Part shown: positions 1-64,000 of the stretch, piece after piece | Numbering within the stretch: position 1 is the first letter of the stretch | Layout of the letters: each line of letters begins with the position of its first letter | Assembly (NCBI RefSeq): GCF_037042905.1 | Contig: NC_087254.1 | Coordinates: 2,666,001 to 2,730,000 of the forward strand | Length of the DNA: 64,000 bases | Source of the DNA: Lytechinus pictus | Lineage: Eukaryota | Direction: 5' to 3' | The notes under the pieces: model-generated | The model's input: only the letters and a program-made list of their open reading frames with translations | Database searches by the model: none | What the model was told of the DNA's origin: nothing | Position numbers and translations under genes: made by a program

Positions 1-503
1 CTATATCAGTTGGTTACTTACAAAGCAAACATTACTTTCTAAATAATCAGGTTAAATGATGCTTGAATCCCAAGTTCTGTTGTACCATGTCAATTTTGCT
101 CAACAGCCAATCAAATTGTCCAATTCCAAAATTGCATCCACCCTATTGCCAACATGTCATTTGTCCAGAGTCAAGGGCGAAAGTGCTGTTTAGATTCACC
201 AATTTTCGACAAAGACTTTTGGGTTGTTCTTTGTTATGAAGGGCATTTGACAATACATTTTCTGTGTCCTTGAATCTGTTGTGTACTGTAGAAGCGAAAA
301 ATATGTTTTAAGGAAACATCAAATGCGGGCAAGTCAGAATCCCAGGACTGGGGTAAAAATACATTTGAAATTGCAAAGTGACATCCTCCTCATGTATTAA
401 CATCAATAAAGCAGAATATCATCATTATATATCATAACTTCATTGTATATACACATCATAGAAGGCAAGCATCAGCATAATCCACAGTCCCACGTATGCA
501 CAT

Positions 504-684
504 TCATGTTGTTCCCATCGTTGAAGTGAGTAGATGGGACCTGTACTGTGAGCTAAGTCCAGTGATCCAGAATTTTAAGAGGGGTTTATCCTCTTCCTTT
601 GCTTGAAGAATCTTGAGAAGCTTCTCTGTATCTTCCTCTGAGTGTGACCCTGCTCTTGTAAACTTGAAAAGCAACTTGACTTTA
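504..684 (-). CDS. FLCN: FLCN last coding exon
   Basis: [52 protein letters not shown]...TGA. Confidence 0.95.
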
Positions 685-3600
685 CTGCAACAGAAGAAGA
701 GAGACGAATATCGAATCATTAGAAATTCATCATGAAAGCAGTCGATTTATCTTTAACTAAAATTCTTTAACTATATTGAAAATATTGATATCTGAACCTT
801 AATAAAAATGAAATCGAAAGTTGAGAATAGGATGAGCATGTCACATTTCTGAACTGTTTCTTGTTAAAGCACAGTTAAGTCTTCTATAAAGGAGGCTGCT
901 ACATGTATATTATGAACCATTTGATGCAGAAGAACATGGGAGACACTATGATCAACTGCTCAGTGATTGCTATTAATTGGTGACCTCTATTTAAGGGTGA
1001 AAGGCCTCGTGCCTTTGATGAAGTCATTGATGTAGTTGGAAAAGAAAATGAGGAATGAAATGTGCCAATCCCACGTCCATCAATTTGTTTCATTAATACA
1101 ATGTATGTACTGTGTATTTGAATCCCCATATTGTGAGGAAGCTAAAATAAAGGAATCTAAAACTCTCAAAAGTTATTAACATTAATGTTCTGTTGTCACT
1201 ATTTTTTGTCAGAACACAAAATTGGGAAAATGTTACTAGATTCCAACTGCTTCAGGAAGGATTCTGGGATTCCAAAATGGCTTACTCAAGTAAAATATAC
1301 TTTCAATTATATAAATTCTCTACTAGATAATTAAGTTTTTCAATAAATAAAAAATGAAAATCTTACTTCATCCATTCTTCTTTGAGTGTAGTTAGAACAG
1401 TCACGACAATCTCTGGAGTAAGGTCATTGTTGTTCAGTGTTGTCACTATTCTTGACAGGATCGTAGGCACTGCATTTCATTACAAGAAAAAAAAAAGCAG
1501 ATTGATAAAAATGAACACAGAAAATGGAGGTTGGCCATTGATATAAATGGAAATACATGCAGTGAGATTATGGAGCCAGCTGTGTCAAAGGCGTTTAAGA
1601 TGCAGTTCCATTCAGTTGAAAATCCAGAGAGCAAGCTATACAATCGAACTGCCTTTTTTGTATGATAGCAATTATTTGTCACATATGTCTGCATGATCCA
1701 TCTGACACTGTCTTGATTTTCTAGACATATGACAGAGGTAAATACATAATCATTAGCGAACCACAGTCTTTGTTTCACTTCTGTTATGCAGGCGAGACAA
1801 AAATGTTTCATCTATTAAAAAGCAACTACTCACCTTTATCAGGTACAACTGAGCTGCTTGTGATAGAGATGCCATATCCCTTGAAGGGTCCTGCCATCTT
1901 AGACACCACTATGTTAGAATCCTGTCTCAGGTTCATCGGATTGGTCACATCTAAGAGGAGGTAGACCTCTGAGGTGATCACGTGTTCTGGAAGCTCAGTA
2001 TCGGAGCTTAGACCCAGGAAATTGCACTTGTAGGAAGCCTGATAGGAGGAACTGTGGCTGATGATGCGGCAACATCCAGCTGGAAGGATCACCTAGGGAA
2101 TAGAACATTATCTGAGTTTAAAATCCGTCATCGATTTTACAGAGCTTTTTGTCCATAGCAAGCAAAATGCTAGTGAAATAGTCACATAATTATCTGTATT
2201 TCTGTCATACAAGGCTTGTTGGCCATATTAAGCATAAGCTGGTGAAATAGTCACATTTGATTGGCTAAGAACAGGTTTGTCTCATATCTATTGCATTGTT
2301 AATTAATTTCTTACACTCATTCTGATATTATGTTATATGAAACAAGATCTAAGTAATGTAATATACAGGTTTGAATTGCAGAAAGAATTGACTGGGTTGT
2401 TGAACTCATTTGTTCAAGTTTTATGAGCTAGATTCATAAACTTTCAAAGTTACGATGGTGATTCAACAAATAGCCCCAACATGGCCAATGTTCATTGACC
2501 CTAAATGACCTTTGTCATGTGACCTGAAACTCCAGCAGGATTTCAATGTTGAAGCCGCCACCGTCGTCGGAAAAGCGGGGCCTATAATGTCACTCTGCTA
2601 TGCAGGCGAGACAATAAAAATCAGAAAGTCTCTGATAAGTAAATTTACCTTGAGGACTTTGAAGAGAGATTTGAGAGTGCTCTTGCAATCAGCTCTGGCA
2701 ATCAGTTGATTTCCAATTAAAACATTGTAAGCAACATCATGGAAGTTGAGACTACCAAGAACCTGCAAAAAATAATTGTGAGGTGTTGACATAAAGCAAC
2801 CAAATAATGTGACCCACAAAAAATTGAAAAATCATATTTGAAAATAATGATAAGCACAATAGTTTCCCTAAGGCAAGAAGCAGAAGACCAAATACCAAGT
2901 TCAACAAACGGAATTAACACGTAACTACAACAGAGACATCAAGTGATTAAAGCAATAGTTTTTAGGTCAGCATCTCCCAGGGATATAATCAACTGGCTTG
3001 TAATCTAAGTCCAGTTTAAACAAGACCATTATCTAACTCTGTGATAAAATTAAGGAAAGCTGAAAATGTCAAAATGTTGTTTACATTCCATGTTCCTTTT
3101 GTTAACCAAATTCTTGGATATTTATCATTCCTAGACAGTTGTGAATGATTTTGAGATCGTTAACACAACTGGCATTAAATCAACCTAAGCCAAAGTTCAG
3201 CGTACAGAGACTGAGTAAGACTCACAGCTCTGAGATGTTGTAGTGATGAAAAGACCGGTCCATCGTCTCCCTCTAACTCATCCTCTGATTGGTGTTCCTC
3301 TTGTTGGGTGTGGTCTTCAGGGGATGATGGTACAGCTGGCTTAGTAGATACCTTAATGAATCCTTCCTCCGTCACTATTCACAAAGTGGAAAAATATCTA
3401 AATTAATAAAATGATGACAAAATAGAAACGAGACCTGGTATATGGATTGTGCAGATATCTGTGTTGTTAGGTGCTGAATTGGCTCTTAAAAATGCCTTCC
3501 TGCCGGAATCAATTTGCACGGTATGAAAGTAATATTGATTGGTCACATAAGGCTATACTAACCTTCATCATCGTCAAGATCTACAGCTTCCTCTAAAGGA

Positions 3601-6600
3601 GGTCCCTCCAGGACCTTCTCAGTCATCCTGTTTCCTCCAGCCTTCAAGATCCAGGAAAACCTCATATGAAGGTACCTAAAGAGGTTGATATCTCCCGTCA
3701 GGACTACCAGTCCTCTGAAGGGCTTGTTGACCCCACCACGGTAGAAGTCTCCAGGTGAGAGGAACTCCCTGTGAAGACGTTCAGCACGTTGATTCCGCTG
3801 TGTCTGCTCCTGCTCATACACCTATGAAGATACCAACACCGGAAATATCAATCAGGGCTCACCTTTACTCTAAGCCCATCGAAGGCCGTGACTGTGGATG
3901 ACCTGTTGATTGGCCTCAGTGCCCCCTATATTGGCCAGAGATCTGGGTATACTTCAGGAAACAAGCAGTAATTTTCTCTATTTTAATCAGATACCGAAAT
4001 TTTTGCATCCGATTCGGATAATAAAGGTACCTGTTCAAAATCAAGCACTGTGCATTGATTTGTTGAATCAAACATGTAGTTCCTGTGATACACAAAATGA
4101 ATTCATATACTTGAGAGGGGATAAAGCCAATACAATCGGACAACGAAACTTTAAACATTTGTAATATCCTGAAGATTTTTCCACATTTTAACATTGGGAC
4201 AGATCCATTTAAGCAAATGACGATATAACAGTCGAAAAATATTTCCACTTGAGTGTGCACCACTTACTTTTGAAAAGTTAGTGAAAATGATTTGCGCAGA
4301 ACTTTGAAATAGTTATGCATATAAAAGTAGACCTTAATCATGAATAACACGTGGAATTTAGCTAGTAAAATTGATTTGAAGATAACTTTTACCTTTTTAA
4401 ACTTGTTTCTTTGCCCAAACCACTTCGAGGAGTGCATTGCGCCCCACCTCACTCCCCCACACACCGAGGCCATCGTGACGATATTTGCTTTACACTGAGC
4501 TGTGATTTACATAAAATGGCTTAGGCTTGATTTTCATTTTGTTAATCATTGTCAAGCTTGGGAAAAGTGTGGAGAAACAAGTATTAAATGAAAAATGAAA
4601 TGTAAACCCAATTTAAATGATAAAACTTAGTGAAAAAATGCTAGAGATGTCTGATATAAACTTTTGTTCAGATTCAATTATGTCCTCAGATCCAGCTGCC
4701 ACAAAAAGGGTAAAGGTTGTGTTTACTAAGTGTTGAAATGTCAATTTTGGTGACAAAATTGTTAGAAAATGCTTAAATGTATCCGTTTTATTTCAATTGA
4801 CTAAAAGTGCAAGGGAAATATATGAGAAATGTTTCGAGGGGTAAGTTTGATTTCGCCCTTTCCCCTTGACACAGCGTACAAACGAGCTTTTCTGCGCAGA
4901 CAGATTTCTGCGAGCTTTACAAAAATGGACAGTGCTCACTCAAGTGTAACATTCTGTCAAAACTTTTACGTTCATTGGATAGATGAGACCCAAACCCAAG
5001 ATTATATGTGAAAAAATTACCCACATGTTGTATATTTTTTAATTCCCAGGGCTTTTTCAAAGTGTAAATTTTTTTTGATACGCACTGTATAGTACACTCG
5101 CTTTAGCTCCTGTTACTGTTTCTAGTGCATTCAAGGAATTAATCCTGCCAGTGAAACAGTTTCAAAGATAATGATTCAATACCTTGATAGCCTTTGACTG
5201 GAGTTCATCAATGAGTGATTTCATATGCTTGACAAGGAACGGCCAAGAATTTAGAAGGTAAATCTTATCCATCATGACTACAATGATACTGTAGCCTCTC
5301 TGAAGTCCTCTAGCTTGGGTGTCTTTGATGAAGAACATGTAGCTCAGAGTATAACCATAGTAATCATCACCAAAGAAGATCGGTCCTTCCCGTCCCTGAC
5401 AGTTCTGCAAGATTAAAATTGTCAGAACCTTTAAAGTGATAGTAAGCACCATAGAACATCAGTCTTTCTTGACCCTTCCCACTTAACAAGTGGAGTGCTT
5501 CTGGCAGTCTCGCCTGCATTATGTTATTCAATATAGCAGTAGTGCTGACTGGGAAAATGACTACAGAATAATCATTCACAAAAAAAACCCCATTCATATG
5601 ATGATAAAATACTAACTATGTTCATTGTCAATAAATGATATTCGACCTTGATCTTGTGACTGAAGACTTGTGCAAGATGATCAGTGATACTTGATTACCC
5701 TTATGTCCACATTTCATGAACAATATCCATAAACTTTCAAAGTGATGATATCTATTCAACAAATACCCCCAACACAGCCAAAGTTCATTGACCTTGGTTA
5801 TTTGACCTGAAACTGATGCAAGATGTTCATTGATGCTTGATTACTCTCATTTCCAAATTTCATAAACTAGATCCATATACTTTCAGAGTTATGAGATTGA
5901 AAAAACTTAACCTTGATTAAGATTTTGCTTTGATTCCCCCAACATAATCTAAGTTCATTGACCCCAAATGACCTTTGACCATGGTAATGTGACCTGAAAC
6001 TCACAAAGGGTGTTCAGTGATACTGGATTACTCTTATGTCCAAGTTTCATGAACCAGATCCATAAACATTCAAAGTTATGATGGAAATCAACAAATACCC
6101 CCAACATGGCCAAAGTTCATTGACCCTAAATGACCTTTGACTTTGGTCATGTGACCTGAAACTCTGGCAGGATGTTCAGTAATACTTGATAAAAATTATG
6201 ATGACTTTTCCAAAATTGATGCCGCCGCCGTCAGAACAGCGGCGCCTATACTGTAGTCTCGTTCTGCTGTGCAGGCGAGACAAAAACGACAGATTCAAAT
6301 ATGTCAGACTCTGTAAAGAGTCTAGCCATTTTAATAATCATCACCAAAATATACCATATTAATTCTTTCCTTCCCTGAAAGCTATACAAGATAATAAACA
6401 CAGTTTCAAGTATGTCTGACTCTCTGAATTAGGACCGATATATTTGACAATAAATCAATATTACTCAAAGCATCAATTGATTGAACACACAAAATAAAAT
6501 AGAGTACATGTACATGTATACCAGTTGACACTTAAGTTTTACAAATCATTCTCCCTACTTCAGCCTAATGCATGTACATGTACATATAACACCATTTTAC

Positions 6601-9308
6601 CCTATTTTGACCAAGTTTTTTTTTTACCAGCGAGTTTTACTGCCCCCCCCTAACCACAGATTCAAAGCCACCTTTGTGAATATAGGTCATAATGGTTCTA
6701 TAAAAAGGGTCCCAAAATCCCAAATAAACTTGCCTCACAGCTGAGACTCCTAATGCATGCCTGTCTTATGATGGTAAACAACTCTGGATGTTCAGGGTTC
6801 TGAGAACTGATGTAGCTAATCTTGGCTTCATGGTCATTACTGATGAAACCTGGCTGACCCGGCTGAAAAGATCTACATGCCTGTAGGGAAACAAAGCCAC
6901 GAGGGGATAATATTTAGATGGACTAAACTGTAGAGTAAGCGTGCCCACGTGATGTCCCAAGCAGTCATATTGGTCCTGGAGGACAAAACAATAGGGAACC
7001 TGTGCACCAGACCATAAAAGAATGATTATTACGATTTGATAAACAAGTTTCCATATATAGCCCTCTATTCTTTTGGTGACAGAGTTTTTGGGAAAATGGC
7101 ACCAAAATTGTGGAACAATCTGCCTCATAATATAAGATCAATAACAGATTTCAACAGATTCAAATGTTAAAAACATATCTCTAATAAGAAACACATTTAT
7201 TAGCCCTATAGAAAACAACAATTCTTCTACACGCATAGAGACTATTTATATGGTATTATGCGTCTCTAAGAACTGCTCATTATTATTATTATTTATTCGT
7301 CTCTGCAAAACAAATATAAAGAATTTTGGTTTCTGCAAGCTACTTTAGGTACCAAATCTTCAGTATGGTATTGCTGATTATATTTCAAACTTTATATTTT
7401 GATGGGGTGTGCCTCATGAAACCCTGAAATGGGGGTCTAAGTAACTGATCACAAGGGTAAAATAAGGGGTCTTGGGAACTAAATATATACTGGGCAGTGT
7501 GGGTCTACGGAACGAGAACGCGGGAGTAGGTACGGAGCACGCTAGCGCTGTGCATGTATATGTGGGCGCTAGCGGTGCATGGAGCTGCTAGCGGAGGGAG
7601 TTGTGAAGGCGTGCATGCAGCTCTCGCATGCGGTGCTTGCGCTGGACGATTTTGGTAGGGCTAGGGAACTGAGATGTTTCGTAACAGGGGTCTTGCATCT
7701 TGCGAGCGAGGCGGGGCGGCTTCTGAATGGAACTTTTGTCATTCAGAGTATCTAAAGAACTGAAAATTAGGTCTGAAAAAGGGGGTCATCAATATGGCAC
7801 ATCCCCATACCACCAATATGTGAGTGCCTGTCAATAATATTGACAGTATTGACTAAATCTGGCAATAGCTTGAATAAGTCCATCATTGGCAGTTAGGCAC
7901 CACATAATACCATGTGAACTGTGAGGTCCATAACATAATAATTACTTCTTATAATGTGCTTTTTTAAAAGTTACAAAGCACTATACGAAAGGGCAAAAAC
8001 AAATACAATAATGGGTAAAAAATTAAACAACACAAAATGAAACACTACTTGCAGTATATCAAAACAAATGAGACTTGAGTATCATCTTGAACACACTAAT
8101 GGAATGGCACTGTTTAAATTTATCAGGTAATGCATTCCAATATTTTGGGCAAACACAAAAAATGACCCATCACCTATCAATTTGAATGTTCTTGGGATGA
8201 GAAGAACGATATGTGATGATGACAGAGTGTTGTACGTGGATTGGCGAACTGTTAGGTCTGACATGAATGAAAAAGCTTGCTCATTGAGACATTTAAATAC
8301 GATGGTTAGGGACTTATGCTCAATTCAATTTTCAACTTTCAGCCAGTGTTAATTCTCTTAGAGGGATTGTGTGTATATGATGGTTGACAGTAAATGACTC
8401 TTGCTGCTTCATTCGATAATTTCTGTAGACGATTTAGGTTATTAGAGGTGGTGACATTATACAGAGAATAATAACAATCTAATCTCGATTTAACTAGGGG
8501 GCGTTTCATAAAGCTGTTCATAAGTTAAGAGCGACTTTAAGAACGACTGGTGATCCTTTGTTGTGGTAAATGATATTCACCATTAATAATCGTTGGTGAT
8601 TTTTCAGCGCATAAGAAAGGTTCACCAGTCATTTTTAACTAACGAACAACTTTATGACACGGCCACCTGGGACCTAACAGCAACATGACAAGTATCCTTA
8701 TCAATAAAATCTTTAATTCTATTTGATTCCAAGATGGTAGTTGAATGACTTGAGCCCCTTTCACAACTGGTAGTGCGACTGCTTACAACTGTTGCGATTA
8801 CATGCAACATACATGACCAAATGATCGCAAACGATTGCACAAGCAATTGTGAAAGTCCCTTTAGACACACTAGTTGCTTGATCTGACATTATAATCTATT
8901 ACACAACCAAGAATTTGAGTAGATCTGATTATCTTATTAGATTTCTCCTTGGAGAACCTTCTGGTTGCTTACTTACAATTATTCAATATTTCTTAGCCAT
9001 TAGGTAAAAGATCACCATCAACCCACCATCCAACAAACCTGGAACTTTCAAGAGATAAATCTCACCTCACAATGTTCAGTAGATGAAGCAGAGGAACACG
9101 TTGTGAGGTCACTACTGACCGAACCTAAAGACTCATTTGTAGATGACCGCGGTCGTTTGTGGAAGTGATGTCCAAACGTAGTGTTGTACTCCTCTCCTTT
9201 TCCGTCGAGTACATGCTGTGGTTCAGCAGCGTGGTGGGCTTGTGTACAGAAGAGGACTCGAGGTCCATGAATCTCACAAAAGTGACACAGGGCTATAACT
9301 GCATTCAT
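504..9308 (-). CDS. FLCN: Folliculin, 9 coding exons: 9308-9066, 6880-6734, 5404-5183, 3821-3563, 3374-3226, 2762-2649, 2092-1834, 1469-1367, 684-504 (1677 nt, 558 aa)
   Basis: Spliced translation reads [22 protein letters not shown]...[25 protein letters not shown]...[27 protein letters not shown]...[16 protein letters not shown]...[10 protein letters not shown], collinear with vertebrate folliculin. All exon phases are compatible, with AG acceptors and GT donors (one GC donor). Confidence 0.96.
1367..1469 (-). CDS. FLCN: FLCN coding exon 8
   Basis: [33 protein letters not shown]; not in the ORF track; CAG acceptor and GTAAG donor. Confidence 0.92.
1834..2092 (-). CDS. FLCN: FLCN coding exon 7
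   Basis: [29 protein letters not shown]... Confidence 0.93.
2330..2617. mobile_element. Partial copy of the Helentron-associated (HINE-like) intronic repeat
   Basis: Shares gttcattgaccctaaatgaccttt...tgtgacctgaaactc and the tgcaggcgagacaa end with 5485-6286; a third end lies at ~1785-1802. Confidence 0.6.
2649..2762 (-). CDS. FLCN: FLCN coding exon 6 (DENN domain)
   Basis: [38 protein letters not shown]. Confidence 0.92.
3226..3374 (-). CDS. FLCN: FLCN coding exon 5 (acidic linker)
   Basis: ...[20 protein letters not shown]; phase 1 in, phase 0 out. Confidence 0.88.
3563..3821 (-). CDS. FLCN: FLCN coding exon 4
   Basis: [16 protein letters not shown]...[25 protein letters not shown]; canonical splice sites. 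Confidence 0.93.
4160..5088. mobile_element. Tc1/mariner-like non-autonomous DNA transposon, left end eroded
   Basis: Right end ...tttgatacgcactg|TA; internal inverted segments (cacttgagtgtgcac / gtgctcactcaagtg). Confidence 0.55.
5183..5404 (-). CDS. FLCN: FLCN coding exon 3
   Basis: [14 protein letters not shown]...[11 protein letters not shown]; canonical splice sites. Confidence 0.95.
5485..6286. mobile_element. Helentron-associated (HINE-like) element with an internal TGACCT-rich tandem array
   Basis: Subterminal inverted pair GTCTCGCCTGCA (5507-5518) / TGCAGGCGAGAC (6270-6281); terminal hairpin gtctcg..cgagac; internal tandem units. Confidence 0.6.
6734..6880 (-). CDS. FLCN: FLCN coding exon 2
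   Basis: [49 protein letters not shown]; CAG acceptor, GCAAGT donor. Confidence 0.93.
8090..8495 (-). mobile_element. L2-type LINE 3' fragment
   Basis: SRLD..YSL....[16 protein letters not shown]...HWL-like C-terminal ORF2 motif, degenerate. Confidence 0.55.
8497..8665. mobile_element. Short palindromic MITE (PIF/Harbinger-like)
   Basis: TIRs ..tttcataaagctgttc / gaacaactttatga..; same family as 31575-31957. Confidence 0.7.
9066..9308 (-). CDS. FLCN: FLCN coding exon 1 (N-terminal longin domain, zinc-binding C/H residues)
   Basis: ATG at 9308 follows an acceptor TTGCAG|AAAATG; [16 protein letters not shown]; donor GAG|GTGAG. Confidence 0.95.
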
Positions 9309-11419
9309 TTTCTGCAATTAGAATGAAGGAATACATTATCATGAAACATTACAATGGTTTCCTTTATCAAATGAACAAATATGGCTGACTTGAACCGATC
9401 GGTCTACTGGTACCAGACCAATGTTGCTGGTCACTGTTGCAATTTCTTCTTGACTGGGAGACCAATGAAATAAAGAAATACATGCTTAAATTGAAAATTC
9501 ACAGCAACAAAGGCTTCAACAATCGACCAAAAATAAAATTTCCTTTAAGTTTCATTTTAATTTCACCTTGACATTATCTTTCAAGTAGGATTATAGAAAT
9601 AAGATTACTGAGCAGGAATTCTGATTTTTTTTTAGCTGTATTGGCCCATACATGTATATATCAGGATTATTATGTTATGGGCCAATAAAATTGAAGCAAT
9701 ATAATTGTGAAATTTTGTCTCGTACTTTATATGCACATGTGCATGCAGATGGAGGTGCGGTTTTACTTCGGGGGAGGGGGCATTGGGAGTGAAGCCCCCT
9801 CAAAAATTCCTCAAAATTTTTTTTACCACAAAGAAAAAAAGAAAGAAACGTAATGTAGACCCACTATGCTATGTATTGAATAATGCAGTATCCCATTCCT
9901 CCGATAGTCTCCCAAGGTATACATATAGGCCTATTGCCAGTGATTTCTTCTCCTTTTTGGTTTTCATTCTTAGTCGTGGCAATTATTCATTCATCCATGG
10001 AGGGAGCCCCCAATGTCCCACAGGTGTACAATGTCGAAAAATTTCTCAAGCCCTCAGAAGCCCTGCCAAATTTTTTAGTCTGTGAGGGCCCAATAATAGG
10101 TAAAATAAATTGCCAATTCATCTACCGCCACATGGTCTCACTTCATTTAGTCTAATAATGCCATTGCGTCCATCAACATTTTGTCTAAACAACCATTTGG
10201 TCCAATCATAACTTCGTCCAATCACCATTTCCACTCATTACCAGTTGGTCTAATATCCATTTCATTTTCATTCATTTTGCACAATGAACACTTAATCCAA
10301 TTAGACCAAATGGTATATATATGGACTAAATGGCTATTGGACCAACTGGTTATTAGACAAAATGGTGAGTGGACGAAATGGCAATTAGACCATGAGGATA
10401 GTGGACGAACTGATGGTAAAACAAATGATGGTAGACGAGTCCCCTTTCCAGGTCAATAACAGCTCGCGCTTCGTGCTCGCATTATAAATTCAGTGAGATG
10501 CGTATTGGGTTTCATGAATTTGTAACTAAATTATTACTGGTATATATATTATTGTCTTTTAAAAAAAACATTATTTGTTTAGACGTTATGAGAGAGATAC
10601 ATACATATATTCATTTATTAAAATATATTTATATTGTCGCTAATGCACAGAATAGAAAAAAAATATAACCGAAGTCTAGTTTTATACATGTAGTAACTCA
10701 CCAGTAGCGTAATGAGCCAACAAAAAAATGGAGGGGGCCAGACAAGGATGACATTTATTTTCCTTTCCTTTATTCTTTTTTTTTCATTGGTAGGGAGAAT
10801 GGGGGGGGGGGATCCGTGACCCCTAGCACGCCCCTCCCCCATCTGTACGCCAGTGATGATCATACTTTCATTCGAAACAAATTGAAAAAAAGGTGCAATG
10901 GTAGATAAGGCCCAAGACGTAATGAAAATTATTGATAAAATATTCATAATTATAATGCTGATAAATACAATAAATCAAGCGGTCACCAATGAAAATAAAC
11001 AGCGTGAAAGAACAAAACGGGAATGAGGGAGAGAAAGAGAGAGAGCCCGCCTGAATGTATGGTGTATAAGTTGCTCGAAAGCAGAAGAGATATTTTGTCC
11101 AGCACCCCCCCCCAAATTCTCTCCCCGCTCAAGACCGGAGTGAAACCAATGATAATAATATATGAAAAAAAAAATCAAATCTCAATGGGGAGTGTGTCAT
11201 TCCCCTTCTTCGTTACAATTTGTCAAGTGGCAGCGGCAGGGAGAACAATTTTGTTTTTTTTAAGAAGAAAGCTGTGATGATAGGGGGAGAATAAAATAAA
11301 TAAAACATTAACGAATAACAAGAATGAAACAACAAAACAATTTGTATCAGGATGAATTTCTTATCATTTAACATAGACCAACTTGGAGAAATAAGATGTT
11401 CATGCAAATGTCGTATAAT

Positions 11420-11593
11420 CGGAGAACATAACGGCGGAGCAATTGTCGATAATCGGAGCAGATGTCGGCGGAGCAATTATCGGCGGAGCAGATGTCGATG
11501 GAGCAAATATCGGCGGAGCAAGTGTCGACGGAGCAACTGTCGGCGGAGCAACTGTCCGGAGCAATTGTCGGCGGAGCAATTGTCGTGGAACCC
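11420..11593. repeat. 15-bp minisatellite (cggagcaa-t/a-tgtcgg) carried by an interspersed repeat
   Basis: About 10 degenerate units; the same unit recurs at 20475-20890. Confidence 0.85.
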
Positions 11594-12959
11594 GAAAAGC
11601 ACCCTAAACACGTATTTTCCATATTCTGAAAATGCACCCCTTAACAAGTATTGGCGTGTGATACCCTAGTATTGGAAACAAAACGATACTCTTGCCAAGT
11701 ATTCCCTGAATTGACGCCCTAAACAAGTACAGCAATATATGTCACGGACGTCGGTTTACCTTTACCTACATCATTGGGTTTAGTACAGCCCCACCTCCCA
11801 CATCTCGTGCAAATCGTACTCTAATCACGTAGTGATGACTCTGGCTTGGGGCAAAAAGTACATCCTTTATAAAACATTTTAGTCTCAATTTTTTCACCCT
11901 CGCAAATTTGACCCTAAACACGTAACTTTCCTAGTGTAATTTTCAGTTAATTAGTTTTTGACACCCTGGCTTATTACGTTATGTACGTAACATGCCCTAT
12001 CTTGAAAAAGACATCCTTTTTACGTTTTTTTGGTCGCGCATGATATCCACTCGTCAATGTAACTGGCCCCCGGGTCATCAACTCAACATCGACAAGCTCA
12101 TTCAAGAAGGCCATTGACAGAACCTTCTTATCCTCACTCCGCCCTCTCTCACCCGATGCGTTTATGCCCAGGAGGGCCCTGCATCGTATAAATCCAGATC
12201 CAGACATCGAATTTGATGTATTTGAAAGTGGACACCTATATCTTTATACTTAAAGCCATGATTATAAAATAACTGCAGATATCGTCACATGTCAAATAAA
12301 AGATTAGGATCATCTCTGGTCAGATTTAATGAAATACTACCGCATGTATAAACCCTCATCCCCAGTGGGGGATACAACTTAATTTCCGACATTGATTTCA
12401 TTTTAAAACAATTCATTAAAAAAACAAGAAAAATATTATGAAAAGACGGGGAAAATCTCCGATGTTTCCTGTTGTTCTTCGCCAAGCTACGTACATGATG
12501 GCGCATATCCTGGATGAGTTGATCTCACTTTAACTTAGACTCTAACGTTATGTCGTTAAGCCAGTATAGTGGGTACCCGGTAGGATGGGGGGTTGGGTGT
12601 CCGGACACTTTATATTTTTGAAGCCTTCTTTTTTGTCTTAAGATTACACTAAAAATATGAATTCAATAGTTGTTGTAATCATTTTCTATTTTGTTCTCTA
12701 GGCCTATATAATATTTTCTAACATTTTGTACTAAAAGTAAAAATTGATGAAACTTCGCTTGTAATTTTTTCCAATTGACTTTCTAAAATTGATCGTCCAG
12801 ACACACAACCTGTCCGGACACACAACGACTGGGTATACCGGCAATTTGAAGGTGCCGATTCATTCATAGACACAGCAACGACAACACACGCGTACGACCA
12901 TAATTTTGTAAAGATTAAGTTCACACGCATGCGTACTCTTATTCTGAACTTCCGAAGAC

Positions 12960-13440
12960 GCAAGTCATGAATATTTATATTGGCTTCCACAAGAATCCAC
13001 AAGAACTGCAGTGGGAAAAATAATTTCGCGCCCAGCTCCAACTCCAAGCCCCCCCCCCCCCCCCAAGCCAAGGCAGCCGCAGCTCAGATCAGTGGAGTCA
13101 GGCGAGGCTCTCCCCAAGGGCCCGAAGACTTAGGGCAGGAGCTAGCGACCAAGGCCGCTCCAGGCGCAACTTCGCCCGGGAACTTCGCTTTCTGGGAGCT
13201 CCGCCGCGATCTCTCAACCAAATTTTTAAAACCAAAATTATTACGAGTAAAAATGTTAGTTTCTCCGAAAGTATCAACTTACACACACATGAGCTGTTGA
13301 ACAAATGTCTATTTTTCAGGAAATCAAAAGGACAAGAAGATATGGTATGGATGGTTTCTACATTATTATGCGGTATGTTGTTTATTGATGGTGGTGGCGC
13401 TATTAAAAAAGAGCAGCAGCGCGCAGATACCGTATTCATG
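12960..13440 (-). promoter_or_regulatory. Candidate FLCN promoter / non-coding first exon (GC- and CpG-rich island)
   Basis: CpG-rich patch upstream of FLCN with a perfect GTAAGT donor on the minus strand at 13282-13277. The ATG-bearing exon has a splice acceptor, so an upstream exon is expected. Confidence 0.3.
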
Positions 13441-13559
13441 CCAGTAAATACGACTATCATCATAATCACGTGCATATGTGTCATACACGGTGTCAATGCG
13501 GTGTTAAGTTTGGTGTCAATAGTTACAGTTGAGACGAGTTGAGAGCAGTAAGTCTAATG

Positions 13560-13665
13560 CTTGAAGAAGAAGAAGGAGGAGGAGAAGAATAAGAATTAAA
13601 AAGAAGAAGGAGGAGGAGGTAAAGAAGAAGAAGAAGAAGAATTAAGAAGAAGCTAGAAGAAGATT
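13560..13665. repeat. (GAA/GGA)n low-complexity repeat
   Basis: Seen directly. Confidence 0.9.
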
Positions 13666-14058
13666 GATTCAATTCAATCTTCTTTTAGTGCAACCGTATA
13701 AATTTTACACGAGTTGGATTATGTACAGATAAAAATGATTGACAATTATACAATTCATAGTACAAAGATTGATAATTTATATTTAAAACGAAATAAAAAT
13801 TATATCAAAAAGTATCTTAAAAATACCAAAAGTAAGGAATTATTATTACATTAAAAAAAGAGAAACACGTATACACATTCACAAAACCAAGAAATACTGT
13901 CTTAAATTGCATGCCCATACTGCCATTAACTCAATCCAATAAAAAAGGAATTTGAAGTTAAAGATAAATTATCAGTGCAAACTATATAATTGTGTTTTAT
14001 CCGATTGGTGCTGAAATAATCGAGATGAGGATGAATTGTATAACATCTAAAATGCATA

Positions 14059-14335
14059 CACTGTTAGAAAATTTATCCTTAAAATAAAAGAAGTTCCTGC
14101 AGCAGAGTCTCGAGAACACCTGTAATCTTACCAGATTGCGTAATCTTACAGGAAATTGGTATTTGGTGTATGGAACCTAAAAAATTTCCTTAAAGAAAAC
14201 ACCCTTTTCCCCTTTTTAAACAGACCTGTTCTGTTAACGGGCAGAAAAATTCCTGTTTTATGAATCTACAGAATGATTCTAAATTGCTTTCTGCAAAATC
14301 TTTTTTTTCCTGTAAAATCAGGGTTTTTAACAGTG
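14059..14335. mobile_element. MITE with CACTGTTA TIRs flanked by TA
   Basis: TA|cactgttagaaa ... ttttaacagtg|TA. Confidence 0.7.
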
Positions 14336-14533
14336 TAGGAGTGTAAACAATTTTAAACAGCATATTTATTTGTGTTTTTTTTTTTAAAATTGCATTGAAT
14401 CCAAACCGAATTCTAATTTTTCATTGTTTAGATTGGAAAATATGATTTTGTTTAGTTGGGTAAACAAAATCAATGGGTTATTGATGCATTCAAATTCTTT
14501 TAGTGTTATGTAAATCTACAGATTTGATTTTAA

Positions 14534-15136
14534 AGGACAAGTCCACCCCAACAAAAACTTGATTTGAATAAAAAGATAAAAATTCAACAAGCATAACACT
14601 GAAAATTTCATCAAAATCGGATGTAAAATAAGAAAGTTATGACCTTTTAAAGTTTCGCTTCATTTCACAAAACAGTTATATGCACATCTCGGTCGGTATG
14701 CAAATGAGGGAACTGATGACATCACTCACTCACTATTTCTTTTGTATTTTATTATATGAAATATGAAATATTTTGATTTTCTCATCATTGTCATGTGAAA
14801 TGAAGTTTCATTCCTCCCTGAACACGTGGAATTCCATTATGTTAATATTTTGTGCTTCAGGCAGGGAGGTCCTAATCATCAAATTCGTAAAAATTGAAAT
14901 ATTGTATAATTCAAACAATAAAAAACAAAAGAAATAGTGAGTGAATGACATCACCGACTCTCTCATTTGGATGTAACTGGCTCGTTCATATAACTATTTT
15001 TTTAAAAATAAGCGAAACTTTGAAATGTCATAACTTTCTTATTTTACATCCGATTTTGATGAAATTTTCAGCATTGTGCTTGTCTGATTTTTCTCTATTG
15101 ATTCAAATTAACATTTTTCAGAGGTGGACTTGACCT
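14534..15136. mobile_element. Kolobok-like MITE with long imperfect TIRs and TTAA target duplication
   Basis: TTAA|aggacaagtccacc ... ggtggacttgacct|TTAA; inverted arms longer than 100 bp. Confidence 0.8.
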
Positions 15137-15849
15137 TTAACAAATTGTATGTAAAATGCGTTCACTAAGATCCGTAGGTTGTGGAGAGTAGTTATATATG
15201 AATCCAACTTCCAGCTGACACGGTTTTCTTGTCAGGATTTCCGTATAGTCTACGTTTACAGACCCTATAAGCTCTCTATGACATTAAAACGGAAACATAG
15301 TTCGTTACACGACTCCTTTCTCTCTCGAGCTTGGTCCCCAAGGTAATTAATAACAAACTGTCCACTTCTAAACAGGGGGTAACCAAAAACTCGAAAACAA
15401 CCTAATTTCATTTTTAAGTTTCGAAACACCATAAAAAAAATTGTCATATATTCTTGTTCAGGTCCTGTACAACTTTCTAAAACATAAATTAGAGTCCACA
15501 AATGTCAATATTTTCGAAGTAACGTATCCGCACAAAGCTTGAAGATTGGGATCGAGTTCATTATCATGTATCCATCTGAACTGAAAACTTAGTCCTAGTT
15601 ATCAGTCAGACGGCAGGTCCCAAGAAAGTGGCTTCTTCATGACTTGAGATGTTTTGCATATTTAATGAGTTTGATGCGGATCAAAACACCTCTTTTCGTT
15701 CGGTCATTGCTGCTCTAATTGCGCATCGAATTTCATGATTTTGGCATCATTGTAAAGAAGAAGAATAATTCTTTTAGGTCATGTGTTTGAATTTATTCAA
15801 AAATTTTGTAATATAAGTTAAAATTTTGATCTAAAATATGCTACAAAAT

Positions 15850-16400
15850 ATTTATTTTCACCTGACAAAAGATGCTATTTTCACACTTTATTTTTGTTTG
15901 AGCCCAAATGATTTTTTGGTCATGATAAAGCTGAACATGTATGCTTTAAAATGGTAAAGGTTTCAAAATAAGAATTGGTTTAATCGGGTCAAGATCACAC
16001 CTTTCATTGGCCAAGTACATAAAGCAGCTTGAAAACAAGAATAATGCACTCTGATTAGTCAAAGAGACCACACACTGGCAAATTCCAACGGTTCCAGTGC
16101 CTGGGTTCATGGGAAGGTCACACTTCCCATGTGGTAATCTCCTCAAATTACCCGCGCCTGTTGTTCTGTGAACCTTATCCAACCAATCAGAACTTTGGAT
16201 TTCATGCAAGTACAAAATTTCATAAATCTCGTCTTGTACCTTGGTGGGAAAAGTGTGATCTTGACCCGATTAAAAGGTGCCGCATATTAAGAGTGGCATT
16301 GAAAGTACAGAAGTTCAGCTTTATGATGATATACATATCATTGAGGCTCAAAATAAAAAGTTTTGCACAATTTGCAAAAGAAAACAGAGGAAGAAAATTC
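15850..16400. mobile_element. Palindromic DNA-transposon-like insertion inside the distal LTR region of Gypsy A (outer limits uncertain)
   Basis: Inverted arms ttaatcgggtcaagatcacac (15980) / gtgtgatcttgacccgattaa (to ~16272) and gataaagctgaac / gttcagctttatg. Confidence 0.5.
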
Positions 16401-19400
16401 AGTTTTGAGGCACATTTTCAGGCCAGAAATTTACTTATTTAACAAAATATTGTATAGAAAATAAATAACCAACATGAAAGAATAACATTTACTCTATCTG
16501 ATGGTGCAATAATATTTCATTTAACTTGAGGTTAAAACAGGTAAATTCTTAGAGAAAGAAAATCTCACGAATCACGAGATTTTGCAAGGAGGAGGATTCA
16601 GCCACGAGATGATTTGGATGAATCTGGCCTTTTTGCTCATTAGCATAGGGACCTGCGGTCTGACTGTTATAGTTTGTAGGAAACTCATGTCTCAAAATAA
16701 TCCCGCAGGTATGTAGCAGGTCCTCTGTCACGGGAGGGATACCGTCTCGCTGAAGTTTCTTTTTCAGGTGCGGTTTCTCCTATGGCAGTGGGTAATTGTG
16801 CATTAGTTGTACCCCGTGCTGTTGCACCATCTGTTGCATCGTCAGCTGGACTGTTGTCTGATGGCTCTCCAGGTACATCGTCATTGGGTGGAATGTTTTC
16901 TGAGGAGCTTTCCAAAGTGTGGTCGTCTGCCGAAGCTTCATATGGTTCACCTGCAAGGGTGCACCTGCAGCCTGGCTTCAGTCTGGTGGATCTCCAGGCA
17001 CATCCTCATCGGGCACGACGTCTTCTGGGGAACTTTCAGTATCATGGTCAGTTGTCAACGTGTCATCTTCTGGTCTCTCAGATGCCTCTTCACCTGCTGG
17101 CGTCTGGTCTGGTGGGTTTTCAGGCACCTCGCCATCTGGCTGGATGTCTGCTGGGGAGTCGGATGTGTTGTGATTATGCATGCTGACACCACCTGGCGAA
17201 CCTCTCTGCTCCAAAGTCTCCACCACGGGGTCTGAATTCCCAAGTCGGAAGCCCAATATCTTGATAGGGTTTCAGCCTATCAATGTGTACTTCCAATGGT
17301 TTAGACTTCCGTGACTGTTGAATCCTAACTGTGACATCTGACAGGCGAGTGACCACTAGGTAAGTGCCAAGCCATCTTGGTTGCAGTTTTGGGCAGCGAC
17401 CCTTTTCTCTGGTCTTCTTTCGAAGCCATGCAAATCGCCCAACGGCATAGGGAGCTGTATGCACCTTCCTGTCGGAGAACGACTTCTGCTCGCTGTCTTC
17501 AAGGTTTCTCTCGCTACCTTGTGAGCTATTTCTAGATGATTCCGGAACCTGGCACTGTAGTCTGTTTGGTCGTCATCTCCGTCGGTCTCGGGAGGAGGGA
17601 GATCCCAGCCCATAGGCATGGGATTGTCTCTCGCCCTAACATTAACATATTGGGTGTTTCACCGGTTGCATCACCTGTGCTGATCGAATGCTGTACCAGA
17701 CCGGTCTTCCCCAGGTCATTTGCAACTTGTGAAAAGATATCTCCAAAATCCTATAGCAATGCCGCCACTTTTCCACGCTGGTGCTCAGGGAGTTGCTCTG
17801 TACTTCGTTCATAGAGTTCTTCTGGGTGCTTAGGTACAGAGTTCGACATCTGGTCAGACTGAGGGGCACGGGCTTCCTCTATACCTTCTGCATCAGCTCG
17901 AACCACAGCCGCGGCTACTAGCAGGCCCTTCTTGCTCAATTCTGTAAAAAAATGCAGGGGCTTCCAACAATGCGACCCCGCTAATGGTCTCGGAGTCACA
18001 TCTAGTCGCTTCTCCTTTGAGAACAACATAATGCCCGGCGGGGACAATATTGGTTTCGGAGTCTACGGATCTGCAGCAAAATTGTCTGCGCTCTCGGTCC
18101 TTACAGGGGATAGACTGCCAAGGTGTTCGTAGTTCCATCCTACGACAGTCTAATTCAGCATGCATCTGAATTAACAGGTCAAGACCGATGATACCCTCAT
18201 TCTTCAATGTAGCCACGGACAGTTGGACCATGAAGACCAATCCTCCAATGTGCAATTCCATTGCAGCTTCTCCCCTGGTGTTAAAGTCGATCCATCAGCC
18301 TGTGTTACTCATTTTCTCCAAGATTAGCTGGTTTTCCTTGTCGATCATGTTGAAGACATTGTCGGCAATAAAGTATTGCGACGATCCAGTATCAATCAGA
18401 AATGTAACTGACTGACCATTGACTTTAGACTCAATGAAAATGCCTTGCCGCTTGACGTTTCCTGTCGTACCAACTCGAATTTGTCCAGCTCCTGGTTGGT
18501 CATCCTGTTTAGATGCTTGCTTTTTGTTCCTCTCTAAACTTCCTTCATCCTGACTGGAATGATTGGGTTCCACCCTCTCAGTATCTAGTACATTATTTGG
18601 GCAATCTTTCTTGAACTGTCCAGTTCCATGACAAAGATGACAGCGGTTGGTGCGTGTCTCTTCATAAGGGCAATTTTGGGCAAAATGTCCCTGTTGTCCA
18701 CAATTATAGCAAACTCCTTCAGACTGTCATCTCTTCTGAAGCTGTGGTCCAGTGTTGCCTCCCAGTAATGCACCGGTTACATGTTTGGTCAGCAAATCCA
18801 ACCAAGCTGTAAGATCAGCAAGCATCTTTTCCATCTTTCTGACGACTTCTGCTGTGTTGGGGCAGCAGGGCTCTTTATCTGCTCATTGCTTGTCAGTTCC
18901 CGACTGTGACTGTGATGGTGAGAATGTTTAAATTCGCTCCGTTCTGACTTCATCTTAAGGAATGCCTCTGTGTTCAGAGCCGCCTGTATGGCCTCATCCA
19001 AGGTACGAGGTTGAGCTCGAAACAACCCTTCGATTTCGAATTGCCGGGTTCACTACTGCTTCCATGAAATGATTTCGATCAAGTTTTTCTTGACCATCTG
19101 GGCCAAACTCTTGATAGGCCATCCCCGCCAGGTCTCGGATGCTTTGCCTAAGTTCTTGGAGTGTCTCCTGTGGCTTCCTACGTCGTGCTCTTAGCTCTGC
19201 TAAACAGACATCAGCCTTTCCTGAAGGACCGAAGAGATGTTGAAGTATGTTGACTAGTTCCTGATATGGCAGCTCCATCTCACCATGTTTCGCCAAAAGT
19301 TTCAGCGCTGGACCCCTCAAACTAGCTGCCAGGAAATATGATGCCTGCCTATCTGTCCAGTTGTTGATGACGGCACATGCCTCAAAATGCTCCAACTCCA

Positions 19401-20104
19401 AGTAATCAAGGATTGGAGCCTTCCCGTCAAAGCGGTCTGGTAACATGCATGGCTTTGCGTTAATTTTGACCTGTTGGTCCAAAGATGATCGATTATTAAA
19501 TCGGTGGTCGCCCAATCGGCCAGGAAATTGATTGTGTGCTGAAACAGTTTCATCCCTTCCTGGAAACTGTTGGTAACTCTGAGGACTAGATGACTCAGGA
19601 AAGGAAGGCCGTAGAAGGGGCGCATTGAATCGAGGGCTCTGCCGAATTCCCTCTACTGTGTGGTCAGACGTCCTAGGCAGGTTTTCAAACACTTGATGGA
19701 TATTTCCTATAGGCGGCATGCGCGGATAACCGATAGAAGTTGTTGAGTCACCCGCAATATCTGCCTGAGATGCGGTACTCCTAATCAGTCTACTCGGTTG
19801 AAGAGATGGTTCTGTTTCTTGCACTCCGTTATCCGTAGCCGATGTCCTAACGCCAGTGGAAGGCATGCTAGCAATTCCTGTATCACCATAATGTTGAAAG
19901 AGCGGAGTACTCTGCTGCGAGTGACGACGTGGCAGTGGAGACCCAGATGTTCGTTGCAAATCAGTAAGTTGTTCGTTGATTTCTGTAATCTGGTCTTCCA
20001 CTTGTTGGATCAGCTCCGCAGGTGTTAAATGATAAGCAGGATTCACCTGTACTGCTTCCATGTTCAACAGCTTAACTCAGACAATGGTGCTCGTCAACTG
20101 TTGA

Positions 20105-20285
20105 AAACCGACTAGTCTTTCTCCAACCAGTTCTGCACAGACCAGTCCTTCTCCTACCAGTTCTGCTCCAACCAGTCCTTCGCCAACCAGTTCTGCACCA
20201 ACCAGTCCTTATCCAACCAGTTCTGCACCAACCAGTCCTTGTCAAACCGGTTCTTACCAGCCAGTCCTTCTCTAACCAGCAGCAA
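20105..20285. repeat. 30-bp tandem repeat in the Gypsy A 5' leader
   Basis: accagtccttctccaaccagttctgcacca, about 5-6 copies. Confidence 0.85.
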
Positions 20286-20474
20286 TCCCACTTCTGGCAC
20301 CACGTGTGACGGCCTCAAATCCAACTTCCAGCTGACACGGTTTTCTTGTCAGGATGACACCGTGCCTGACAGTCAGTTGCGTTAATTTGGTCAAAGTATA
20401 TGACCGTTGCTGATGGTTTATGGAAGACTGATTAACAACCATCACCAACCGTCGACTCTGGTTTCTCCAGTAGC

Positions 20475-20890
20475 ATTTTGAGGAGCAAATTGTCGGCGGA
20501 GCGATTGTCGCATTATGCGGAGCAAAATAATGTCCTAGGAGCAAATGTCCGCGGAGAAAATGTCCTCGGAGCAAACGTCGATGGAGCAATAGTCGCATTT
20601 TGAGGAGCAACTATCGGCAGAGCAAGTGTTGGCAGAGCAGTTGTTGCATTATGCGGAGCAAACGCAGCAGAGCAATAAAAATATTGTCGCAGTTTGGTGG
20701 AGCAATTGTCGCAATTTGCGGAGCAAATGTCGGCGGAGTAAAAATCGGCGAATCAATAGTCAGCGAAGCAATTGACGGCGGAGAAATTGTCGGTAGTGCA
20801 AATACCGGCTGAGCAAAATATCGGCGGAGAAGTTGTCGTATTTTGCTAAGTAATTGTCGGCGGAGCAGATGTCGGAGGAGCAATAGTTGG
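20475..20890. repeat. 15-bp minisatellite array (ggagcaa..tgtcg)
   Basis: Same unit as 11420-11593. Confidence 0.85.
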
Positions 20891-20899
20891 TCACCACCT

Positions 20900-21188
20900 A
20901 ATACGCTATTCTTGGGGACCAGCCGTCTGTTTTCAGACCGCGGGATAGCTATGAATAGGTAGGAGTATGCACAAGGATACACACTTCATGCCTTCGATCT
21001 CACTCCCGATCTAAGGGGATCTAAGCGATGGGTGTCATTTGAATCTGGTCAAGGAAGGAAGTGTACGCTTTGAAGCGGGATTTGACGTTGCTCTACCCAA
21101 TACCCTGAATTTTATTGTATACTCTGAATCACAAGGACTCGTCCAGATTGATAGACGTACGAAAGTCATATTCCACTTTAAGGGTTGA
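20900..21188 (+). pseudogene. Maverick/Polinton major capsid protein C-terminal fragment (remnant C)
   Basis: Translates across a stop and a frameshift as EYAQGYTLHAFDLTPDL...HLNLVKEGSVRFEAGFDVALPNTLNFIVYSESQGLVQIDRRTKV, matching the Maverick capsid C-terminal pattern GYTL.AFDLTPD...G..R.E..F...L....N.IVY.E....I.ID. Confidence 0.8.
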
Positions 21189-21199
21189 AAAGGAGGAAT

Positions 21200-21640
21200 A
21201 TCCGTTACCCTACCCGGTCGACTACCCTCCAGATTGATCACGTGTTCAAGACCCATCCCACTACCAAGGATCACTTTAAAAGTGTCTTTTCATTGGATAC
21301 CGCGTGTTCTACTGGAGACAAATACTGTTACGTTTTTGATAGCGATACGAGTGATAAACCAGGCTCCCATAGGCTCGCATTTTACTACGATGGAAGGTAG
21401 AGTTTTTTTTTTCTCTTTTGGAAATCAACCCTCGTTTCGACATAGAAGAATTTCTGCATGATTCAATCAAACACTGGGGGTGGGCAGTACTGTATCTACT
21501 ATCTGATTAAAAGATCACAAGGAAAGATATATTCTGAATGTCTTTGGGACTGATTTGAATGGAAATCATAACGAAGTAAACAGATGGTTTAATGGGAACT
21601 ATAACTCACAACATCCGATTCACTCTTTCACAGATCGCTA
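21200..21640 (+). pseudogene. Maverick/adenain-type cysteine protease remnant (remnant C)
   Basis: TLQIDHVF...FKSVFSLD...VFDSDTSDKPGSHRLAFY...FFFSFG...SNTGGGQYCIYYL..R; matches the NTD..PG.HW / FFDS.G / S..CG.YC pattern with the catalytic Cys lost. Confidence 0.75.
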
Positions 21641-23377
21641 GGAGTTTTGAAAATAAAGAAGTTGATCCTTAATTACTTTCATCAGGAATACTATTTACAT
21701 TTTGTACGTTATTTATTCTCAAATAGTACTTTTATAATATCTCCCTCTTTCCTAATATCTCTCCTCATTCCATTTAATATACTTTTATCGATTTCTTTCA
21801 ATTTTTCTCTTTCTCTCTCTCTCTCTATCATGTCTCTCTCTATATATATTTTAACGAAATGAATTGTTTATGTAATGTTCAGCATGGTTTCGTAATAGAG
21901 AGGAGCGTAGAATAATTCTTAATCCATGTTATAGTTGCATAGGGAAATTCAGTAATCGTTTGTAATCGATTATGTAGGGATTTTCTTGAAAATGTATGAA
22001 AGCACTATTTGTTGAGAAATAACGATGTTTAACTGTATGATTGTGTTAGCTATTTATCTTTAATTGTTCTTCACTGTTCGGGTATAAATAGTAGTTACAG
22101 TTACCATTGATGTTGTTGGAAAGATTTATTTCATGGCCCTAACTGTTTTTAAAAGAAGATTAAATTTTACGGCCTGACAATTTCCCTCCTCCACCGATGA
22201 GCTTGATCAAGCTCCATGCTCGATTATGAGCCATGCAATATGTTTGGCAGCAAGAGGTTTCTGAACGAAACTATGTTAAATCTCTATTGGATCCTGCTGC
22301 GACGACAGGCTGAGCATGATTTCTTCAGTACAGTTTTAAGAACTGACTGCATTGCTTCCTGCTTTTCCTTATTCTGTTGTATGGAGCTACAAGTATACAT
22401 GGTCGGAAAAGCAGAAGTACTGACTAGAGAAGGAGTGAGAATACTGACTTTAGTGAGATACGGAAAATACTGAATTTACCGAGATACTGAGATTAGTGAA
22501 AATACCGAGATGAGTGAGGATACTGAAAGTACTGACATTAATGAGATACTGAAATACCGAGATTACGGAGATACTGAATACTGGAATGACTGAGATAATG
22601 GAGATACGGAATAACGGAGATGTCGAAATCCACGTGATATAATCTAAGTTACTGAGAAGGAGCAAAGAGTCAGATGTGAAAAGACGGACTTTACACCAAC
22701 TGGTTGTATATTGCAGCCGAAACGAACCATATTGTACCAGACCGATTCAACGGCAGCACTCCGGTTCAAGACTATCTGAACCATTTCAGTTGTGCGTTGA
22801 GATCAATCGCTGGGAGAACCTTAGGCAATGGAATATCTGGCAGCCAGTCTGAGATGTTCTGCAGTTAAACTGCTAACGCAGAAAAGAGGAAGGCGACTCA
22901 CTTACTATGAACTAGTGGACAGAATGAGGAAACGATATGGTCCAGGTGGTAAGGCAGAGGTCTACCTTGCCGAGTTACGACAGCGACGGAGAGGACAAGG
23001 GGAGATTCTTCACGAATTAGGACAGAGCATAAGAGATATGACGGCTCTCGCCTATCCTGAATTTGATGAAGACCGACAAGGCCGGTTGGCGAGGGGGCAC
23101 TTTCTAGATGCGATTGTAGATTTCAAAATCCGAGAAGGGCTTTTCCGCTCGCGACCAAGATCACTGGAGGAGGCAATAGAAGCTGCTCTGAATGCGGAGG
23201 CGTTCTCAAGGATGGAGGATGAAAGGTGGAAATTCCAGTTAGCCAGGTACAGCCCTGCTGTAACCCGAGATTGCGACGGAATTCATTCCGTACTGGAAAA
23301 CCCTACTGGAAAGTAAGAATGAAAAGACTCATTCAAGACCTTCTCGAAATGGAATCGGAAGAGCCAGACGACCACAT

Positions 23378-25036
23378 CTGGTACCGGACAGATTTGATGG
23401 ACGCACACCTGTCGAAGATTATCTGCATCACTTTGAGGCCTGTGCTGGAGTAAACGGATGGACAAGAAGGGAAGCAGTTCAGTTCCTTGCTGCAAGTCTG
23501 AGGGGCCCTGCTGTGAAGTTGTTGACCCAACAACCTGGAGTGGTGTTGACATACGACGAGTTGGTATACAGGCTCAGAAACAGGTTTGGCCTAGGAGGCA
23601 AAGCTGAGGTATACCTGGCGGAGTTGAGGCAACGTCGTCGCCGACCAAAGGAAAGTCTCCAGGAGTTAGGACAAAGAATACGGGAGCTGTGTGGATTGGC
23701 GTATCCCGAATTCGACGAAAAGGGGCAGGATCGGCTTGCCCGAGGGCATTTCCTAGATGCCGTAGTAACACCAGAAATAAGAGAAGGATTATTCCGTGCT
23801 CAACCTCGCACATTGGATGATGCTGTGGAAGCTGCTTTAAACACAGAGGCCTTTCTGAGAATGGAGGGTCAGAGGAACGAAGTAAAGCGGGCTACAAGGT
23901 ACAGCCGAGCTCTGGAAGAGCAAGAGTGTGAGGTTGTAGCAGTGCGGGAACATCAACCAAGGAATCCAACTATCGACAAGATAGTAAAGGCTGTCATAGA
24001 CGCCTTGGATGAAAGAGACAGGACAAAGGAAACACAAATCAGGACCAAGTATCAGGAATCAAGAAAAGATGGCGTAGAGCCACAAAGAAAAAGAGAGGAA
24101 CCAAATAAATCAAAGATTGATGAACAAGAGGAACAAAGATGTTTCAACTGCAATGGATTGGGGCATTGGAGGAAAAACTGCCCATATCCAAAGAAAATGA
24201 AAGGAGGAACAGCAGCTTTTCAAGTATCCGAAAGGGAAATGATGAGCGAAATAAAAGAGAAAGAGGAACAAATCAGAGTCGGAACGACTCTAGATGGACA
24301 AGAGAAAAGAGGAACAGAGGAACAAACAACAGTCGGAGTGACTCTAGATGAACAAGAGAAAAGAGGAATAAAAGAACAAGAAAAAGAGGAACAAACCAGA
24401 GTCGGAGCGACTCTAGATATCAAGAGAAAAGGGCTTTACCTTCAAGGCAGAGTAAATGGACAAGAATTAAAATTATTGGTCGACACTGGAGCTACCAACA
24501 CTCTTATTGGAGAGAAAGTGTTTGACCAAATAGAGGAAATCAGAAGACCAGAATTACTACCAGTGACAAGTGTTGTACTACAAGCAGATGGATCTCAATT
24601 GAGAATCAGAAGAAAGTCAATGCTGGAAGTGCAGATTGGAGACATAGTCGTCACTACAATGGCTACAGTGGCTAGTCTAAAGAATGAGGGCATTTTAGGG
24701 CTAGATTTCCTAGTCAAAATCAATGCTGTATTAGACTGCCAAAAGATGGAATTGAGGACCAACTATGGCATAATTCCATGCCTAGATAGTAACGGAGAAT
24801 CATTCTGCAGGAGGATAGTAGCGGGAGAAGATTATTCGATTCCCCCAGGACACGAGGTGGTATTAGCAGGTAGAGTTACAGGCAGAAAAGTGTCACTAGG
24901 TGATGGATTAGTAGAACCACCTGCAAATCCAACAGAACTAATCAAGATGAAGCATGCACGTGTTCCATGGCTTCTAGACGTCTTGTTCGAATATACCCTG
25001 TGCTGCCAGACCGGGAATATAGGGAACCGCGAATGA
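23378..25036 (+). pseudogene. Gypsy B gag-protease open frame, truncated before RT
   Basis: LVPDRFDGRTPVEDYLHHFEAC..., CFNCNGLGHWRKNC knuckle, LLVDTGA aspartic protease. Confidence 0.88.
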
Positions 25037-25088
25037 GTCGATCTCTTATGAGGTCACCACGTCGCTCTGACTCTCGCTCACCACGTCG

Positions 25089-27150
25089 CACAGTGGGCCA
25101 GAATGAACCCAAAGTGCGCCAAAACCCATTATTCACACATTTGTACGATTAAATTTGGTAGATAGGGGTAATTTCACCCGTAGAATTCAATAAAAGTATT
25201 TTCAAATATTGATGACGTCGTTAAAATACTGTTTTCTGATTGGCTGTTAACATTTGAGAAGAAATTACATGTTTCTAATTGTACAATAAGTTTCAAATTT
25301 TCAGAAACTAGTTTTAGAGAAATTTCAGCAATAATTAAGCATATTAGCAAACAGCAAACACACAAACAGGCAAACAAACAAGATGGGTCTGTGCTCGGGG
25401 TACAATAATTCAATTGGTGACTTGAGTATCGCTTAAAGAGGGCGCCCTACCATGAATCCGGAATTGTAAAATTCAGAGTGAAATTGTAAAAAAAGTATTT
25501 TCATTCCCTGGGTACAATGATTAACCACACCTACATGAATTAAAATGGATTGATACCAGAAGTGGACAGTGAAATCTTTAAAATAATGATTCCAGTGATA
25601 AATAATATAGGCCGGGTCCTCTGCAGGTTAATCAGTACAAGGCCCTACAAGGCCTATCTATTTCACCAAGAACGGCGTATACAAAGTTATTCCGAATCAG
25701 AGTCTCTCTCTCTTCTATCTCACCAACTATTATGTCTTTGGTGAGAGGATCTATTAGCATACTTTGAACATCAGGGGGAAGAGGCTGTGATTGTTGTACT
25801 CTTAAAAACTTGCTTCTAATCACAATGTCACCTGTTACCATTAGTCTGTGGAATACATATAAAGTCAATGAGAGTCATAAACCAAACAATCCTTGAAATG
25901 ATAATATACACTTCCTTCTTGATCGATAGTAACAATTATAGCAAATTTAGAATGAGCCAATAGATAAACGAATTCATACGTGTATGTGAAGTTACAAACC
26001 CTTTTGGGGGGATAAATACTAATAATAATAATGATTGCGAGACAAATGAATACCCTCTAGCGATTATTTCATTCCGCAATAATGAACCTATTTAGTATTA
26101 ATGATAATGCAACCTATACATGTAATAGAGCCCACGTATATCCCATCTCTGTCCTATACACATTTTCATATTTTGTCAGAAAACTGCGTGAGACCTATCA
26201 CATCCCTAGTCATGTGTGTTATATTGATATACAGTAGTCCCTAACTTGGTTTATGAACAAAACTAATATAATCTTACCCGGGAATCTTACCTTAAGAATT
26301 AATCTTCTCAGGATGTCAGATATATGGAACAACGGGATGGAACAGTTTGGCATCAAAATGAAGTTGTGTTACATGTATTATTATATAGTTAGTGGAATTG
26401 GAAATGAAAGCTTGCCTTTACGTATGTTTAACGAAAATATTTTAAAGGCAGACACCAGTCACAAGAGCCAGACACTTGAGCCAGACACCCCCCCTCTCTC
26501 TCTCTCTCTCTCTCCCAGCACGCGACGGGGAGTTTGTTTAATGTCACCCGCAACGTTCGGCACGCGCATAATGGGACACTAACTTGGAACGATTTTTGTG
26601 ATAAATACGGCGAACATGTGGTTGGAAAATTGGTTATATCTCCAGAAAATGCACGTATATGCAGCTAAATTTGGTATCAGTGTAAAGCATGAACTATAAC
26701 AAAGACCGTCATGGTATTTACAGCGCAGCAATCGGCAGCAATTTGTAAAAGAAATGCTCATGAAAAAAAAAAATGCTAAAACCCCCCATTGTCAAATGGT
26801 TTCGTCCAAAATTGCCTCTGATGGGATCATTATTTTATCTTGAAAATCTCTGATCACTTAAAGCAATCATTCATCAATGAGCACCGTGAATAAGAAATAA
26901 ATTAAGCAATCCGTTTTGTTAAAGCAGTGAAATATCTAAAACGTGTCATTTACACATGCGGTAGCCGTAAAGAGTCATTTTCCGGTAATATTGAATAAAA
27001 ATGAGCAACTAATAATCAATTTAATGGAGAAATATTGTATGGAGGCATTCTACAGGTTCTTATCTTTGCTTAGAACATGAAAAAAACAAAATTTGTTTCA
27101 TGACCAAAAACCAGTTTTGGCGCACTTTTGCTCTCTCCTGGCCCACTGTG
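25089..27150. mobile_element. Non-autonomous Transib (RAG-related superfamily) DNA transposon
   Basis: Bipartite 37-bp TIRs starting CACAGTGGGCCAG; perfect 5-bp GC-rich TSD CGTCG on both sides. Confidence 0.85.
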
Positions 27151-27944
27151 CGTCGGTCAGAACGTGCTAGTTCGGCTCGTCATTCCCGTTCCCGATCACC
27201 AAGACGGAGGTCCAGGACAACACAAAAGGACATGCCTAAATCATCTGTTCCAGACTGTCCAAAGTCTCCTGAACCTGACCGATCAGAAGTATCTCCACGA
27301 CATGGTCGGAATTCTACCCCTGAACCAGAGGAGGAGCTGGACTATGATCAGAGGTCGCCTTCACCCCTTGATTTGAGATACACTTCTGGGAAAGTGGTGT
27401 CGGAGATGCCGTCTACCAGTGACTGGATAGAATGCACTGGTAGGGATGCTGAGACGCAGACTGACAACCCCCGCCAGAGAATTCAGGCAATCTTACAAGA
27501 AATAAGAACCGGCGGATCAGAAGAGAAGGTGACCCTGAACAAGTCAACCGACACATTCCAGATTCCACCAGATGTCACCTAGCTTTGTTCGTACCACGGA
27601 GCGTTACATCACTAAGGAAGGAGAACTGTTAGAAGTAGTGACGGAGGAACTCAAGAAGAAAGAGTCGTCTTGAACAGTATCTCTCGTGTTCTTTAGAGTT
27701 ATGTTGTTAATACAATGACACTATAAGAAGGCATGTCACCATGTACCTTGGACATTATTTTTCATGCCGCATTGCTTAGGAGTTATCTTTGGACTAAAGC
27801 TATTGTGTTTTGTTGAACCTGAACATTGTTTTTTAGGACTCTATGGATAGTTTGATACACATGGATACGTTTTGTTAACGTGCTACAGTTTTTGATGTTG
27901 TTAAATGACGCTCGGGGGCCGAGCTTTGAAAAATAAGGGATTTG

Positions 27945-29244
27945 TGTCACGAAATGGGTTTTATTTCGTGTGTAGAAAATTATTTTTGGTTGATTAATAA
28001 TTGTCGTAGCTGGCGATATTATATGCATGTTTCTACACTAATAATGACGTAGATAACAACATGAAAGTTATGCATGTTTTGAACGGTTTTTGTGGAATAA
28101 CAATTTCCTGAAGATGTTTCACTGGTTCATTTGGTTATCACTAGCTTGATCTAAATAAATGCTTTAATTTGATATGTCATTCATGCATATCCGATTTCGG
28201 AGAGCAAAGTAATAGCTGTTCTAAGATTGTAACAGAGGTTAACTGTAACAGATATTGTATAGTTAATGCAAAAGTACGTTAAGTTTGTAAACTCGTGAGG
28301 TTTTGCCGATAATCTGTTAAAATACGGCGCCCACGGGGTGCATTGCACGTGAAGTATGCAGATTGATTTGGATTCGCTATCCAATAAATAAAGTTGGTGG
28401 ATGCGATCGAAATGATTTATATGATCGTTCGCATGTCTTTCCACGGGGAAACCGAGGATGGATTTTCTAGTCCTAGGCGACGACTGTGGTTAGATTTCCT
28501 TGTGTGTTGGGTCTTTTGCACGCCAGCAAGAGACTATACCAGGGCTTGCTCTTTTGGTAGTCTGGTTGGTCTGGAGGCGGACGGTTCGGAGTCTGGAGTA
28601 GACGGCTGGTGGTCCGGAGCAGACGGGTTGGTCTAGTCTCTGAAGCGGATGGTTGCTGGTCTGAATCAGACGGTCGGAGGTCTGGAGCAGACAACAGGAA
28701 AACTACAAGTATAGCAGAGCCAATGGGTGTGGTCGTGAGAGAGAGCCTGACTGCAGAAGGACCCATACATATGGTCGAAGAACCAGACGTAGTTTCCGGT
28801 ACTGAACAGACGTGGTTGCAGTGCTGAACAGACGGTGTTGCAGTACGGTATCAGACGTGGTTTACGGTACTGAACAGACGTGGTTGCAATACGGAATCAG
28901 ACGTGGTTGCAGTACGGAGCAGACGTGGTCGCTGCTTAAGAGCTTAACTACAGGAATCAGATGCATATGGTCGAGAGAGCTTAACTACACAAGCTAGATG
29001 CATATGGTCGGGTGAGCTGTTGGAGCTGACAACAAAGAGTGTAGCCGTCTGGAGGTTGCCTGGTGGTGGTACTGACAGGATCGAGGCGTGTGCAAGTGTC
29101 AACTGCGGCAGTATATCTCTGCCAAACGGATCCGCGACTAAAAGTTTGGAAATCGACGTGGCAAAGACACCCACCGGCGGCAGGCATCCTGACAAGAGCG
29201 AGCTGCCGGCGGACCACCCAACAACCCCGCCCAGCGATTCCGTC

Positions 29245-29247
<3 letters not shown>
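27945..29247 (+). repeat. 3' LTR of Gypsy B with internal short tandem repeats
   Basis: TG...CA ends, preceded by a purine-rich tract and followed by (TA)n. Confidence 0.7.
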
Positions 29248-29319
<72 letters not shown>

Positions 29320-29396
29320 GTGTGAAGTTATACATGTACTACAGCTTTGGCAACTCTTTTATATTTAAATATTGTGTGAAAGAAATGGATGAAGAG

Positions 29397-29480
<84 letters not shown>
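29248..29480. repeat. (TA)n microsatellites
   Basis: Two long TA runs. Confidence 0.97.
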
Positions 29481-30201
29481 TGTATATATCTCATTTGGAA
29501 TCATTAATATATTATACAATTTTTACTTTAACGTGACTCGCGTAGAATTATAAGGAACAATGACATCTGATAAATTGTAATGTAATTGTATACTTTAATG
29601 ATCAATGAAAATGAAATTTTACATTCAATCGATATCAATTGTCTTAATTTCTTTTTTCTCACAGTCAGTCTATACCATTTGTTTAATTACTATAAATCTC
29701 GTGTACAATGTCACTAAATAATATAGAACCAGATTAAGTTTATATCGTCAATTATTTAGCGAATCAATACCGTCCAAGTTTATTCATAACGGCATGTATA
29801 AATTTACATCATCATGGGTGGATATTTCCTTCCTTGTACAATTTGTTCGTACCACTATACAATCTATTTCTATATTAAATGTTCAAAAGACAAATCGAGA
29901 ATTATAATATATACACGTTATTAAGATTTAAACTGATCGGTGCTTCCACTTCAAAAATAATATCAGGAAATCTTGCATTGTCCGAATTTCGAAAAATAAC
30001 ATTTAGTAATTGGTAGAATGAAATGAGAGAAATAATTAGTGACCATATACCTCAAGATTAAAAAAAGGTACCACTTTGATCATATAAAGTTTTTCATTTA
30101 TATACTAAATTATACAAACGATAATAAAGAGTGATGAAAACAACTCATAGAAATCTCAAATAAGTCAAATATATACAGAGTTATACATTCTTATACAAAT
30201 T

Positions 30202-31020
30202 TCAGGGTGACTGAAACCATTACATTCCCTTAAGAATGCATTATTTTTTCGATATAGGATCGATTTTTCTTCTCCTTTTTCCACTTTCAGGTTTAGAAAT
30301 ATTTGCAAATAAATCAACCCGTTTGGTTACCTTTTCTGTTAAATCTAAAAACTCTTGTTGCTGTTCTTTGTTCTCTATCCCATCTCGTCGTTTCCAGCGT
30401 TGTAGATCACTTCTTTTCAATTCTTTTCAATTCTTCTTTTTTGATTCGTACAAAAAGTTTCGGGAATATTCATTTAAGCGGGAAGACACATACAATGCTC
30501 GTTACCCCCGGGGCACACAGCCTTTCCGTTCACGAAAAATGTCATACATTAAATCACAGAGATTGCTCCCGCGGATAGGTCTGCCGTCGATAACGACTTG
30601 TCCTGTCGAAGTCCATCCAAAACTTTGATTCATCTTTAATTTCTCAATAAGTTGATGAGCACGATTATTTTTTGCGATTTTTTTTTTTGATGTGTTGTTC
30701 CACAGGATATCCGACACCTCAATTTCCTTCACTGGTGGAATGGACTTTTTGTGTCCGCTACCGTGAGCCTGATGGGATTGACTTCATGATTTCGATGGGA
30801 ACGAGTTTCTTTGCATTCTCCGTTGCCTTTAGGAATGTTTGCAAATATTGTGAATAGTTTTGCCTTGTCTTGAACGTTTAAGTCCTTTCTTTCCAGAATA
30901 CTACGCATCTTCTCGTCGAGTTCATCTAGCCTGTGTTGGTTAGGTGAAGACGGGTTCGGATGAAAGGACTGTAGTATATGCTAGGGGGTATATAAGAACC
31001 ATTTTACGAGCATGTTTCTT
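30202..31020 (-). pseudogene. Conserved Maverick hypothetical protein, degenerate
   Basis: HARKMVLI...LDELDEKMRSILERKDL...GWTSTGQVVIDGRPIRGSNLCDLMYDIFRERKGCVPRG, a pattern I recognise from Mavericks. Confidence 0.7.
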
Positions 31021-31376
31021 AATGACGAGCACTTCTTACGGGAAAAGGCGTTAGTAATTGCACTCACATCGGGGACGACGATTATCAGTAGGGGTTGGAG
31101 AAATCCACCGAGTTGTTTGAGGAGCTTTTTCTCTCCTTGAGCGAGGTCCGGCGATCTGATAGCTTTCTCAGTGTCTGTTTGTCTTTTATGAGTGAACGTT
31201 TGTGAGAGGGAGAGAAAGTCTGATGTTTCTATTCACAAAATAACGATACATTCACATACTAGTATAGCATCGGCGAATCCTTTGTCGGCTGTTTGTAGCA
31301 ATGCCTTTCTCTGCTTGGGGCTGCAGTGAAGCAAGGTCTTTAGAATAACAACGTGTGTTGATCCGCGGCGGGACAT
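31020..31376 (-). pseudogene. Small basic Maverick ORF (core-protein-like, QxGGFL motif), degenerate
   Basis: MSRR...LKTLLHCSPKQRKALLQTADK....CEC...KKLLKQLGGFLQPLL; homologous to the N-terminal part of the 46960 ORF. Confidence 0.7.
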
Positions 31377-31574
31377 TTTTTGAAATAATGTCGGTCGGTT
31401 GAGAAGTGCTCCTTTATTCCTTTGGGAGGTAACTATATTGAGTTTCCCCCCGGAAATATATTTGTCCTCAAGCGGAATTCATCTGGAGTGTCAGGTTTTA
31501 GGTCGAAGAAAAGGTAGCCGTATTTATCTTTGGTAGCATCTGCGTATGCCTCTGGAAAAATCTCGTTCGCCCTG

Positions 31575-31957
31575 ATGGGTGTTTTATAAAGCTGTTCGTA
31601 AGTTAAGAGCGACTTTAAGAACGACTGGTGATCCTTTCTTGTTATACCGAGGTTTTTTACCTGACTGCTAAGAAAGAACGAATGCCTGTGAGTAAGAGAC
31701 CAGGGGACCTACGGCTTAAGGTCCTCTCCGAGGGACCTGGTAATGAGGATAAATGCCTTACCAAAGGGCACTAGCGCACCACTTGGGAATCGAACCCGGG
31801 TCACCGGAATCCGAAACCCCCGCTCTACCGACTGAGCTATCGCGCCTCCCTTGTGGTAAATGGTATATTCATTGGCGACGGTTTAGCGCTTAAGAAAGGA
31901 TCACCAGTCGTTCTTAAAGTCGCTCTTATCTTACGAACAGCTTTATGAAGCACCCAC
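31575..31957. mobile_element. PIF/Harbinger-like MITE (CTG TSD) inserted in the ATPase
   Basis: Long TIRs; 3-bp TSD; removing it restores the ATPase frame. Confidence 0.85.
31643..31849 (-). mobile_element. tRNA-derived SINE nested in the MITE
   Basis: A box TAGCTCAGTCGG, B box GGTTCGATTCC, non-tRNA tail, CTTGT TSD. Confidence 0.85.
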
Positions 31958-32444
31958 CTGGATACATTTATTTGGCTAAACAGCTGATTTGCATTTTGTC
32001 CCGACAATTATTGAACAAACAACAATAATGGGTATTAAGGGAAATTGTCCTAGATTCCTTTCCTTCATGGAATAAATTCTGACTAATATAAATTACACTG
32101 ACGTTTCTATGATGACACCCCTTCGTAAACAACGCAGCAACTTTTTTACTATCCCCCGCAGCAGCCATCAGATCATCAATGATAAAGAGTGCCGGTTTTC
32201 CGGTTTTGGTAAATTCGTAAAAGTCCGTGGGTAAATTTTCGTGAAATTCGATGTTTGGGTTAGTATTCATCATAACGGAATATTTTTTTTTGAGATTCAC
32301 CATAAAATCATATTATTTTCTCCGGTGTTTTATCAAACATTAATTGGTATATGTTTCAACAACCTCTTTATGAATAGAGTTTTACCCGAAAAGGTCGGAC
32401 CAATCACACACATGGGGAAAGGATGTCTCAATCGAGCATCCATT

Positions 32445-32524
32445 CATGGACCTATCCACGGAGGATTATCTATTGTTACTGGGGTGCTGTGACAATATAA
32501 TAATCCTCCGTGGATAGGTCCATG
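32445..32524. mobile_element. 80-bp hairpin MITE with an 8-bp TSD (P-element- or hAT-like)
   Basis: 25-bp perfect TIR CATGGACCTATCCACGGAGGATTAT; TSD CATCCATT. Confidence 0.85.
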
Positions 32525-33269
32525 CATCCATTCTATGATAATCAAGTAAACAATTACAAATAATGTTAAAACATAAAAAACCTCAACACCGATACAGTCG
32601 TAAGTGAATGCAGCGTAACTTAATTTCAGGTAATAAGAGATGTGAGTACATGCTTGTTTCATAACTGTATATTACAATACAATGCGACTTAATAAAACTT
32701 TTTACATGACAATAGCAGAACGTTAAACTACGGTCACGTTCAGTCAATGGAAGACGAACTAATAAAACTCTCTTCAAGACTAGTCCAAGTTACATACGGC
32801 CATTGTATTGCATTTGGGCCACCAGGCCGCTCCCGAAGCAGCACTAAAAGACATAAAAAAAACTTACGATAACAATTACCAAAAGAATGGTAACTAACAA
32901 ATTCATACGAAAGGGCAATGGCTATATCCCCATCGTGAGCTGGGGAAAATAGCCATTCTGAAAGTCACGAAGAGTGTCTTTTCCTTCAAAGGTAATACCG
33001 GTCCTACCATCCAGACACTAGTTCCCAACCTGGGTTCAGGGAAGGTTAGCCCGTCCATGCAGCTGGTGCAGTCCCAAGTTGCATGGACTAAATTGGGAAC
33101 GTTGGAACCAGTGTTTGGGTACATTCAAAATAAAAAAAGATATAGAATTTACTATCGGGTAAATCTTTCTTCCGTTCTTTCGATTAATTTTTCTTTTTCT
33201 TATCTTTTTCCTCTTTCTTTTGCTTCTCCATTCGTTGTTGTTCTTCTGTTGGGACATAATATGGGCTCT

Positions 33270-34500
33270 CTTTAGAAACTTTTATGTAACAATCGTGAGT
33301 TAGACCATCTACATAGGCTTTACACGTTCGACAATATATTTGTGAGCAATCGTGTCTTTCCAAACGACCGTGACAACTATCTTCATAAAAAAAACACGCT
33401 CGCATTTTGTTATATTTTTCTTGTATTATAGGCTATAGAGTCTCTGAAAACGGTAATGCTATGCAGCTGAAAACAGAGCTCAGTCAGCAAAGTCCTATTG
33501 CATTTGGAACATACGCGAGAAGAGGAGCGCTTTGTTTGATCGTTACTGTCACACTTGTCCGAATAACAATCGGGCACTTTGCGCAGCAGGCATGATGACG
33601 AGGATCATTGAATATTTCTAAATATTTGTTACAATAATTCTTGGCACATAAAAATGCAGACATGTTTGGTTTTTTATTACATTATATAATAGTGCCAGAG
33701 GATCCTGCGTATATCTAACAATGTTTTTTTTTCTACCTCTGTAAATCACAAGTCTATAAACAGGGTGGAGTACTTCCTGAAATTTGGCATACTGGGACGA
33801 ATCATCTTCTCTTACTTCAACACCCGCTAGCTCATGAAGTTTCGGGGCTTTTTTTCGTAAACCCTCTGTGGGTTTTCGATCTGTCCCCGACCATAAACAA
33901 CAGTTATCATTGCCGTTTACAAAATGTCTGGCTATCACTATCGCATTGGCAAAGCATGTATTTCCTTCTTTGGGTCAGGGTACTGTGATGATTCAGCCTT
34001 TCCGAATCGATGCCTTGGCATCAGACAGCCTGTCCATTTTTTCGGAGGTAACCACCTTCGGAGTTAACTACATGTAAAACCTGATTGTAAAACCAGGTTT
34101 CGGTATAAATTATTGATTGCTGTTTAGCACGCGCTCTAAAGGAATCAAGAATCGTGCTGATGTCAAAAATGTCTCACCATCGCATACGGAAAACCTATGG
34201 GAATATTAAGATATTTAGAAACTAGAACTCGACGGACAAAGTCCCTCTCCGAAGTACCTCTTAAGAGAAAGTTTTTCGCTGATTGAGAGAGGCTTCAACA
34301 TATCGGAGAAGATCCTGAACCAAGGAACAATTTTGTAGATCCCTACAAAGTCGTACCATCTTTCCCAAATCCCAAACCTTTTGGAAATCCTAGAATGGAC
34401 GAATTTCCACCTTAACTCGTCTGAATCTTATCTGGACAGGAAGGGATGGGACGATCCCCATTTGTTTGATTGCACGAGACATTATTTTCACAGCCATTGT
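33270..34500 (-). pseudogene. N-terminal and zinc-finger part of Maverick protein-primed DNA polymerase B, degenerate
   Basis: D.VR.VL.SKYLNIPI..P, LERVLNSN, NTCFANAIVIA...LHELAGV...KFQEVL...Y.L.I, then a Cys/His cluster CSKCNR...C..LH...HDC...YCRTC...HDCY; no exonuclease or polymerase motifs follow. Confidence 0.7.
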
Positions 34501-35688
34501 TATCTTCCACATACATGGACGTTGCATTGTCGAGATTTCCCTTTGATTTTTTTTCTTTTTCAATTTACACGCATCCCACCCATTTGGATATTTTTATCAA
34601 CCCTTTGAATATCATCCCATACTTCGTCGTCCGACGGGCGACGGAAAATAGAATTTGACATGGGGTGGAGGTGAATCTCCCGATACTACTACCGGGGCCT
34701 TCATGATTGGAAGGGGCGGGGTATCCCAACCATCGTTGGGGGTACCCTGTTCTTTTACATCCACATTTACAAGGTTAGACTTTTCCGGTTGATTTTCTAC
34801 GATCTTTGAAGAGTTGGCGGCATATTGCCTAGTTTAGTTCTACTTAGACGATTTAATTTAGTTTTTCTTCCAGTCTTCGATTTTGACTTTCCTCTACCAT
34901 CCTCTAAAACATTATTTGAATTGTAATTAATTTCCTTCCTAGCCTGTTACATATTTATAGCAACCGTTTCCATTTCATCCCATCCTTCATCGTCAGATGA
35001 AAAATAGTAATTGACACGGGATGGAGGTGAATCTCCCGATACGTTAGTACTTCCAGGACCCCCATGATGAGAAGGGGCTGGTATATTCCAAACGTGCATG
35101 GTGGTACCCTGCTCGTAAATCTCCATATTCTGAACATTTGAATTTTTAGTTTCTTAGCGATCTTTGGTGAATCGACAACATGACGCCTACGCTTAGTATG
35201 ATTGGAATTACATTTACTTTTGGCAGCTGAATTTGAACTTTTAGATTTTGAAACGCACGCAGCGGTGCATTGTCGCTTTCGACCTTGCCTGGCTTATGAT
35301 TCGAAATTACAAAATCATCATCAGAAAAGGTAGAAAAGGGAGCATGAGCTTCGGAACGAACGGGGTTGGCCCTACTTTCAACATCTCTTACTACCCTATT
35401 AGAATTCGTTACGCTACGTTCACTTACCGTCGTTGTTGGCGCCGGTGTTTCATCTTGAGATGGATGTTGTGGTAAGCCTTGGACAATTTCTCGAACCCTA
35501 TCAACTGTCCCGTCGACTACAGGTTGGATTTGGAAAAGAAAAAAGTTGAAAAGATTCGTGAGTAAATTTTCGAGATTTTCTCGAAGTTTGCTGCTGCGTT
35601 GCGAAGATGGTGTGACCATGATTGTAAACTACAGCTACAGGTTTCAATGGTTTCAGTCACCCCAGTTCCAACCAGCTCGCAAGCTGGA

Positions 35689-35728
35689 GAATGAGTGACT
35701 AGACGGATCGATTCTGAAACATTTTATA
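35689..35728 (-). promoter_or_regulatory. TATA box plus initiator-like element upstream of the Maverick A gene cassette
   Basis: TATAAAA (35728-35722) with TCATTC 34 nt downstream; identical spacing at 46877/46911 in Maverick B. Confidence 0.45.
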
Positions 35729-36926
35729 CTTTTTTCATCTCCCTCCTCACCCATCACGTTAATAGTTATTCTTTTCTACAGAAACTAAGAATGGATGCCA
35801 CTTGGATCAGGCTATTTGATCTCTAAAGGTTGTTTTCCTCTCTCCTATCCTTAATTGACAATGTATTTGATCTCTTAACGTTGTTTTCCCCCTCCTCCCC
35901 GCTCACGTTGACAATTATTCTTTTGTGCAGAAACTAAGAATGGATGCCACTTGGATCATTTTTTTTATAAATCGATTGAGAAATCTTGATGTTTGGGCTT
36001 TCTGTGCACACTACTCTGAACGCCTTTTCTGGTAGGTAAAGTGTTCTTTGCCTTTTTCAAAGTATTCTCTGACATCCACGTACACCTGCTTACGAAATGT
36101 CTTTGCGACGAGGTATTTGGGTCTGTCCTCCTTCCAGCTGATTGGACATTTTTTTCCGAACCTTCGTCACCGTCGCTTCTTTCAGTTTCCCCACTCCACT
36201 TACAGGTTTCTACCCCGTCTCTACCAAATTGACGATGGTTGGATGGTTTCATCTTTAACTCCATCTATTCTTTCTGATTTTTGTTAGGCTGCATATCCAC
36301 GTACGGTAGTTCATCGGCTACATGCAGTGGATTCTCACTATATACAACATCCGACTCGTGGCTTCCGTATCTTCTGCTCCTCCCCCTCCTTTCCTTTCCG
36401 GGGGTGACGGTATAGATGTGTCGTAGATTAGATGCTGGTATAATACCCTGCCATGGTTCCGCTTCTCCCTCGATTGCTGCAGTCCCTCGCTTGGTACGAT
36501 ACGTTGCCTTGTTCATTTTCCCCCTCGTTTTACACCTTTCCTTTTTTTTTACTCCATACCTTTCGCATCTTCTCCCATGACTTGTCGACCCCGCCTTTCG
36601 CAATATTGTCGAAATCCTATGACGTCATCTGGGGCCACTACGTCATCGGTATGACAACATGTTCATGACGTCATGACCATAACGTCATCATATCTTTGAT
36701 TTTAATTTATTCAATTCAATTCAATTCAATTCATTTATTTTCTCTTTTTCAATCTTTTTACATTTACAATGATAGCTCAATATACATATTTACAAAATAT
36801 AACATTTAAATCATTTATATAATACAGTAATACTATGAAATCGAAAGAGAACGAGACCAACTAAAAAGCAGAGCTTGTAGGGTGAAGGCCCCCTTTTATA
36901 AGTACATTATTCATAATGTACGCTAA

Positions 36927-37461
36927 CCCAGGGAACTCCCGCCCGCGCAGCGGGCCGGAGCCCAGGAGCTTACCGTGTATTTGACCATACTCACGGGACT
37001 ACCGGCGGGACTAGCGTGATTTATGGTCTAAATATTTCTCCAAATGAATTGTGAAAACTGAAATTATGCACTTACCACGATTATATGGATGAAGGTCTAA
37101 CGAGTGGCAGTTTCCTGACAACGAGGCACAGACTGGAACTTCAAAAAACGAAAAGTTCTCTCCTTCTACACCAGTCTCGATCGGCCATTTTGTTACGATT
37201 CATAACAAAAATGGCCGATCGAGACGGGGGTATAAGGAGAGAACTTTTCGTTTTTTTGAAGTTCCAGTCTGTGCCTCGATGTCAGGGAACTGCCACTCGT
37301 TAGACCTTCATCCATATAATCGTGGTAAGTGCATAATTTCTGTTTTCACAATTCATTTGGAGAAATATTTAGACCATAAATCACGCTAGTCCCGTGAGTA
37401 TGGTCATATACACGGTAAGCCCCTGGGCTCCGGCCCGCTGCGCGGGCCGGAGCTCCCTGGG
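36927..37461. mobile_element. 535-bp foldback MITE, piggyBac-like
   Basis: Near-perfect palindrome over its whole length; CCC..GGG ends; ctaa/TTAA flanks. Confidence 0.85.
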
Positions 37462-37960
37462 TTAAATGTATGCATGATTATGACGTCATATCCATATCTA
37501 TATTTCATACACGTATGAATTTATATTCATCTTCATAAAACAATTAAAAAAGTTATGACGTTATAGACATCCCTATACTACTGGCGGAGAGCGTTCGCGA
37601 AAGCATTATTTGTATAATTTGGCCTCACCACGCAACTGAGCGTGAAGAGAAAAGCTGTATTTTGACCTATGAAAAATAATACATAACACCAATAAAACAG
37701 AAAAATATCAACTAATGATAAGACTCTGACTTTTAACTCGAATATATTGAAAAGTAAAAACACAAAACGTAGTTTCATTTGATTTCATAACATTATACAT
37801 CAAATAAACATTGTTGTGTAGGATATATAATACAGGTGAAAAATATATAGCCCAGTTATGTTTATAGACAGCTATCAACCTTAAACAAAACAAAAACAAA
37901 CTTGGCATAATGTTTTCATTTCAGTGGCGAGGGTCATTTTTTAACAGACCTGATGCGATC

Positions 37961-39067
37961 CTAAGGTTTTGCTGCCATGGTGCCACCCACGGTACTTATG
38001 TCGATGACACCTCTTCCAAGTGCATTATTTCTTTCAGAGTTTCGAGTGACCATGTCTTTCAGAGCCTCCTTAAATTCAGGGTACCTTACAGCGTAGATGA
38101 TAGGGTTTGCGCAGGAGTTATAGAATCCAAGAACGGTAAGCATTGAATGGAGATCACTGTTAAGGTAGGATTCAGGAACCCACCCGATGTTATAACCAAG
38201 GTAAGCAATCTGGTTCGGAGTCCAGCAGATAAAGTAGACTAGAATGACTATGATCATCATCTTCAGGATACGTTCTCTGGCCACAATGTGGAGTGATGGC
38301 ATTGGGTTTCTGTTGGAGAGATGGGTAGTCATTCCTTGAGCGTTGTTAGATTGTTGACTTAGCTTACGAGCAATTAGAATCTGTGTAATTAGCATGGCGA
38401 AACATGGCACAAAGAGACGCAGACACAACCAGTAATAAGCGATAATAAGTTTTGTGTAGCGGTTTAGATACTGTTCTTTGCACTTGTTGGTGAAGCCGTC
38501 TACCGAATGCACAAAGAAGGCGAAGAGTACAGATAAGACAGATAGAATCCAGATAAGACAGATTAAGTTCGAGATACGACGCCGGGTAATGAGGCGCTTG
38601 ACATGAAGAGGGTACACCACAGCAATGTACCTTTCAACAGATATAGATATTAGAAGATATGCTGAGGCCGTAATGGACGCCCAGAGGAGGCTTTGTGTGA
38701 TAACAAATCTGCAGTAGAGCTCACCTAACCAGGTTTTTGGAATGTACGTTGGCGAAGGATATGGTATGAGCATCACTGAAGTTAAAAAGTCTGCAACAGC
38801 AAGACCTCTGATCAAGGTATCTGTGGATCTGTTTTTCTTCCTGCGATAAAAAAGAACAACAATCACTAGGAGATTTCCTAACATGCCAAGGATTGCAGAG
38901 ATAAGTTGCAGGATAACTGACCATGACCAATCCATTGGACTCCAGGAAAAATTTACAAGGATTGTCGTATTTGCATCAAGTCCGACCTGCGTTTCATTCG
39001 ATAGTCCATTGACAATCGTGGAATCATATTGAGTACTTTCATCCATCATCGGTTTCGTCGTTTTCAT
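37961..39067 (-). CDS. Intronless class A (rhodopsin-type) GPCR, galanin/allatostatin-A-receptor-like orphan, copy 1
   Basis: 7 hydrophobic helices; GN, LAVAD, ERY, CWTP and NPIIY motifs; N-glycosylation sites; first ATG at 39067 (ORF track starts at a TTG, 39109). Confidence 0.93.
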   Translation of the reverse strand: MKTTKPMMDESTQYDSTIVNGLSNETQVGLDANTTILVNFSWSPMDWSWSVILQLISAILGMLGNLLVIVVLFYRRKKNRSTDTLIRGLAVADFLTSVMLIPYPSPTYIPKTWLGELYCRFVITQSLLWASITASAYLLISISVERYIAVVYPLHVKRLITRRRISNLICLIWILSVLSVLFAFFVHSVDGFTNKCKEQYLNRYTKLIIAYYWLCLRLFVPCFAMLITQILIARKLSQQSNNAQGMTTHLSNRNPMPSLHIVARERILKMMIIVILVYFICWTPNQIAYLGYNIGWVPESYLNSDLHSMLTVLGFYNSCANPIIYAVRYPEFKEALKDMVTRNSERNNALGRGVIDISTVGGTMAAKP

Positions 39068-39729
39068 GATCAGTTCTAGAAATGATGGACTGGTGATCTT
39101 AGTGGCCAATTGCTTGTCTGTTAGTATGAACTGTCCGTTTAAGTATTAGTATTACCACGTAGTACAATAATTACCCTTTTGATTTCATAGGCATTATCAT
39201 GGCTGATTCGGCAACAGTATCTTAACAGTGACAACAATATCAACAAGACGACGGAAGGGCTGAACACAGTTGTTCGACTGTGCTTTGTGCAAACTCTTTC
39301 TTCAACTCAGAGTAGACATACTATGAGAGTACGATATTTACTATCACTTGGAGATGAAATCTATGCACGTCAAAGTTGTTTTCCTAAATATTTTCCAAAT
39401 GGCATGCAGTTCGCCCCCATATTTATATAAACAGAAGTAACATGATAAATGAAAATATTTTTTATGATATCCAGACGTCGAAGTTATAATAAAAGCTCGA
39501 TATATCAGTGGACCAGTTTAATTAAAGAAAGAGCACTATATACGTTGACGCTGATCGATGATTGACTTCGGTTCATAATATTGATATCGTTCGAATCAGT
39601 AGTACCGGTAGTTTACATAGAATTAGCATTGACTTTGTGTACGTTTTGAGGGCTTGAATACAAGGCATATGAGGAATTATCTCTTAAACTTTTGATTTAT
39701 TTGCCCACCGGATTGTTAATAAATATTGT

Positions 39730-40590
39730 GTACAGAATGAATGAACGAATCGATTAGACCCATTGTACACCGTCTCCTCCTCCCTGCCATGCTCTTTCGA
39801 ATAAAAGACCACTTACGAACTCACTCTCTTTGCATGGGCAAAGTAGTTAAGGTTGTGTATATACTGAATGAACGAATCGACTAGTTTTGTATAGACCGGA
39901 CGAATATAATAGACCCATCTTCTACTCCATCTCTCTCTCTGAAATTAAAGCTCTTACAAATGACAGACTATGTAATTACGAACTCTCTTTCTCCCTATTT
40001 CTCTTTGCATAGAGGCCTACTGATATTAATACCTCTCAGATCGACCTTACTACTCTTAATAAATGAACGTTTCTATTTCTTTTTCTCTTACCGAATGAAC
40101 TTTTCTCAAATCGAATATTTTACTTTCAATAAATGAACAGTTCTATTACTATCATCTCAATGCGATCCCTTTTCACCTTGACTGAAAGAACGACTTTATT
40201 ATACCCATTGTACATCATCATCTCCCTCTCTCTGTATAACTCTTTCGAATAAAAGACACTTAGATATTTATCTATACATTATTTGGTCCACATATTCCCC
40301 GCTTCGAACGTTCCCTCTTTACACATCCCTATTCATTGGAATAACTTTGTGCACTAGCTCCTCTCACGCTATTCATTAGACCCATTAATTTGCTACTCTC
40401 TATCAATGGTCTTAAGCTATACATTCTTCCCTGGTCCACACACCCCCGCCCCCGCCTCGATCATTCCCTCATTACACATCCCTTTTTTAACTACAGGAAA
40501 TATCGCTCAAACTTTTATTTTTTTCCAACCGACTGTCAATGTAATGTAGTTAAGTTTGTGTACAGAATGAATGAACGAATCGATTAGCTT
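39730..40590. repeat. Degenerate tandem array (gaatgaacgaatcgattag...) that resumes at 44810-45730
   Basis: Repeated motif on both sides of the LINE. Confidence 0.8.
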
Positions 40591-40825
40591 TCATTACCTA
40601 TTACCTATAACAGGATGTACTGGAAAATGCAGAGGTCTGCAGTCGAGATTCAATGTTTCTCTCTCATCCAAATATTCTCCCTCAAAGTTTGCTATAACAG
40701 TGTCAGTGCCCAGTGGGAATGAAGGGCATTGCTGCTTAAAATATCTTAATATATCCGCTCTTATATAGCGATTAATGCATCGGAACGACGTGTCTAAGTC
40801 GTTTACAGATACTTCGGTTATCGGA

Positions 40826-41078
40826 TTCAATCATTCATTCCGGCACACAATGTGTGCACATCCTCCACTCCCTGGGGAGTATTCCAGTCAGTCGACGGTG
40901 GGGCGCACACAGTACTGGACAAGCTGCAATGACTTTCACATCCTACCGGGTACCCATTTAGCACCTGGGTCGAGAGTGGCAAAGTGTGGATTAACGCCTT
41001 GCCAAAGGACGCCAGACCGTGGTGGAATTCGAACACACGACCCTCTGTTTACAAGGCTAAAGTCAGAATCACTATACC
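40826..41078 (-). mobile_element. tRNA-derived SINE
   Basis: GGTATAGTG.. A box, GTTCGAATTCC B box, CCCAGGTGCTAAATGGGTACC core, (GAAT)n tail. Confidence 0.8.
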
Positions 41079-41769
41079 TCGGCTTATCCTATGTGTTTCA
41101 TTCCCAAGGATGATGGTACCACTGTGCATTCCACAATCAAGCTTATCAAGTCTGGTTTTGAAGGAGTTTACAGATGGAGCAGAGACAACTTCATTAGGTA
41201 GTGAGTTGCAGGCATGAACTACTCTAGCTCCAAAGTCAGTTGTTCTAACATTCAATCTGCCTCTTTTCTGGAAGAGTTTGAAAGGGTGACCTCGAATTGC
41301 CTCAACAGTAAAAGATGAGAAGAACATATCCCTTTCAAGCCAGTTTATTCCATGCACTATTTTAAAGTCTCGATCATGTCACCTCTTCTCATTCTGTATT
41401 GGAGGGATGGTAGTTTTAGAGCTCGAAGCCTGTCTCCATAGTCTAGCATTGCCAAGGATGGTATGAATTTTGTTGCTTTTCTTTGTACCTTCTCAATCTC
41501 CTTCATGTCATCCTTGTATCTTGGGTGCCTTCCTGTATTCAAGGATTGGCCGTACTGGTTTTGGGTTTTGGAATTGTATCCCTATACCTGGTGAGGAAGG
41601 TTCTCTCGAGTACTCGGCTAGCTTTCAAGACAGCTGAAGCAACATGCGTGTGAAATTTCAGTTCAGAATCCATTATAATTTCCAGGTCTCTTTCTTCCGA
41701 CACTTCCTCAAGAGTGGTTCCATCAAGGCTGTAGTTGTAATGCAAACAATTTCTGCCAATGTACAAGAA

Positions 41770-41883
41770 CAGTGGCGGACCGTGACCCGGAGGAGACAAA
41801 TCATTGGAGGGGCGCATCATTGTTCACAAACAATACAGTGCCCCTCCAATAAATTGTCTCATCTGGGTCACGGTCCGCCACTG
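41770..41883. mobile_element. 114-bp hAT-like MITE
   Basis: TIR CAGTGGCGGACCGTGACCC; near-perfect 8-bp TSD tacaagaa/tacaaaaa. Confidence 0.85.
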
Positions 41884-44145
41884 TACAAAAACTTACATGT
41901 TCCTATGTTGAACTGAAGCTGCCATTTCTTAGACCATTTTATGAGTATATCTAAATCAGCTTGCAGGATTTCACAATAAGTATTTGTAACTTTTTCTCTG
42001 AGGATCTTGGTATCATCTGCATATATCCGTACAATGCTCCTCATTATTTCTGGCAGGTCATTGATGAATATCACAAATACTGTTGGACCGAGGACACTGC
42101 CTTGCGGTATTCAACTCTTTTACTCACTCCACCTTGAAAACTGACTATCGATAGCAACTCTCTGTCTACGTCCTGTCAGGGAAGCATGTAACCACTGCTA
42201 AAGATTGCAAGTTATTCCATATCCTTTGAGTTTGCTTAATAGACGCTCATGGGGTACAAAATCGGAAGCTTACGAAAGTCAAGGTATATTGTGTCAATGT
42301 CATGTCCACTGTCTAAGGATGATGCCCAGAGCTCCATAACTTCCAATAACTGGGTTACACATGATCTACCAGGGAGCAGGGAGGAACCCATACGGGGCAT
42401 GACATGAAGCCTCGGATTATAGATTCCAGAATCTTGCCGATAACAGACGTGAGACTGATCGGGCGATAATTTTCAACAGCATTGCACAGGAGTGATGTTT
42501 GCATCTTTCCAAGATTATGGGAGTGCTCCTTCTTTTACAGATTTCCTGAATATGATAGTCATGGGTACATATCGTGTCAGAACTGGAGGTGATGTCAATG
42601 TCAGAAAGAGTGATACCATTATGTCGTTCCTTTAGATCAGGGACATAGTTGATAACTTGATAGTTGATAGTTGTAACACCCTGCACATTCTTTAACACTC
42701 CCAAGCTTCTACGAGACTGATGTAAAATATTTCTTTAAACATCTCTCTCAAAGTCTTGTCTTATTTTCTGAGCATTTTCCTTAGTTTCTTTGCTTCAGCC
42801 CTAAACCTTTCAAAATTTCTCCTAGAACGATTTTTCCTGTATGATCTCCATGCCCTATACTTTAGTTTGTGCTGCCTCATTGCAGTTCTAGTCATCCTAA
42901 TCTTGTTCTTTCTTCTCATTTTAGAGTCAGCCTTAGAGATGTTTATGTCTATCTCAGTCTCAAATTCGGATGAGAAGAGGTCCCATGCTTGATGGACATC
43001 CAAGTTTTAAAGATTTTCCACCCTGTTTACATCCAGAATAGCTATGTTTATTGCTGCATAGTGTCCTCTGTGCTACCTATTATATCTATATCCAGTTTGC
43101 TTTTTGGTTGAGATGTTGGGATATAGGTCTACATTAAACAGCAAGCACACATGGTCACTTAATCCTAGATTTGGGAAATATCATATTACTGATCATTTCC
43201 TCCTTGTGATCAGTAGATCAAGGATGGTAGGATATGCTGCCCATCCCTAGTCTGAGTGCTCTCTGTGATATGCTGATGTAAAAACATTATATTCGACAGT
43301 CAATACATATCTTTTCATCTGATGTACGAGACTCCCATATAGGTTCCAACAAATGGTAGGGCAGTTGAAATCTCCTACGACAAGCAAGTGTGATGGGTTA
43401 CTGCTTACAACCTCATGGAAAAGTTGGCATAATTTATCAGTATTGGAGTTTGCTTTCCTCAAAGTGGGGCTACGATATATAGTACCAACTGTCAGTGTGT
43501 CATTGTTCTTAATATACGCATACCTATCCATATACTCTCCTCAAAATCAGTTTCAAAATGGACTTAACAGTGGATGCATCCCTTTTTGTACATATACCAC
43601 TACGCCTCGTACTCCCTTTTTCTCGATGTTTGTGTAGGTTATATAGCTATCTATTTTGTAGTTTTCCTCGATTGGTTTTACATTAAAGTTTTTTGGCATC
43701 TGGTTGTTAACTAACAGATAGTAAAGCTAACTCATCCAGCTTGTTGAGTAAGCTGTCACTGTTTGTATACAAGACTCTCATCCCATCATTATTTATGTTT
43801 CTAAAGTAAACTTTGTCTCCAGTCTTGCATCTATCAGCTTCATGTTCTTCATCTGATATAGAAGACGAATATTCTGTGTCATTACCTGATTCACAGATGG
43901 AAATTTCAGATTAAAAACAAGTAGAAGCATTATCAGTCAAAGAAATGTTCTCTTCCTGGGCATGAACCAACCCTGTATTAATTGGCATGCTCAATTTGAG
44001 TCCCATTTTCAAAGTCCAATGTTCATGTATGTCTCCCTCTATTTATTTACATTGGACATGCATAATATGCATGTCCAATTGGTGGTGCCTGATGTCAGAT
44101 GTTTGATGGAGTCTCTGCATGGCTTGGGCTACTTTTAGTTGAAGT

Positions 44146-44259
44146 CAGTGGCGGACCGTGACCCGTAGGAGATAAAGCATTGGAGGGGCACTGTATTCTT
44201 TGTAAACAATGCTGTGTCCCTCCAATCCTTTGTCTCCTCCGGGTCACGGTCCGCCACTG
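44146..44259. mobile_element. 114-bp hAT-like MITE, same family, opposite orientation
   Basis: Same TIR; perfect TSD GTTGAAGT. Confidence 0.88.
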
Positions 44260-45185
44260 GTTGAAGTACCAAGTAAAGAATTATCTCCTTTCTTTTTACT
44301 ACTATCGTCAAGGTCAGTGCTCCTTGTATTTTCATAATATGTGGCAACATCTACTTGTATATCTTTAGTTGATGTCTGGCTATCTGAACAGATAGGACAT
44401 GGGTGTAAGAAGACTATGCAAAGAGCTGTTGTCCCCATGATTGTCTTGAATGATCGAATTAGCCTGCTTCCCAACAGGACTATTATCTTCAAAACTGTCC
44501 CCAGTCTTTGGTTCTGGGACACAAGGCTTCCGATTCTCTGGGTTGTCTCTGTGATATGTGCTATCAGGAATTTTTTTTATTCCTGAGGCATTAGAAGCAG
44601 TTATTACAATGGATTTAGAAGGAGCTAGAACATAGTGATAGAGATGTTTTGGTGTTTCTAAGTGGTACTTCGTCGTGGCACAATCTTATCATGTTTGATT
44701 ACTAGGTTTTGCTCACCGTTCTCTCTTCCTTTCTTTACTTCCGCTCAGTTCCTTGTGTTGAAGCCCTAGCTGAGCAGTTCTATCTGGGTCAACATATGAG
44801 TTTACCCATACAGACTGAATGAACGAATCTATTAGACCAATTGTACACAGTCTCCCTCTCTCTCTTGAGCTCTTTCGAATAAAAGACTATGTACTTACGA
44901 ACTCTCTATTTGCATAGGCCTACCTCTTTTGTGTAGTTTAGGTTGTGTACAGACTGAATGAACGAATCGATTAGTTTTGTACAGACCGTACGAATCTATT
45001 ATACCCATTGTTTACCATCTCACTCTCCACCCCTTATCTCTGAACGAATCCATTACCTTTTACTCTAAAACGACTCCATTAAATTTTACTCTCACTGAAT
45101 GAACGAATCTATTAATATCATTTCATCTCAAATCGAATCTACTCTTGGAAAAATTTGATATATTACTACCATCCTCAATCGATCC

Positions 45186-45487
45186 TTCTGACATTGACAT
45201 CACCTCCAGTTCTGACACGATATGTACCCATGACTATCATATTCAGGAAATCTGTAAAAGAAGGAGCACTCCCATAATCTTGGAAAGATGCAAACATCAC
45301 TCCTGTGCAATGCTGTTGAAAATTATCGCCCGATCAGTCTCACGTCTGTTATCAGCAAGATTCTGGAATCTATAATCCGAGGCTTCATGTCATGCCCCGT
45401 ATGGGTTCCTCCCTGCTCCCTGGTAGATCATGTGTAACCCAGTTATTGGAAGTTATGGAGCTCTGGGCATCATCCTTAGACAGTGGA
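45186..45487 (+). repeat. Inverted 302-bp copy of LINE segment 42305-42606
   Basis: Reverse-complement match with one mismatch seen; identical peptides appear in the ORF track. Confidence 0.95.
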
Positions 45488-46273
45488 ATCTACTATTTAA
45501 CGAATTTAATGTATTACTACCATCCTAAATGAAATCATTTCTGTCAATAGGATAACCGGTCATTAAACTACATATATAAAAAAATTAAATCTCATTTATT
45601 AATACCAACGAATTTGACATGTACACCTAACTATTAAATCGAATCATTTCATTTATCAACTCTTAATCGAAATTAGCACTACAAAGGATTTTTACGCGTA
45701 CATCTCACTAAACGAATCCTTTCATTTATCGACTTTTATAAATTTGCCCATTCTACAGTAATTGCTGCTTATTTTTTAATCTTACTGGACAATATGCCTC
45801 CCGCATTGGGTAAAATAATGCCCCAAATTGGTTGGACACATAATTTCCCTCTCGCTGGTAACAATTTTACCCAATATTTTCTACAGTGTACAAATGAGGG
45901 ATAATAAAAATGAAAATAACGAGAGACTAAAAAAAACGAGGACATAGGATGATAATCATGAAGAAAGATGTGATGGTGTATTTATGGGAGAGACGATAGG
46001 TAAAAAAAAGTCAAGGAAAAAATGCACTACACTGAGAAACAAATTTCAATGCTTGAGAAAAGAAGTGAAAGAACCATTGAAAGATCAATATCGAAATTAG
46101 AGTATACACAGAGAGAAATGATATTTATCAAAAGAAAATTACATGTCTAGAAAGAGAGAAACGATTATATGTTGAATCTGATGAGAAGAATAGTGATCAC
46201 GCTTGATGACTGTAGCAACGGTTGGAACAGTACACATAAAAGTGTCAGTCGTATCTAATTAATTCTCATTCTA

Positions 46274-46870
46274 ATGATGGACACAAGATTGAAAACTCCC
46301 TTCACTCTCTTAATAGGTGGACCAACCGGATCAGGCAAACCAACATTTGTTAAGACACTCTTGAAAAAAAAAAAGATGTTGTGGACCATATCTTTGACCA
46401 CGCTGTCTGGTGTTATGGGGAATATCAAGATGGTTATGTTGATATGGAGAGGGATGTGCCTGACATACAAATTCATGTAGGAATACCTTCCAATCTTGAA
46501 CCGATGTTTGACCGTAAAGAGAATAATCTGATCATCCTTGATGATTTAATGACTGAAGCCATTAAAGATAAGATAATCACACATTTGGTCACAAAGGGTA
46601 TAGTCATCATAGAAATATTTCCGTCATACTTCAAAATGTATTTTTTCAAGGAAAGGAAAGTCGTACAAAAAGTTTGTACACTCACTACAAAGAGATATAC
46701 CCAAATAAAGTTAAATTCTTCCAAGAGGCATATGGTGATGCCACTTCCAAACCAAATGGATGCCTTCTAATAGATCTGAAACCTGATACACATGATCGTC
46801 TACGGCTAGGAACGGAAATTTTGCCAGGGGAATGACAATATGTCTATAGTATGAAACAACACATTCTCAT
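46274..46870 (+). pseudogene. Packaging ATPase of Maverick B, frameshifted
   Basis: MDTRLKTPFTLLIGGPTGSGK, WCYG..Q, LIILDDLM, TKG.HHRN, EAYGDAT..P.G.LLIDLKP. Confidence 0.9.
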
Positions 46871-46959
46871 TGATGATATAAAAGTGAATGGAGATCTATT
46901 GTGCTGGACATCATTCTAGTATAAATGTTGGTAAAGTAAGGTAAGATGACTCATTTATC

Positions 46960-47310
46960 ATGTCACAGAATTTGAAGAATAATGTACCATATCTTCATGC
47001 CTTGGCTCGTGGAAACAATATTCAGAGACAAGGACAATTAAAGGGTGCTAACACAGATTCGGTCAAATGTATTTGTGAATATGCTCTCAAAATACTGAGG
47101 GGTAATATACCTCTCTCTACAGAGGAACTTTCTACAACGAAGAACTTCGAGAGGGTTGTGACACCTCGAGACGATGTGTACAGAATCGAACGCGTACTAG
47201 GAAAGAGAAAACGTGGGAAATTGATAGAATATCTTGTGAAGTGGCAAGGTAACCCAGATAAATTCAACAGTTACGTCACCGAAATACAAAGGATTGATTG
47301 GCAAGCTTAA
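46960..47310 (+). pseudogene. Deletion fusion of the small basic Maverick ORF N-terminus with the integrase C-terminal chromodomain
   Basis: ...CICEYALKILRGNIPLS joined to YRIERVLGKRKRG...EYLVKWQG.PDKFNSYV. Confidence 0.82.
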
Positions 47311-47322
47311 TTAAGAGTAGGC

Positions 47323-47546
47323 ATGGCTGTGTTATCCTCAAAATCTTTTAATGTTACCTTACCAAGTAATAGCTAATTGTGGGATTGTGTGAGATTCACT
47401 ATCATTATCGCTGGTATAACTACTTGGAGGAAGACAAAGATTCGAAAGTATCCTATTCATACGAAAGAGGAGAGACATACTAGTAGTCAGACTATCACAT
47501 GTCCGATGGTCATTATTCTGACATTCACGATTTTCTAAGAGATTAG
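47323..47546 (+). pseudogene. Maverick minor capsid (penton) N-terminal remnant
   Basis: SFNVTLPSNS then, after an internal deletion, VGLCEIHY..RWYN. Confidence 0.7.
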
Positions 47547-47579
47547 TGCCCGAAAGAATTGTTGATAAATAAAAATTTG

Positions 47580-48163
47580 CATGTCGGACCCAAAACTGCT
47601 CAAAAACGTGAATTCATGTACAAATCCAATGCAAATTGTGTATTTAGCCAAAATTGATAAATGTATCATTATTTCTACTTTTACTGATTTAATTTAGTTT
47701 ATTTTTTCTTGATTATGATCAAAATTGAGTCTGCAACAATTTCCATAAAAAAAAACCAATAAAAACACAAAGTTGAAAAACAAAGAAATACTTAAGAAAT
47801 TTAAAAAAAAACAATAAAATACATAAGAACGAAATGGCGATACCAAATTTTTTTTGGAGTACATTTGATCGGCATCCTACAAAGAGTCTGTGAATACAAC
47901 ATTAGCAGTTTTGAGGCAGTATAATAGTTGGTTAGAGCAAATGTTTTATATCATGAATAAATTAGCATAATTAATTCATTAAATGAAAAATCTTATTATA
48001 AAAAAAATAATCATACAGCCTTGTAGACTATATCGCACACTACCACTGTGCAAATTTTCGCGGCGCTCGCGCCATCGAAGGCCGAGATCTCAGGGGGGGG
48101 GGGCGGAATCCGCCCCTCCCCGGCTGTGAGATGGGTCCAAATAACCCTGCTCTTTTAGGATTA
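47580..48163. mobile_element. Partial DNA-transposon/MITE
   Basis: Ends in a poly-G cggaatccgcccc hairpin and a ..taggatta terminus, as seen in TTAA-type MITEs. Confidence 0.45.
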
Positions 48164-51100
48164 TCTTGTCTTCGGTTGGTTTTAGACCATCCTTCGTGAA
48201 CATGTACCCGTAGAACTCTATCTCTTTAACGGATAATTGTTTAAGGTGACATCGAAGTCTGCTGCTCTTTGTAGAACTTGTTGAGTGTCTGGTTGTGATC
48301 TGATAGCGTCTTCCCACCTTTCAGTATGTCATCTCTCTGCCTCAGGCAGTAGGGAATATCGCCGAAGATCCTCTCGATTACCTAATCGAATAGTGAGGAT
48401 TTTGCCTAAAAATTTGTCTCCTCGGTCTCATGTTACCCCATGGTGTACTGAATGTGGCAACAGTTCTTGATGCTGGATCCCAGATTAGTTGATGGTATCC
48501 CCGTTTCATGTTAAGTTTAGAGAATATTCTGCAGTCATGGGATTTGTACATGCAATCTTCCACCATAGGTGTTTGCATGATTCGACTACTGTCCATGTGT
48601 TTGTTCACAACTCTCTAGTTCACGCTAGCTCTGATCATGCGTGGTTCCAGTTCATCTTACGGTGTACCATCAAATCTAGGTTTTGGTTGGACAACCAATG
48701 GTGAACACCAAGTGACCGGTTCATCTTCTGGGATCTCTTCAAATATCTCCTCTTCCACACACTGTTCTAGCCACTTCTTCAATGGTTTCTGTACTGGTCT
48801 GGCTTTTTGTGTCACTGGAGCCGCATCAGGATGCATGTGCATGAATTTAGCATAGATTTCCTTGTCGTTTCTACAATCGTAAATCTTGCCGATCCCTTCA
48901 AATCTCTCTTTGTATTCATCCACTTTTTCCTTTACACTCGATGGATTTGTCAATATTTTCTGCACCTTCTCAGTTTTCAATTCATTCTCCTCCTTGAGAG
49001 AGCCTAGCATCTGGTCGTATTTCCATCATCCCTAGAGCAATAGATAAGATTCTGCAAGCAACGGGAGAGAATTTATCTTGCCTTTTACAACGAAGAATTG
49101 AGTTTCTATCCCTCTAGTCTCATTTTGAATGATCGTGTTGGATTCCCCTTTTACTTGCAGTTCAGTTTGGAGTGTTGATATTTTTACCCGATTTTAACGT
49201 CGGTCGGTTCAAGCAGCAACTCTTTGTCTGTTCTTGGAGAAGGGCTTGAAGATTGATGTTCATCCATCACGTTTACATCAGCTCCACTGTCAAGCTCAAC
49301 ATGTGTATCTAGGTCTGCGATTTTGACGTATGCTTTCCTGTTTGTACCTCCCACCTTTCTAAGGATAGTCTTCACTCTATTCATGTGTGATACGAATTGA
49401 GTTGTCATTTGTTTCAGTCTTCCTCACTCTGTGTTTCTCTGTGTGGTATTTCTTGTTCTGCCTCTGTCCAGTTTTGCACACATGCAGCAGAAAAATGGTT
49501 TGATTTACCACACTTTTTACACTTTTGTCCATAGGCTGGGCATTTTTTTTACCTTTGCCATGTTTGTTATGCTCACAGTATGCGCATCTCGTCTGCTTCT
49601 ATCGTCGGTTGATGTCGTTTGTTTCTGGTTCTATTTATCTGGTATCCATCTTTTCTTTTGTAGCTTTGCTGCATGTTTGTCAGTTGGGGTTTCATTTCTC
49701 ATTTTATTAATTGGCATTTTGACATCTTCCAGTTATGATGCTTCATTAATCAATTGTGAGAGTGTCCACTGCTTCCCAATAGCTTTTTGAATGAGTACTG
49801 GATTTTTGATCGTTTGGAAAAGGTGTTCCATTATTCTTTTATCAGTTGTTGCCCCAAATTCACAATCTGCTGCTTCTTCTCGCACTCTACCAGCATACGC
49901 AATTGTGGTTCCCCTTCACCCATTCTTGTTTTGAGAAAGACATGGCATGGTGCTTAGTTCTTTTTGGTTTATAGCAGTCATCCAGCTTGTTCTTGATCTT
50001 ATTGTAGCAATCAATTCAGCGCTACCTTCTATATCTGGCAATTTCCTTGCCCCCGTAAATCACTAGTGCATCAGCGACGATATATTAAGACTCGGATGCA
50101 ACTTTGTAGTTAAGATCAATACTTTTATTACCGTAACCATATCAAGTGTCGGAAAACGTATTGTCGCATAACCAGCGCAGATGGCGCTATAACATCAGAT
50201 ACTAATCAACTGGCGTAATCACTTTTTCCTTATGTAGATGAAAAGAATTTTGCAATGATCCAAGGCGAGAAGCTTAGTGAAGGTATTATGTTATTATAAA
50301 GGTGTAAACTTTCAAACAACTGCAAAACAAATGCGCTAGCATTAAAGCGAAGACATATCCACTAAATGGAAGTCAACCAGAACCAAAAACAATAACCAAA
50401 AATTAAATACGCAGCATAATTTATCACAAGCGAAAAATAATGTGCAGCAATTGGTAGTAGGCGAACTAGCTGGAGAGAGCGGTGGTATTCGTTTGAAATG
50501 GTGTGGACCCTGAAAGCAATAAACTATCAATGCTTGGTAGCAGCAGCAATGGACAGTGTCTCTACTTCACCAGGTAACCATTGACGACCACGGAGGTTCC
50601 CGCTTAAGAAACCTGCGATGAAAGACGTCCGGTCCCTTGTGACATACATGGTTGCGCCGAGACCATGGTTCTTCACGGATCCATTAGTGACAATCCACAG
50701 CTGATCAGATGGACGGGGTAGAGTAACAGTACGAGTAGACTTGATTCCAGACTGGGCTTTGTTGAAGGCATCATGAAGCTCATCCGTCTAGCAGATGCGG
50801 TCTCGAGATTTCATACCTGCAATTGATTCATCCAGGGGGCCCAGATAGGATGCGCAATTCGGAAGAACGCGAGCAATCATCTAGTAGGCACCAATGAAAG
50901 ACCGCATTCCCTTCACAGTTGAAGGGCATGCGCACGTTGATAGAGTCGTTACCCTGTGAGGACTTGCTTTTAGGCTCCCTTCAGACCAAACCCATCCTAA
51001 AATAGTAGTGGTTTTAGGACAGACGGCAGTCTTAGATGGAGAAAGGTGAAGACCATTGGACGCTAGCGCATGTAACACCCTGGACCAGTTATGCAAAAGG

Positions 51101-53820
51101 GCCTGCCAGGTATCAGCACCACAGTACAAGTCGTCTGCAAGCTTGACAACACCACCTTCAAACAATAGATCTCCAAGTACTCGACACATCAACTCCTCCA
51201 ATGCCGTCTCTGATCCCGGCATACCCATAGCACAACGGGTGTAAACCCTGATGCCACGGAAAGGGGTAGCAACACCACAATACTTCATCGAATCACGAGA
51301 GAGAGGTATTTGATAAAAGGCAATTGCAAGGTCAGATGCGATAATGTACTTCCACTGACCTATCTTTCTCAGAGTGGAATCAACATCAGGCAAAACTGAG
51401 GGCTGTGGCTTTGAGTAGCGCCCAACATCAGCAAAGGCTGTGACAAGAGGGTAGGAGGGGAATCCGAGCGAGGCTCCAAGACAAGTGTCTCGTCAGTAGA
51501 AAACTCTGGAGGAAGGGAAAACTCAAGGAATTCACCTTGCCACAGGGTGGTAGTTTGAGAAGGGGCACGAAGGACAAATGCGCGACGGACTGCATGACCA
51601 GCTTTAGGCTTACTACAGCTACCGTAACTAAACACGGTACCGCCAGCCAATGAAATCTCCCTCCTTGCTGGCCTGATGGCCACATCATTCCTTTTCATAA
51701 ATGGAGCACCAGCCAAAACGTCAACATCAAGGTTCTCAACGACCAATCCTTCAAAGTTGAACACATGACTGGCACGACAAACGGTGAAACGAGTTTCATG
51801 ACCAGCTTGACCAGCTTTAGGCTTACTACAGCTACCGTGACTAAACACGGTACCGCCAGCCAATGAAATCTCCCTCCTTGCTGGCCTGATGGCCACATCA
51901 TTCCTTTTCATAAATGGAGCAGCAGCCAAAACGTCAACATCAAGGTTCTCAACGACCAATCCTTCAAAGTGGAACACATGACTGCCACGACAAACGGTGA
52001 AATGAGTTTCACCACAAACCTGCAGCGGGGAGGACCCGTCAGCCTGATGAGCTGACTGGGTGGTGGAGGACACGTTACAGCCGTAGAAGCACGCATCATG
52101 TTTCCAGTAGCACCGCTGTCAAGGGTGATACGAACAGCATGATGGTTATAAAATGCGTCGAAATAAGGAGACTGGCGAACTTGGACACGCAGTGTGTAAG
52201 AGATACCCCCGCAGTCAGGGTCTGGTGACAAACAAGACTCGTCATCCTGGGGGTCAACGTCATCGTCAAAATCGTTAGAACTACCATCATCGAAAATCTT
52301 GGCAACTTGCCTGGACTTCGTCATGTACTGCCGATCGGAGTCTGGGAGGTAAGGACAGGCACTCAAAACGCAGAGGGGACAAGACTTGGAAGGCCTGGGA
52401 CGGAACTTTGCTGGGGTTCGAGATTGACTACGCCGGGGAGCAGTCTGACTACGACCACGAGGCAGAAAGGCAGCTGTACGCATAGCCCTGGAACATTCAA
52501 CTGACTCCAAAAGACTAGTAAGGGCCTGAGAAATTTCAGGTTTGAGGGATGCAAGTGTGCGTGAACGGAGTTCTGTGCCGTACCTCTGCTTCACCACCTG
52601 GGGAAGGTCAGGGTGCAAATGGCGAAGCCACTGCAAAACAATGAAATTCTCAATTGTAGGCGAAAGCTCTTCATCATCCTGGATGGGATCACCGTGATGG
52701 GTAAAACCACCACCAGCCGTCAACAAATTATCCTCGACAAAGTAAGTAATATTTGATAAAGATCTTCCGGTCGCTCATCAGATTCCAGCTTGATCTCGCA
52801 AAAGTCCAGAAAATGAGCCCCTGTTGCCTGGAACCCATAGTGAAGCCTAATAGTGGCCCATATGTCATTAAAAGACGTTGAATTGCGAACAATAGAATTT
52901 CTAGAAATGACGGGACAAAAATTAGCTATTTGGCCAAGCATGAGGTCAAGTAGGTTTGACTTCTGTTGAGCAGTCTTGCGTACCTCTGCAGGAACAGAGG
53001 GATTATCATCTAAGAAACCCCATGTGGGGTTAGCTTTTGTTTTTTTTACCCCATGTTACCGACTCAGAAAGGAAGAAAGCGAAATTAGGATCAAGATTCA
53101 AGGTGTACAAAATATTCTGTCTCCATCCTTCAAATGATGTTATTGATTAGACTTTACCTAAGTACCTTCCCTTTGGAACTTTAGGCACACTGCACTCCAT
53201 TGTGAGGCTGTGGGACCGACACTTATTACGGCGAGATATAACCAACTACTCGTCCACGGTAAACTTACTTTTACGGTGCAACCAGCTGTTTTCCTTCTCA
53301 GCAAAGTCCTTCAAATGTGGCCTAAGATAAACTTTCAGGCGTGGGTGAATCCCATAAGCGGCCAGCACGACAATATAATAAGACTCAGATGCAACTTTGT
53401 AGTTAAGATCAATACTTTTATTACCGTAACCATATCAAGTGTCGGACAAACGTATTGTCGCATAACCAGCGCAGATGGCGCTATGACATCAGATACTAAT
53501 CAACTGGCGAAGCTTTATCTTGTCTCTGTAATAATCGTAATTTGTTCTGCCATCTTGGATGGAACTGAGCGGTACAATGTGCACGTCGTCGAGGTTCGGG
53601 CCAAACTCCGTCGGGCAAAATCAGTCCAAACACCAAATCAACATCTTTCCCGTAATTCGTAGGGTCGCCGATGTAACATCTGGCATCTCAATAGGATCAC
53701 TATTCACGTAGTCAATCACACGACTAAAATAATAATGACATTGCAGACCGATGGCTTCTTTACATGATCACACAGTTCATCTATATTCTGTTCTCATGTG
53801 CAATATATAACATCGTACAA
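48164..53820 (-). mobile_element. Ty3/Gypsy retrotransposon C, degenerate and split by element D
   Basis: gag DALVIYGG.EIAR, CxxCx4H knuckles, LDSGADVNV protease and WCSPLVVQPKP/YHQL RT at 48164-50070; leader, PBS-like TCGGCGAC and LTR-like TGTAACA at 53510-53820. Confidence 0.75.
50070..53508 (-). mobile_element. Ty3/Gypsy-type retrotransposon D (LADD-type RT) with ~145-bp direct terminal repeats
   Basis: gag (52300-53160), LDSGATGNM protease, RT DL..AFYQIPL...MGMPGSE...KLADDLYCG, RNase H start; repeats at 50070-50215 and 53363-53508. Confidence 0.88.
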
Positions 53821-53899
53821 TCTCCTTGGCACTATTCTCGCTAGTCTAATTCCAAGACACTAAAATCAGGAATATCGGGAACATCATCAGTCAGCACTA

Positions 53900-56800
53900 A
53901 ATTCAATATCATGTTTATGCTGATGACATTCAGAAGTTCACCTTTTTCGATCAAGCCTGGAGATGCAGCCTGCGCGTACTTCGGGTTTTGTGAAGACCTC
54001 GAAACATGTCTCCATACTATCACAAAAGAAGAGAAACAAATATATTTAATGGTTGATTTCAATATTGATCTTTTATCTCAAATTAATGAACATGATATAT
54101 TCCTACACACTATGCATTCATTTGGATATTATACCCATATAGATAAACCGACCAGAATTGACAGTCATTCCTTAACACTTATCGACAACATTTTTTCAAA
54201 TATATTATATCTGATCATTTACCGGTTTTTCTATTATGCGAAAACGATATTGTAAAAGATAGTACACCGAATTTGGTAATGTATAGATAGAAAAGAATCA
54301 CCTAATAATATTGAATCATTAAAAAGTGATCTTGCAAGTGAAGAACGGTTGGACGTTTTTCATGAGTCTACTTCAAATACAGCATACATAAATTGTAACA
54401 AAAAATTACAGACATATTACGATTTTTTTCCCTCTGGTATCACCTGTCAAAAAAGGAAAGCTAAAATGCCATGGATTACGAATACGATTCTACAATCCAT
54501 ATATGCCCGAAATAAGCTATACAAAGCATTCCCAAAGAACCCTTCTATTGAAAATAAAAATAAATATCAAACTTATAGAAATAGACTAACGAATATAATT
54601 CGAGCTGCTCGCAAATCTTTCTATTCCGAGAAACTTATTAGAGTTAAATCAAATAATAGGCAAATAATCAAAAACATTACCTAAAGATAATTTCACGGTT
54701 CATGATGTTGCAATAAATTCGGAAGATGTAGCTGATACCTTTAATTCATTTTTTATAAACATAGGACCTTCATTGGCAAACCAACTTTACAGACCAAATC
54801 AAAATTATGCAAAGTTTCTTCCCACACCCACCGATTCTTCGTTATTCTTTAAACCCACAAATTTTCAGGAAACAATGGAAATAACAAAACATCTCAAATT
54901 TAGCAACTCTCAAGGGCACGATAGAATAAGCACTTTCCTTCTTAAACACATCATACATTATATTGCATCTCCTTTGAGTCACATTTTAATATATCGATCA
55001 GCACCGGCCAATGTCCTGATTCCCTAAAAATTGCTAAGGTAAATCTTGTTTAAAAAAAAGATAATCCACATGAAATAACTAATTACAGGCCTATATCTAT
55101 TCTTCCCAGCATATCCAAAATATTAGGAAAAAAAATATTTACAGCAGACTTTACACGTTCCTAGATTCTTTTCATTTTCTAAATTCAAACCAATATGGAT
55201 TCAGGAAAGAACATTCAACAGACCAGGCTTTAGTACATATATATATACTATAAAATTCCAAATGCAATGGCCAAAAAGAACATATGATAGGAGTATTCAT
55301 GTACCTAAGCAAAGCCTTTGATACCCTCGACCACCAAATTTTACTTTAAAAAAATGAAAATTATGCAGTTAGAGGAATTGCATTATCATGGTTTGAGAGT
55401 TATTTATCAAATAGAAAACAATATGTAATTCACAATAATATTTCTTCTAACCTTCAATGAATAAAATGTGGAGTTTCACAAGGATCCATATTGGGCCCCT
55501 TGCTTTTCTTAACATATATTAATGATTTGACTTATGTAACGCCTTTGTTATCATTTGTATTATTTGCAGATGACACAAAAATTGTTTGCTCACATAATAG
55601 TTTAGAAACTTTAGTAGATACAATAAATCGTGAATTTCCAAAGCTTTCTATATGGTTTAAGTGTAATAAGCTTTCACTTAATATAGATAAAACAAACTTT
55701 ATGTATTTCAAACATACAAATTCACATATTGCTGAATATCCTTACAATATAATCATAGACAATACTCCTCTGAAAAGAAAAAAGGATGTTACAATAGATT
55801 AAGATTTATATTGGAACGAACACATACATGTACATTGCATATCTACTAGTATCTCGAGAAACGTCGGTGTACTTTTCAAAATGAAAAACATTATTCCACA
55901 AACTACCCTTGTTACACTATACAATTCATTAATTTTACCATATACATCGTACTGCTATATAGTTTGGGCAACCTGTGCAAAAACTAAAATAAATTCAATA
56001 TATTTATTACAGAAAAAAGCTATTCGAATTTTACTGATTCGCAGTATTTAGCACACACAAAACCATTATTCCATAAACTAAAGACTCTAACATTATTTGA
56101 CATATATTCACTTCAAAGTTAACTGCTGATGTTCAAGTACGTAAATAACATGCTTCCACCTTCATTCCACAATTTTTATACAATGAACACATCTATGCAT
56201 TCATACCTACACGGAACTCTTCAGATTTTCACTTAATCAACCCCAAATTGCTCATTGCACAGAGATCCATAAGATACCACGGTCCCGATTTATGGAACTC
56301 TCTACCAGAGTCTATCAAAAAATGTTAATCTCTTTACTCATTCAAGGCAAATTTTAAATCCATGTTATTATCAGAATATTTAAAGTAAGTTTTCTGTGTC
56401 AGTATTTCAGTTAATCATTAAATCACTTTTCCTGTGATTTAATCATCACCAAATACTCTCCCATGACCACCACCACCATCGTCATCATTATGAACAAAAT
56501 AACATTTCCATTCTGCTTTATAAATGTGTATATTAATTTAATAAGTTTAATTCAGGGGTTGTCATTTTTTCAAGCAATCTGCTTATAATGACGATCCTTC
56601 TCCTGCAAACTGTAATGTTAAATTTTCTTTCTTGGTAGTAGATCATATTTGTTTAGAATGACTTTTTAATTTTTCATTTGGTTTTTTTCTTTATGATTCA
56701 TACCAAAATTAGTTACCGTTATATTTTGTTTGTTACGTAATGAAAATTGTATTGTATACGAATGTTATGAATGCAGAAGAAAACAATGAATCAAATCAAA
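53900..56800 (+). mobile_element. L2/CR1-group LINE ORF2, degenerate, with 3' tail
   Basis: DFNIDLL, KPTRI..TLIDNIF, PWIT, NYRPISILP, QYGFR, LFADDT, NKLSLN; (ATCAA)n tail. Confidence 0.9.
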
Positions 56801-57109
56801 TATACCATGTAGCACATCTATTTAAAGTTTTATACCATTAATCATTTATGTGCTTGTTACGCAAATGTAACGATATCACCTAACGATACCAACATAATAC
56901 GCTTATTGGTAATAAACTGAAATTTAATTCTTGTAAAACAGAGTTCTTTGTTGCTGCATCTCCTGCACACCTCAATCGGTTCCTGGACCTTTCTTTTTCT
57001 TTCGATTGCATAAATATTCCCATACCGTCATTAATAAAGGATTTGGGAGTTGTTTTTGATAGGGGAATGAAAATGACTAAACATATAACATACTGGTGTC
57101 GCATTCTCA

Positions 57110-57689
57110 ACTGGCAATTCTACAATCTCATTCGCAGTCGCAAGGCGTTTCTTGGATAAGGACACATGCCATTAAGTTGTGGGGCACTTGTTCTCTCCAG
57201 GCTTGACTATGGTGGATGCTTGCTTGGGGTATCAGTAAATAAGATCTGGGTAGACTTCAACGCCTTCAGAGCAAACGTGCACGCTTAATCTGTCAAAAAC
57301 CAAAGTGGCGTCATCCTACCCCTCTTCGAAATAAACTTCATTGGCTACCTGTTTCTGAGAATACATTATAGAATTCTTGTTCAAACTTACAAATCTCTGT
57401 CAACCACACTTCCTTAATATGTTTTTCGCTATTCCAGCAACAAAGGTCAACATACTCTCTTCGTTCTACATCTGCTCCTTCCTATGTCATTCCTAAATCT
57501 AGAAAACAGGTCGGCTTCAATTCTTTCTAATCTCTTGCCCCCCGTCTTGGAACAAACTCCCACCATCTCTCCGAAACATCTCTTCTCTCGACCTCTTCAA
57601 AAACATCTTAAAATACACCGGTATAACTATAAACCTTAACCTGTCTAATGTCATTAACAGCGCTTTGTATCGTCTGGAAAAGCGCTATA
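57110..57689 (+). mobile_element. L2-type LINE 3' fragment
   Basis: SRLDY, LQRLQ, LHWLPV; 3' end agcgctt...aagcgctata continues after the MITE as (ATT)n. Confidence 0.7.
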
Positions 57690-58721
57690 CAGCGCGTCCC
57701 CAAAAGAATGTCCCTCTGACAAACAGCTGAATTAATTCTAAAATCACGTGTTATTCTGAATCATATGTGCAGAACTAAAAAGTTCACTTCATGTTCTAAC
57801 TTCTATAAAAATTTCATTGGTCTCGCTTCAGCGGTTTTGAATACACAATCTATTATGTAACAGTAGTGCTTTTCAGCCCATTCCACGTTTGCAGGCAGCA
57901 CTGCTGTATGTTCTGTACTGTCTAGCATATCAACTCTACCTCCAGAATCTGACAAGGGAATTCCCTAATCTCATCAGGGAAATATCCATGATCAAACCTA
58001 GCTCATCAAATCACGACCTTGAGCATGTTCAGTAGGTTAAGAAATGTTACACCATTGCTTGAGAGTCCATTACAAGATTGATAATGGTAAATGCACAATG
58101 ATTGAGACAATATATAGGCCTTGCCTGTTTCATGCCTGGTTCAATGTTTCACTTATTTCAACTACATGTACTGCATTCTTGTTGCATTAATAATTTGTTA
58201 TTAGCTTACTGAGGTCAAGTTAATTTACCTATTTTATTAAAAAATTCAATTTCCACTAGTAATGTTCGATTTCGCAAAGTTACACTTGCGATTTGTCCTT
58301 CTTTGTTCAGGTTATTGTTCTCGCACATTTTCTTTCAGGTCGGTACATGGATCCCCCCTATCAATAAAAAAAAATCTTCATGATGGATATTTGTTTCCCT
58401 TCTGAACATGCTCATGTTCGTAATTTGATGAGCCTGGTCAGATCAGAGAAATGTCCCTGCTCAGATCCTTGATGTTAAATGGGGGTTAACATGCTAGAGA
58501 CAGTGCATAAATACAGTGCTGCAAACTTGGAATGGGCTGAAATGCACCATTGTTACAAAACATAATGTGTATTCAAAACCGCTGAAGCGAGACCGATGAA
58601 ATTTTCATAAAAGTTAGTTTATGAAATGAGCTTTCTAATTCTGTACATTTAATTGAATATGATACTATATTTTGGAATTAATTAAGCCGTAGGTCAGAGG
58701 GACATTTTTTAGGACGCGCTG
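57690..58721. mobile_element. Tc1/mariner-like MITE with long TIRs and TA TSD
   Basis: TA|cagcgcgtcc..atgtccctctgac ... gtcagagggacat..ggacgcgctg|TA. Confidence 0.85.
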
Positions 58722-59288
58722 TATGAATCCAATTATTATCATTATTTATCTTTTTAAATAATTTACAATTAACTTCGTTTTATCAACATGATTGTATATG
58801 CAATAATTCTGTTATCATTCGCCACACACCTATTTAAACTTCTTTTAATATTAAGACACAAGTTTGTATTTTATCTCAATAGATGTAGAGACTTCCGCTA
58901 CTGTTTATTCTCGAACGTAGAAATTAAGGCGGAGAGCGGTCGCGAAAGTATTACTTGTATAATTTGGTCTCACAATGCCAACTGACCGTGAACAGAAGTG
59001 CTGTATTTTGGCCTATGAAACATAACGAATAACACAGAAACATATCCAATAATGGTAAGAGGCCGACTTATAATACGAATATGTTGAAAGGTATAAACAC
59101 AAAACTAAGATAGCTCTATCTGATTTCATAATATTTCAAATAAATTAAATATTGTTGTTAAGGATATATAATATAGGTGAAAAATATATAGCCCAGTTAT
59201 GTTTATAGATGGCTATCACCCTATAAAAAAAGCGGCATGTTTTCATTTCAGTGGCGAGGCTCATATTTTTAACAGACCTGATGCGATC

Positions 59289-60392
59289 CTAGGGTTTTGA
59301 CGCCATTTTGGTGCCACAAATTGTTCTTATCTCTATGACACCTCTTCCAAGTGCATTATTTCTTTCAGAGTTTCGAGTGACCATGTCTTTCAGAGCCTCC
59401 TTGAATTCAGGGTACCTTACTGCATAGATGATCGGGTTTGCGCAGGAGTTATAGAATCCAAGAACTGTAAGCATTGAATGGAGATCACTGTTAATGTAGG
59501 ATTCAGGAACCCAACCGATATTATAACCAAGGTAAGCAATCTGGTTCGGAATCCAGCAGATAAAGTAGATTAGAATGACTATGATCATCATCTTCAGGAT
59601 ACGTTCTCTGGCCACAATGTGGAATGATGGCATTGGGTTTCTGTTGGAGAGATGGGTAGTCATTCCCTGAGCGTTGTTAGATTGTTGACTTAGCTTGCGA
59701 GCAATTAGAACCTGTGTGATTAGCATGGCGAAACATGGCACAACGATACGCAGACAGAACCAGTAATAAGCTATAATAAGTTTTGTGTAGCGGTTTAGAT
59801 ACTGTTCTTTGCACTTGTTGGTGAAGCCGTCAACCGAATGCACAAAGAAGACGAAGAGTACAGATAAGACAGACAGGATCCAGATAAGACAGATTAAGTT
59901 CGAGATACGACGCCGAGTGATGAGGCGCTTGAAATGAAGAGGGTATACCACAGCAATGTACCTTTCAACAGATATAGATATCAGGAGATATGCCGAGGCT
60001 GTAATGGACGCCCAGAGAAGGCTTTGTGTGATAACAAATCTGCAGTAGAGCTCACCTAACCAGGTGTTTGGAATGTACGTTGGCGAAGGGTTTGGTATGA
60101 GCATCACTGAAGTTAAGCAGTCTGCAACAGCAAGACCACTGATCAAGGAATCTGTTGATCTGTTCCTCTTCCTGCGATGAAAAAGAACAACAATCACTAG
60201 AATATTTCCTACAATGCCAAGGATTGCAGAGATAAGCTGCAGGATAACAGACCATGACCATTCCATTGGACTCCAAGAAAAACTTGCAAGGATTGACGAA
60301 TTTTCATCAAGTCCATCCTGCGTTTCATTTGATAGTCCATTGACAATCATGGAATCATATAGAGTACTTTCATCCATCATCAATTGCGTCAT
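59289..60392 (-). CDS. Intronless class A GPCR, copy 2 (~90% aa identity to copy 1)
   Basis: Same 7TM motifs (ERY, CWIP, NPIIY); intact frame; first ATG at 60392. Confidence 0.93.
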   Translation of the reverse strand: MTQLMMDESTLYDSMIVNGLSNETQDGLDENSSILASFSWSPMEWSWSVILQLISAILGIVGNILVIVVLFHRRKRNRSTDSLISGLAVADCLTSVMLIPNPSPTYIPNTWLGELYCRFVITQSLLWASITASAYLLISISVERYIAVVYPLHFKRLITRRRISNLICLIWILSVLSVLFVFFVHSVDGFTNKCKEQYLNRYTKLIIAYYWFCLRIVVPCFAMLITQVLIARKLSQQSNNAQGMTTHLSNRNPMPSFHIVARERILKMMIIVILIYFICWIPNQIAYLGYNIGWVPESYINSDLHSMLTVLGFYNSCANPIIYAVRYPEFKEALKDMVTRNSERNNALGRGVIEIRTICGTKMASKP

Positions 60393-61959
60393 TTTAATGA
60401 TCAATTTTGGAAATGATCGACGGTGCTCTTACTGGCCGATTACTTGTCAGGTAGTCTGAACCGTCTGTTTTAAGTATTAGTATTTTCAAGTAGTACAATT
60501 AGCCTTTTGATTTCATGGGGATTACCATGGCTGATTCGGCAACAGCAATATAAGCAACACGATAGAAGGGCAGAACCCATTAGTTCGATTGTGCTTTGTG
60601 GAAACTCTCTTTTCAACTCAGAGATTCCACAGATAGACTTTCAGAGTACGATGTTTTTTAACACTTGGAGATAACAATCTATGCACGTCAAAGATACTGT
60701 TCTACGTAATATTTCAAAATGACATGCAGTTCGCCCCCAAATATAAGCAGAAGTAACATGATAAATGAAAATAATTTTGTATGATATCCAGACGTCGCAG
60801 TTATATAATGAAAGCTCGGTATATCAGTTGATCAACTTAATTAAAGAAAGAGCACTATACGTTGACGTTGATCGATGATTGACTTCGGTTAATGATATTG
60901 ATTCCATTCAAACCACGCACGATCTTGATCTTTTTTTTTAAAGAAGAAGGCCACTTAATTTTTTTTATCATATGTGTACTGATGGTGGTTCGTGTCACCA
61001 TCATCAAACAATCATTGTATTTTTACTGGAAAATAAATTCGACGTCAATCAAAACGTGTGGGTAGACAAAGTCCTTCATACAGGAAAGTTCGATATAGTG
61101 AAAAAAAATAGAAATGTGAATTGGGTACAACATGAGTTCGAGGCAAATTCAATCAAAGAAATCCATGCAAGATGATACTCAGAAATGTGCTCAAAATACA
61201 GGGAAGCGGGTACTATAGTGTAAGCAAAAACTTTTACAATGGCAAATTGGGGAGATGAGTAACAGTTGGAACACAAGGAAACATTGACACGGTGACGGTG
61301 AGGCAAAGCCCCCTTCAAGAACCCCAACAAGGTTGCAGGATAAACAATGTTCCACAAATCTAAATCGACATTCAACCGAATTGCACATAAAGACCTAAAA
61401 TTTCATCCCAACAAATATAGAAAAATGCAGAATATTTTAAAATGAGATCATGGATAAAAAAAAATGTTTTGATTCATTTCCTTGTAGTAAAGGTTTTTAG
61501 GTTTAGTGTATATATATATATATATATTTATTTTTTTGTATACATTTCTTAAATCTTCATTTTTTTTTAAGTATGGGCCCCCAAGTTGTGGGTCAAAAAT
61601 CTATAAAAAAAAAGAAATAAATGAAATAAGAGTGAATGAAGACGTAATTTGAAAACGCGCTTTATTCAACGTAATGGAGAGGATTTCTGACGAGTGGTAA
61701 AAGAAGACATATTTCTGTGTTCAATGGACCATATTGCATAAAAATATGAGCCAGTTGTACAAAACACATGCCAGTTTACGATTCTAAAATTATGTACAAT
61801 AGAATCTAGTAATTTTTTTCACATTATACTCATTTAAAGTGCCATTAAAATTTTTGTGGGACACGCTGTACGCTGTTTACACGCGATGGAAATACAATTG
61901 CATTTTACACCGTATGGTTCAATTTTGATTTCAAGTGCAATTGGTTCAATTAGTTTGCG

Positions 61960-63060
61960 CACTTTAATCTTTTCGAGGAGTTTTAATATATGATATAGAT
62001 GTGAGTGAGATAGGTCGGTAATTTTTAATTGAAGACCGTTTGCCACTCTTATGCAGAGGGATAACATGAGCAGCTTTCCAATCATTCGGTACAGTGCCTA
62101 GATTCAAACTGAGATTAAAAATGCGAGTTAGAATGGGGACAACTGAATTGTTTTTGAACATCTGCATTTTCAATCTTAATTTGTGAGAAAGGAGTTATAC
62201 CAACATGTTGGGCATTACAATTATTGGACAAGTCATAAATATCGGAAACAGGTCCAGTACAATCAGAAAATTTGCTACAGAAAAACTCATTAAATGCCTT
62301 TGCGATCATATCAGCAGAATCATACGAGTTACCATTAGAAACAAAGTTGTTAACATTAGAAGTTCGACGTTTCGCCTTAAAGGAACAATTGAAAAAAGAG
62401 TTTCATCAAAATCGGTTATGAAATAAGCAAGTTATGGACGTTTAAAAAGTCTTTTGTACTTTCTATGGGGATCCTCAAATTGGCAAACGTGCTTCAAAAT
62501 CAAATGGCTTATTTTGTGGACAACTCTCCATTTGTTTTGTACACAAATTTTCAGATTTTCCTCATTATCTTTCAAATTGCATCTTGCCTCCTTCTGAGCA
62601 CAACATATGAAATGGGAAAATATAATTCACATCACATATGTCAAGGTCAGGAGATAATGTGAAATATGTAAAATAAAGGGGTATATCTGAAAATCAGTGT
62701 ACTAAACAAATGGAGAGTTGTCCACAAAATCAGCCATTTTGAAGCACGTTTGCCAATTTGAGGATCCCCATAGAAAGTACAAGATTTTTAAACGTCCATA
62801 ACTTGCTTATTACATAACCGATTTTGATGAAACTTCTTTTAATTTGTTCCTCTTATTTAACTCTTTCCAATAAGATTGCTTCTCTCTTTGGATTTTGGTT
62901 TCCTTTATCGAACGACCAAAACCGTTTCGGATCATTGTTGGCATTGATGGCAAGGTTGTGTACGTAGTCATTGCATGAATATTTACAAATGCGCTTCACT
63001 TCTCGAGAAATCTCTTGATATTTAGTCCAGAGTTTCTTGTTTTTTTTTAAAGCAAATGTG
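61960..63060 (-). mobile_element. CR1-type LINE ORF2 fragment split by a MITE
   Basis: NDPKRFWSF..., FNEFFCS.F, NLSL..GTVPNDWKAAHVIPLHKSG...NYRPISLTSI. Confidence 0.8.
62381..62904. mobile_element. Kolobok-like palindromic MITE
   Basis: TTAA|agg ... cct|ttat; long inverted arms related to 14534-15136. Confidence 0.75.
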
Positions 63061-64000
63061 ACTTTGAAATGTGACAGAAATTGTCATGTTGAAAATCGTG
63101 ATATAATGATTTTTATGAATTATTGTATGCTATAGGCCTATATCATATGTATTTTGTGTATGCAACGACCATAATGTGGCCTCTAAAAAAATCAAAGAAA
63201 ACATTTTTCTGTTATACATTCATTGGGATCAAAATCCCAAATCATTAAGTAAAGAGAAGCGGTTCATGTAATTTTTTGAGAAATAGAGAATAATAAAAAA
63301 AAAAAAAATGATTAGCCAGCGACTTCATAAGTAATACAAAAAGTGAACCTGATTATCTATAAAAGAATTCTGAAAAATAATCCGTCAAAATAATATATAT
63401 TTTAGTTCCATTTATTTTTAGTTCAATTTATTGATTTTCTCAGCACAGAAATGTTATAAGATATGTAAAAAAATGACAAATAGCATGTATTCGAGCAAAA
63501 CAGAAACCCTAGAAAAGTTGTTAAAAAAATTGTGAGTAGTAGGCCTCAGTGTTGATGAATGCGTATCTGACGGATAAAAATGGTCGAAATCATCAATATA
63601 TTGGTTAGAAACTAATGGAATGTTTGTTGATATTGAGCATTTTTATCGGTCGGATACATAACTCACCAGCAGATGGGTTATTTTGATCAATCCGTTTTAC
63701 AAGTATATGTACTCTTTTATGAATGATGTGTTTAAAGTAGTAAAACATATAGAAGTTATAATGCAAATGTATATTTGAAAATATTTCTTTTTGCAACGTC
63801 AGGAATAACAATGCTCACTCAAAAAGAGGGAAATATTAATTTGCACTCATTATCCACTCCTTTTGATGTTTACTCCTTCCTAATGTAATGTTGGCATGGC
63901 TATAAAAAAATACGGTATAATTTGCACCAAGCGGATCAGAGCATGCCGGAATCTTCCCTTTTCGCCTCTTGTTTTTATCTTCCATTCCTTTGAGGAACAA

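Follow-up and report, generated by a model that had tools for sequence, protein, structure and literature searches.

Decayed remains of probably two Maverick/adintovirus-type viruses on either side of a receptor gene in the sea urchin Lytechinus pictus

The window analysed here is a stretch of 64,000 nucleotides from Lytechinus pictus (NC_087254.1, positions 2,666,001 to 2,730,000 of the forward strand), and decayed Maverick/adintovirus-type DNA virus remains are recognised between its positions 20900 and 47550 by profile, fold, and tree tests (Table 1). The viral genes lie in three remnants, referred to as C, A, and B in their order along the window. Pfam saw little in six-frame read-throughs of these remnants, its only viral features being a PC4 domain (E = 0.005) and a chromodomain, and we therefore built family profiles from intact metagenome relatives; Rfam gave no match. 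With the family profiles, the capsid and protease were matched above null, and the Maverick/adintovirus origin put forward in a preliminary description of this DNA is supported. The genes, strands, and coordinates given there also agree with our profile and alignment matches, apart from the PC4 domain in remnant A, which had been missed. That most of the viral core gene set is preserved, as had been claimed, is true by gene name, but the genes are in pieces, and no polymerase catalytic core, no rve integrase catalytic core, and no PW was found in the remnants. Every viral gene is damaged by stops, frameshifts, insertions, or truncations, and neither element resembles an intact, potentially active Maverick, which would have eight intact ORFs, TIRs, and a target-site duplication.

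Table 1. Features of the locus, in window coordinates (positions are in nucleotides unless kb is given).
Position	Strand	Feature	Basis or context
16.7-20.1 kb	-	Gypsy	
20900..21185	+	Element 1 (C): major capsid (DJR) gene, C-terminal ~95 of 444 aa	profile, alignment, tree
21197..21640 (profile match to 21529; right end approximate)	+	Element 1 (C): adenain-type cysteine protease pseudogene, after MCP	profile, hhalign
21641..22090	.	AT-rich (29% GC) non-coding stretch after protease	likely part of central spacer
22200..29490 (edges approximate)	.	High-copy repeat block separating C from A, probably inserted later	read depth
22825-25036	+	Gypsy-type gag-protease	within C-A repeat block
29248-29489	.	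(TA)n	within C-A repeat block
29495..30240	.	AT-rich (27% GC) non-coding stretch past last A gene	likely other part of central spacer
30240..30947	-	Element 1 (A): conserved ORF, putative PZ/Adintoc2 by synteny; frameshifted	profile match nearly to end
31035..31403	-	Element 1 (A): small conserved ORF after ATPase, putative PM by synteny	profile
31439..32443	-	Element 1 (A): A32/FtsK-type packaging ATPase pseudogene, frameshifted	tblastn, tree
32914..35607	-	Element 1 (A): protein-primed PolB (pPolB), N-terminal part	reference residues 10-830 of 1615
36019..36440 (domain 36148-36044)	-	Element 1 (A): PC4-like domain region	Pfam, alignment
37577..37582	-	Element 1 terminus, AGTAGT on minus strand (ACTACT on plus)	break of paralog similarity
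37583..39597	-	Host GPCR unit, intact 7tm_1 ORF (stop-to-stop 39145-37961)	between two Maverick termini
39598..39603	+	Element 2 terminus, AGTAGT	break of paralog similarity
39604..40650	+	Low-copy subterminal region, presumably Maverick; short repeats recurring at 44809-45027	
40760..44700 (edges approximate)	-	LINE (endonuclease + RT), probably an insertion in element 2	
45183..45487	+	Inverted copy, 305 bp, 99.3%, of LINE 42305-42609	
46277..46856	+	Element 2 (B): packaging ATPase pseudogene, frameshifted	tblastn, profile, tree
46927..47136	+	Element 2 (B): PM-type small ORF, running directly into integrase C-terminus; PZ and rve core absent	profile
47143..47295	+	Element 2 (B): integrase C-terminal chromodomain	Pfam E 6.5e-6
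47323..47546	+	Element 2 (B): minor capsid (penton) N-terminal pieces, weak match, expected position	profile, hhalign
50.5-51.5 kb	-	RT	
55.5-55.8 kb	+	RT	
58928..60915	-	Paralog of the GPCR unit, with intact ORF 60428-59289 and no Maverick termini	empty-site control

In remnant C, the C-terminus of the major capsid protein (MCP) scores 36-41 bits against a null maximum of -0.1, and is 83% identical to a Lytechinus pictus protein (P0062, E = 1e-41) and 83-87% identical to Lytechinus pictus XP_063951992. The gene has one stop and one frameshift, and its left edge is cut by a repeat element of 15-bp units. A double-jelly-roll fold is predicted for this family, as a model of the intact P0062 matches the MCPs of iridovirus, Sputnik, and PBCV-1 (E ~1e-13); a PDB sequence search with the MCP alignment returned nothing significant. 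The protease reaches 36 bits against a null maximum of 7.4 and 98.4% in hhalign, and ASFV S273R (E = 4e-9) and adenain (E = 4e-4) are among the matches of its family. On the opposite strand, remnant A aligns with a 1615-aa, PF03175-bearing Lytechinus pPolB (E = 4e-71), the polymerase core being absent; this match was obtained with urchin proteins, and a pooled pPolB profile of 17 relatives missed it. The PC4 domain is 83% identical over 35 aa to a Strongylocentrotus protein, and the two conserved ORFs (31403-31035 and 30947-30391) each score 32 bits, against null maxima of 4.0 and 0.1 in the order named. A packaging ATPase, whose relatives carry PF04665, is present twice in the window (tblastn E down to 1e-62), and the copy in A is split by a high-copy MITE at ~31576-31956. 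A palindromic repeat (36924-37464) lies just inside the terminus of this remnant.

In remnant B, no viral gene was detected in 39598-45490, a stretch that is largely LINE, and none was found in 45490-46270 or 39150-40760. Its ATPase is only ~48% identical to that of A, and both Walker-A motifs quoted at the outset (IGPTFSGKT in A, GGPTGSGK in B) are present in the translations. The best relative of the B ATPase is an ENA protein (P0015), 64% identical and joined to it at 97/89 in the tree, and no named relative is above ~50% identical. The chromodomain scores 42 bits to the integrase family profile, and intact relatives carry PF00665 and PF00385. The penton start is weaker, at 7.7 bits against a null maximum of 2.6, and hhalign aligns two pieces of it in collinear order (E = 4e-4 and 2.5e-4, probability 34-43%). 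The penton family itself is predicted to share the fold of the mavirus/adenovirus penton (mavirus penton, E = 1e-10), and a PDB sequence search with the penton alignment gave nothing significant. B represents a distinct, co-linear lineage (element 2, starting at 39598). Contigs from sequencing runs of relatives (X1, X2, and X6) span the junction of element 2, and its insertion is therefore likely old.

Both insertion points can be placed with the help of the host. The GPCR unit between the two termini has a paralog at 59 kb, and the similarity between the two units begins at 37583 and ends at 39598, breaking at ACTACT (37577-82) and at AGTAGT (39598-603). These breaks validate both termini, with the paralog serving as an empty-site control that the preliminary description had not used; the (AGT)2 end motif occurs once per element, at the two breaks. 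What is new here is this comparison, which also places the two insertions ~2 kb apart. Both GPCR ORFs are open, with a dN/dS of 0.26 over 362 codons, as expected under purifying selection. The window yielded no second terminus, no TIR pair, and no target-site duplication, the distal ends appearing to be lost, and the host flanks displaced by the insertions were not found there either. A model in which the GPCR pair is a giant target-site duplication was rejected, as no terminus precedes the paralog. The 2-kb GPCR copy could also have been made or moved by Maverick ends, either by an aberrant two-element integration or by end-mediated adjacent deletions, and both unit borders do coincide with termini, with no displaced flank found. 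However, the termini face away from the GPCR, which is the wrong way for a composite transposon, and no terminus flanks the paralog. Moreover, the flanks of the paralog are largely other repeats, so that lost flanks are to be expected, and two ordinary deletions explain the pattern. We consider such an origin extremely improbable.

The remnants had been described as three independent elements produced by repeated integration at one locus. Two insertions are the likelier account, with C and A as element 1 and B as element 2, and repeated integration then holds in a weaker form, as two events ~2 kb apart rather than three. Specifically, C and A are probably one canonical convergent Maverick of the Strongylocentrotus/Lytechinus adintovirus clade, later split by insertions. 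In vertebrate Mavericks, pPolB-ATPase-PM-PZ and INT-mCP-PW-MCP-PRO lie on opposite strands and point to the centre (Barreat and Katzourakis 2021, PMC8097293). Element 1 would follow the same plan, with a replication module PC4-pPolB-ATPase-PM-PZ that starts from the terminus at 37582 and reads to the left, towards a capsid module MCP-protease that reads to the right. A and C have no gene in common, and where they face each other, each presents the last gene of its module. The ~8 kb between them are high-copy repeats, with a read depth of 2,700-58,800 (run X1) versus 29-230 over repeat-free viral/GPCR bins. No LTR pair or target-site duplication bounding this block was found, and a penton-profile match inside it (25277-25540, 3.1 bits) was rejected as being at null level.

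The alternative is that three separate integrations took place, in which case C would be another copy of the A family, placed head-on to A by chance. A distance of 8.6 kb indeed separates C from A, which lie on opposite strands, and the capsid family of C occurs in several copies in urchin genomes. Of 21 retrieved loci in which an MCP or protease ORF is present, 19 are co-linear and two convergent, though none of the 19 belongs to the A/C clade. Contigs of four sequencing runs (at most three samples) were aligned to 20400-40390 only, and no contig bridging C and A occurs among the 15 of 737 joints and the few dozen of ~111,800 pieces listed. Three integrations, however, require complementary losses that left exactly the two inner module ends face to face. 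They also sit poorly with the lack of an integrase after the PZ of A, where the family profile gives no signal in the following 746 bp (27% GC); wherever both ORFs were detected in a co-linear locus (25 of 25), the start of the integrase ORF lies -226 to +20 nt from the PZ end. Furthermore, C and A fall in the same clade at similar divergence. The A ATPase groups with P0005 and P0076 (DAC81419, the FtsK of Strongylocentrotus sea urchin adintovirus) at 100/100 in a tree of 63 rows, and the C MCP lies in an urchin clade with P0134 and P0141 (DAC81424, the hexon of the same virus) at 100/99 in a tree of 29 rows. P0005/P0134 rank first of 20 reference elements for both A (76%) and C (81%), versus 50% for B, and the longest contigs of these two proteins are both 17,375 nt, which is circumstantial. 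Across the 20 references, A and C identities correlate with a Pearson coefficient of 0.88 that rests on two urchin points (Spearman -0.03), and related-genome contig pieces, among those listed, are ~12% from C and 8-16% from A, or about equally diverged. The GenBank accession spacing of DAC81419 and DAC81424 was tried as gene-order evidence and set aside, as it fits neither layout exactly. Taken together, we regard three integrations as unlikely. Under two insertions, the GPCR duplication would have come first, followed by integration of each element through an rve integrase of its own. The catalytic cores and the two distal ends would then have been lost to deletions and to later insertions of Gypsy, LINE, and MITE elements, whereas purifying selection on the GPCR may have spared the two proximal ends.

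Of the known systems, the closest to element 1 is the Strongylocentrotus sea urchin adintovirus, listed in the Beta-PolB panel of Starrett et al. 2021 (PMC8502044). The ATPase of element 1 is 71% and its MCP C-terminus 67% identical to DAC81419 and DAC81424, respectively, and its long pPolB N-terminal part and PC4 are as in XP_011682593 and XP_041465845. By monophyly of both ATPase and MCP, element 1 is placed in the Strongylocentrotus/Lytechinus adintovirus clade, within a subclade separate from the published virus and closer to the proteins of the 17.4-kb contigs and to Lytechinus; it differs in being a broken fossil with one terminus. Viral contigs, genome contigs, and phages yielded no intact member of the A/C clade, nor did the 80 best among 509 metagenome stretches that had been confirmed. 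The earlier suggestion of undescribed families thus fails for A and C, which group with a published virus, and may hold for B, whose lineage is perhaps undescribed or unnamed. Vertebrate Mavericks (PMC8097293) resemble element 1 in their convergent two-module layout, if C and A are one element as is likely, and they share the (AGT)2 end motif and a PM between ATPase and PZ with the locus described here; of their loci, 96% are degraded and 2,166 have no discernible TIRs. The present fossils differ in having an echinoderm host and PC4. Element 2 is co-linear like the Mavericks of Xenopus tropicalis (PMC8097293), and follows the one-strand ATPase-PM-(PZ)-INT-penton order of co-linear invertebrate Mavericks in metagenome contigs (L008, L063, and L081). 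Unlike in these, pPolB, PZ, and the rve core are missing from it, as is every gene past the penton start, and its ATPase shares only 44-53% identity with the ones compared.

Maverick fossils are common across animal genomes, and we view this locus as ordinary Maverick fossils that are likely neutral remnants. A different view is that the locus functions as a trap or piRNA cluster, in which Mavericks accumulate and give rise to antiviral small RNAs, or that it is a target site of chromodomain integrases. Two lineages did insert 2,015 bp apart, the surrounding 42-kb block is TE-dense, and the adintovirus integrase chromodomain may influence the choice of integration site, according to PMC8502044. 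Yet the retroelement strands are mixed, without a flamenco-like antisense bias (a point that speaks only to uni-strand clusters), and the block contains or adjoins two GPCR ORFs that are under purifying selection. In addition, the two termini differ after 7 nt, with no common motif noticed at the insertion sites, and the two Maverick fossils of the human genome lie outside piRNA clusters (PMC9683012). None of the sequencing runs matching the region is listed as an RNA run (X8 is guessed to be one, share 0.06), and no title reporting echinoderm Maverick clustering or a piRNA-producing block was found in a search in which subscription literature and Repbase were thinly covered. A trap or target site is very improbable. 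It is also quite improbable that targeted integration drew two unrelated Maverick lineages to one 2-kb GPCR unit whose block became a small-RNA trap, or that the B terminus, ~0.5 kb upstream of the GPCR and retained across samples, acts as regulatory DNA that distinguishes this receptor from its paralog.

The two Maverick fossils of the locus are well resolved; one belongs to a described sea-urchin clade, and the other may represent an unnamed lineage. In practical terms, the paralog supplies the empty site against which both insertion points can be read, and since only one of the two GPCR genes has Maverick flanks, the pair lends itself to testing whether a viral terminus alters host gene expression. 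The finding would carry greater weight if Maverick insertions cluster genome-wide or if the block makes piRNAs.

Family profiles run against all six frames of the window, with one reversed and two block-shuffled windows as the null, matched at the three places where the preliminary description had put viral genes, and only there. The scores were far above the null for the ATPase (130 and 76 bits; null maximum 3.8), MCP (41; -0.1), protease (36; 7.4), PM (44 and 32; 4.0), PZ (32; 0.1) and the integrase C-terminus (42; 2.2). For the penton start, remnant B gave a weak match (7.7; 2.6) made up of two collinear pieces directly 3' of the chromodomain. The PW profile scored at null level. The remnants are real Maverick fossils, and degraded copies are the rule, accounting for 96% of 3,511 vertebrate loci in PMC8097293. 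The host's best protein matches are those of sea urchins, which places it in that group.

Most of the viral core gene set had been described as preserved, which holds by gene name but not for the catalytic cores. Against a Lytechinus pPolB of 1615 aa, the pPolB of remnant A aligns with residues 10-830 (E 4e-71); the match stops there, about 470 bp before the ATPase, meaning that the polymerase core is absent. In remnant B a PM-type ORF leads directly to the chromodomain, with PZ and the rve core missing; no pPolB was found between its terminus and ATPase, an interval filled mostly by a LINE. A PC4 domain upstream of A's pPolB shares 83% identity over 35 aa with a Strongylocentrotus protein. 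In a co-linear Maverick a free-standing PC4-domain ORF (L020:14079-15149) lies 3' of the protease, showing that its position varies among these elements.

An unbroken piece of A's ATPase retrieved 55 relatives from 92 candidates, many with Pox_A32, and an alignment of 32 of these led to 80 metagenome loci, the best of 509 confirmed ones. The fetched loci keep the order pPolB, ATPase, small ORF, second ORF, rve/chromo integrase, and ORFs of 270, 140, 440 and 155 aa; PM, PZ and PW were named from gene order following PMC8097293, not from comparison with named sequences. AlphaFold models of intact relatives show the 270-aa family to be a penton, with matches to the penton of mavirus (E 1e-10) and the adenovirus penton base, and the 440-aa family a double-jelly-roll capsid (iridovirus, Sputnik and PBCV-1, E about 1e-13); PMC4028283 supports a penton one gene upstream of MCP. 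For the 155-aa family the matches were to ASFV S273R and adenain. On one Maverick-like IMG/VR contig (L082, 192-3083, minus strand) the penton family is matched four times in tandem and the gene order is rearranged, and the Maverick genes on bacterial-MAG contigs (L083-L088) are probably eukaryotic contamination.

Self-comparison of the window showed that 37583-39598 matches a second GPCR unit at 58928-60915 (87% over 2,039 columns). This match starts one base after an ACTACT motif (37577-82) and stops at AGTAGT (39598-603); each motif occurs 13 times in the 64 kb, and by our own arithmetic the chance of this double coincidence within 3 nt is about 2 in a million. The edges of the paralogous unit carry neither motif. 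These are therefore the termini of two head-to-head insertions 2,015 bp apart, one 378 bp beyond the GPCR stop codon and the other about 0.5 kb ahead of its start. Over 362 codons the GPCR paralogs share 91% amino-acid identity, and a simple counting method gives dS of 0.16 and dN/dS of 0.26, indicating that both are kept under selection, which is likely why only the proximal ends survived. No second terminus or displaced host flank was found in the window.

Features of the window
Feature	Position	Strand	Remark
Folliculin exons (Pfam Folliculin, Folliculin_C)	0.5-6.9 kb	-	gene span 500-9320; first exon likely near 9.05-9.32 kb (-), judged by eye
Repeat of 15-bp units, two copies	11424-11600; 20480-20890		second adjoins the capsid fragment's cut end at 20900
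TE-dense block	about 15 to 58 kb
Palindromic foldback-type repeats	14530-15140; 32442-32527; 36924-37464; 57687-58724; 62381-62851
Gypsy-type gag-protease remnant	16.7-20.3 kb	-	presumed tRNA-Leu-like primer site near 20288-20303
Gypsy-type gag-protease remnant	22.8-25.0 kb	+	related to the preceding but reversed; 244 nt align at 68% DNA identity
Remnant C	20900-21640	+	probably element 1
Remnant A	30202-37582	-	element 1
MITE within A's ATPase	31576-31956		very high-copy (depth >100,000); one arm also in a folliculin intron, 8499-8564
Rhodopsin-type GPCR (7tm_1), intact single ORF	37961-39145		of the tandem intact pair; copy 37583-39597 has Maverick termini on both sides
Remnant B	39598-47550	+	element 2
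Inverted copy of LINE interior 42305-42609	45183-45487		305 bp within element 2, 99.3% identity; much more recent than the sequence around it, either inserted by templated repair or an assembly artefact
Rhodopsin-type GPCR (7tm_1), intact single ORF	59289-60428

The three remnants had been regarded as independent fossils, and for A and B this is borne out. Their ATPases, already noted as clearly divergent, agree at 63 of 130 aligned positions (48%), comparison of their gene regions gave a single 32-nt DNA match, and in a 63-row tree A's joins P0005 and the FtsK of Strongylocentrotus adintovirus (100/100) while B's joins an unnamed protein, P0015 (97/89). Remnant C, in contrast, quite probably belongs to the same element as A, so that the elements likely number two. 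The capsid piece of C falls among proteins from Lytechinus, within an urchin clade (100/99) holding the hexon of that same adintovirus, and the longest contig is 17,375 nt for both P0005, the best ATPase for A, and P0134, a close capsid for C, which suggests one element without proving it. Of 20 reference elements, the two from urchins come first and second for both A and C but are not notable against B (0.50 and 0.49); the A-versus-C correlation (Pearson 0.88) rests on these two points (Spearman -0.03). The usual layout, as given in PMC8097293, has opposite-strand modules pointing centrewards, with PZ last in one and protease last in the other; C ends with protease reading right and A with PZ reading left, and two fetched loci (L029 and L051) share this arrangement. 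Among the co-linear loci in which both ORFs occur, all 25 place the start of the integrase ORF between -226 and +20 nt relative to the PZ end, whereas the 746 bp after A's PZ hold no integrase and are 27% GC. The interval between C and A (21.7-29.7 kb) is high-copy DNA that includes a Gypsy-type gag-protease, with depths of 2,700-58,800 in run X1, against 29-230 in repeat-free viral and GPCR bins. None of the 15 joints listed (of 737) in contigs of organism A, a related genome seen through sequencing runs, connects C to A.

Two Maverick lineages so close together in a TE-dense block could be taken to mark a functional trap, a piRNA cluster or a chromodomain-integrase target site, and a published remark in PMC8502044 allows that the adintovirus chromodomain may affect site choice. 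We consider this improbable, as TE strands are mixed, selected GPCR genes lie inside or next to the block, and human Maverick fossils are outside piRNA clusters, according to PMC9683012.

In contigs of organism A (four runs, at most three samples), depth is similarly low over C, A, the GPCR and the start of B, contig depth not being copy number. Among the few dozen pieces listed, those over C diverge from it by about 12%, those over A by 8-16% and those over the GPCR ORF by 5-6%. Divergence across B's junction is about 11%; contigs from X1, X2 and X6 bridge this junction with >150 nt to either side, and an X6 contig likewise crosses the point where the pPolB match stops. These pieces are likely orthologous copies, and the insertion of B and the loss of pPolB would then likely predate the haplotype or species split.

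The suggestion that the families may be undescribed does not apply to element 1, which is a member of the described sea-urchin clade of Strongylocentrotus adintovirus. Element 2, whose best relative is an unnamed protein at 64%, may represent an unnamed lineage.

What the first reader, a model, noticed from the sequence alone, without database searches (positions are those of the whole stretch)
25089..27150. Transib-type element with a perfect RSS heptamer and bipartite, RSS-like ends
Seen: both ends read CACAGTGGGCCAG - 9 variable bases - AAAGTGCGCCAAAAC, flanked by the 5-bp TSD CGTCG. CACAGTG is the exact V(D)J heptamer. At the left end CCAAAACCC (7/9 match to the nonamer ACAAAAACC) starts exactly 23 bp after it. 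Established: Transib and RAG-like transposons have CAC ends, make 5-bp GC-rich TSDs and are the source of RAG1/RSS; echinoderms carry RAG1-like genes. Inference: a non-autonomous element mobilised in trans by a Transib or RAG-like transposase. The ends are symmetric (no 12/23 asymmetry), which favours Transib. No convincing transposase ORF is visible inside.
Basis: partly seen in the sequence, partly recalled or inferred. Interest (0 to 1): 0.72.

Follow-up and report, generated by a model that had tools for sequence, protein, structure and literature searches.

The report
Non-autonomous Transib transposon in sea urchin
This is a 2-kb cut-and-paste DNA transposon with no transposase gene, of the Transib type (the family from which the vertebrate RAG1 recombinase and its signal sequences derive), sitting in a Lytechinus sea-urchin genome; it is real and cleanly bounded, but it is an ordinary member of a kind already known from sea urchins.

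Summary
Window 25089-27150 is a 2,062-bp element.

- **Ends:** the terminal inverted repeats are 37 bp. A perfect 13-bp block starts with CACAGTG, 9 non-matching bases follow, then a perfect 15-bp block.
- **Target-site duplication:** CGTCG on both sides.
- **Empty sites:** two paralogous loci in Lytechinus variegatus carry the uninterrupted target with one copy of the 5-mer. This proves the exact ends and the 5-bp duplication.
- **Other copies:** three further single termini of the same family turned up in environmental contigs. They share block 2, have end-specific spacers, and sit in the same GC-rich target CGNC(G/C), mostly preceded by AC.
- **Coding capacity:** the interior has no transposase remnant, and no RAG1/Transib-like ORF lies elsewhere in the window.

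The ends fit the published Transib pattern: a CAC heptamer, a spacer of about 23 bp, an A-rich patch, and a 5-bp GC-rich duplication. They lack the A-rich "TR2" at positions 8-10 that marks RAG-like (RAG1L/RAG2L) transposon ends, including a starfish one.

The "nonamer" claim is weaker. The 7/9 match holds at one end only, and the conserved second block lies mostly in what would be the RSS spacer.

Verdict: a new member of a known kind. The autonomous partner was not found.

The parts
25084..25088 (+). Left copy of the 5-bp target-site duplication, CGTCG
   Evidence: Read directly. Paralogous empty sites L002 and L001 carry a single 5-mer (CGTCG, CGTCA) at this point.
25089..25125 (+). Left terminal inverted repeat, 37 bp. 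Heptamer CACAGTG 25089-25095; block 1 25089-25101; end-specific 9-bp spacer AATGAACCC 25102-25110; block 2 AAAGTGCGCCAAAAC 25111-25125.
   Evidence: The five-termini alignment A2 shows block 2 extended by CCAWAAY (beyond the bases the search pattern required) and a variable spacer.
25126..27113 (.). Interior of 1,988 bp, AT-rich (whole element 36% GC), non-coding, with a (CT)n run near 26495-26515.
   Evidence: The longest stop-free stretch is 114 aa. No Pfam family reaches threshold in 20 stop-free segments of 42 aa or more. The three longest segments give no RAG1/Transib hit against PDB sequences. No similarity to the rest of the window. The right-hand 140-180 bp is 74-80% identical to L003 and L005.
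27114..27150 (-). Right terminal inverted repeat, 37 bp, with the same two blocks. Read inward from the terminus, the spacer is GAGAGAGCA.
27151..27155 (+). Right copy of the 5-bp target-site duplication, CGTCG
24967..25088 (+). Upstream half of the interrupted target: an arginine/serine-rich ORF of a repeated retroelement-associated unit.
   Evidence: Translation. The uninterrupted paralogs P0001 and P0002 read ...DSRSPR(R/Q)SERA....
27151..27582 (+). Downstream half of the interrupted ORF, continuing in the same frame.
   Evidence: Translation. It is 81-82% identical to the L. variegatus proteins P0001 and P0002, and 90% identical at DNA level to L001 and L002.

Best explanation
This is a non-autonomous cut-and-paste DNA transposon of the Transib superfamily. 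It sits in a Lytechinus (most likely L. variegatus) genome, inside an arginine/serine-rich ORF that belongs to a repeated gag-protease retroelement unit.

**Shown:** the exact ends, the 5-bp duplication of a CGTCG target, the lack of coding capacity, the existence of related copies elsewhere, and their shared target motif.

**Inferred mechanism:**
- A Transib transposase (a RAG1-core-like DDE enzyme) encoded elsewhere in the genome binds each end at two sites. These are the terminal block with the CAC heptamer, where cleavage occurs, and a second block about 23 bp (roughly two helical turns) further in. The 9 bp between them act only as a spacer of fixed length.
- The enzyme excises the element by nicking and forming a hairpin on the flanking DNA.
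- It then inserts the 3'-OH ends 5 bp apart into a GC-rich, near-palindromic target, AC-CGNCG-GT. Repair of the gaps yields the 5-bp duplication.
- Both ends have the same geometry, so pairing needs no 12/23-type asymmetry.
- The perfect blocks and the intact duplication suggest a fairly recent insertion.
For: - **Ends and duplication:**
- **Empty sites:** window 24979-25088 aligns to L002 6064-6173 and window 27151-27534 to L002 6169-6549. The two alignments overlap by exactly 5 bp. L001 shows the same arrangement, and the junction alignment is A1.
- **Protein-level empty site:** the paralogs read straight through the insertion point.
- **More termini:** a 21-base pattern found L003, L004 and L005. 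None of the following was required by the pattern: block 2 extends by CCAWAAT; the flanks read AC-CGGCC, AC-CGTCG and AC-CGACG; and L003 and L005 are 74-80% identical to the window's right subterminal 140-180 bp.
- **Target rarity:** CGNCG occupies only 0.15% of window positions.
- **Negative control:** the single hit among 596 Gb of prokaryotic contigs (L006) lies inside a bacterial dehydrogenase gene and has none of these extra features.
- **Fit to Transib:** the published 38-bp consensus end is CACAATG, a 23-bp variable spacer, then an A-rich 9-mer. Transib makes 5-bp GC-rich duplications, and the sea-urchin element Transib1_SP is flanked by CGGCG (PMC1131882). All five termini here have CAC at positions 1-3 and AA at the positions equivalent to nonamer 5-6.
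- **Literature context:** Transib elements with intact ends are reported in many echinoderms, whereas no RAG-like element with ends has been reported there (bioRxiv 10.1101/2023.08.20.553239).
- **No transposase:** none inside the element or elsewhere in the window.
Against: - No autonomous copy with these ends was found, so the link to a Transib transposase is by anatomy only.
- No other copy has both ends, so the 5-bp duplication is directly proven for one insertion. The other copies show only matching half-sites.
- The three extra termini were found with a pattern that demanded both blocks intact, so conservation of the blocks themselves cannot be measured from them.
- I could not compare the ends with Repbase or Dfam Transib entries for sea urchins.
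- The heptamer CACAGTG is one base closer to the starfish RAG-like end (CACAGCG) than a clear separation of the two groups would predict.
Confidence: 0.8

Rival explanations
1. The element is a non-autonomous RAG-like (RAGL / 'TransibSU') element, moved by a RAG1L-RAG2L transposase pair of the sea urchin rather than by a canonical single-protein Transib transposase.
For: - RAG-like transposons also have CAC ends and 5-bp duplications (PMC7204232).
- L. variegatus carries many RAG1L-RAG2L copies whose ends were never found (PMC4411706; bioRxiv 10.1101/100735).
- The starfish TransibSU-1_PM end starts CACAGCG, a 6/7 match to the heptamer here, and has a 13-bp perfect repeat, the same length as block 1.
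- The hemichordate family-A RAG-like element has ends organised as heptamer, conserved segment, spacer, then an A/T-rich nonamer-like segment. That layout resembles this one superficially.
Against: - Positions 8-10 here are GGC. RAG-like ends have a conserved AAA there: the protostome consensus is CACTWMCAAACKTYKBB, with a matching A-rich region in deuterostome RAG-like ends, and the starfish end is CACAGCGAAAAAT.
- The family-A ends are asymmetric by 10 bp. These ends are symmetric in all five termini.
- L. variegatus RAG-like copies are described as untranscribed fossils without ends.
- The published L. variegatus RAG1L/RAG2L locus text contains none of CACAGTG, CACTGTG or GGGCCAG.
Confidence: 0.1
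2. The element belongs to another CAC-ended or unrelated superfamily (CACTA/EnSpm, Chapaev, hAT, Ginger and so on), or is a chance inverted repeat with no mobility.
For: CAC... termini are shared with the CACTA and Chapaev elements. No transposase is linked to this element.
Against: - The 5-bp duplication is proven by two empty sites.
- To my knowledge, those other superfamilies make duplications of 2-4 or 8 bp. Kapitonov & Jurka state that 5 bp distinguishes Transib.
- Independent insertions exist at other loci with the same target motif.
- The chance expectation for the full structure is negligible. The one true chance hit, L006, looks quite different.
Confidence: 0.04
3. The element is a functional recombination signal pair in the V(D)J sense, that is, host-used RSS-like sites flanking a DNA segment that is removed or rearranged somatically.
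For: The heptamer is the exact RSS heptamer. An A-rich patch lies 23 bp from it. AA occupies the critical nonamer positions 5-6 at all five termini.
Against: - The flanks are a retroelement-borne RS-rich ORF, not receptor gene segments.
- The ends are symmetric, with no 12/23 pair.
- The nonamer match is 7/9 at one end and 4-5/9 at the other four termini.
- The duplication of the target shows that the segment arrived by transposition.
Confidence: 0.01

Closest known systems
Transib superfamily non-autonomous elements, e.g. TransibN1_SP and the autonomous Transib1_SP of Strongylocentrotus purpuratus (Kapitonov & Jurka 2005, PMC1131882)
   Same: - 5'-CAC...GTG-3' termini and repeats of about 38 bp, with a heptamer one base from the CACAATG consensus.
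- An A-rich patch about 23 bp further in.
- A 5-bp GC-rich duplication. Transib1_SP is flanked by CGGCG and this element by CGTCG, both of the form CGNCG.
- No coding capacity, a sea-urchin host, and nesting inside another repeat.
   Different: - The heptamer is the exact RSS form, CACAGTG.
- The second conserved block (AAAGTGCGCC...) lies mostly in the stretch that is variable across Transib families.
- The 9-bp spacer comes in two end-specific types.
- The target preference appears to extend to AC-CGNCG-GT.
- I could not compare the sequence itself with the Repbase entries.
RAG-like (RAGL-B / TransibSU / ProtoRAG) transposons, e.g. TransibSU-1_PM of the starfish Patiria miniata (PMC4411706) and ProtoRAG of amphioxus
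   Same: CAC heptamer-like termini, a 5-bp duplication, a 13-bp perfect terminal repeat in the starfish element, and the existence of non-autonomous derivatives.
   Different: Those ends carry an A-rich TR2 directly after the heptamer (AAA at positions 8-10), which is bound by the RAG1L C-terminal tail. This element has GGCCAG there. RAG-like ends rely on the first 15-17 bp, whereas these ends have a second perfect block at 23-37.
Vertebrate V(D)J recombination signal sequence (23-RSS)
   Same: An identical heptamer, CACAGTG. With a 23-bp spacer, the critical AA of the nonamer (positions 5-6) is present at every terminus.
   Different: There is no 12/23 asymmetry. The nonamer match is poor beyond CAAAA. 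The strongest internal conservation falls in the 'spacer'. The sites are transposon ends with a target duplication, not signals next to receptor gene segments.
HzTransib of Helicoverpa zea, the biochemically characterised Transib (Hencken 2012; Carmona 2016, PMC4840297)
   Same: It is the model for the proposed mechanism: nick-hairpin cleavage at the CAC end, invariably 5-bp duplications, and GC-enriched targets.
   Different: It is an insect element that carries its own transposase. Its ends show 'little or none' of the nonamer similarity. No biochemical data exist for the element described here.

Membership tests
Transib superfamily (canonical Transib) | 5-bp target-site duplication | tested here: met
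   CGTCG flanks both ends. The alignments of the two flanks to paralog L002 overlap by exactly 5 bp, and L001 shows the same arrangement.
Transib superfamily (canonical Transib) | Termini 5'-CAC...GTG-3' with a heptamer close to CACAATG | tested here: met
   CACAGTG at both ends, 6/7 to the Transib consensus. The same heptamer is present in L003-L005, but there it was required by the search pattern.
Transib superfamily (canonical Transib) | Inverted repeat of about 38 bp with an A-rich nonamer-like patch about 23 bp from the heptamer (A at the positions equivalent to RSS nonamer 5 and 6) | tested here: met
   The repeat is 37 bp. Positions 33-36 are AAAA at both window ends. AA at nonamer positions 5-6 holds at all five termini. 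The overall nonamer match is only 4-7/9.
Transib superfamily (canonical Transib) | Preference for GC-rich targets | tested here: met
   The flanks are CGTCG, CGGCC, CGTCG/CGACG and CGACG in four independent insertions. The window is 39% GC, and CGNCG occupies 0.15% of its positions.
Transib superfamily (canonical Transib) | An autonomous partner with the same ends that encodes a roughly 700-aa RAG1-core-like DDE transposase and no RAG2-like gene | not testable with these tools
   No tool here searches the Lytechinus genome by DNA. No such ORF lies in the window or in L003-L005.
RAG-like (RAGL-B / TransibSU) transposons | A-rich TR2 directly after the heptamer (AAA at positions 8-10) | tested here: not met
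   Positions 8-13 are GGCCAG at all five termini. Compare the consensus CACTWMCAAACK... and the starfish end CACAGCGAAAAAT.
RAG-like (RAGL-B / TransibSU) transposons | A partner element carrying a convergent RAG1L-RAG2L gene pair between the same ends | not testable with these tools
   The genome could not be searched. The published L. variegatus RAG1L/RAG2L locus text lacks the end motifs, which is weak evidence against.
RAG-like family A (PflRAGL-A type) | Asymmetric 5' and 3' ends, with a spacer difference of about 10 bp before the nonamer-like segment | tested here: not met
   Block spacing is identical at both window ends, and the first 60 columns of the five-termini alignment have no gaps.
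V(D)J recombination signal sequences | Heptamer CACAGTG plus nonamer ACAAAAACC at 12 or 23 (+/-1) bp, used as a 12/23 pair | tested here: not met
   The heptamer is exact. The nonamer matches 7/9 at the left end and 5/9 at the right. Both ends have 23-type spacing, so there is no 12/23 pair.

The most novel reading that the evidence does not exclude
These could be the long-sought transposon ends of a sea-urchin RAG-like (RAG1L/RAG2L) transposase. They would be a variant end in which the A-rich TR2 is replaced by GGCCAG and a second, nonamer-region block has taken over binding. The exact RSS heptamer would then be mobilised in an echinoid by a RAG1L-RAG2L pair, and RAG-like transposition would have been recently active in Lytechinus, where only end-less fossils are known.
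Probability: 0.07. Interest if true: 0.8.

Novelty: new member of a known kind. Interest (0 to 1): 0.3.

Why it matters
Transib elements are the living relatives of the transposon that gave rise to RAG1 and the V(D)J signal sequences, and sea urchins carry both Transib and RAG1L/RAG2L genes. A well-bounded, apparently young, non-autonomous element with three features is a convenient natural substrate:

- the exact RSS heptamer;
- two separately conserved binding blocks at fixed spacing;
- a sharply defined target, CGNCG.

It could be used to ask how a Transib-type enzyme reads a bipartite end, and whether sea-urchin RAG1L/RAG2L, or vertebrate RAG, can act on it.

As it stands, it adds a family member and some anatomical detail (end-specific spacers, an extended target motif). 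It does not add a new principle.

Tried and rejected
- **Transposase remnant inside the element.** I translated all six frames, ran Pfam on 20 stop-free segments, and searched the three longest against PDB sequences, which include HzTransib, RAG1 and BbeRAG1L. Only sub-threshold noise came back. The best was a MACPF-like hit, E = 0.0022 and below the family cut-off.
- **Partner transposase in the window.** Pfam on all ORFs of 130 aa or more found gag-protease, a reverse-transcriptase fragment and two GPCRs, but nothing RAG1-like.
- **More copies in the window or in L001/L002.** None.
- **Second ends or coding regions in L003-L005.** None.
- **Literature text search for the end sequences.** Only unrelated primers and guide sequences. 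The supplements of Kapitonov & Jurka 2005, which show TransibN1_SP ends, are not held as text.
- **Viral contig scan.** No hit.
- **Prokaryotic genome scan.** One hit, L006, rejected as chance. It lies inside a bacterial short-chain dehydrogenase ORF, block 2 does not continue, the flank is ATGGT, and there is no subterminal similarity.
- **Intron-like (introner) reading.** I considered that the insertion might be spliced out of the RS-rich ORF and rejected it by inspection. The only plausible GT...AG pair (inside the left heptamer, and 5 bp beyond the right duplication) would shift the frame by one base.
- **The 310-nt inverted repeat at 42305/45178.** I checked whether it is a second Transib. 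Its ends are not of the CAC / 5-bp type.
- **Operator rules.** The window has no N runs. No contig looked human.

Full report
**1. What is in the sequence**

Window 25089-27150 is bounded by inverted repeats at 25089-25125 and 27114-27150.
- Read inward from each terminus, positions 1-13 (CACAGTGGGCCAG) and 23-37 (AAAGTGCGCCAAAAC) are identical at the two ends.
- All six differences lie at positions 14-22.
- Six random mismatches among 37 positions would fall within one 9-bp span with probability 7.7e-4. The ends really are bipartite.
- CGTCG flanks both ends (25084-25088 and 27151-27155). Moving the boundary by one base either way destroys the direct repeat.
- Neither block occurs anywhere else in the 64-kb window.
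- The element is 2,062 bp and 36% GC. The window has no N runs.

**2. Proof of insertion: paralogous empty sites**

The flanks form one reading frame. The upstream part ends ...DSRSPR and the downstream part begins RRSERASS....
- A word-index protein search with the downstream part found two Lytechinus variegatus proteins at 81-82% identity. Both read straight through the junction...DSRSPRRSERA... and ...DSRSPRQSERA....
- Their loci were fetched as L001 and L002.
- At DNA level, window 24979-25088 aligns to L002 6064-6173 and window 27151-27534 to L002 6169-6549. The overlap is exactly five bases. L001 behaves the same way.
- The junction alignment (A1) shows the empty sites ...CTCGTCG-GTCAG... 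and ...CACGTCA-GTCAG.... The filled site reads ...CACGTCG-[CACAGTG...CACTGTG]-CGTCG-GTCAG....
- So the termini, the 5-bp duplication and the act of insertion are shown directly.

**3. Other copies and target choice**

One scan of metagenome contigs used a 21-base pattern: block 1, nine free bases, then the first eight bases of block 2. It returned three contigs, each with one terminus (L003, L004, L005). They are real relatives, not chance hits, because they share features the pattern did not require:
- Block 2 continues as CCAWAAT.
- L003 and L005 are 74-80% identical to the window's right subterminal 140-180 bp, and 87% identical to each other over 364 bp.
- The DNA directly outside the terminus reads AC-CGGCC, AC-CGTCG and AC-CGACG. 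The window's two half-sites read CA-CGTCG and AC-CGACG.

CGNCG occupies only 0.15% of window positions, and ACCGNCG only 0.013%. The family therefore selects a near-palindromic GC-rich target, AC-CGNCG-GT.

The 9-bp spacer comes in two types. One is AATGA.... (window left end, L004). The other is GA..GAG.A (window right end, L003, L005). This suggests that left and right ends are distinguished only there. Spacing is identical at all five termini, and the alignment of the first 60 columns has no gaps.

L004 is metazoan DNA. A galactosyltransferase (Glyco_transf_7C) exon ends 70 bp from the insertion.

The same pattern found nothing in viral contigs. In 596 Gb of prokaryotic contigs it found one hit, L006, which lies inside a bacterial dehydrogenase gene and has none of the extra features. 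That hit is a useful picture of what a chance match looks like.

**4. Coding capacity**

- The longest stop-free stretch inside the element is 114 aa.
- Twenty stop-free segments gave no Pfam family at threshold.
- The three longest gave no RAG1, RAG1L or Transib hit among PDB sequences.
- The interior matches nothing else in the window or in L001/L002.
- ORFs of 130 aa or more elsewhere in the window are a gag-protease, a reverse-transcriptase fragment, two GPCRs and unassigned ORFs. None is RAG1-like.
- The element is therefore non-autonomous, and its partner is not in this window.

**5. Host and setting**

The two GPCR ORFs exist as exact sequences in NCBI, on a 37.18-Mb contig. Their 90% clusters hold L. 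variegatus and L. pictus proteins. Together with the L. variegatus paralogs, this places the window in Lytechinus, most likely L. variegatus.

The target ORF lies just downstream of a gag-protease ORF (23513-25036; zinc knuckle and aspartyl protease). It belongs to a repeated unit that also occurs on two other chromosomes at 85-92% identity. This is a transposon nested in another repeat, the situation from which Transib duplications were originally defined.

**6. Comparison with known systems**

*Transib.* Kapitonov & Jurka (PMC1131882) describe the following:
- a 38-bp consensus end made of CACAATG, a variable 23-bp spacer and an A-rich 9-mer;
- universally conserved CAC, and AA at nonamer positions 5-6;
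- 5-bp GC-rich duplications;
- family-specific target motifs;
- the sea-urchin elements Transib1_SP (flanked by CGGCG) and TransibN1_SP.

All the end and target features tested here are met.

*RAG-like transposons.* They share CAC and the 5-bp duplication, but their ends carry an A-rich TR2 at positions 8-10. Examples are the protostome consensus CACTWMCAAACK... (with a matching A-rich region in deuterostome ends; PMC7204232) and the starfish TransibSU-1_PM end CACAGCGAAAAAT (PMC4411706 supplement 3). This element has GGCCAG at those positions.
- The hemichordate family-A element has asymmetric ends. These ends are symmetric.
- In echinoderms, no RAG-like element with ends has been reported, while Transib elements with intact ends are said to be common.
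- L. variegatus RAG1L-RAG2L copies are described as end-less, untranscribed fossils.
- The published L. variegatus RAG-like locus text lacks these end motifs.

*RSS.* The heptamer is exact, and the critical AA is in place with a 23-bp spacer. The 7/9 nonamer match holds at the left end only and uses two bases outside the conserved repeat. The other four termini score 4-5/9, a level reached by 7% of random positions. The best-conserved inner bases (23-32) would lie in the RSS spacer. "RSS-like" is therefore true only in the general Transib sense.

**7. Mechanism**

*Shown:* insertion with a 5-bp staggered target duplication at a CGNCG site; two conserved blocks at fixed spacing; no transposase in cis.

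*Inferred from HzTransib and RAG biochemistry (and the papers cited there):*
- A Transib transposase supplied in trans binds the terminal block, cleaving at the CAC border by nick and hairpin.
- It also binds the inner block, whose centre lies about 23 bp (roughly two helical turns) away, so on the same face of the DNA.
- It pairs two geometrically equal ends and integrates them into the GC-rich target.
- The perfect blocks and duplication suggest a young insertion, but 33 bases are too few to date it.

**8. Verdict**

- The thing is a new member of a known kind. I could not check whether Repbase or Dfam already list it.
- Confidence is 0.8 for a non-autonomous Transib, 0.1 for a RAG-like partner, and the remainder for other readings.
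- Interest is modest (0.3). It would rise sharply only if genome-wide copies showed RAG1L-RAG2L between these ends.

**9. Limits**

- No tool here searches the Lytechinus genome by DNA, so copy number, two-ended copies and the autonomous partner remain open.
- The extra termini were ascertained with a pattern that required both blocks intact.
- The host species of L003-L005 are unknown, apart from L004 being metazoan and L003 sharing a repeat with the window.

Noticed in passing
window 22828-25036 (+), with 24967-25088 and 27151-27582: A gag-protease ORF (23513-25036; zinc knuckle plus retroviral-type aspartyl protease) has a partial upstream duplicate of its N-terminal part (22828-23316). An arginine/serine-rich ORF follows in the -1 frame. 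NCBI names the L. variegatus paralogs of that ORF 'SRRM2-like' and 'PRPF38A-like', yet they have no Pfam domain and travel with the gag-protease unit on at least three chromosomes. They are probably retroelement-borne ORFs rather than splicing factors.
   Followed up: partly
window 37961-39109 (-) and 59289-60404 (-): Two intronless rhodopsin-type GPCR genes (QRFP-like peptide receptor / opioid-receptor-like in NCBI naming) lie 21.3 kb apart within a segmental duplication that is 83-94% identical in the repeated stretches.
   Followed up: partly
window 42305-42614 and 45178-45487: A 310-nt inverted repeat, 99% complementary, encloses 2.5 kb. It is probably another DNA transposon or a foldback element. 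Its ends are not CAC-type and no 5-bp duplication is evident.
   Followed up: partly
window 37006-37148 / 37252-37394 (also 36924-37004 / 37384-37464): A near-perfect 143-nt hairpin (98%) with a 103-nt loop lies just downstream of the first GPCR gene. It looks like a MITE or foldback.
   Followed up: no
window 50884-52726 (-): A reverse-transcriptase fragment (RVT_1, E = 1.9e-10) sits next to ORFs that contain a 213-nt tandem duplication (51592-52017). Short repeats of 62-82 nt (95-98% identical) at 50075-50215 recur 3.3 kb away at 53368-53509.
   Followed up: no
window 26480-26665 (+), inside the element: A sub-threshold MACPF/perforin-like match (E = 0.0022, 18.6 bits against a cut-off of 21.5). 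It is either noise or a small captured fragment of a host gene.
   Followed up: no
L003 400-1250: The interior of the related element in this environmental contig is filled with inverted and direct copies of a motif of about 38 nt (core ATTCCACGAAGTGACACATCGCG). The window's copy lacks this motif.
   Followed up: no
L006 166-195: The only hit of the end pattern among prokaryotic genomes lies inside a short-chain dehydrogenase gene of a Ferruginibacter MAG. It is a chance match and serves as a negative control.
   Followed up: yes
window 29245-29520 and 20078-20257: Long (TA)n microsatellites, and a 15-nt tandem array adjoining ORF 18994-20067.
   Followed up: no

What the first reader, a model, noticed from the sequence alone, without database searches (positions are those of the whole stretch)
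37577..39603. An intact GPCR gene block bounded precisely by the termini of two different, divergently oriented Mavericks
Seen: the block 37583-39597 (GPCR copy 1 plus flanks) is homologous to ~58928-60914 (copy 2). On the left, homology begins at ggcggagagc, immediately after ACTACT (37577-37582). On the right, it stops at ..ttcgaatc, immediately before AGTAGT (39598-39603). Maverick genes lie behind both hexamers and read away from the GPCR. The two inward sequences differ (AGTAGTATAGGG vs AGTAGTACCGGT), so they are two families. Established: Mavericks/Polintons end in short (AG/AGT)n termini and make 5-6 bp TSDs. Inference, two options: two endogenous viruses integrated within about 0.5 kb on either side of one receptor gene without disrupting it (an insertion hotspot), or Maverick ends took part in duplicating or relocating the receptor. 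The second would be a virus-linked route for GPCR family expansion.
Basis: partly seen in the sequence, partly recalled or inferred. Interest (0 to 1): 0.85.

Follow-up and report, generated by a model that had tools for sequence, protein, structure and literature searches.

The report
Receptor gene bracketed by two Maverick relics
An intact sea-urchin receptor gene sits exactly between the ends of two decayed virus-like Maverick elements, and its similarity to a neighbouring duplicate stops at those ends; most likely the two elements simply inserted beside one copy after an ordinary local duplication.

Summary
Window 37583-39597 matches 58928-60915 at 87%, and similarity becomes random at the first base beyond ACTACT (37577-82) and AGTAGT (39598-603). 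Both blocks hold intact, intronless rhodopsin-type GPCR genes under purifying selection. The genome is a Lytechinus sea urchin. L. variegatus has both junctions base for base, so the arrangement predates that species split.

Behind each hexamer lies a broken A32-type packaging ATPase gene that reads away from the receptor. An intact 19.3-kb relative from an ENA assembly has AGTAGTG-type inverted ends, a 6-bp target duplication, the same polymerase-ATPase-integrase order and the same polarity. (AGT)2 is a published Maverick end motif. The terminus calls and the "two families" call are therefore well supported. No other Lytechinus copy could be fetched.

The test that would separate the two readings failed both ways. 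No far ends, target duplications or resumed host homology were found in 64 kb here or 35 kb of L. variegatus. Gene conversion is confined to the coding region and does not explain the sharp edges. Four other paralogue loci carry no Maverick relics.

Best reading (about 0.55): two independent integrase-made insertions whose far ends were later lost. Duplication linked to the Maverick ends remains possible (about 0.2).

The parts
37583..39597 (.). Copy-1 block: receptor gene with 378 bp downstream and 530 bp upstream non-coding DNA. This is the whole stretch homologous to copy 2.
   Evidence: 87% identity, sharp edges. (93% identical to the L. variegatus orthologue).
37961..39067 (-). Intact intronless rhodopsin-type GPCR gene, copy 1 (longest ATG reading frame, 368 aa, stop included).
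   Evidence: Omega is 0.19 against the L. variegatus orthologue.
37577..37582 (-). End motif of element A (AGTAGT on the minus strand), abutting the block.
   Evidence: (AGT)2 motif in PMC8097293. The same motif sits at the proven ends of the relative in L005.
31436..37582 (-). Relic of Maverick-type element A. It keeps the terminal region and the ATPase gene; the polymerase and everything beyond the ATPase are missing. It holds nested younger insertions.
   Evidence: Colinear with L. variegatus from 31517 to 37582. ATPase similarity. No polymerase similarity. No inverted partner for the end.
31436..32443 (-). Broken A32/FtsK-type packaging ATPase gene of element A. It has at least 2 frameshifts, 2 in-frame stops and 1 nested insertion.
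   Evidence: Pfam Pox_A32 E 1e-4 on the longest piece. 4124 relatives in the representative library, the best at about 50-55% identity. Lesion counts.
36924..37464 (.). 541-bp near-perfect palindrome (foldback element) nested in element A, 118 bp from its end. It is absent from L. variegatus.
37583..37588 (.). GGCGGA: the six host bases next to the end of A. This is the predicted half of a target-site duplication; no partner was found.
39592..39597 (.). CGAATC: the six host bases next to the end of B. This is the predicted half of a target-site duplication; no partner was found.
39598..39603 (+). End motif of element B (AGTAGT), abutting the block.
   Evidence: PMC8097293.
39598..47310 (+). 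Relic of Maverick-type element B. It keeps a terminal region with sub-terminal repeats, nested retroelement pieces, the ATPase gene and a chromodomain piece. The polymerase, integrase core and far end are missing.
41049..43531 (-). Pieces of a non-LTR retrotransposon (reverse transcriptase, endonuclease) nested in element B. At least part of the stretch aligns in L. variegatus.
46259..46832 (+). Broken A32/FtsK-type packaging ATPase gene of element B. It has at least 2 frameshifts and 1 in-frame stop.
46960..47310 (+). ORF with a chromodomain (domain 47155-47283). It matches the C-terminal chromodomain of the integrase of the intact relative. The integrase core is missing (one large deletion).
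   Evidence: Pfam Chromo E 2e-7. tblastn with the L004 integrase.
58928..60915 (.). Copy-2 block, with unrelated flanks and no end motifs.
   Evidence: The orthologous copy, with the same left flank, is in L. variegatus.
59289..60392 (-). Intact intronless GPCR gene, copy 2 (367 aa, stop included).

Best explanation
A local duplication somewhat larger than 2 kb produced two copies of an intronless receptor gene in the Lytechinus lineage. It happened roughly 1.6 times as long ago as the L. pictus / L. variegatus split. Afterwards, but still before that split, two different (AGT)2-type Maverick/Polinton elements integrated by their own integrase. One landed 378 bp downstream of copy 1 and the other 530 bp upstream. 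Both had the polymerase-ATPase end towards the gene. Similarity to copy 2 stops at the first host base outside each element because that is where foreign DNA begins. Both elements then decayed. They lost the polymerase, most other genes, the far inverted repeat, the far target-site duplication and the adjoining host flank, so homology never resumes.

Shown: the breakpoints, the end motifs, the ATPase relics, their polarity, the age of the junctions, and the absence of far ends.

Inferred: the order of events, the original size of the duplication, and the loss of the far flanks.
For: 1. True ends.
- The AGTAGT motif sits exactly at both breakpoints. (AGT)2 ends with 6-bp TSDs are documented for Mavericks (PMC8097293).
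- An intact relative spans L005 1928-21205 (19,278 bp). It starts and ends with AGTAGTGTGG as inverted repeats and has the TSD CTTACT.
- Three copies of that relative become homologous exactly at that base.
- Its gene order is B-type polymerase, ATPase, then rve+Chromo integrase. Its ATPase reads inwards 8.1 kb from the end. Relics A and B have the same polarity, at 5.1 and 6.7 kb.

2. Integrase-type joins. Both relic ends begin in the same register (AGTAGT...) as the relative that carries a proper TSD.

3. Age.
- Both junctions are identical in L. variegatus.
- Non-coding identity is 88-92% between orthologues and about 85% between paralogues.

4. Order of events. Most stops and frameshifts in the two ATPase relics are specific to one species and few are shared. 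The elements are therefore not much older than the species split, which fits insertion after the duplication.

5. Loss of ends is common. Most vertebrate Mavericks lack discernible inverted repeats (PMC8097293). This region also turns over fast, with several kb of lineage-specific insertions since the split.

6. No family-wide link. There are no Maverick relics within 10 kb of four other receptor loci.
Against: - No homology to the flanks of copy 2 resumes anywhere in the window or in 35 kb of L. variegatus. On the right side, the whole ancestral interval up to copy 2 was examined.
- No far end or target-site duplication was found. The duplicated DNA that can be detected is therefore exactly the DNA between the two ends.
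- This reading needs two rare insertions from different families, head to head and 2 kb apart, within a fairly short interval. It also needs the loss of both far flanks.
- The terminus calls could not be checked against other copies of the same two families in Lytechinus.
- The lesion-based dating rests on very few events.
Confidence: 0.55

Rival explanations
1. End-linked duplication. Elements A and B were already in place. The 2,015 bp between their inward-facing ends was then copied to a site about 12 kb away (the ancestral distance), so the element ends themselves set both breakpoints. One possible route is cleavage or fork stalling at the ends followed by repair.
For: - Detectable paralogous DNA equals the inter-terminus DNA to the base on both sides.
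- There is no far-side homology or TSD.
- Paralogue identity is flat up to both edges.
- Both insertions and the duplication fall in roughly the same period.
Against: - No known Maverick activity cuts out or copies DNA outside the element. This is my own knowledge of the proposed protein-primed replication and retroviral-type integration; PMC2836005 notes that the excision mechanism is unknown.
- The two ends share only 7 nt.
- Copy 2 carries no end-motif bases, no TSD and only 1 bp of possible microhomology.
- Few ATPase lesions are shared between the species, which argues that the elements are not older than the duplication.
- Four of four other receptor loci lack Maverick relics.
Confidence: 0.2
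2. One complex repair event. A chromosome break was mended by joining pieces of two extrachromosomal Maverick genomes to a copy of the nearby receptor locus. Copy 1 would then be the new copy and arrived together with both truncated elements.
For: - One event would explain the missing far ends and TSDs, the truncation of both elements, and a duplicate limited to the block.
- The events are of roughly similar age.
Against: - Both element ends are complete to the last base and in the integrase register. End-joining of protein-capped linear genomes would be expected to nibble them (my own knowledge).
- It needs two different element families present at once.
- The captured piece happens to be a complete gene that has been kept under selection.
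Confidence: 0.08
3. The two genes are old paralogues. The 2-kb similarity is a gene-conversion tract that could not spread past the insertion points.
For: Conversion between the copies is real. In the coding centre (38036-38728), 16 sites group by species against 1 that groups by orthology, and the two L. variegatus copies are 99.5% identical there.
Against: - The non-coding parts of the block show the orthologue pattern (55 sites). Paralogue identity there is a flat 78-91% right up to both edges, with no decline toward the ends.
- Conversion tracts need flanking homology and should leave a gradient.
Confidence: 0.05
4. Copy 2 is a retrocopy of the copy-1 transcript.
For: The gene has no intron, and the block is about the size of a transcript.
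Against: - There is no poly(A) tract or TSD at copy 2.
- The transcript ends would have to coincide with both element ends to the base.
Confidence: 0.02

Closest known systems
Maverick/Polinton elements with (AGT)2 end motif and 6-bp TSD (Kapitonov and Jurka 2006, as cited in PMC8097293; vertebrate survey PMC8097293)
   Same: The AGTAGT end motif. An A32/FtsK-type packaging ATPase that lies after the polymerase position and reads inwards. A chromodomain as in the integrase C-terminus. Decay to relics without recognisable inverted repeats is the common fate.
   Different: A and B have no second end, TSD, polymerase, integrase core, protease or capsid genes left. The host is a sea urchin. The two belong to different families (ATPase pieces 29-59% identical, no DNA similarity).
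Intact 19.3-kb element in ENA assembly ERZ24900295 (loci L004, L005, L006)
   Same: Its ATPase is about 50% identical to relic A and 31-43% to relic B. It has AGTAGT-type ends, the same polarity of end and ATPase, and ATPase followed by a chromodomain integrase, as in B.
   Different: It is complete: inverted repeats longer than 1.1 kb, TSD CTTACT, a 1217-aa B-type polymerase, rve+Chromo integrase, a C48-like protease (weak match) and a BIR-domain gene. Its host is unknown. It has no DNA similarity to A or B.
Cargo capture by nematode Mavericks (bioRxiv 10.1101/2022.07.12.499685)
   Same: A host-type gene physically associated with Maverick ends.
   Different: In nematodes the cargo lies inside the element, between the left inverted repeat and the integrase, and moves with it. 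Here the gene lies outside both elements, facing their ends.
Alternative (reversed-ends) transposition of cut-and-paste elements such as maize Ac/Ds (my own knowledge, not checked here)
   Same: Two element ends facing each other across host DNA can cause rearrangements and duplications. This is the nearest mechanistic analogue for the rival reading.
   Different: It requires a cut-and-paste transposase, and the segment between the ends is usually lost rather than copied. Mavericks carry a retroviral-type integrase, and no such activity is known for them.
Lineage-specific expansions of intronless rhodopsin-type GPCRs in sea urchins ('surreal-GPCRs'; the term appears in PMC5442662 and PMC7042368)
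   Same: An intronless 7tm_1 gene, with many paralogues in Lytechinus, Strongylocentrotus and Diadema and local clustering.
   Different: Membership of a named surreal-GPCR subgroup was not tested. Automatic names such as QRFP-like or opioid-like are not functional evidence.

Membership tests
Maverick/Polinton (elements A and B) | Conserved end motif (AG)3 or (AGT)2 at the element end | tested here: met
   AGTAGT lies at both breakpoints and is conserved in L. variegatus. The motif is documented in PMC8097293. It is also found at the proven ends of a relative.
Maverick/Polinton (elements A and B) | Terminal inverted repeats (a second end) | tested here: not met
   Neither terminal kilobase has an inverted partner in the window or in 35 kb of L. 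variegatus. This is as expected for truncated relics.
Maverick/Polinton (elements A and B) | 6-bp target-site duplication | tested here: not met
   GGCGGA and CGAATC are not found next to an end motif elsewhere, even with up to 3 mismatches, beyond chance.
Maverick/Polinton (elements A and B) | Protein-primed B-type DNA polymerase gene | tested here: not met
   tblastn with the 1217-aa polymerase of the intact relative gave no match in either relic or in L. variegatus.
Maverick/Polinton (elements A and B) | Retroviral-type integrase | tested here: inconclusive
   B keeps only a chromodomain piece that matches the integrase C-terminus. A has nothing.
Maverick/Polinton (elements A and B) | A32/FtsK-type packaging ATPase | tested here: met
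   Broken genes lie on both sides. Pfam Pox_A32 gives weak matches. All 150 listed relatives match the A and B relics of the window and the A relic of L. variegatus; 147 match the B relic of L. variegatus. Similarity to the ATPase of the intact element is about 50% (A) and 37-43% (B).
Maverick/Polinton (elements A and B) | Cysteine protease and capsid genes | tested here: not met
   No tblastn match with the other gene products of the intact relative. Sensitivity is limited to that one relative.
Maverick/Polinton (elements A and B) | Other copies of the same family in the same genome that begin at the same base | not testable with these tools
   No sea-urchin genome collection can be searched by DNA. 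Protein searches returned no named Lytechinus relative. Pattern scans of the viral and metagenome collections gave nothing or chance hits.
Rhodopsin-type GPCR (Pfam 7tm_1) | Full-length 7tm_1 domain in an uninterrupted reading frame | tested here: met
   Profile positions 1-260 of 260 are covered in both copies. All four genes of the two species are intact, with omega 0.19-0.32 in comparisons not affected by recent conversion.
Processed retrocopy (for copy 2) | Poly(A) tract and flanking target duplication | tested here: not met
Maverick cargo gene | The gene lies inside the element, between its inverted repeats | tested here: not met
   Both end motifs point at the gene from outside, ACTACT on the left and AGTAGT on the right. 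This is the reverse of an element's own ends.

The most novel reading that the evidence does not exclude
The ends of two resident Maverick elements fixed both breakpoints of a host gene duplication. The DNA between two inward-facing viral ends would have been copied as a unit to a nearby site, giving a virus-end-linked way of making new receptor genes.
Probability: 0.2. Interest if true: 0.8.

Novelty: new member of a known kind. Interest (0 to 1): 0.35.

Why it matters
If the ordinary reading holds, the locus is a clean, dated example of two endogenous virus-like elements settling within about 0.5 kb of a working gene without harming it. The arrangement has been kept in two sea-urchin species. 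It also shows how insertions can mimic precise duplication breakpoints. It adds (AGT)2-type Maverick relics to Lytechinus and points to an intact relative with the same end type. If the rival reading held, Maverick ends would be a new cause of host gene duplication, which would bear on how large receptor families expand. A small sample of four other loci shows no such association.

Tried and rejected
- Gene conversion as the cause of the sharp edges. Rejected: conversion is confined to the coding centre, and paralogue identity is flat up to both edges.
- Retrocopy origin of copy 2. Rejected: no poly(A) tract and no TSD.
- The block as a mobile cassette shared by paralogues. Rejected: other paralogues share only coding sequence.
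- The receptor as cargo inside one element. Rejected by the orientation of the end motifs.
- Integration into a circular copy of the block. Rejected: the first and last six bases of the block differ, and the block is colinear with copy 2 rather than permuted.
- An inverted duplication creating A and B. Rejected: no DNA similarity, and the ATPases are only 29-59% identical.
- Dating from S. purpuratus. This led nowhere: its closest gene is equally similar to both copies, is not syntenic and has no relics nearby.
- Searching for other copies of A and B.
  - Protein searches gave only short unnamed contigs, the best at 68% identity on a 737-bp contig.
  - Terminus patterns gave nothing in viral contigs. 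In metagenomes the A pattern found nothing and the B pattern gave three chance matches inside GC-rich contigs, which look bacterial, with no further similarity.
- Pfam and PDB sequence searches gave no hits for the 1217-aa protein of the relative.
  - I then found two short B-family polymerase motif patterns in the expected order.
  - Those patterns came from my memory, so this is a lead and not a membership test.
Full report
OBSERVATION

A self-comparison of the window gives one long alignment, 37583-39598 against 58928-60915, with 87.0% identity over 2039 columns. I aligned the two blocks globally with 50 extra bases on each side. Identity is about 85% in the non-coding parts and 93% in the coding part. 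It falls to 24% directly left of 37583 and to chance level right of 39597. ACTACT occupies 37577-37582 and AGTAGT occupies 39598-39603. Each hexamer occurs 13 times in 64 kb, so finding both at two fixed positions by chance has a probability of about 4e-8. Both blocks hold uninterrupted 7tm_1 reading frames on the minus strand.

ORGANISM AND ORTHOLOGUES

The best named relative of copy 1 is a receptor of Lytechinus variegatus, at 93% identity. The window's own copy-2 protein shares a 90% cluster with a protein named from L. pictus. The window is therefore most likely L. pictus.

I fetched two overlapping L. variegatus loci, L001 and L002. They form a contiguous 35 kb that is colinear with window 31517-61782.

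- Both junctions are present base for base...CCCTATACTACT followed by the block, and the block followed by AGTAGTAC....
- L. variegatus also has copy 2 with the same left flank.

The whole arrangement, that is two copies and both junctions, therefore predates the split of these two species. No empty site is available.

WHAT LIES BEHIND THE HEXAMERS

On each side there is one recognisable virus-type gene, a broken A32/FtsK-type packaging ATPase.

- On the left it spans 31436-32443 on the minus strand. On the right it spans 46259-46832 on the plus strand. Both read away from the receptor.
- The longest piece of the left gene has 4124 relatives in the representative library, with the best about 50-55% identical.
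- The left gene carries at least 2 frameshifts, 2 in-frame stops and 1 nested insertion. The right gene carries at least 2 frameshifts and 1 stop.
- The right element also keeps a chromodomain piece just after the ATPase (46960-47310).
- The right element holds nested pieces of a non-LTR retrotransposon (41049-43531).
- Nothing resembling a polymerase, integrase core, protease or capsid gene was found.
- The two elements share no DNA similarity beyond AGTAGTA, and their ATPase pieces are 29-59% identical.

ARE THE HEXAMERS TRUE ENDS?

Other Lytechinus copies of these families could not be fetched with the tools available. Three indirect lines support the terminus calls.

1. (AGT)2 with 6-bp TSDs is a documented Maverick end type (PMC8097293).

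2. A relative of the left ATPase (P0130, about 50% identity) sits in an intact element present in three contigs of ENA assembly ERZ24900295 (L004-L006).
   - The three copies become homologous exactly at AGTAGTGTGG.
   - In L005 the element spans 1928-21205 (19,278 bp), ends with the inverted copy of that sequence, and is flanked by the 6-bp duplication CTTACT.
   - It encodes a 1217-aa protein, the ATPase, an rve+Chromo integrase and a weakly C48-like protease. The 1217-aa protein carries two B-family polymerase motif patterns in the expected order (the patterns came from my memory, so this is only a lead).

3. In that element the ATPase lies 8.1 kb from the left end and reads inwards. The two relics have the same polarity, at 5.1 and 6.7 kb. 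The ATPase followed by a chromodomain, as in relic B, matches its order of ATPase followed by integrase.

I therefore accept 37582 and 39598 as true element ends, joined to host DNA in the register of integrase-made insertions.

THE DISCRIMINATING TEST

I searched the flanks of copy 2 from both species against the whole window and the 35 kb of L. variegatus, and found nothing.

- Neither terminal kilobase has an inverted partner.
- GGCGGA or CGAATC next to an end motif does not occur beyond chance.
- On the right, the whole ancestral interval between element B and copy 2 was covered. It is 12 kb in L. variegatus; the extra DNA in the window is three lineage-specific insertions.

The detectable duplication is therefore exactly the DNA between the two ends. 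This negative is weaker than it looks. Both far ends are missing, and any deletion that removed them must also have removed adjoining host DNA.

GENE CONVERSION

I made a four-way alignment of the block, using two copies from each of two species.

- 55 sites support the orthologue grouping, nearly all in the non-coding parts.
- In the coding centre (38036-38728), 16 sites group by species against 1 that groups by orthology.
- The two L. variegatus copies are 99.5% identical in that centre.

Conversion between the copies is therefore real but confined to coding sequence. Paralogue identity in the non-coding parts is a flat 78-91% up to both edges. Conversion limits therefore do not explain the sharp edges.

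TIMING

From the identities, I calculate Jukes-Cantor distances in the non-coding parts of about 0.08-0.13 for orthologues and 0.15-0.20 for paralogues. The duplication is therefore about 1.6 times as old as the species split (inference).

Most stops and frameshifts in the two ATPase relics are specific to one species, and few are shared. If lesions accumulate with time, the elements became inert not long before the split. That fits insertion after the duplication, but the counts are small and the result is weak.

All four receptor genes are intact, with omega 0.19-0.32 in comparisons not affected by recent conversion.

WIDER ASSOCIATION

I examined four other receptor loci: S. purpuratus P0003, L. 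pictus P0005, and L. variegatus P0065 and P0031, each with 10 kb on either side. They show no similarity to the ATPase family or to the other proteins of the intact element. They share only coding sequence with the block. This small sample gives no sign of a family-wide link between these receptors and Maverick ends.

VERDICT

- The best-supported reading (about 0.55) is two independent integrase-made insertions of two different (AGT)2-type Mavericks beside copy 1. They happened after a local duplication, and the far ends and adjoining host flanks were later lost.
- An end-linked duplication (about 0.2) is not excluded, because the detectable duplicate equals the inter-terminus DNA to the base. 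It lacks any known mechanism and is not favoured by the lesion counts.
- A single complex repair event (about 0.08), conversion limits (about 0.05) and retroposition (about 0.02) are less likely.
- In nematodes, Maverick cargo lies inside the element (bioRxiv 10.1101/2022.07.12.499685). Here the gene lies outside both elements.

- Scripts, the first notebook entry, and the reference to one search printed the bounds of matching pieces of the two broken ATPase genes. Such bounds border on places of breaks. After noticing, I printed counts and outer bounds only.
- In one search I used short polymerase motif patterns from memory. In my reasoning I also recalled motif-like fragments of other proteins. 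None of these serves as evidence here.

Noticed in passing
window 38036-38728, and the same stretch in L001/L002: Gene conversion between the two receptor copies after the species split. Sites group by species in the coding centre, and the two L. variegatus copies are 99.5% identical there, with within-species dS of 0.05 against about 0.15 elsewhere.
   Followed up: yes
window 36924-37464: A 541-bp near-perfect palindrome (91% self-complementary) lies 118 bp inside element A and is absent from L. variegatus. It is probably a young foldback element.
   Followed up: partly
window 42305-42609 and 45183-45487: A 305-bp inverted repeat at 99.3% identity lies inside element B, close to retroelement pieces. 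It is much younger than its surroundings and its origin is unexplained.
   Followed up: no
window 50075-53511, 53988-56907, 57688-58716: Three insertions between the two receptor copies are absent from L. variegatus.
- A 3.4-kb element bounded by 141-bp direct repeats (96.5% identical), with reverse-transcriptase and protease-like ORFs and an internal 207-bp tandem duplication.
- A non-LTR retrotransposon.
- A 1-kb foldback element with about 360-bp arms.
   Followed up: partly
window 37473-37582: The last 110 bases of element A are 93.5% identical between the species, as conserved as the gene's 3' flank. They contain two TGACGT-type palindromic motifs. This might reflect constraint or merely local rate variation.
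   Followed up: no
L005 16183-16674 (also in L004 and L006): The intact 19.3-kb Maverick relative carries a gene with a BIR domain (PF00653), the domain found in inhibitor-of-apoptosis proteins, as an accessory gene on the opposite strand.
   Followed up: no
window 23513-25036 and 16000-20100: LTR-retrotransposon remains. They include an uninterrupted 507-aa gag-protease ORF (zinc knuckle, aspartyl protease) and, on the other strand, gag, protease and integrase C-terminal pieces.
   Followed up: no
window 9048-9317, minus strand: A short ORF that reminded me of the N-terminus of folliculin. Pfam found nothing, so this rests on memory only.
   Followed up: partly
L008, L009, L010: A 21-nt pattern from the end of element B matches three GC-rich metagenome contigs, which look bacterial. 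The match lies inside what looks like a coding region and there is no further similarity. These are chance hits.
   Followed up: yes
window 29245-29480: Long (TA)n-type microsatellite blocks. A similar tract occurs to the right of copy 2 (about 61509-61546).
   Followed up: no
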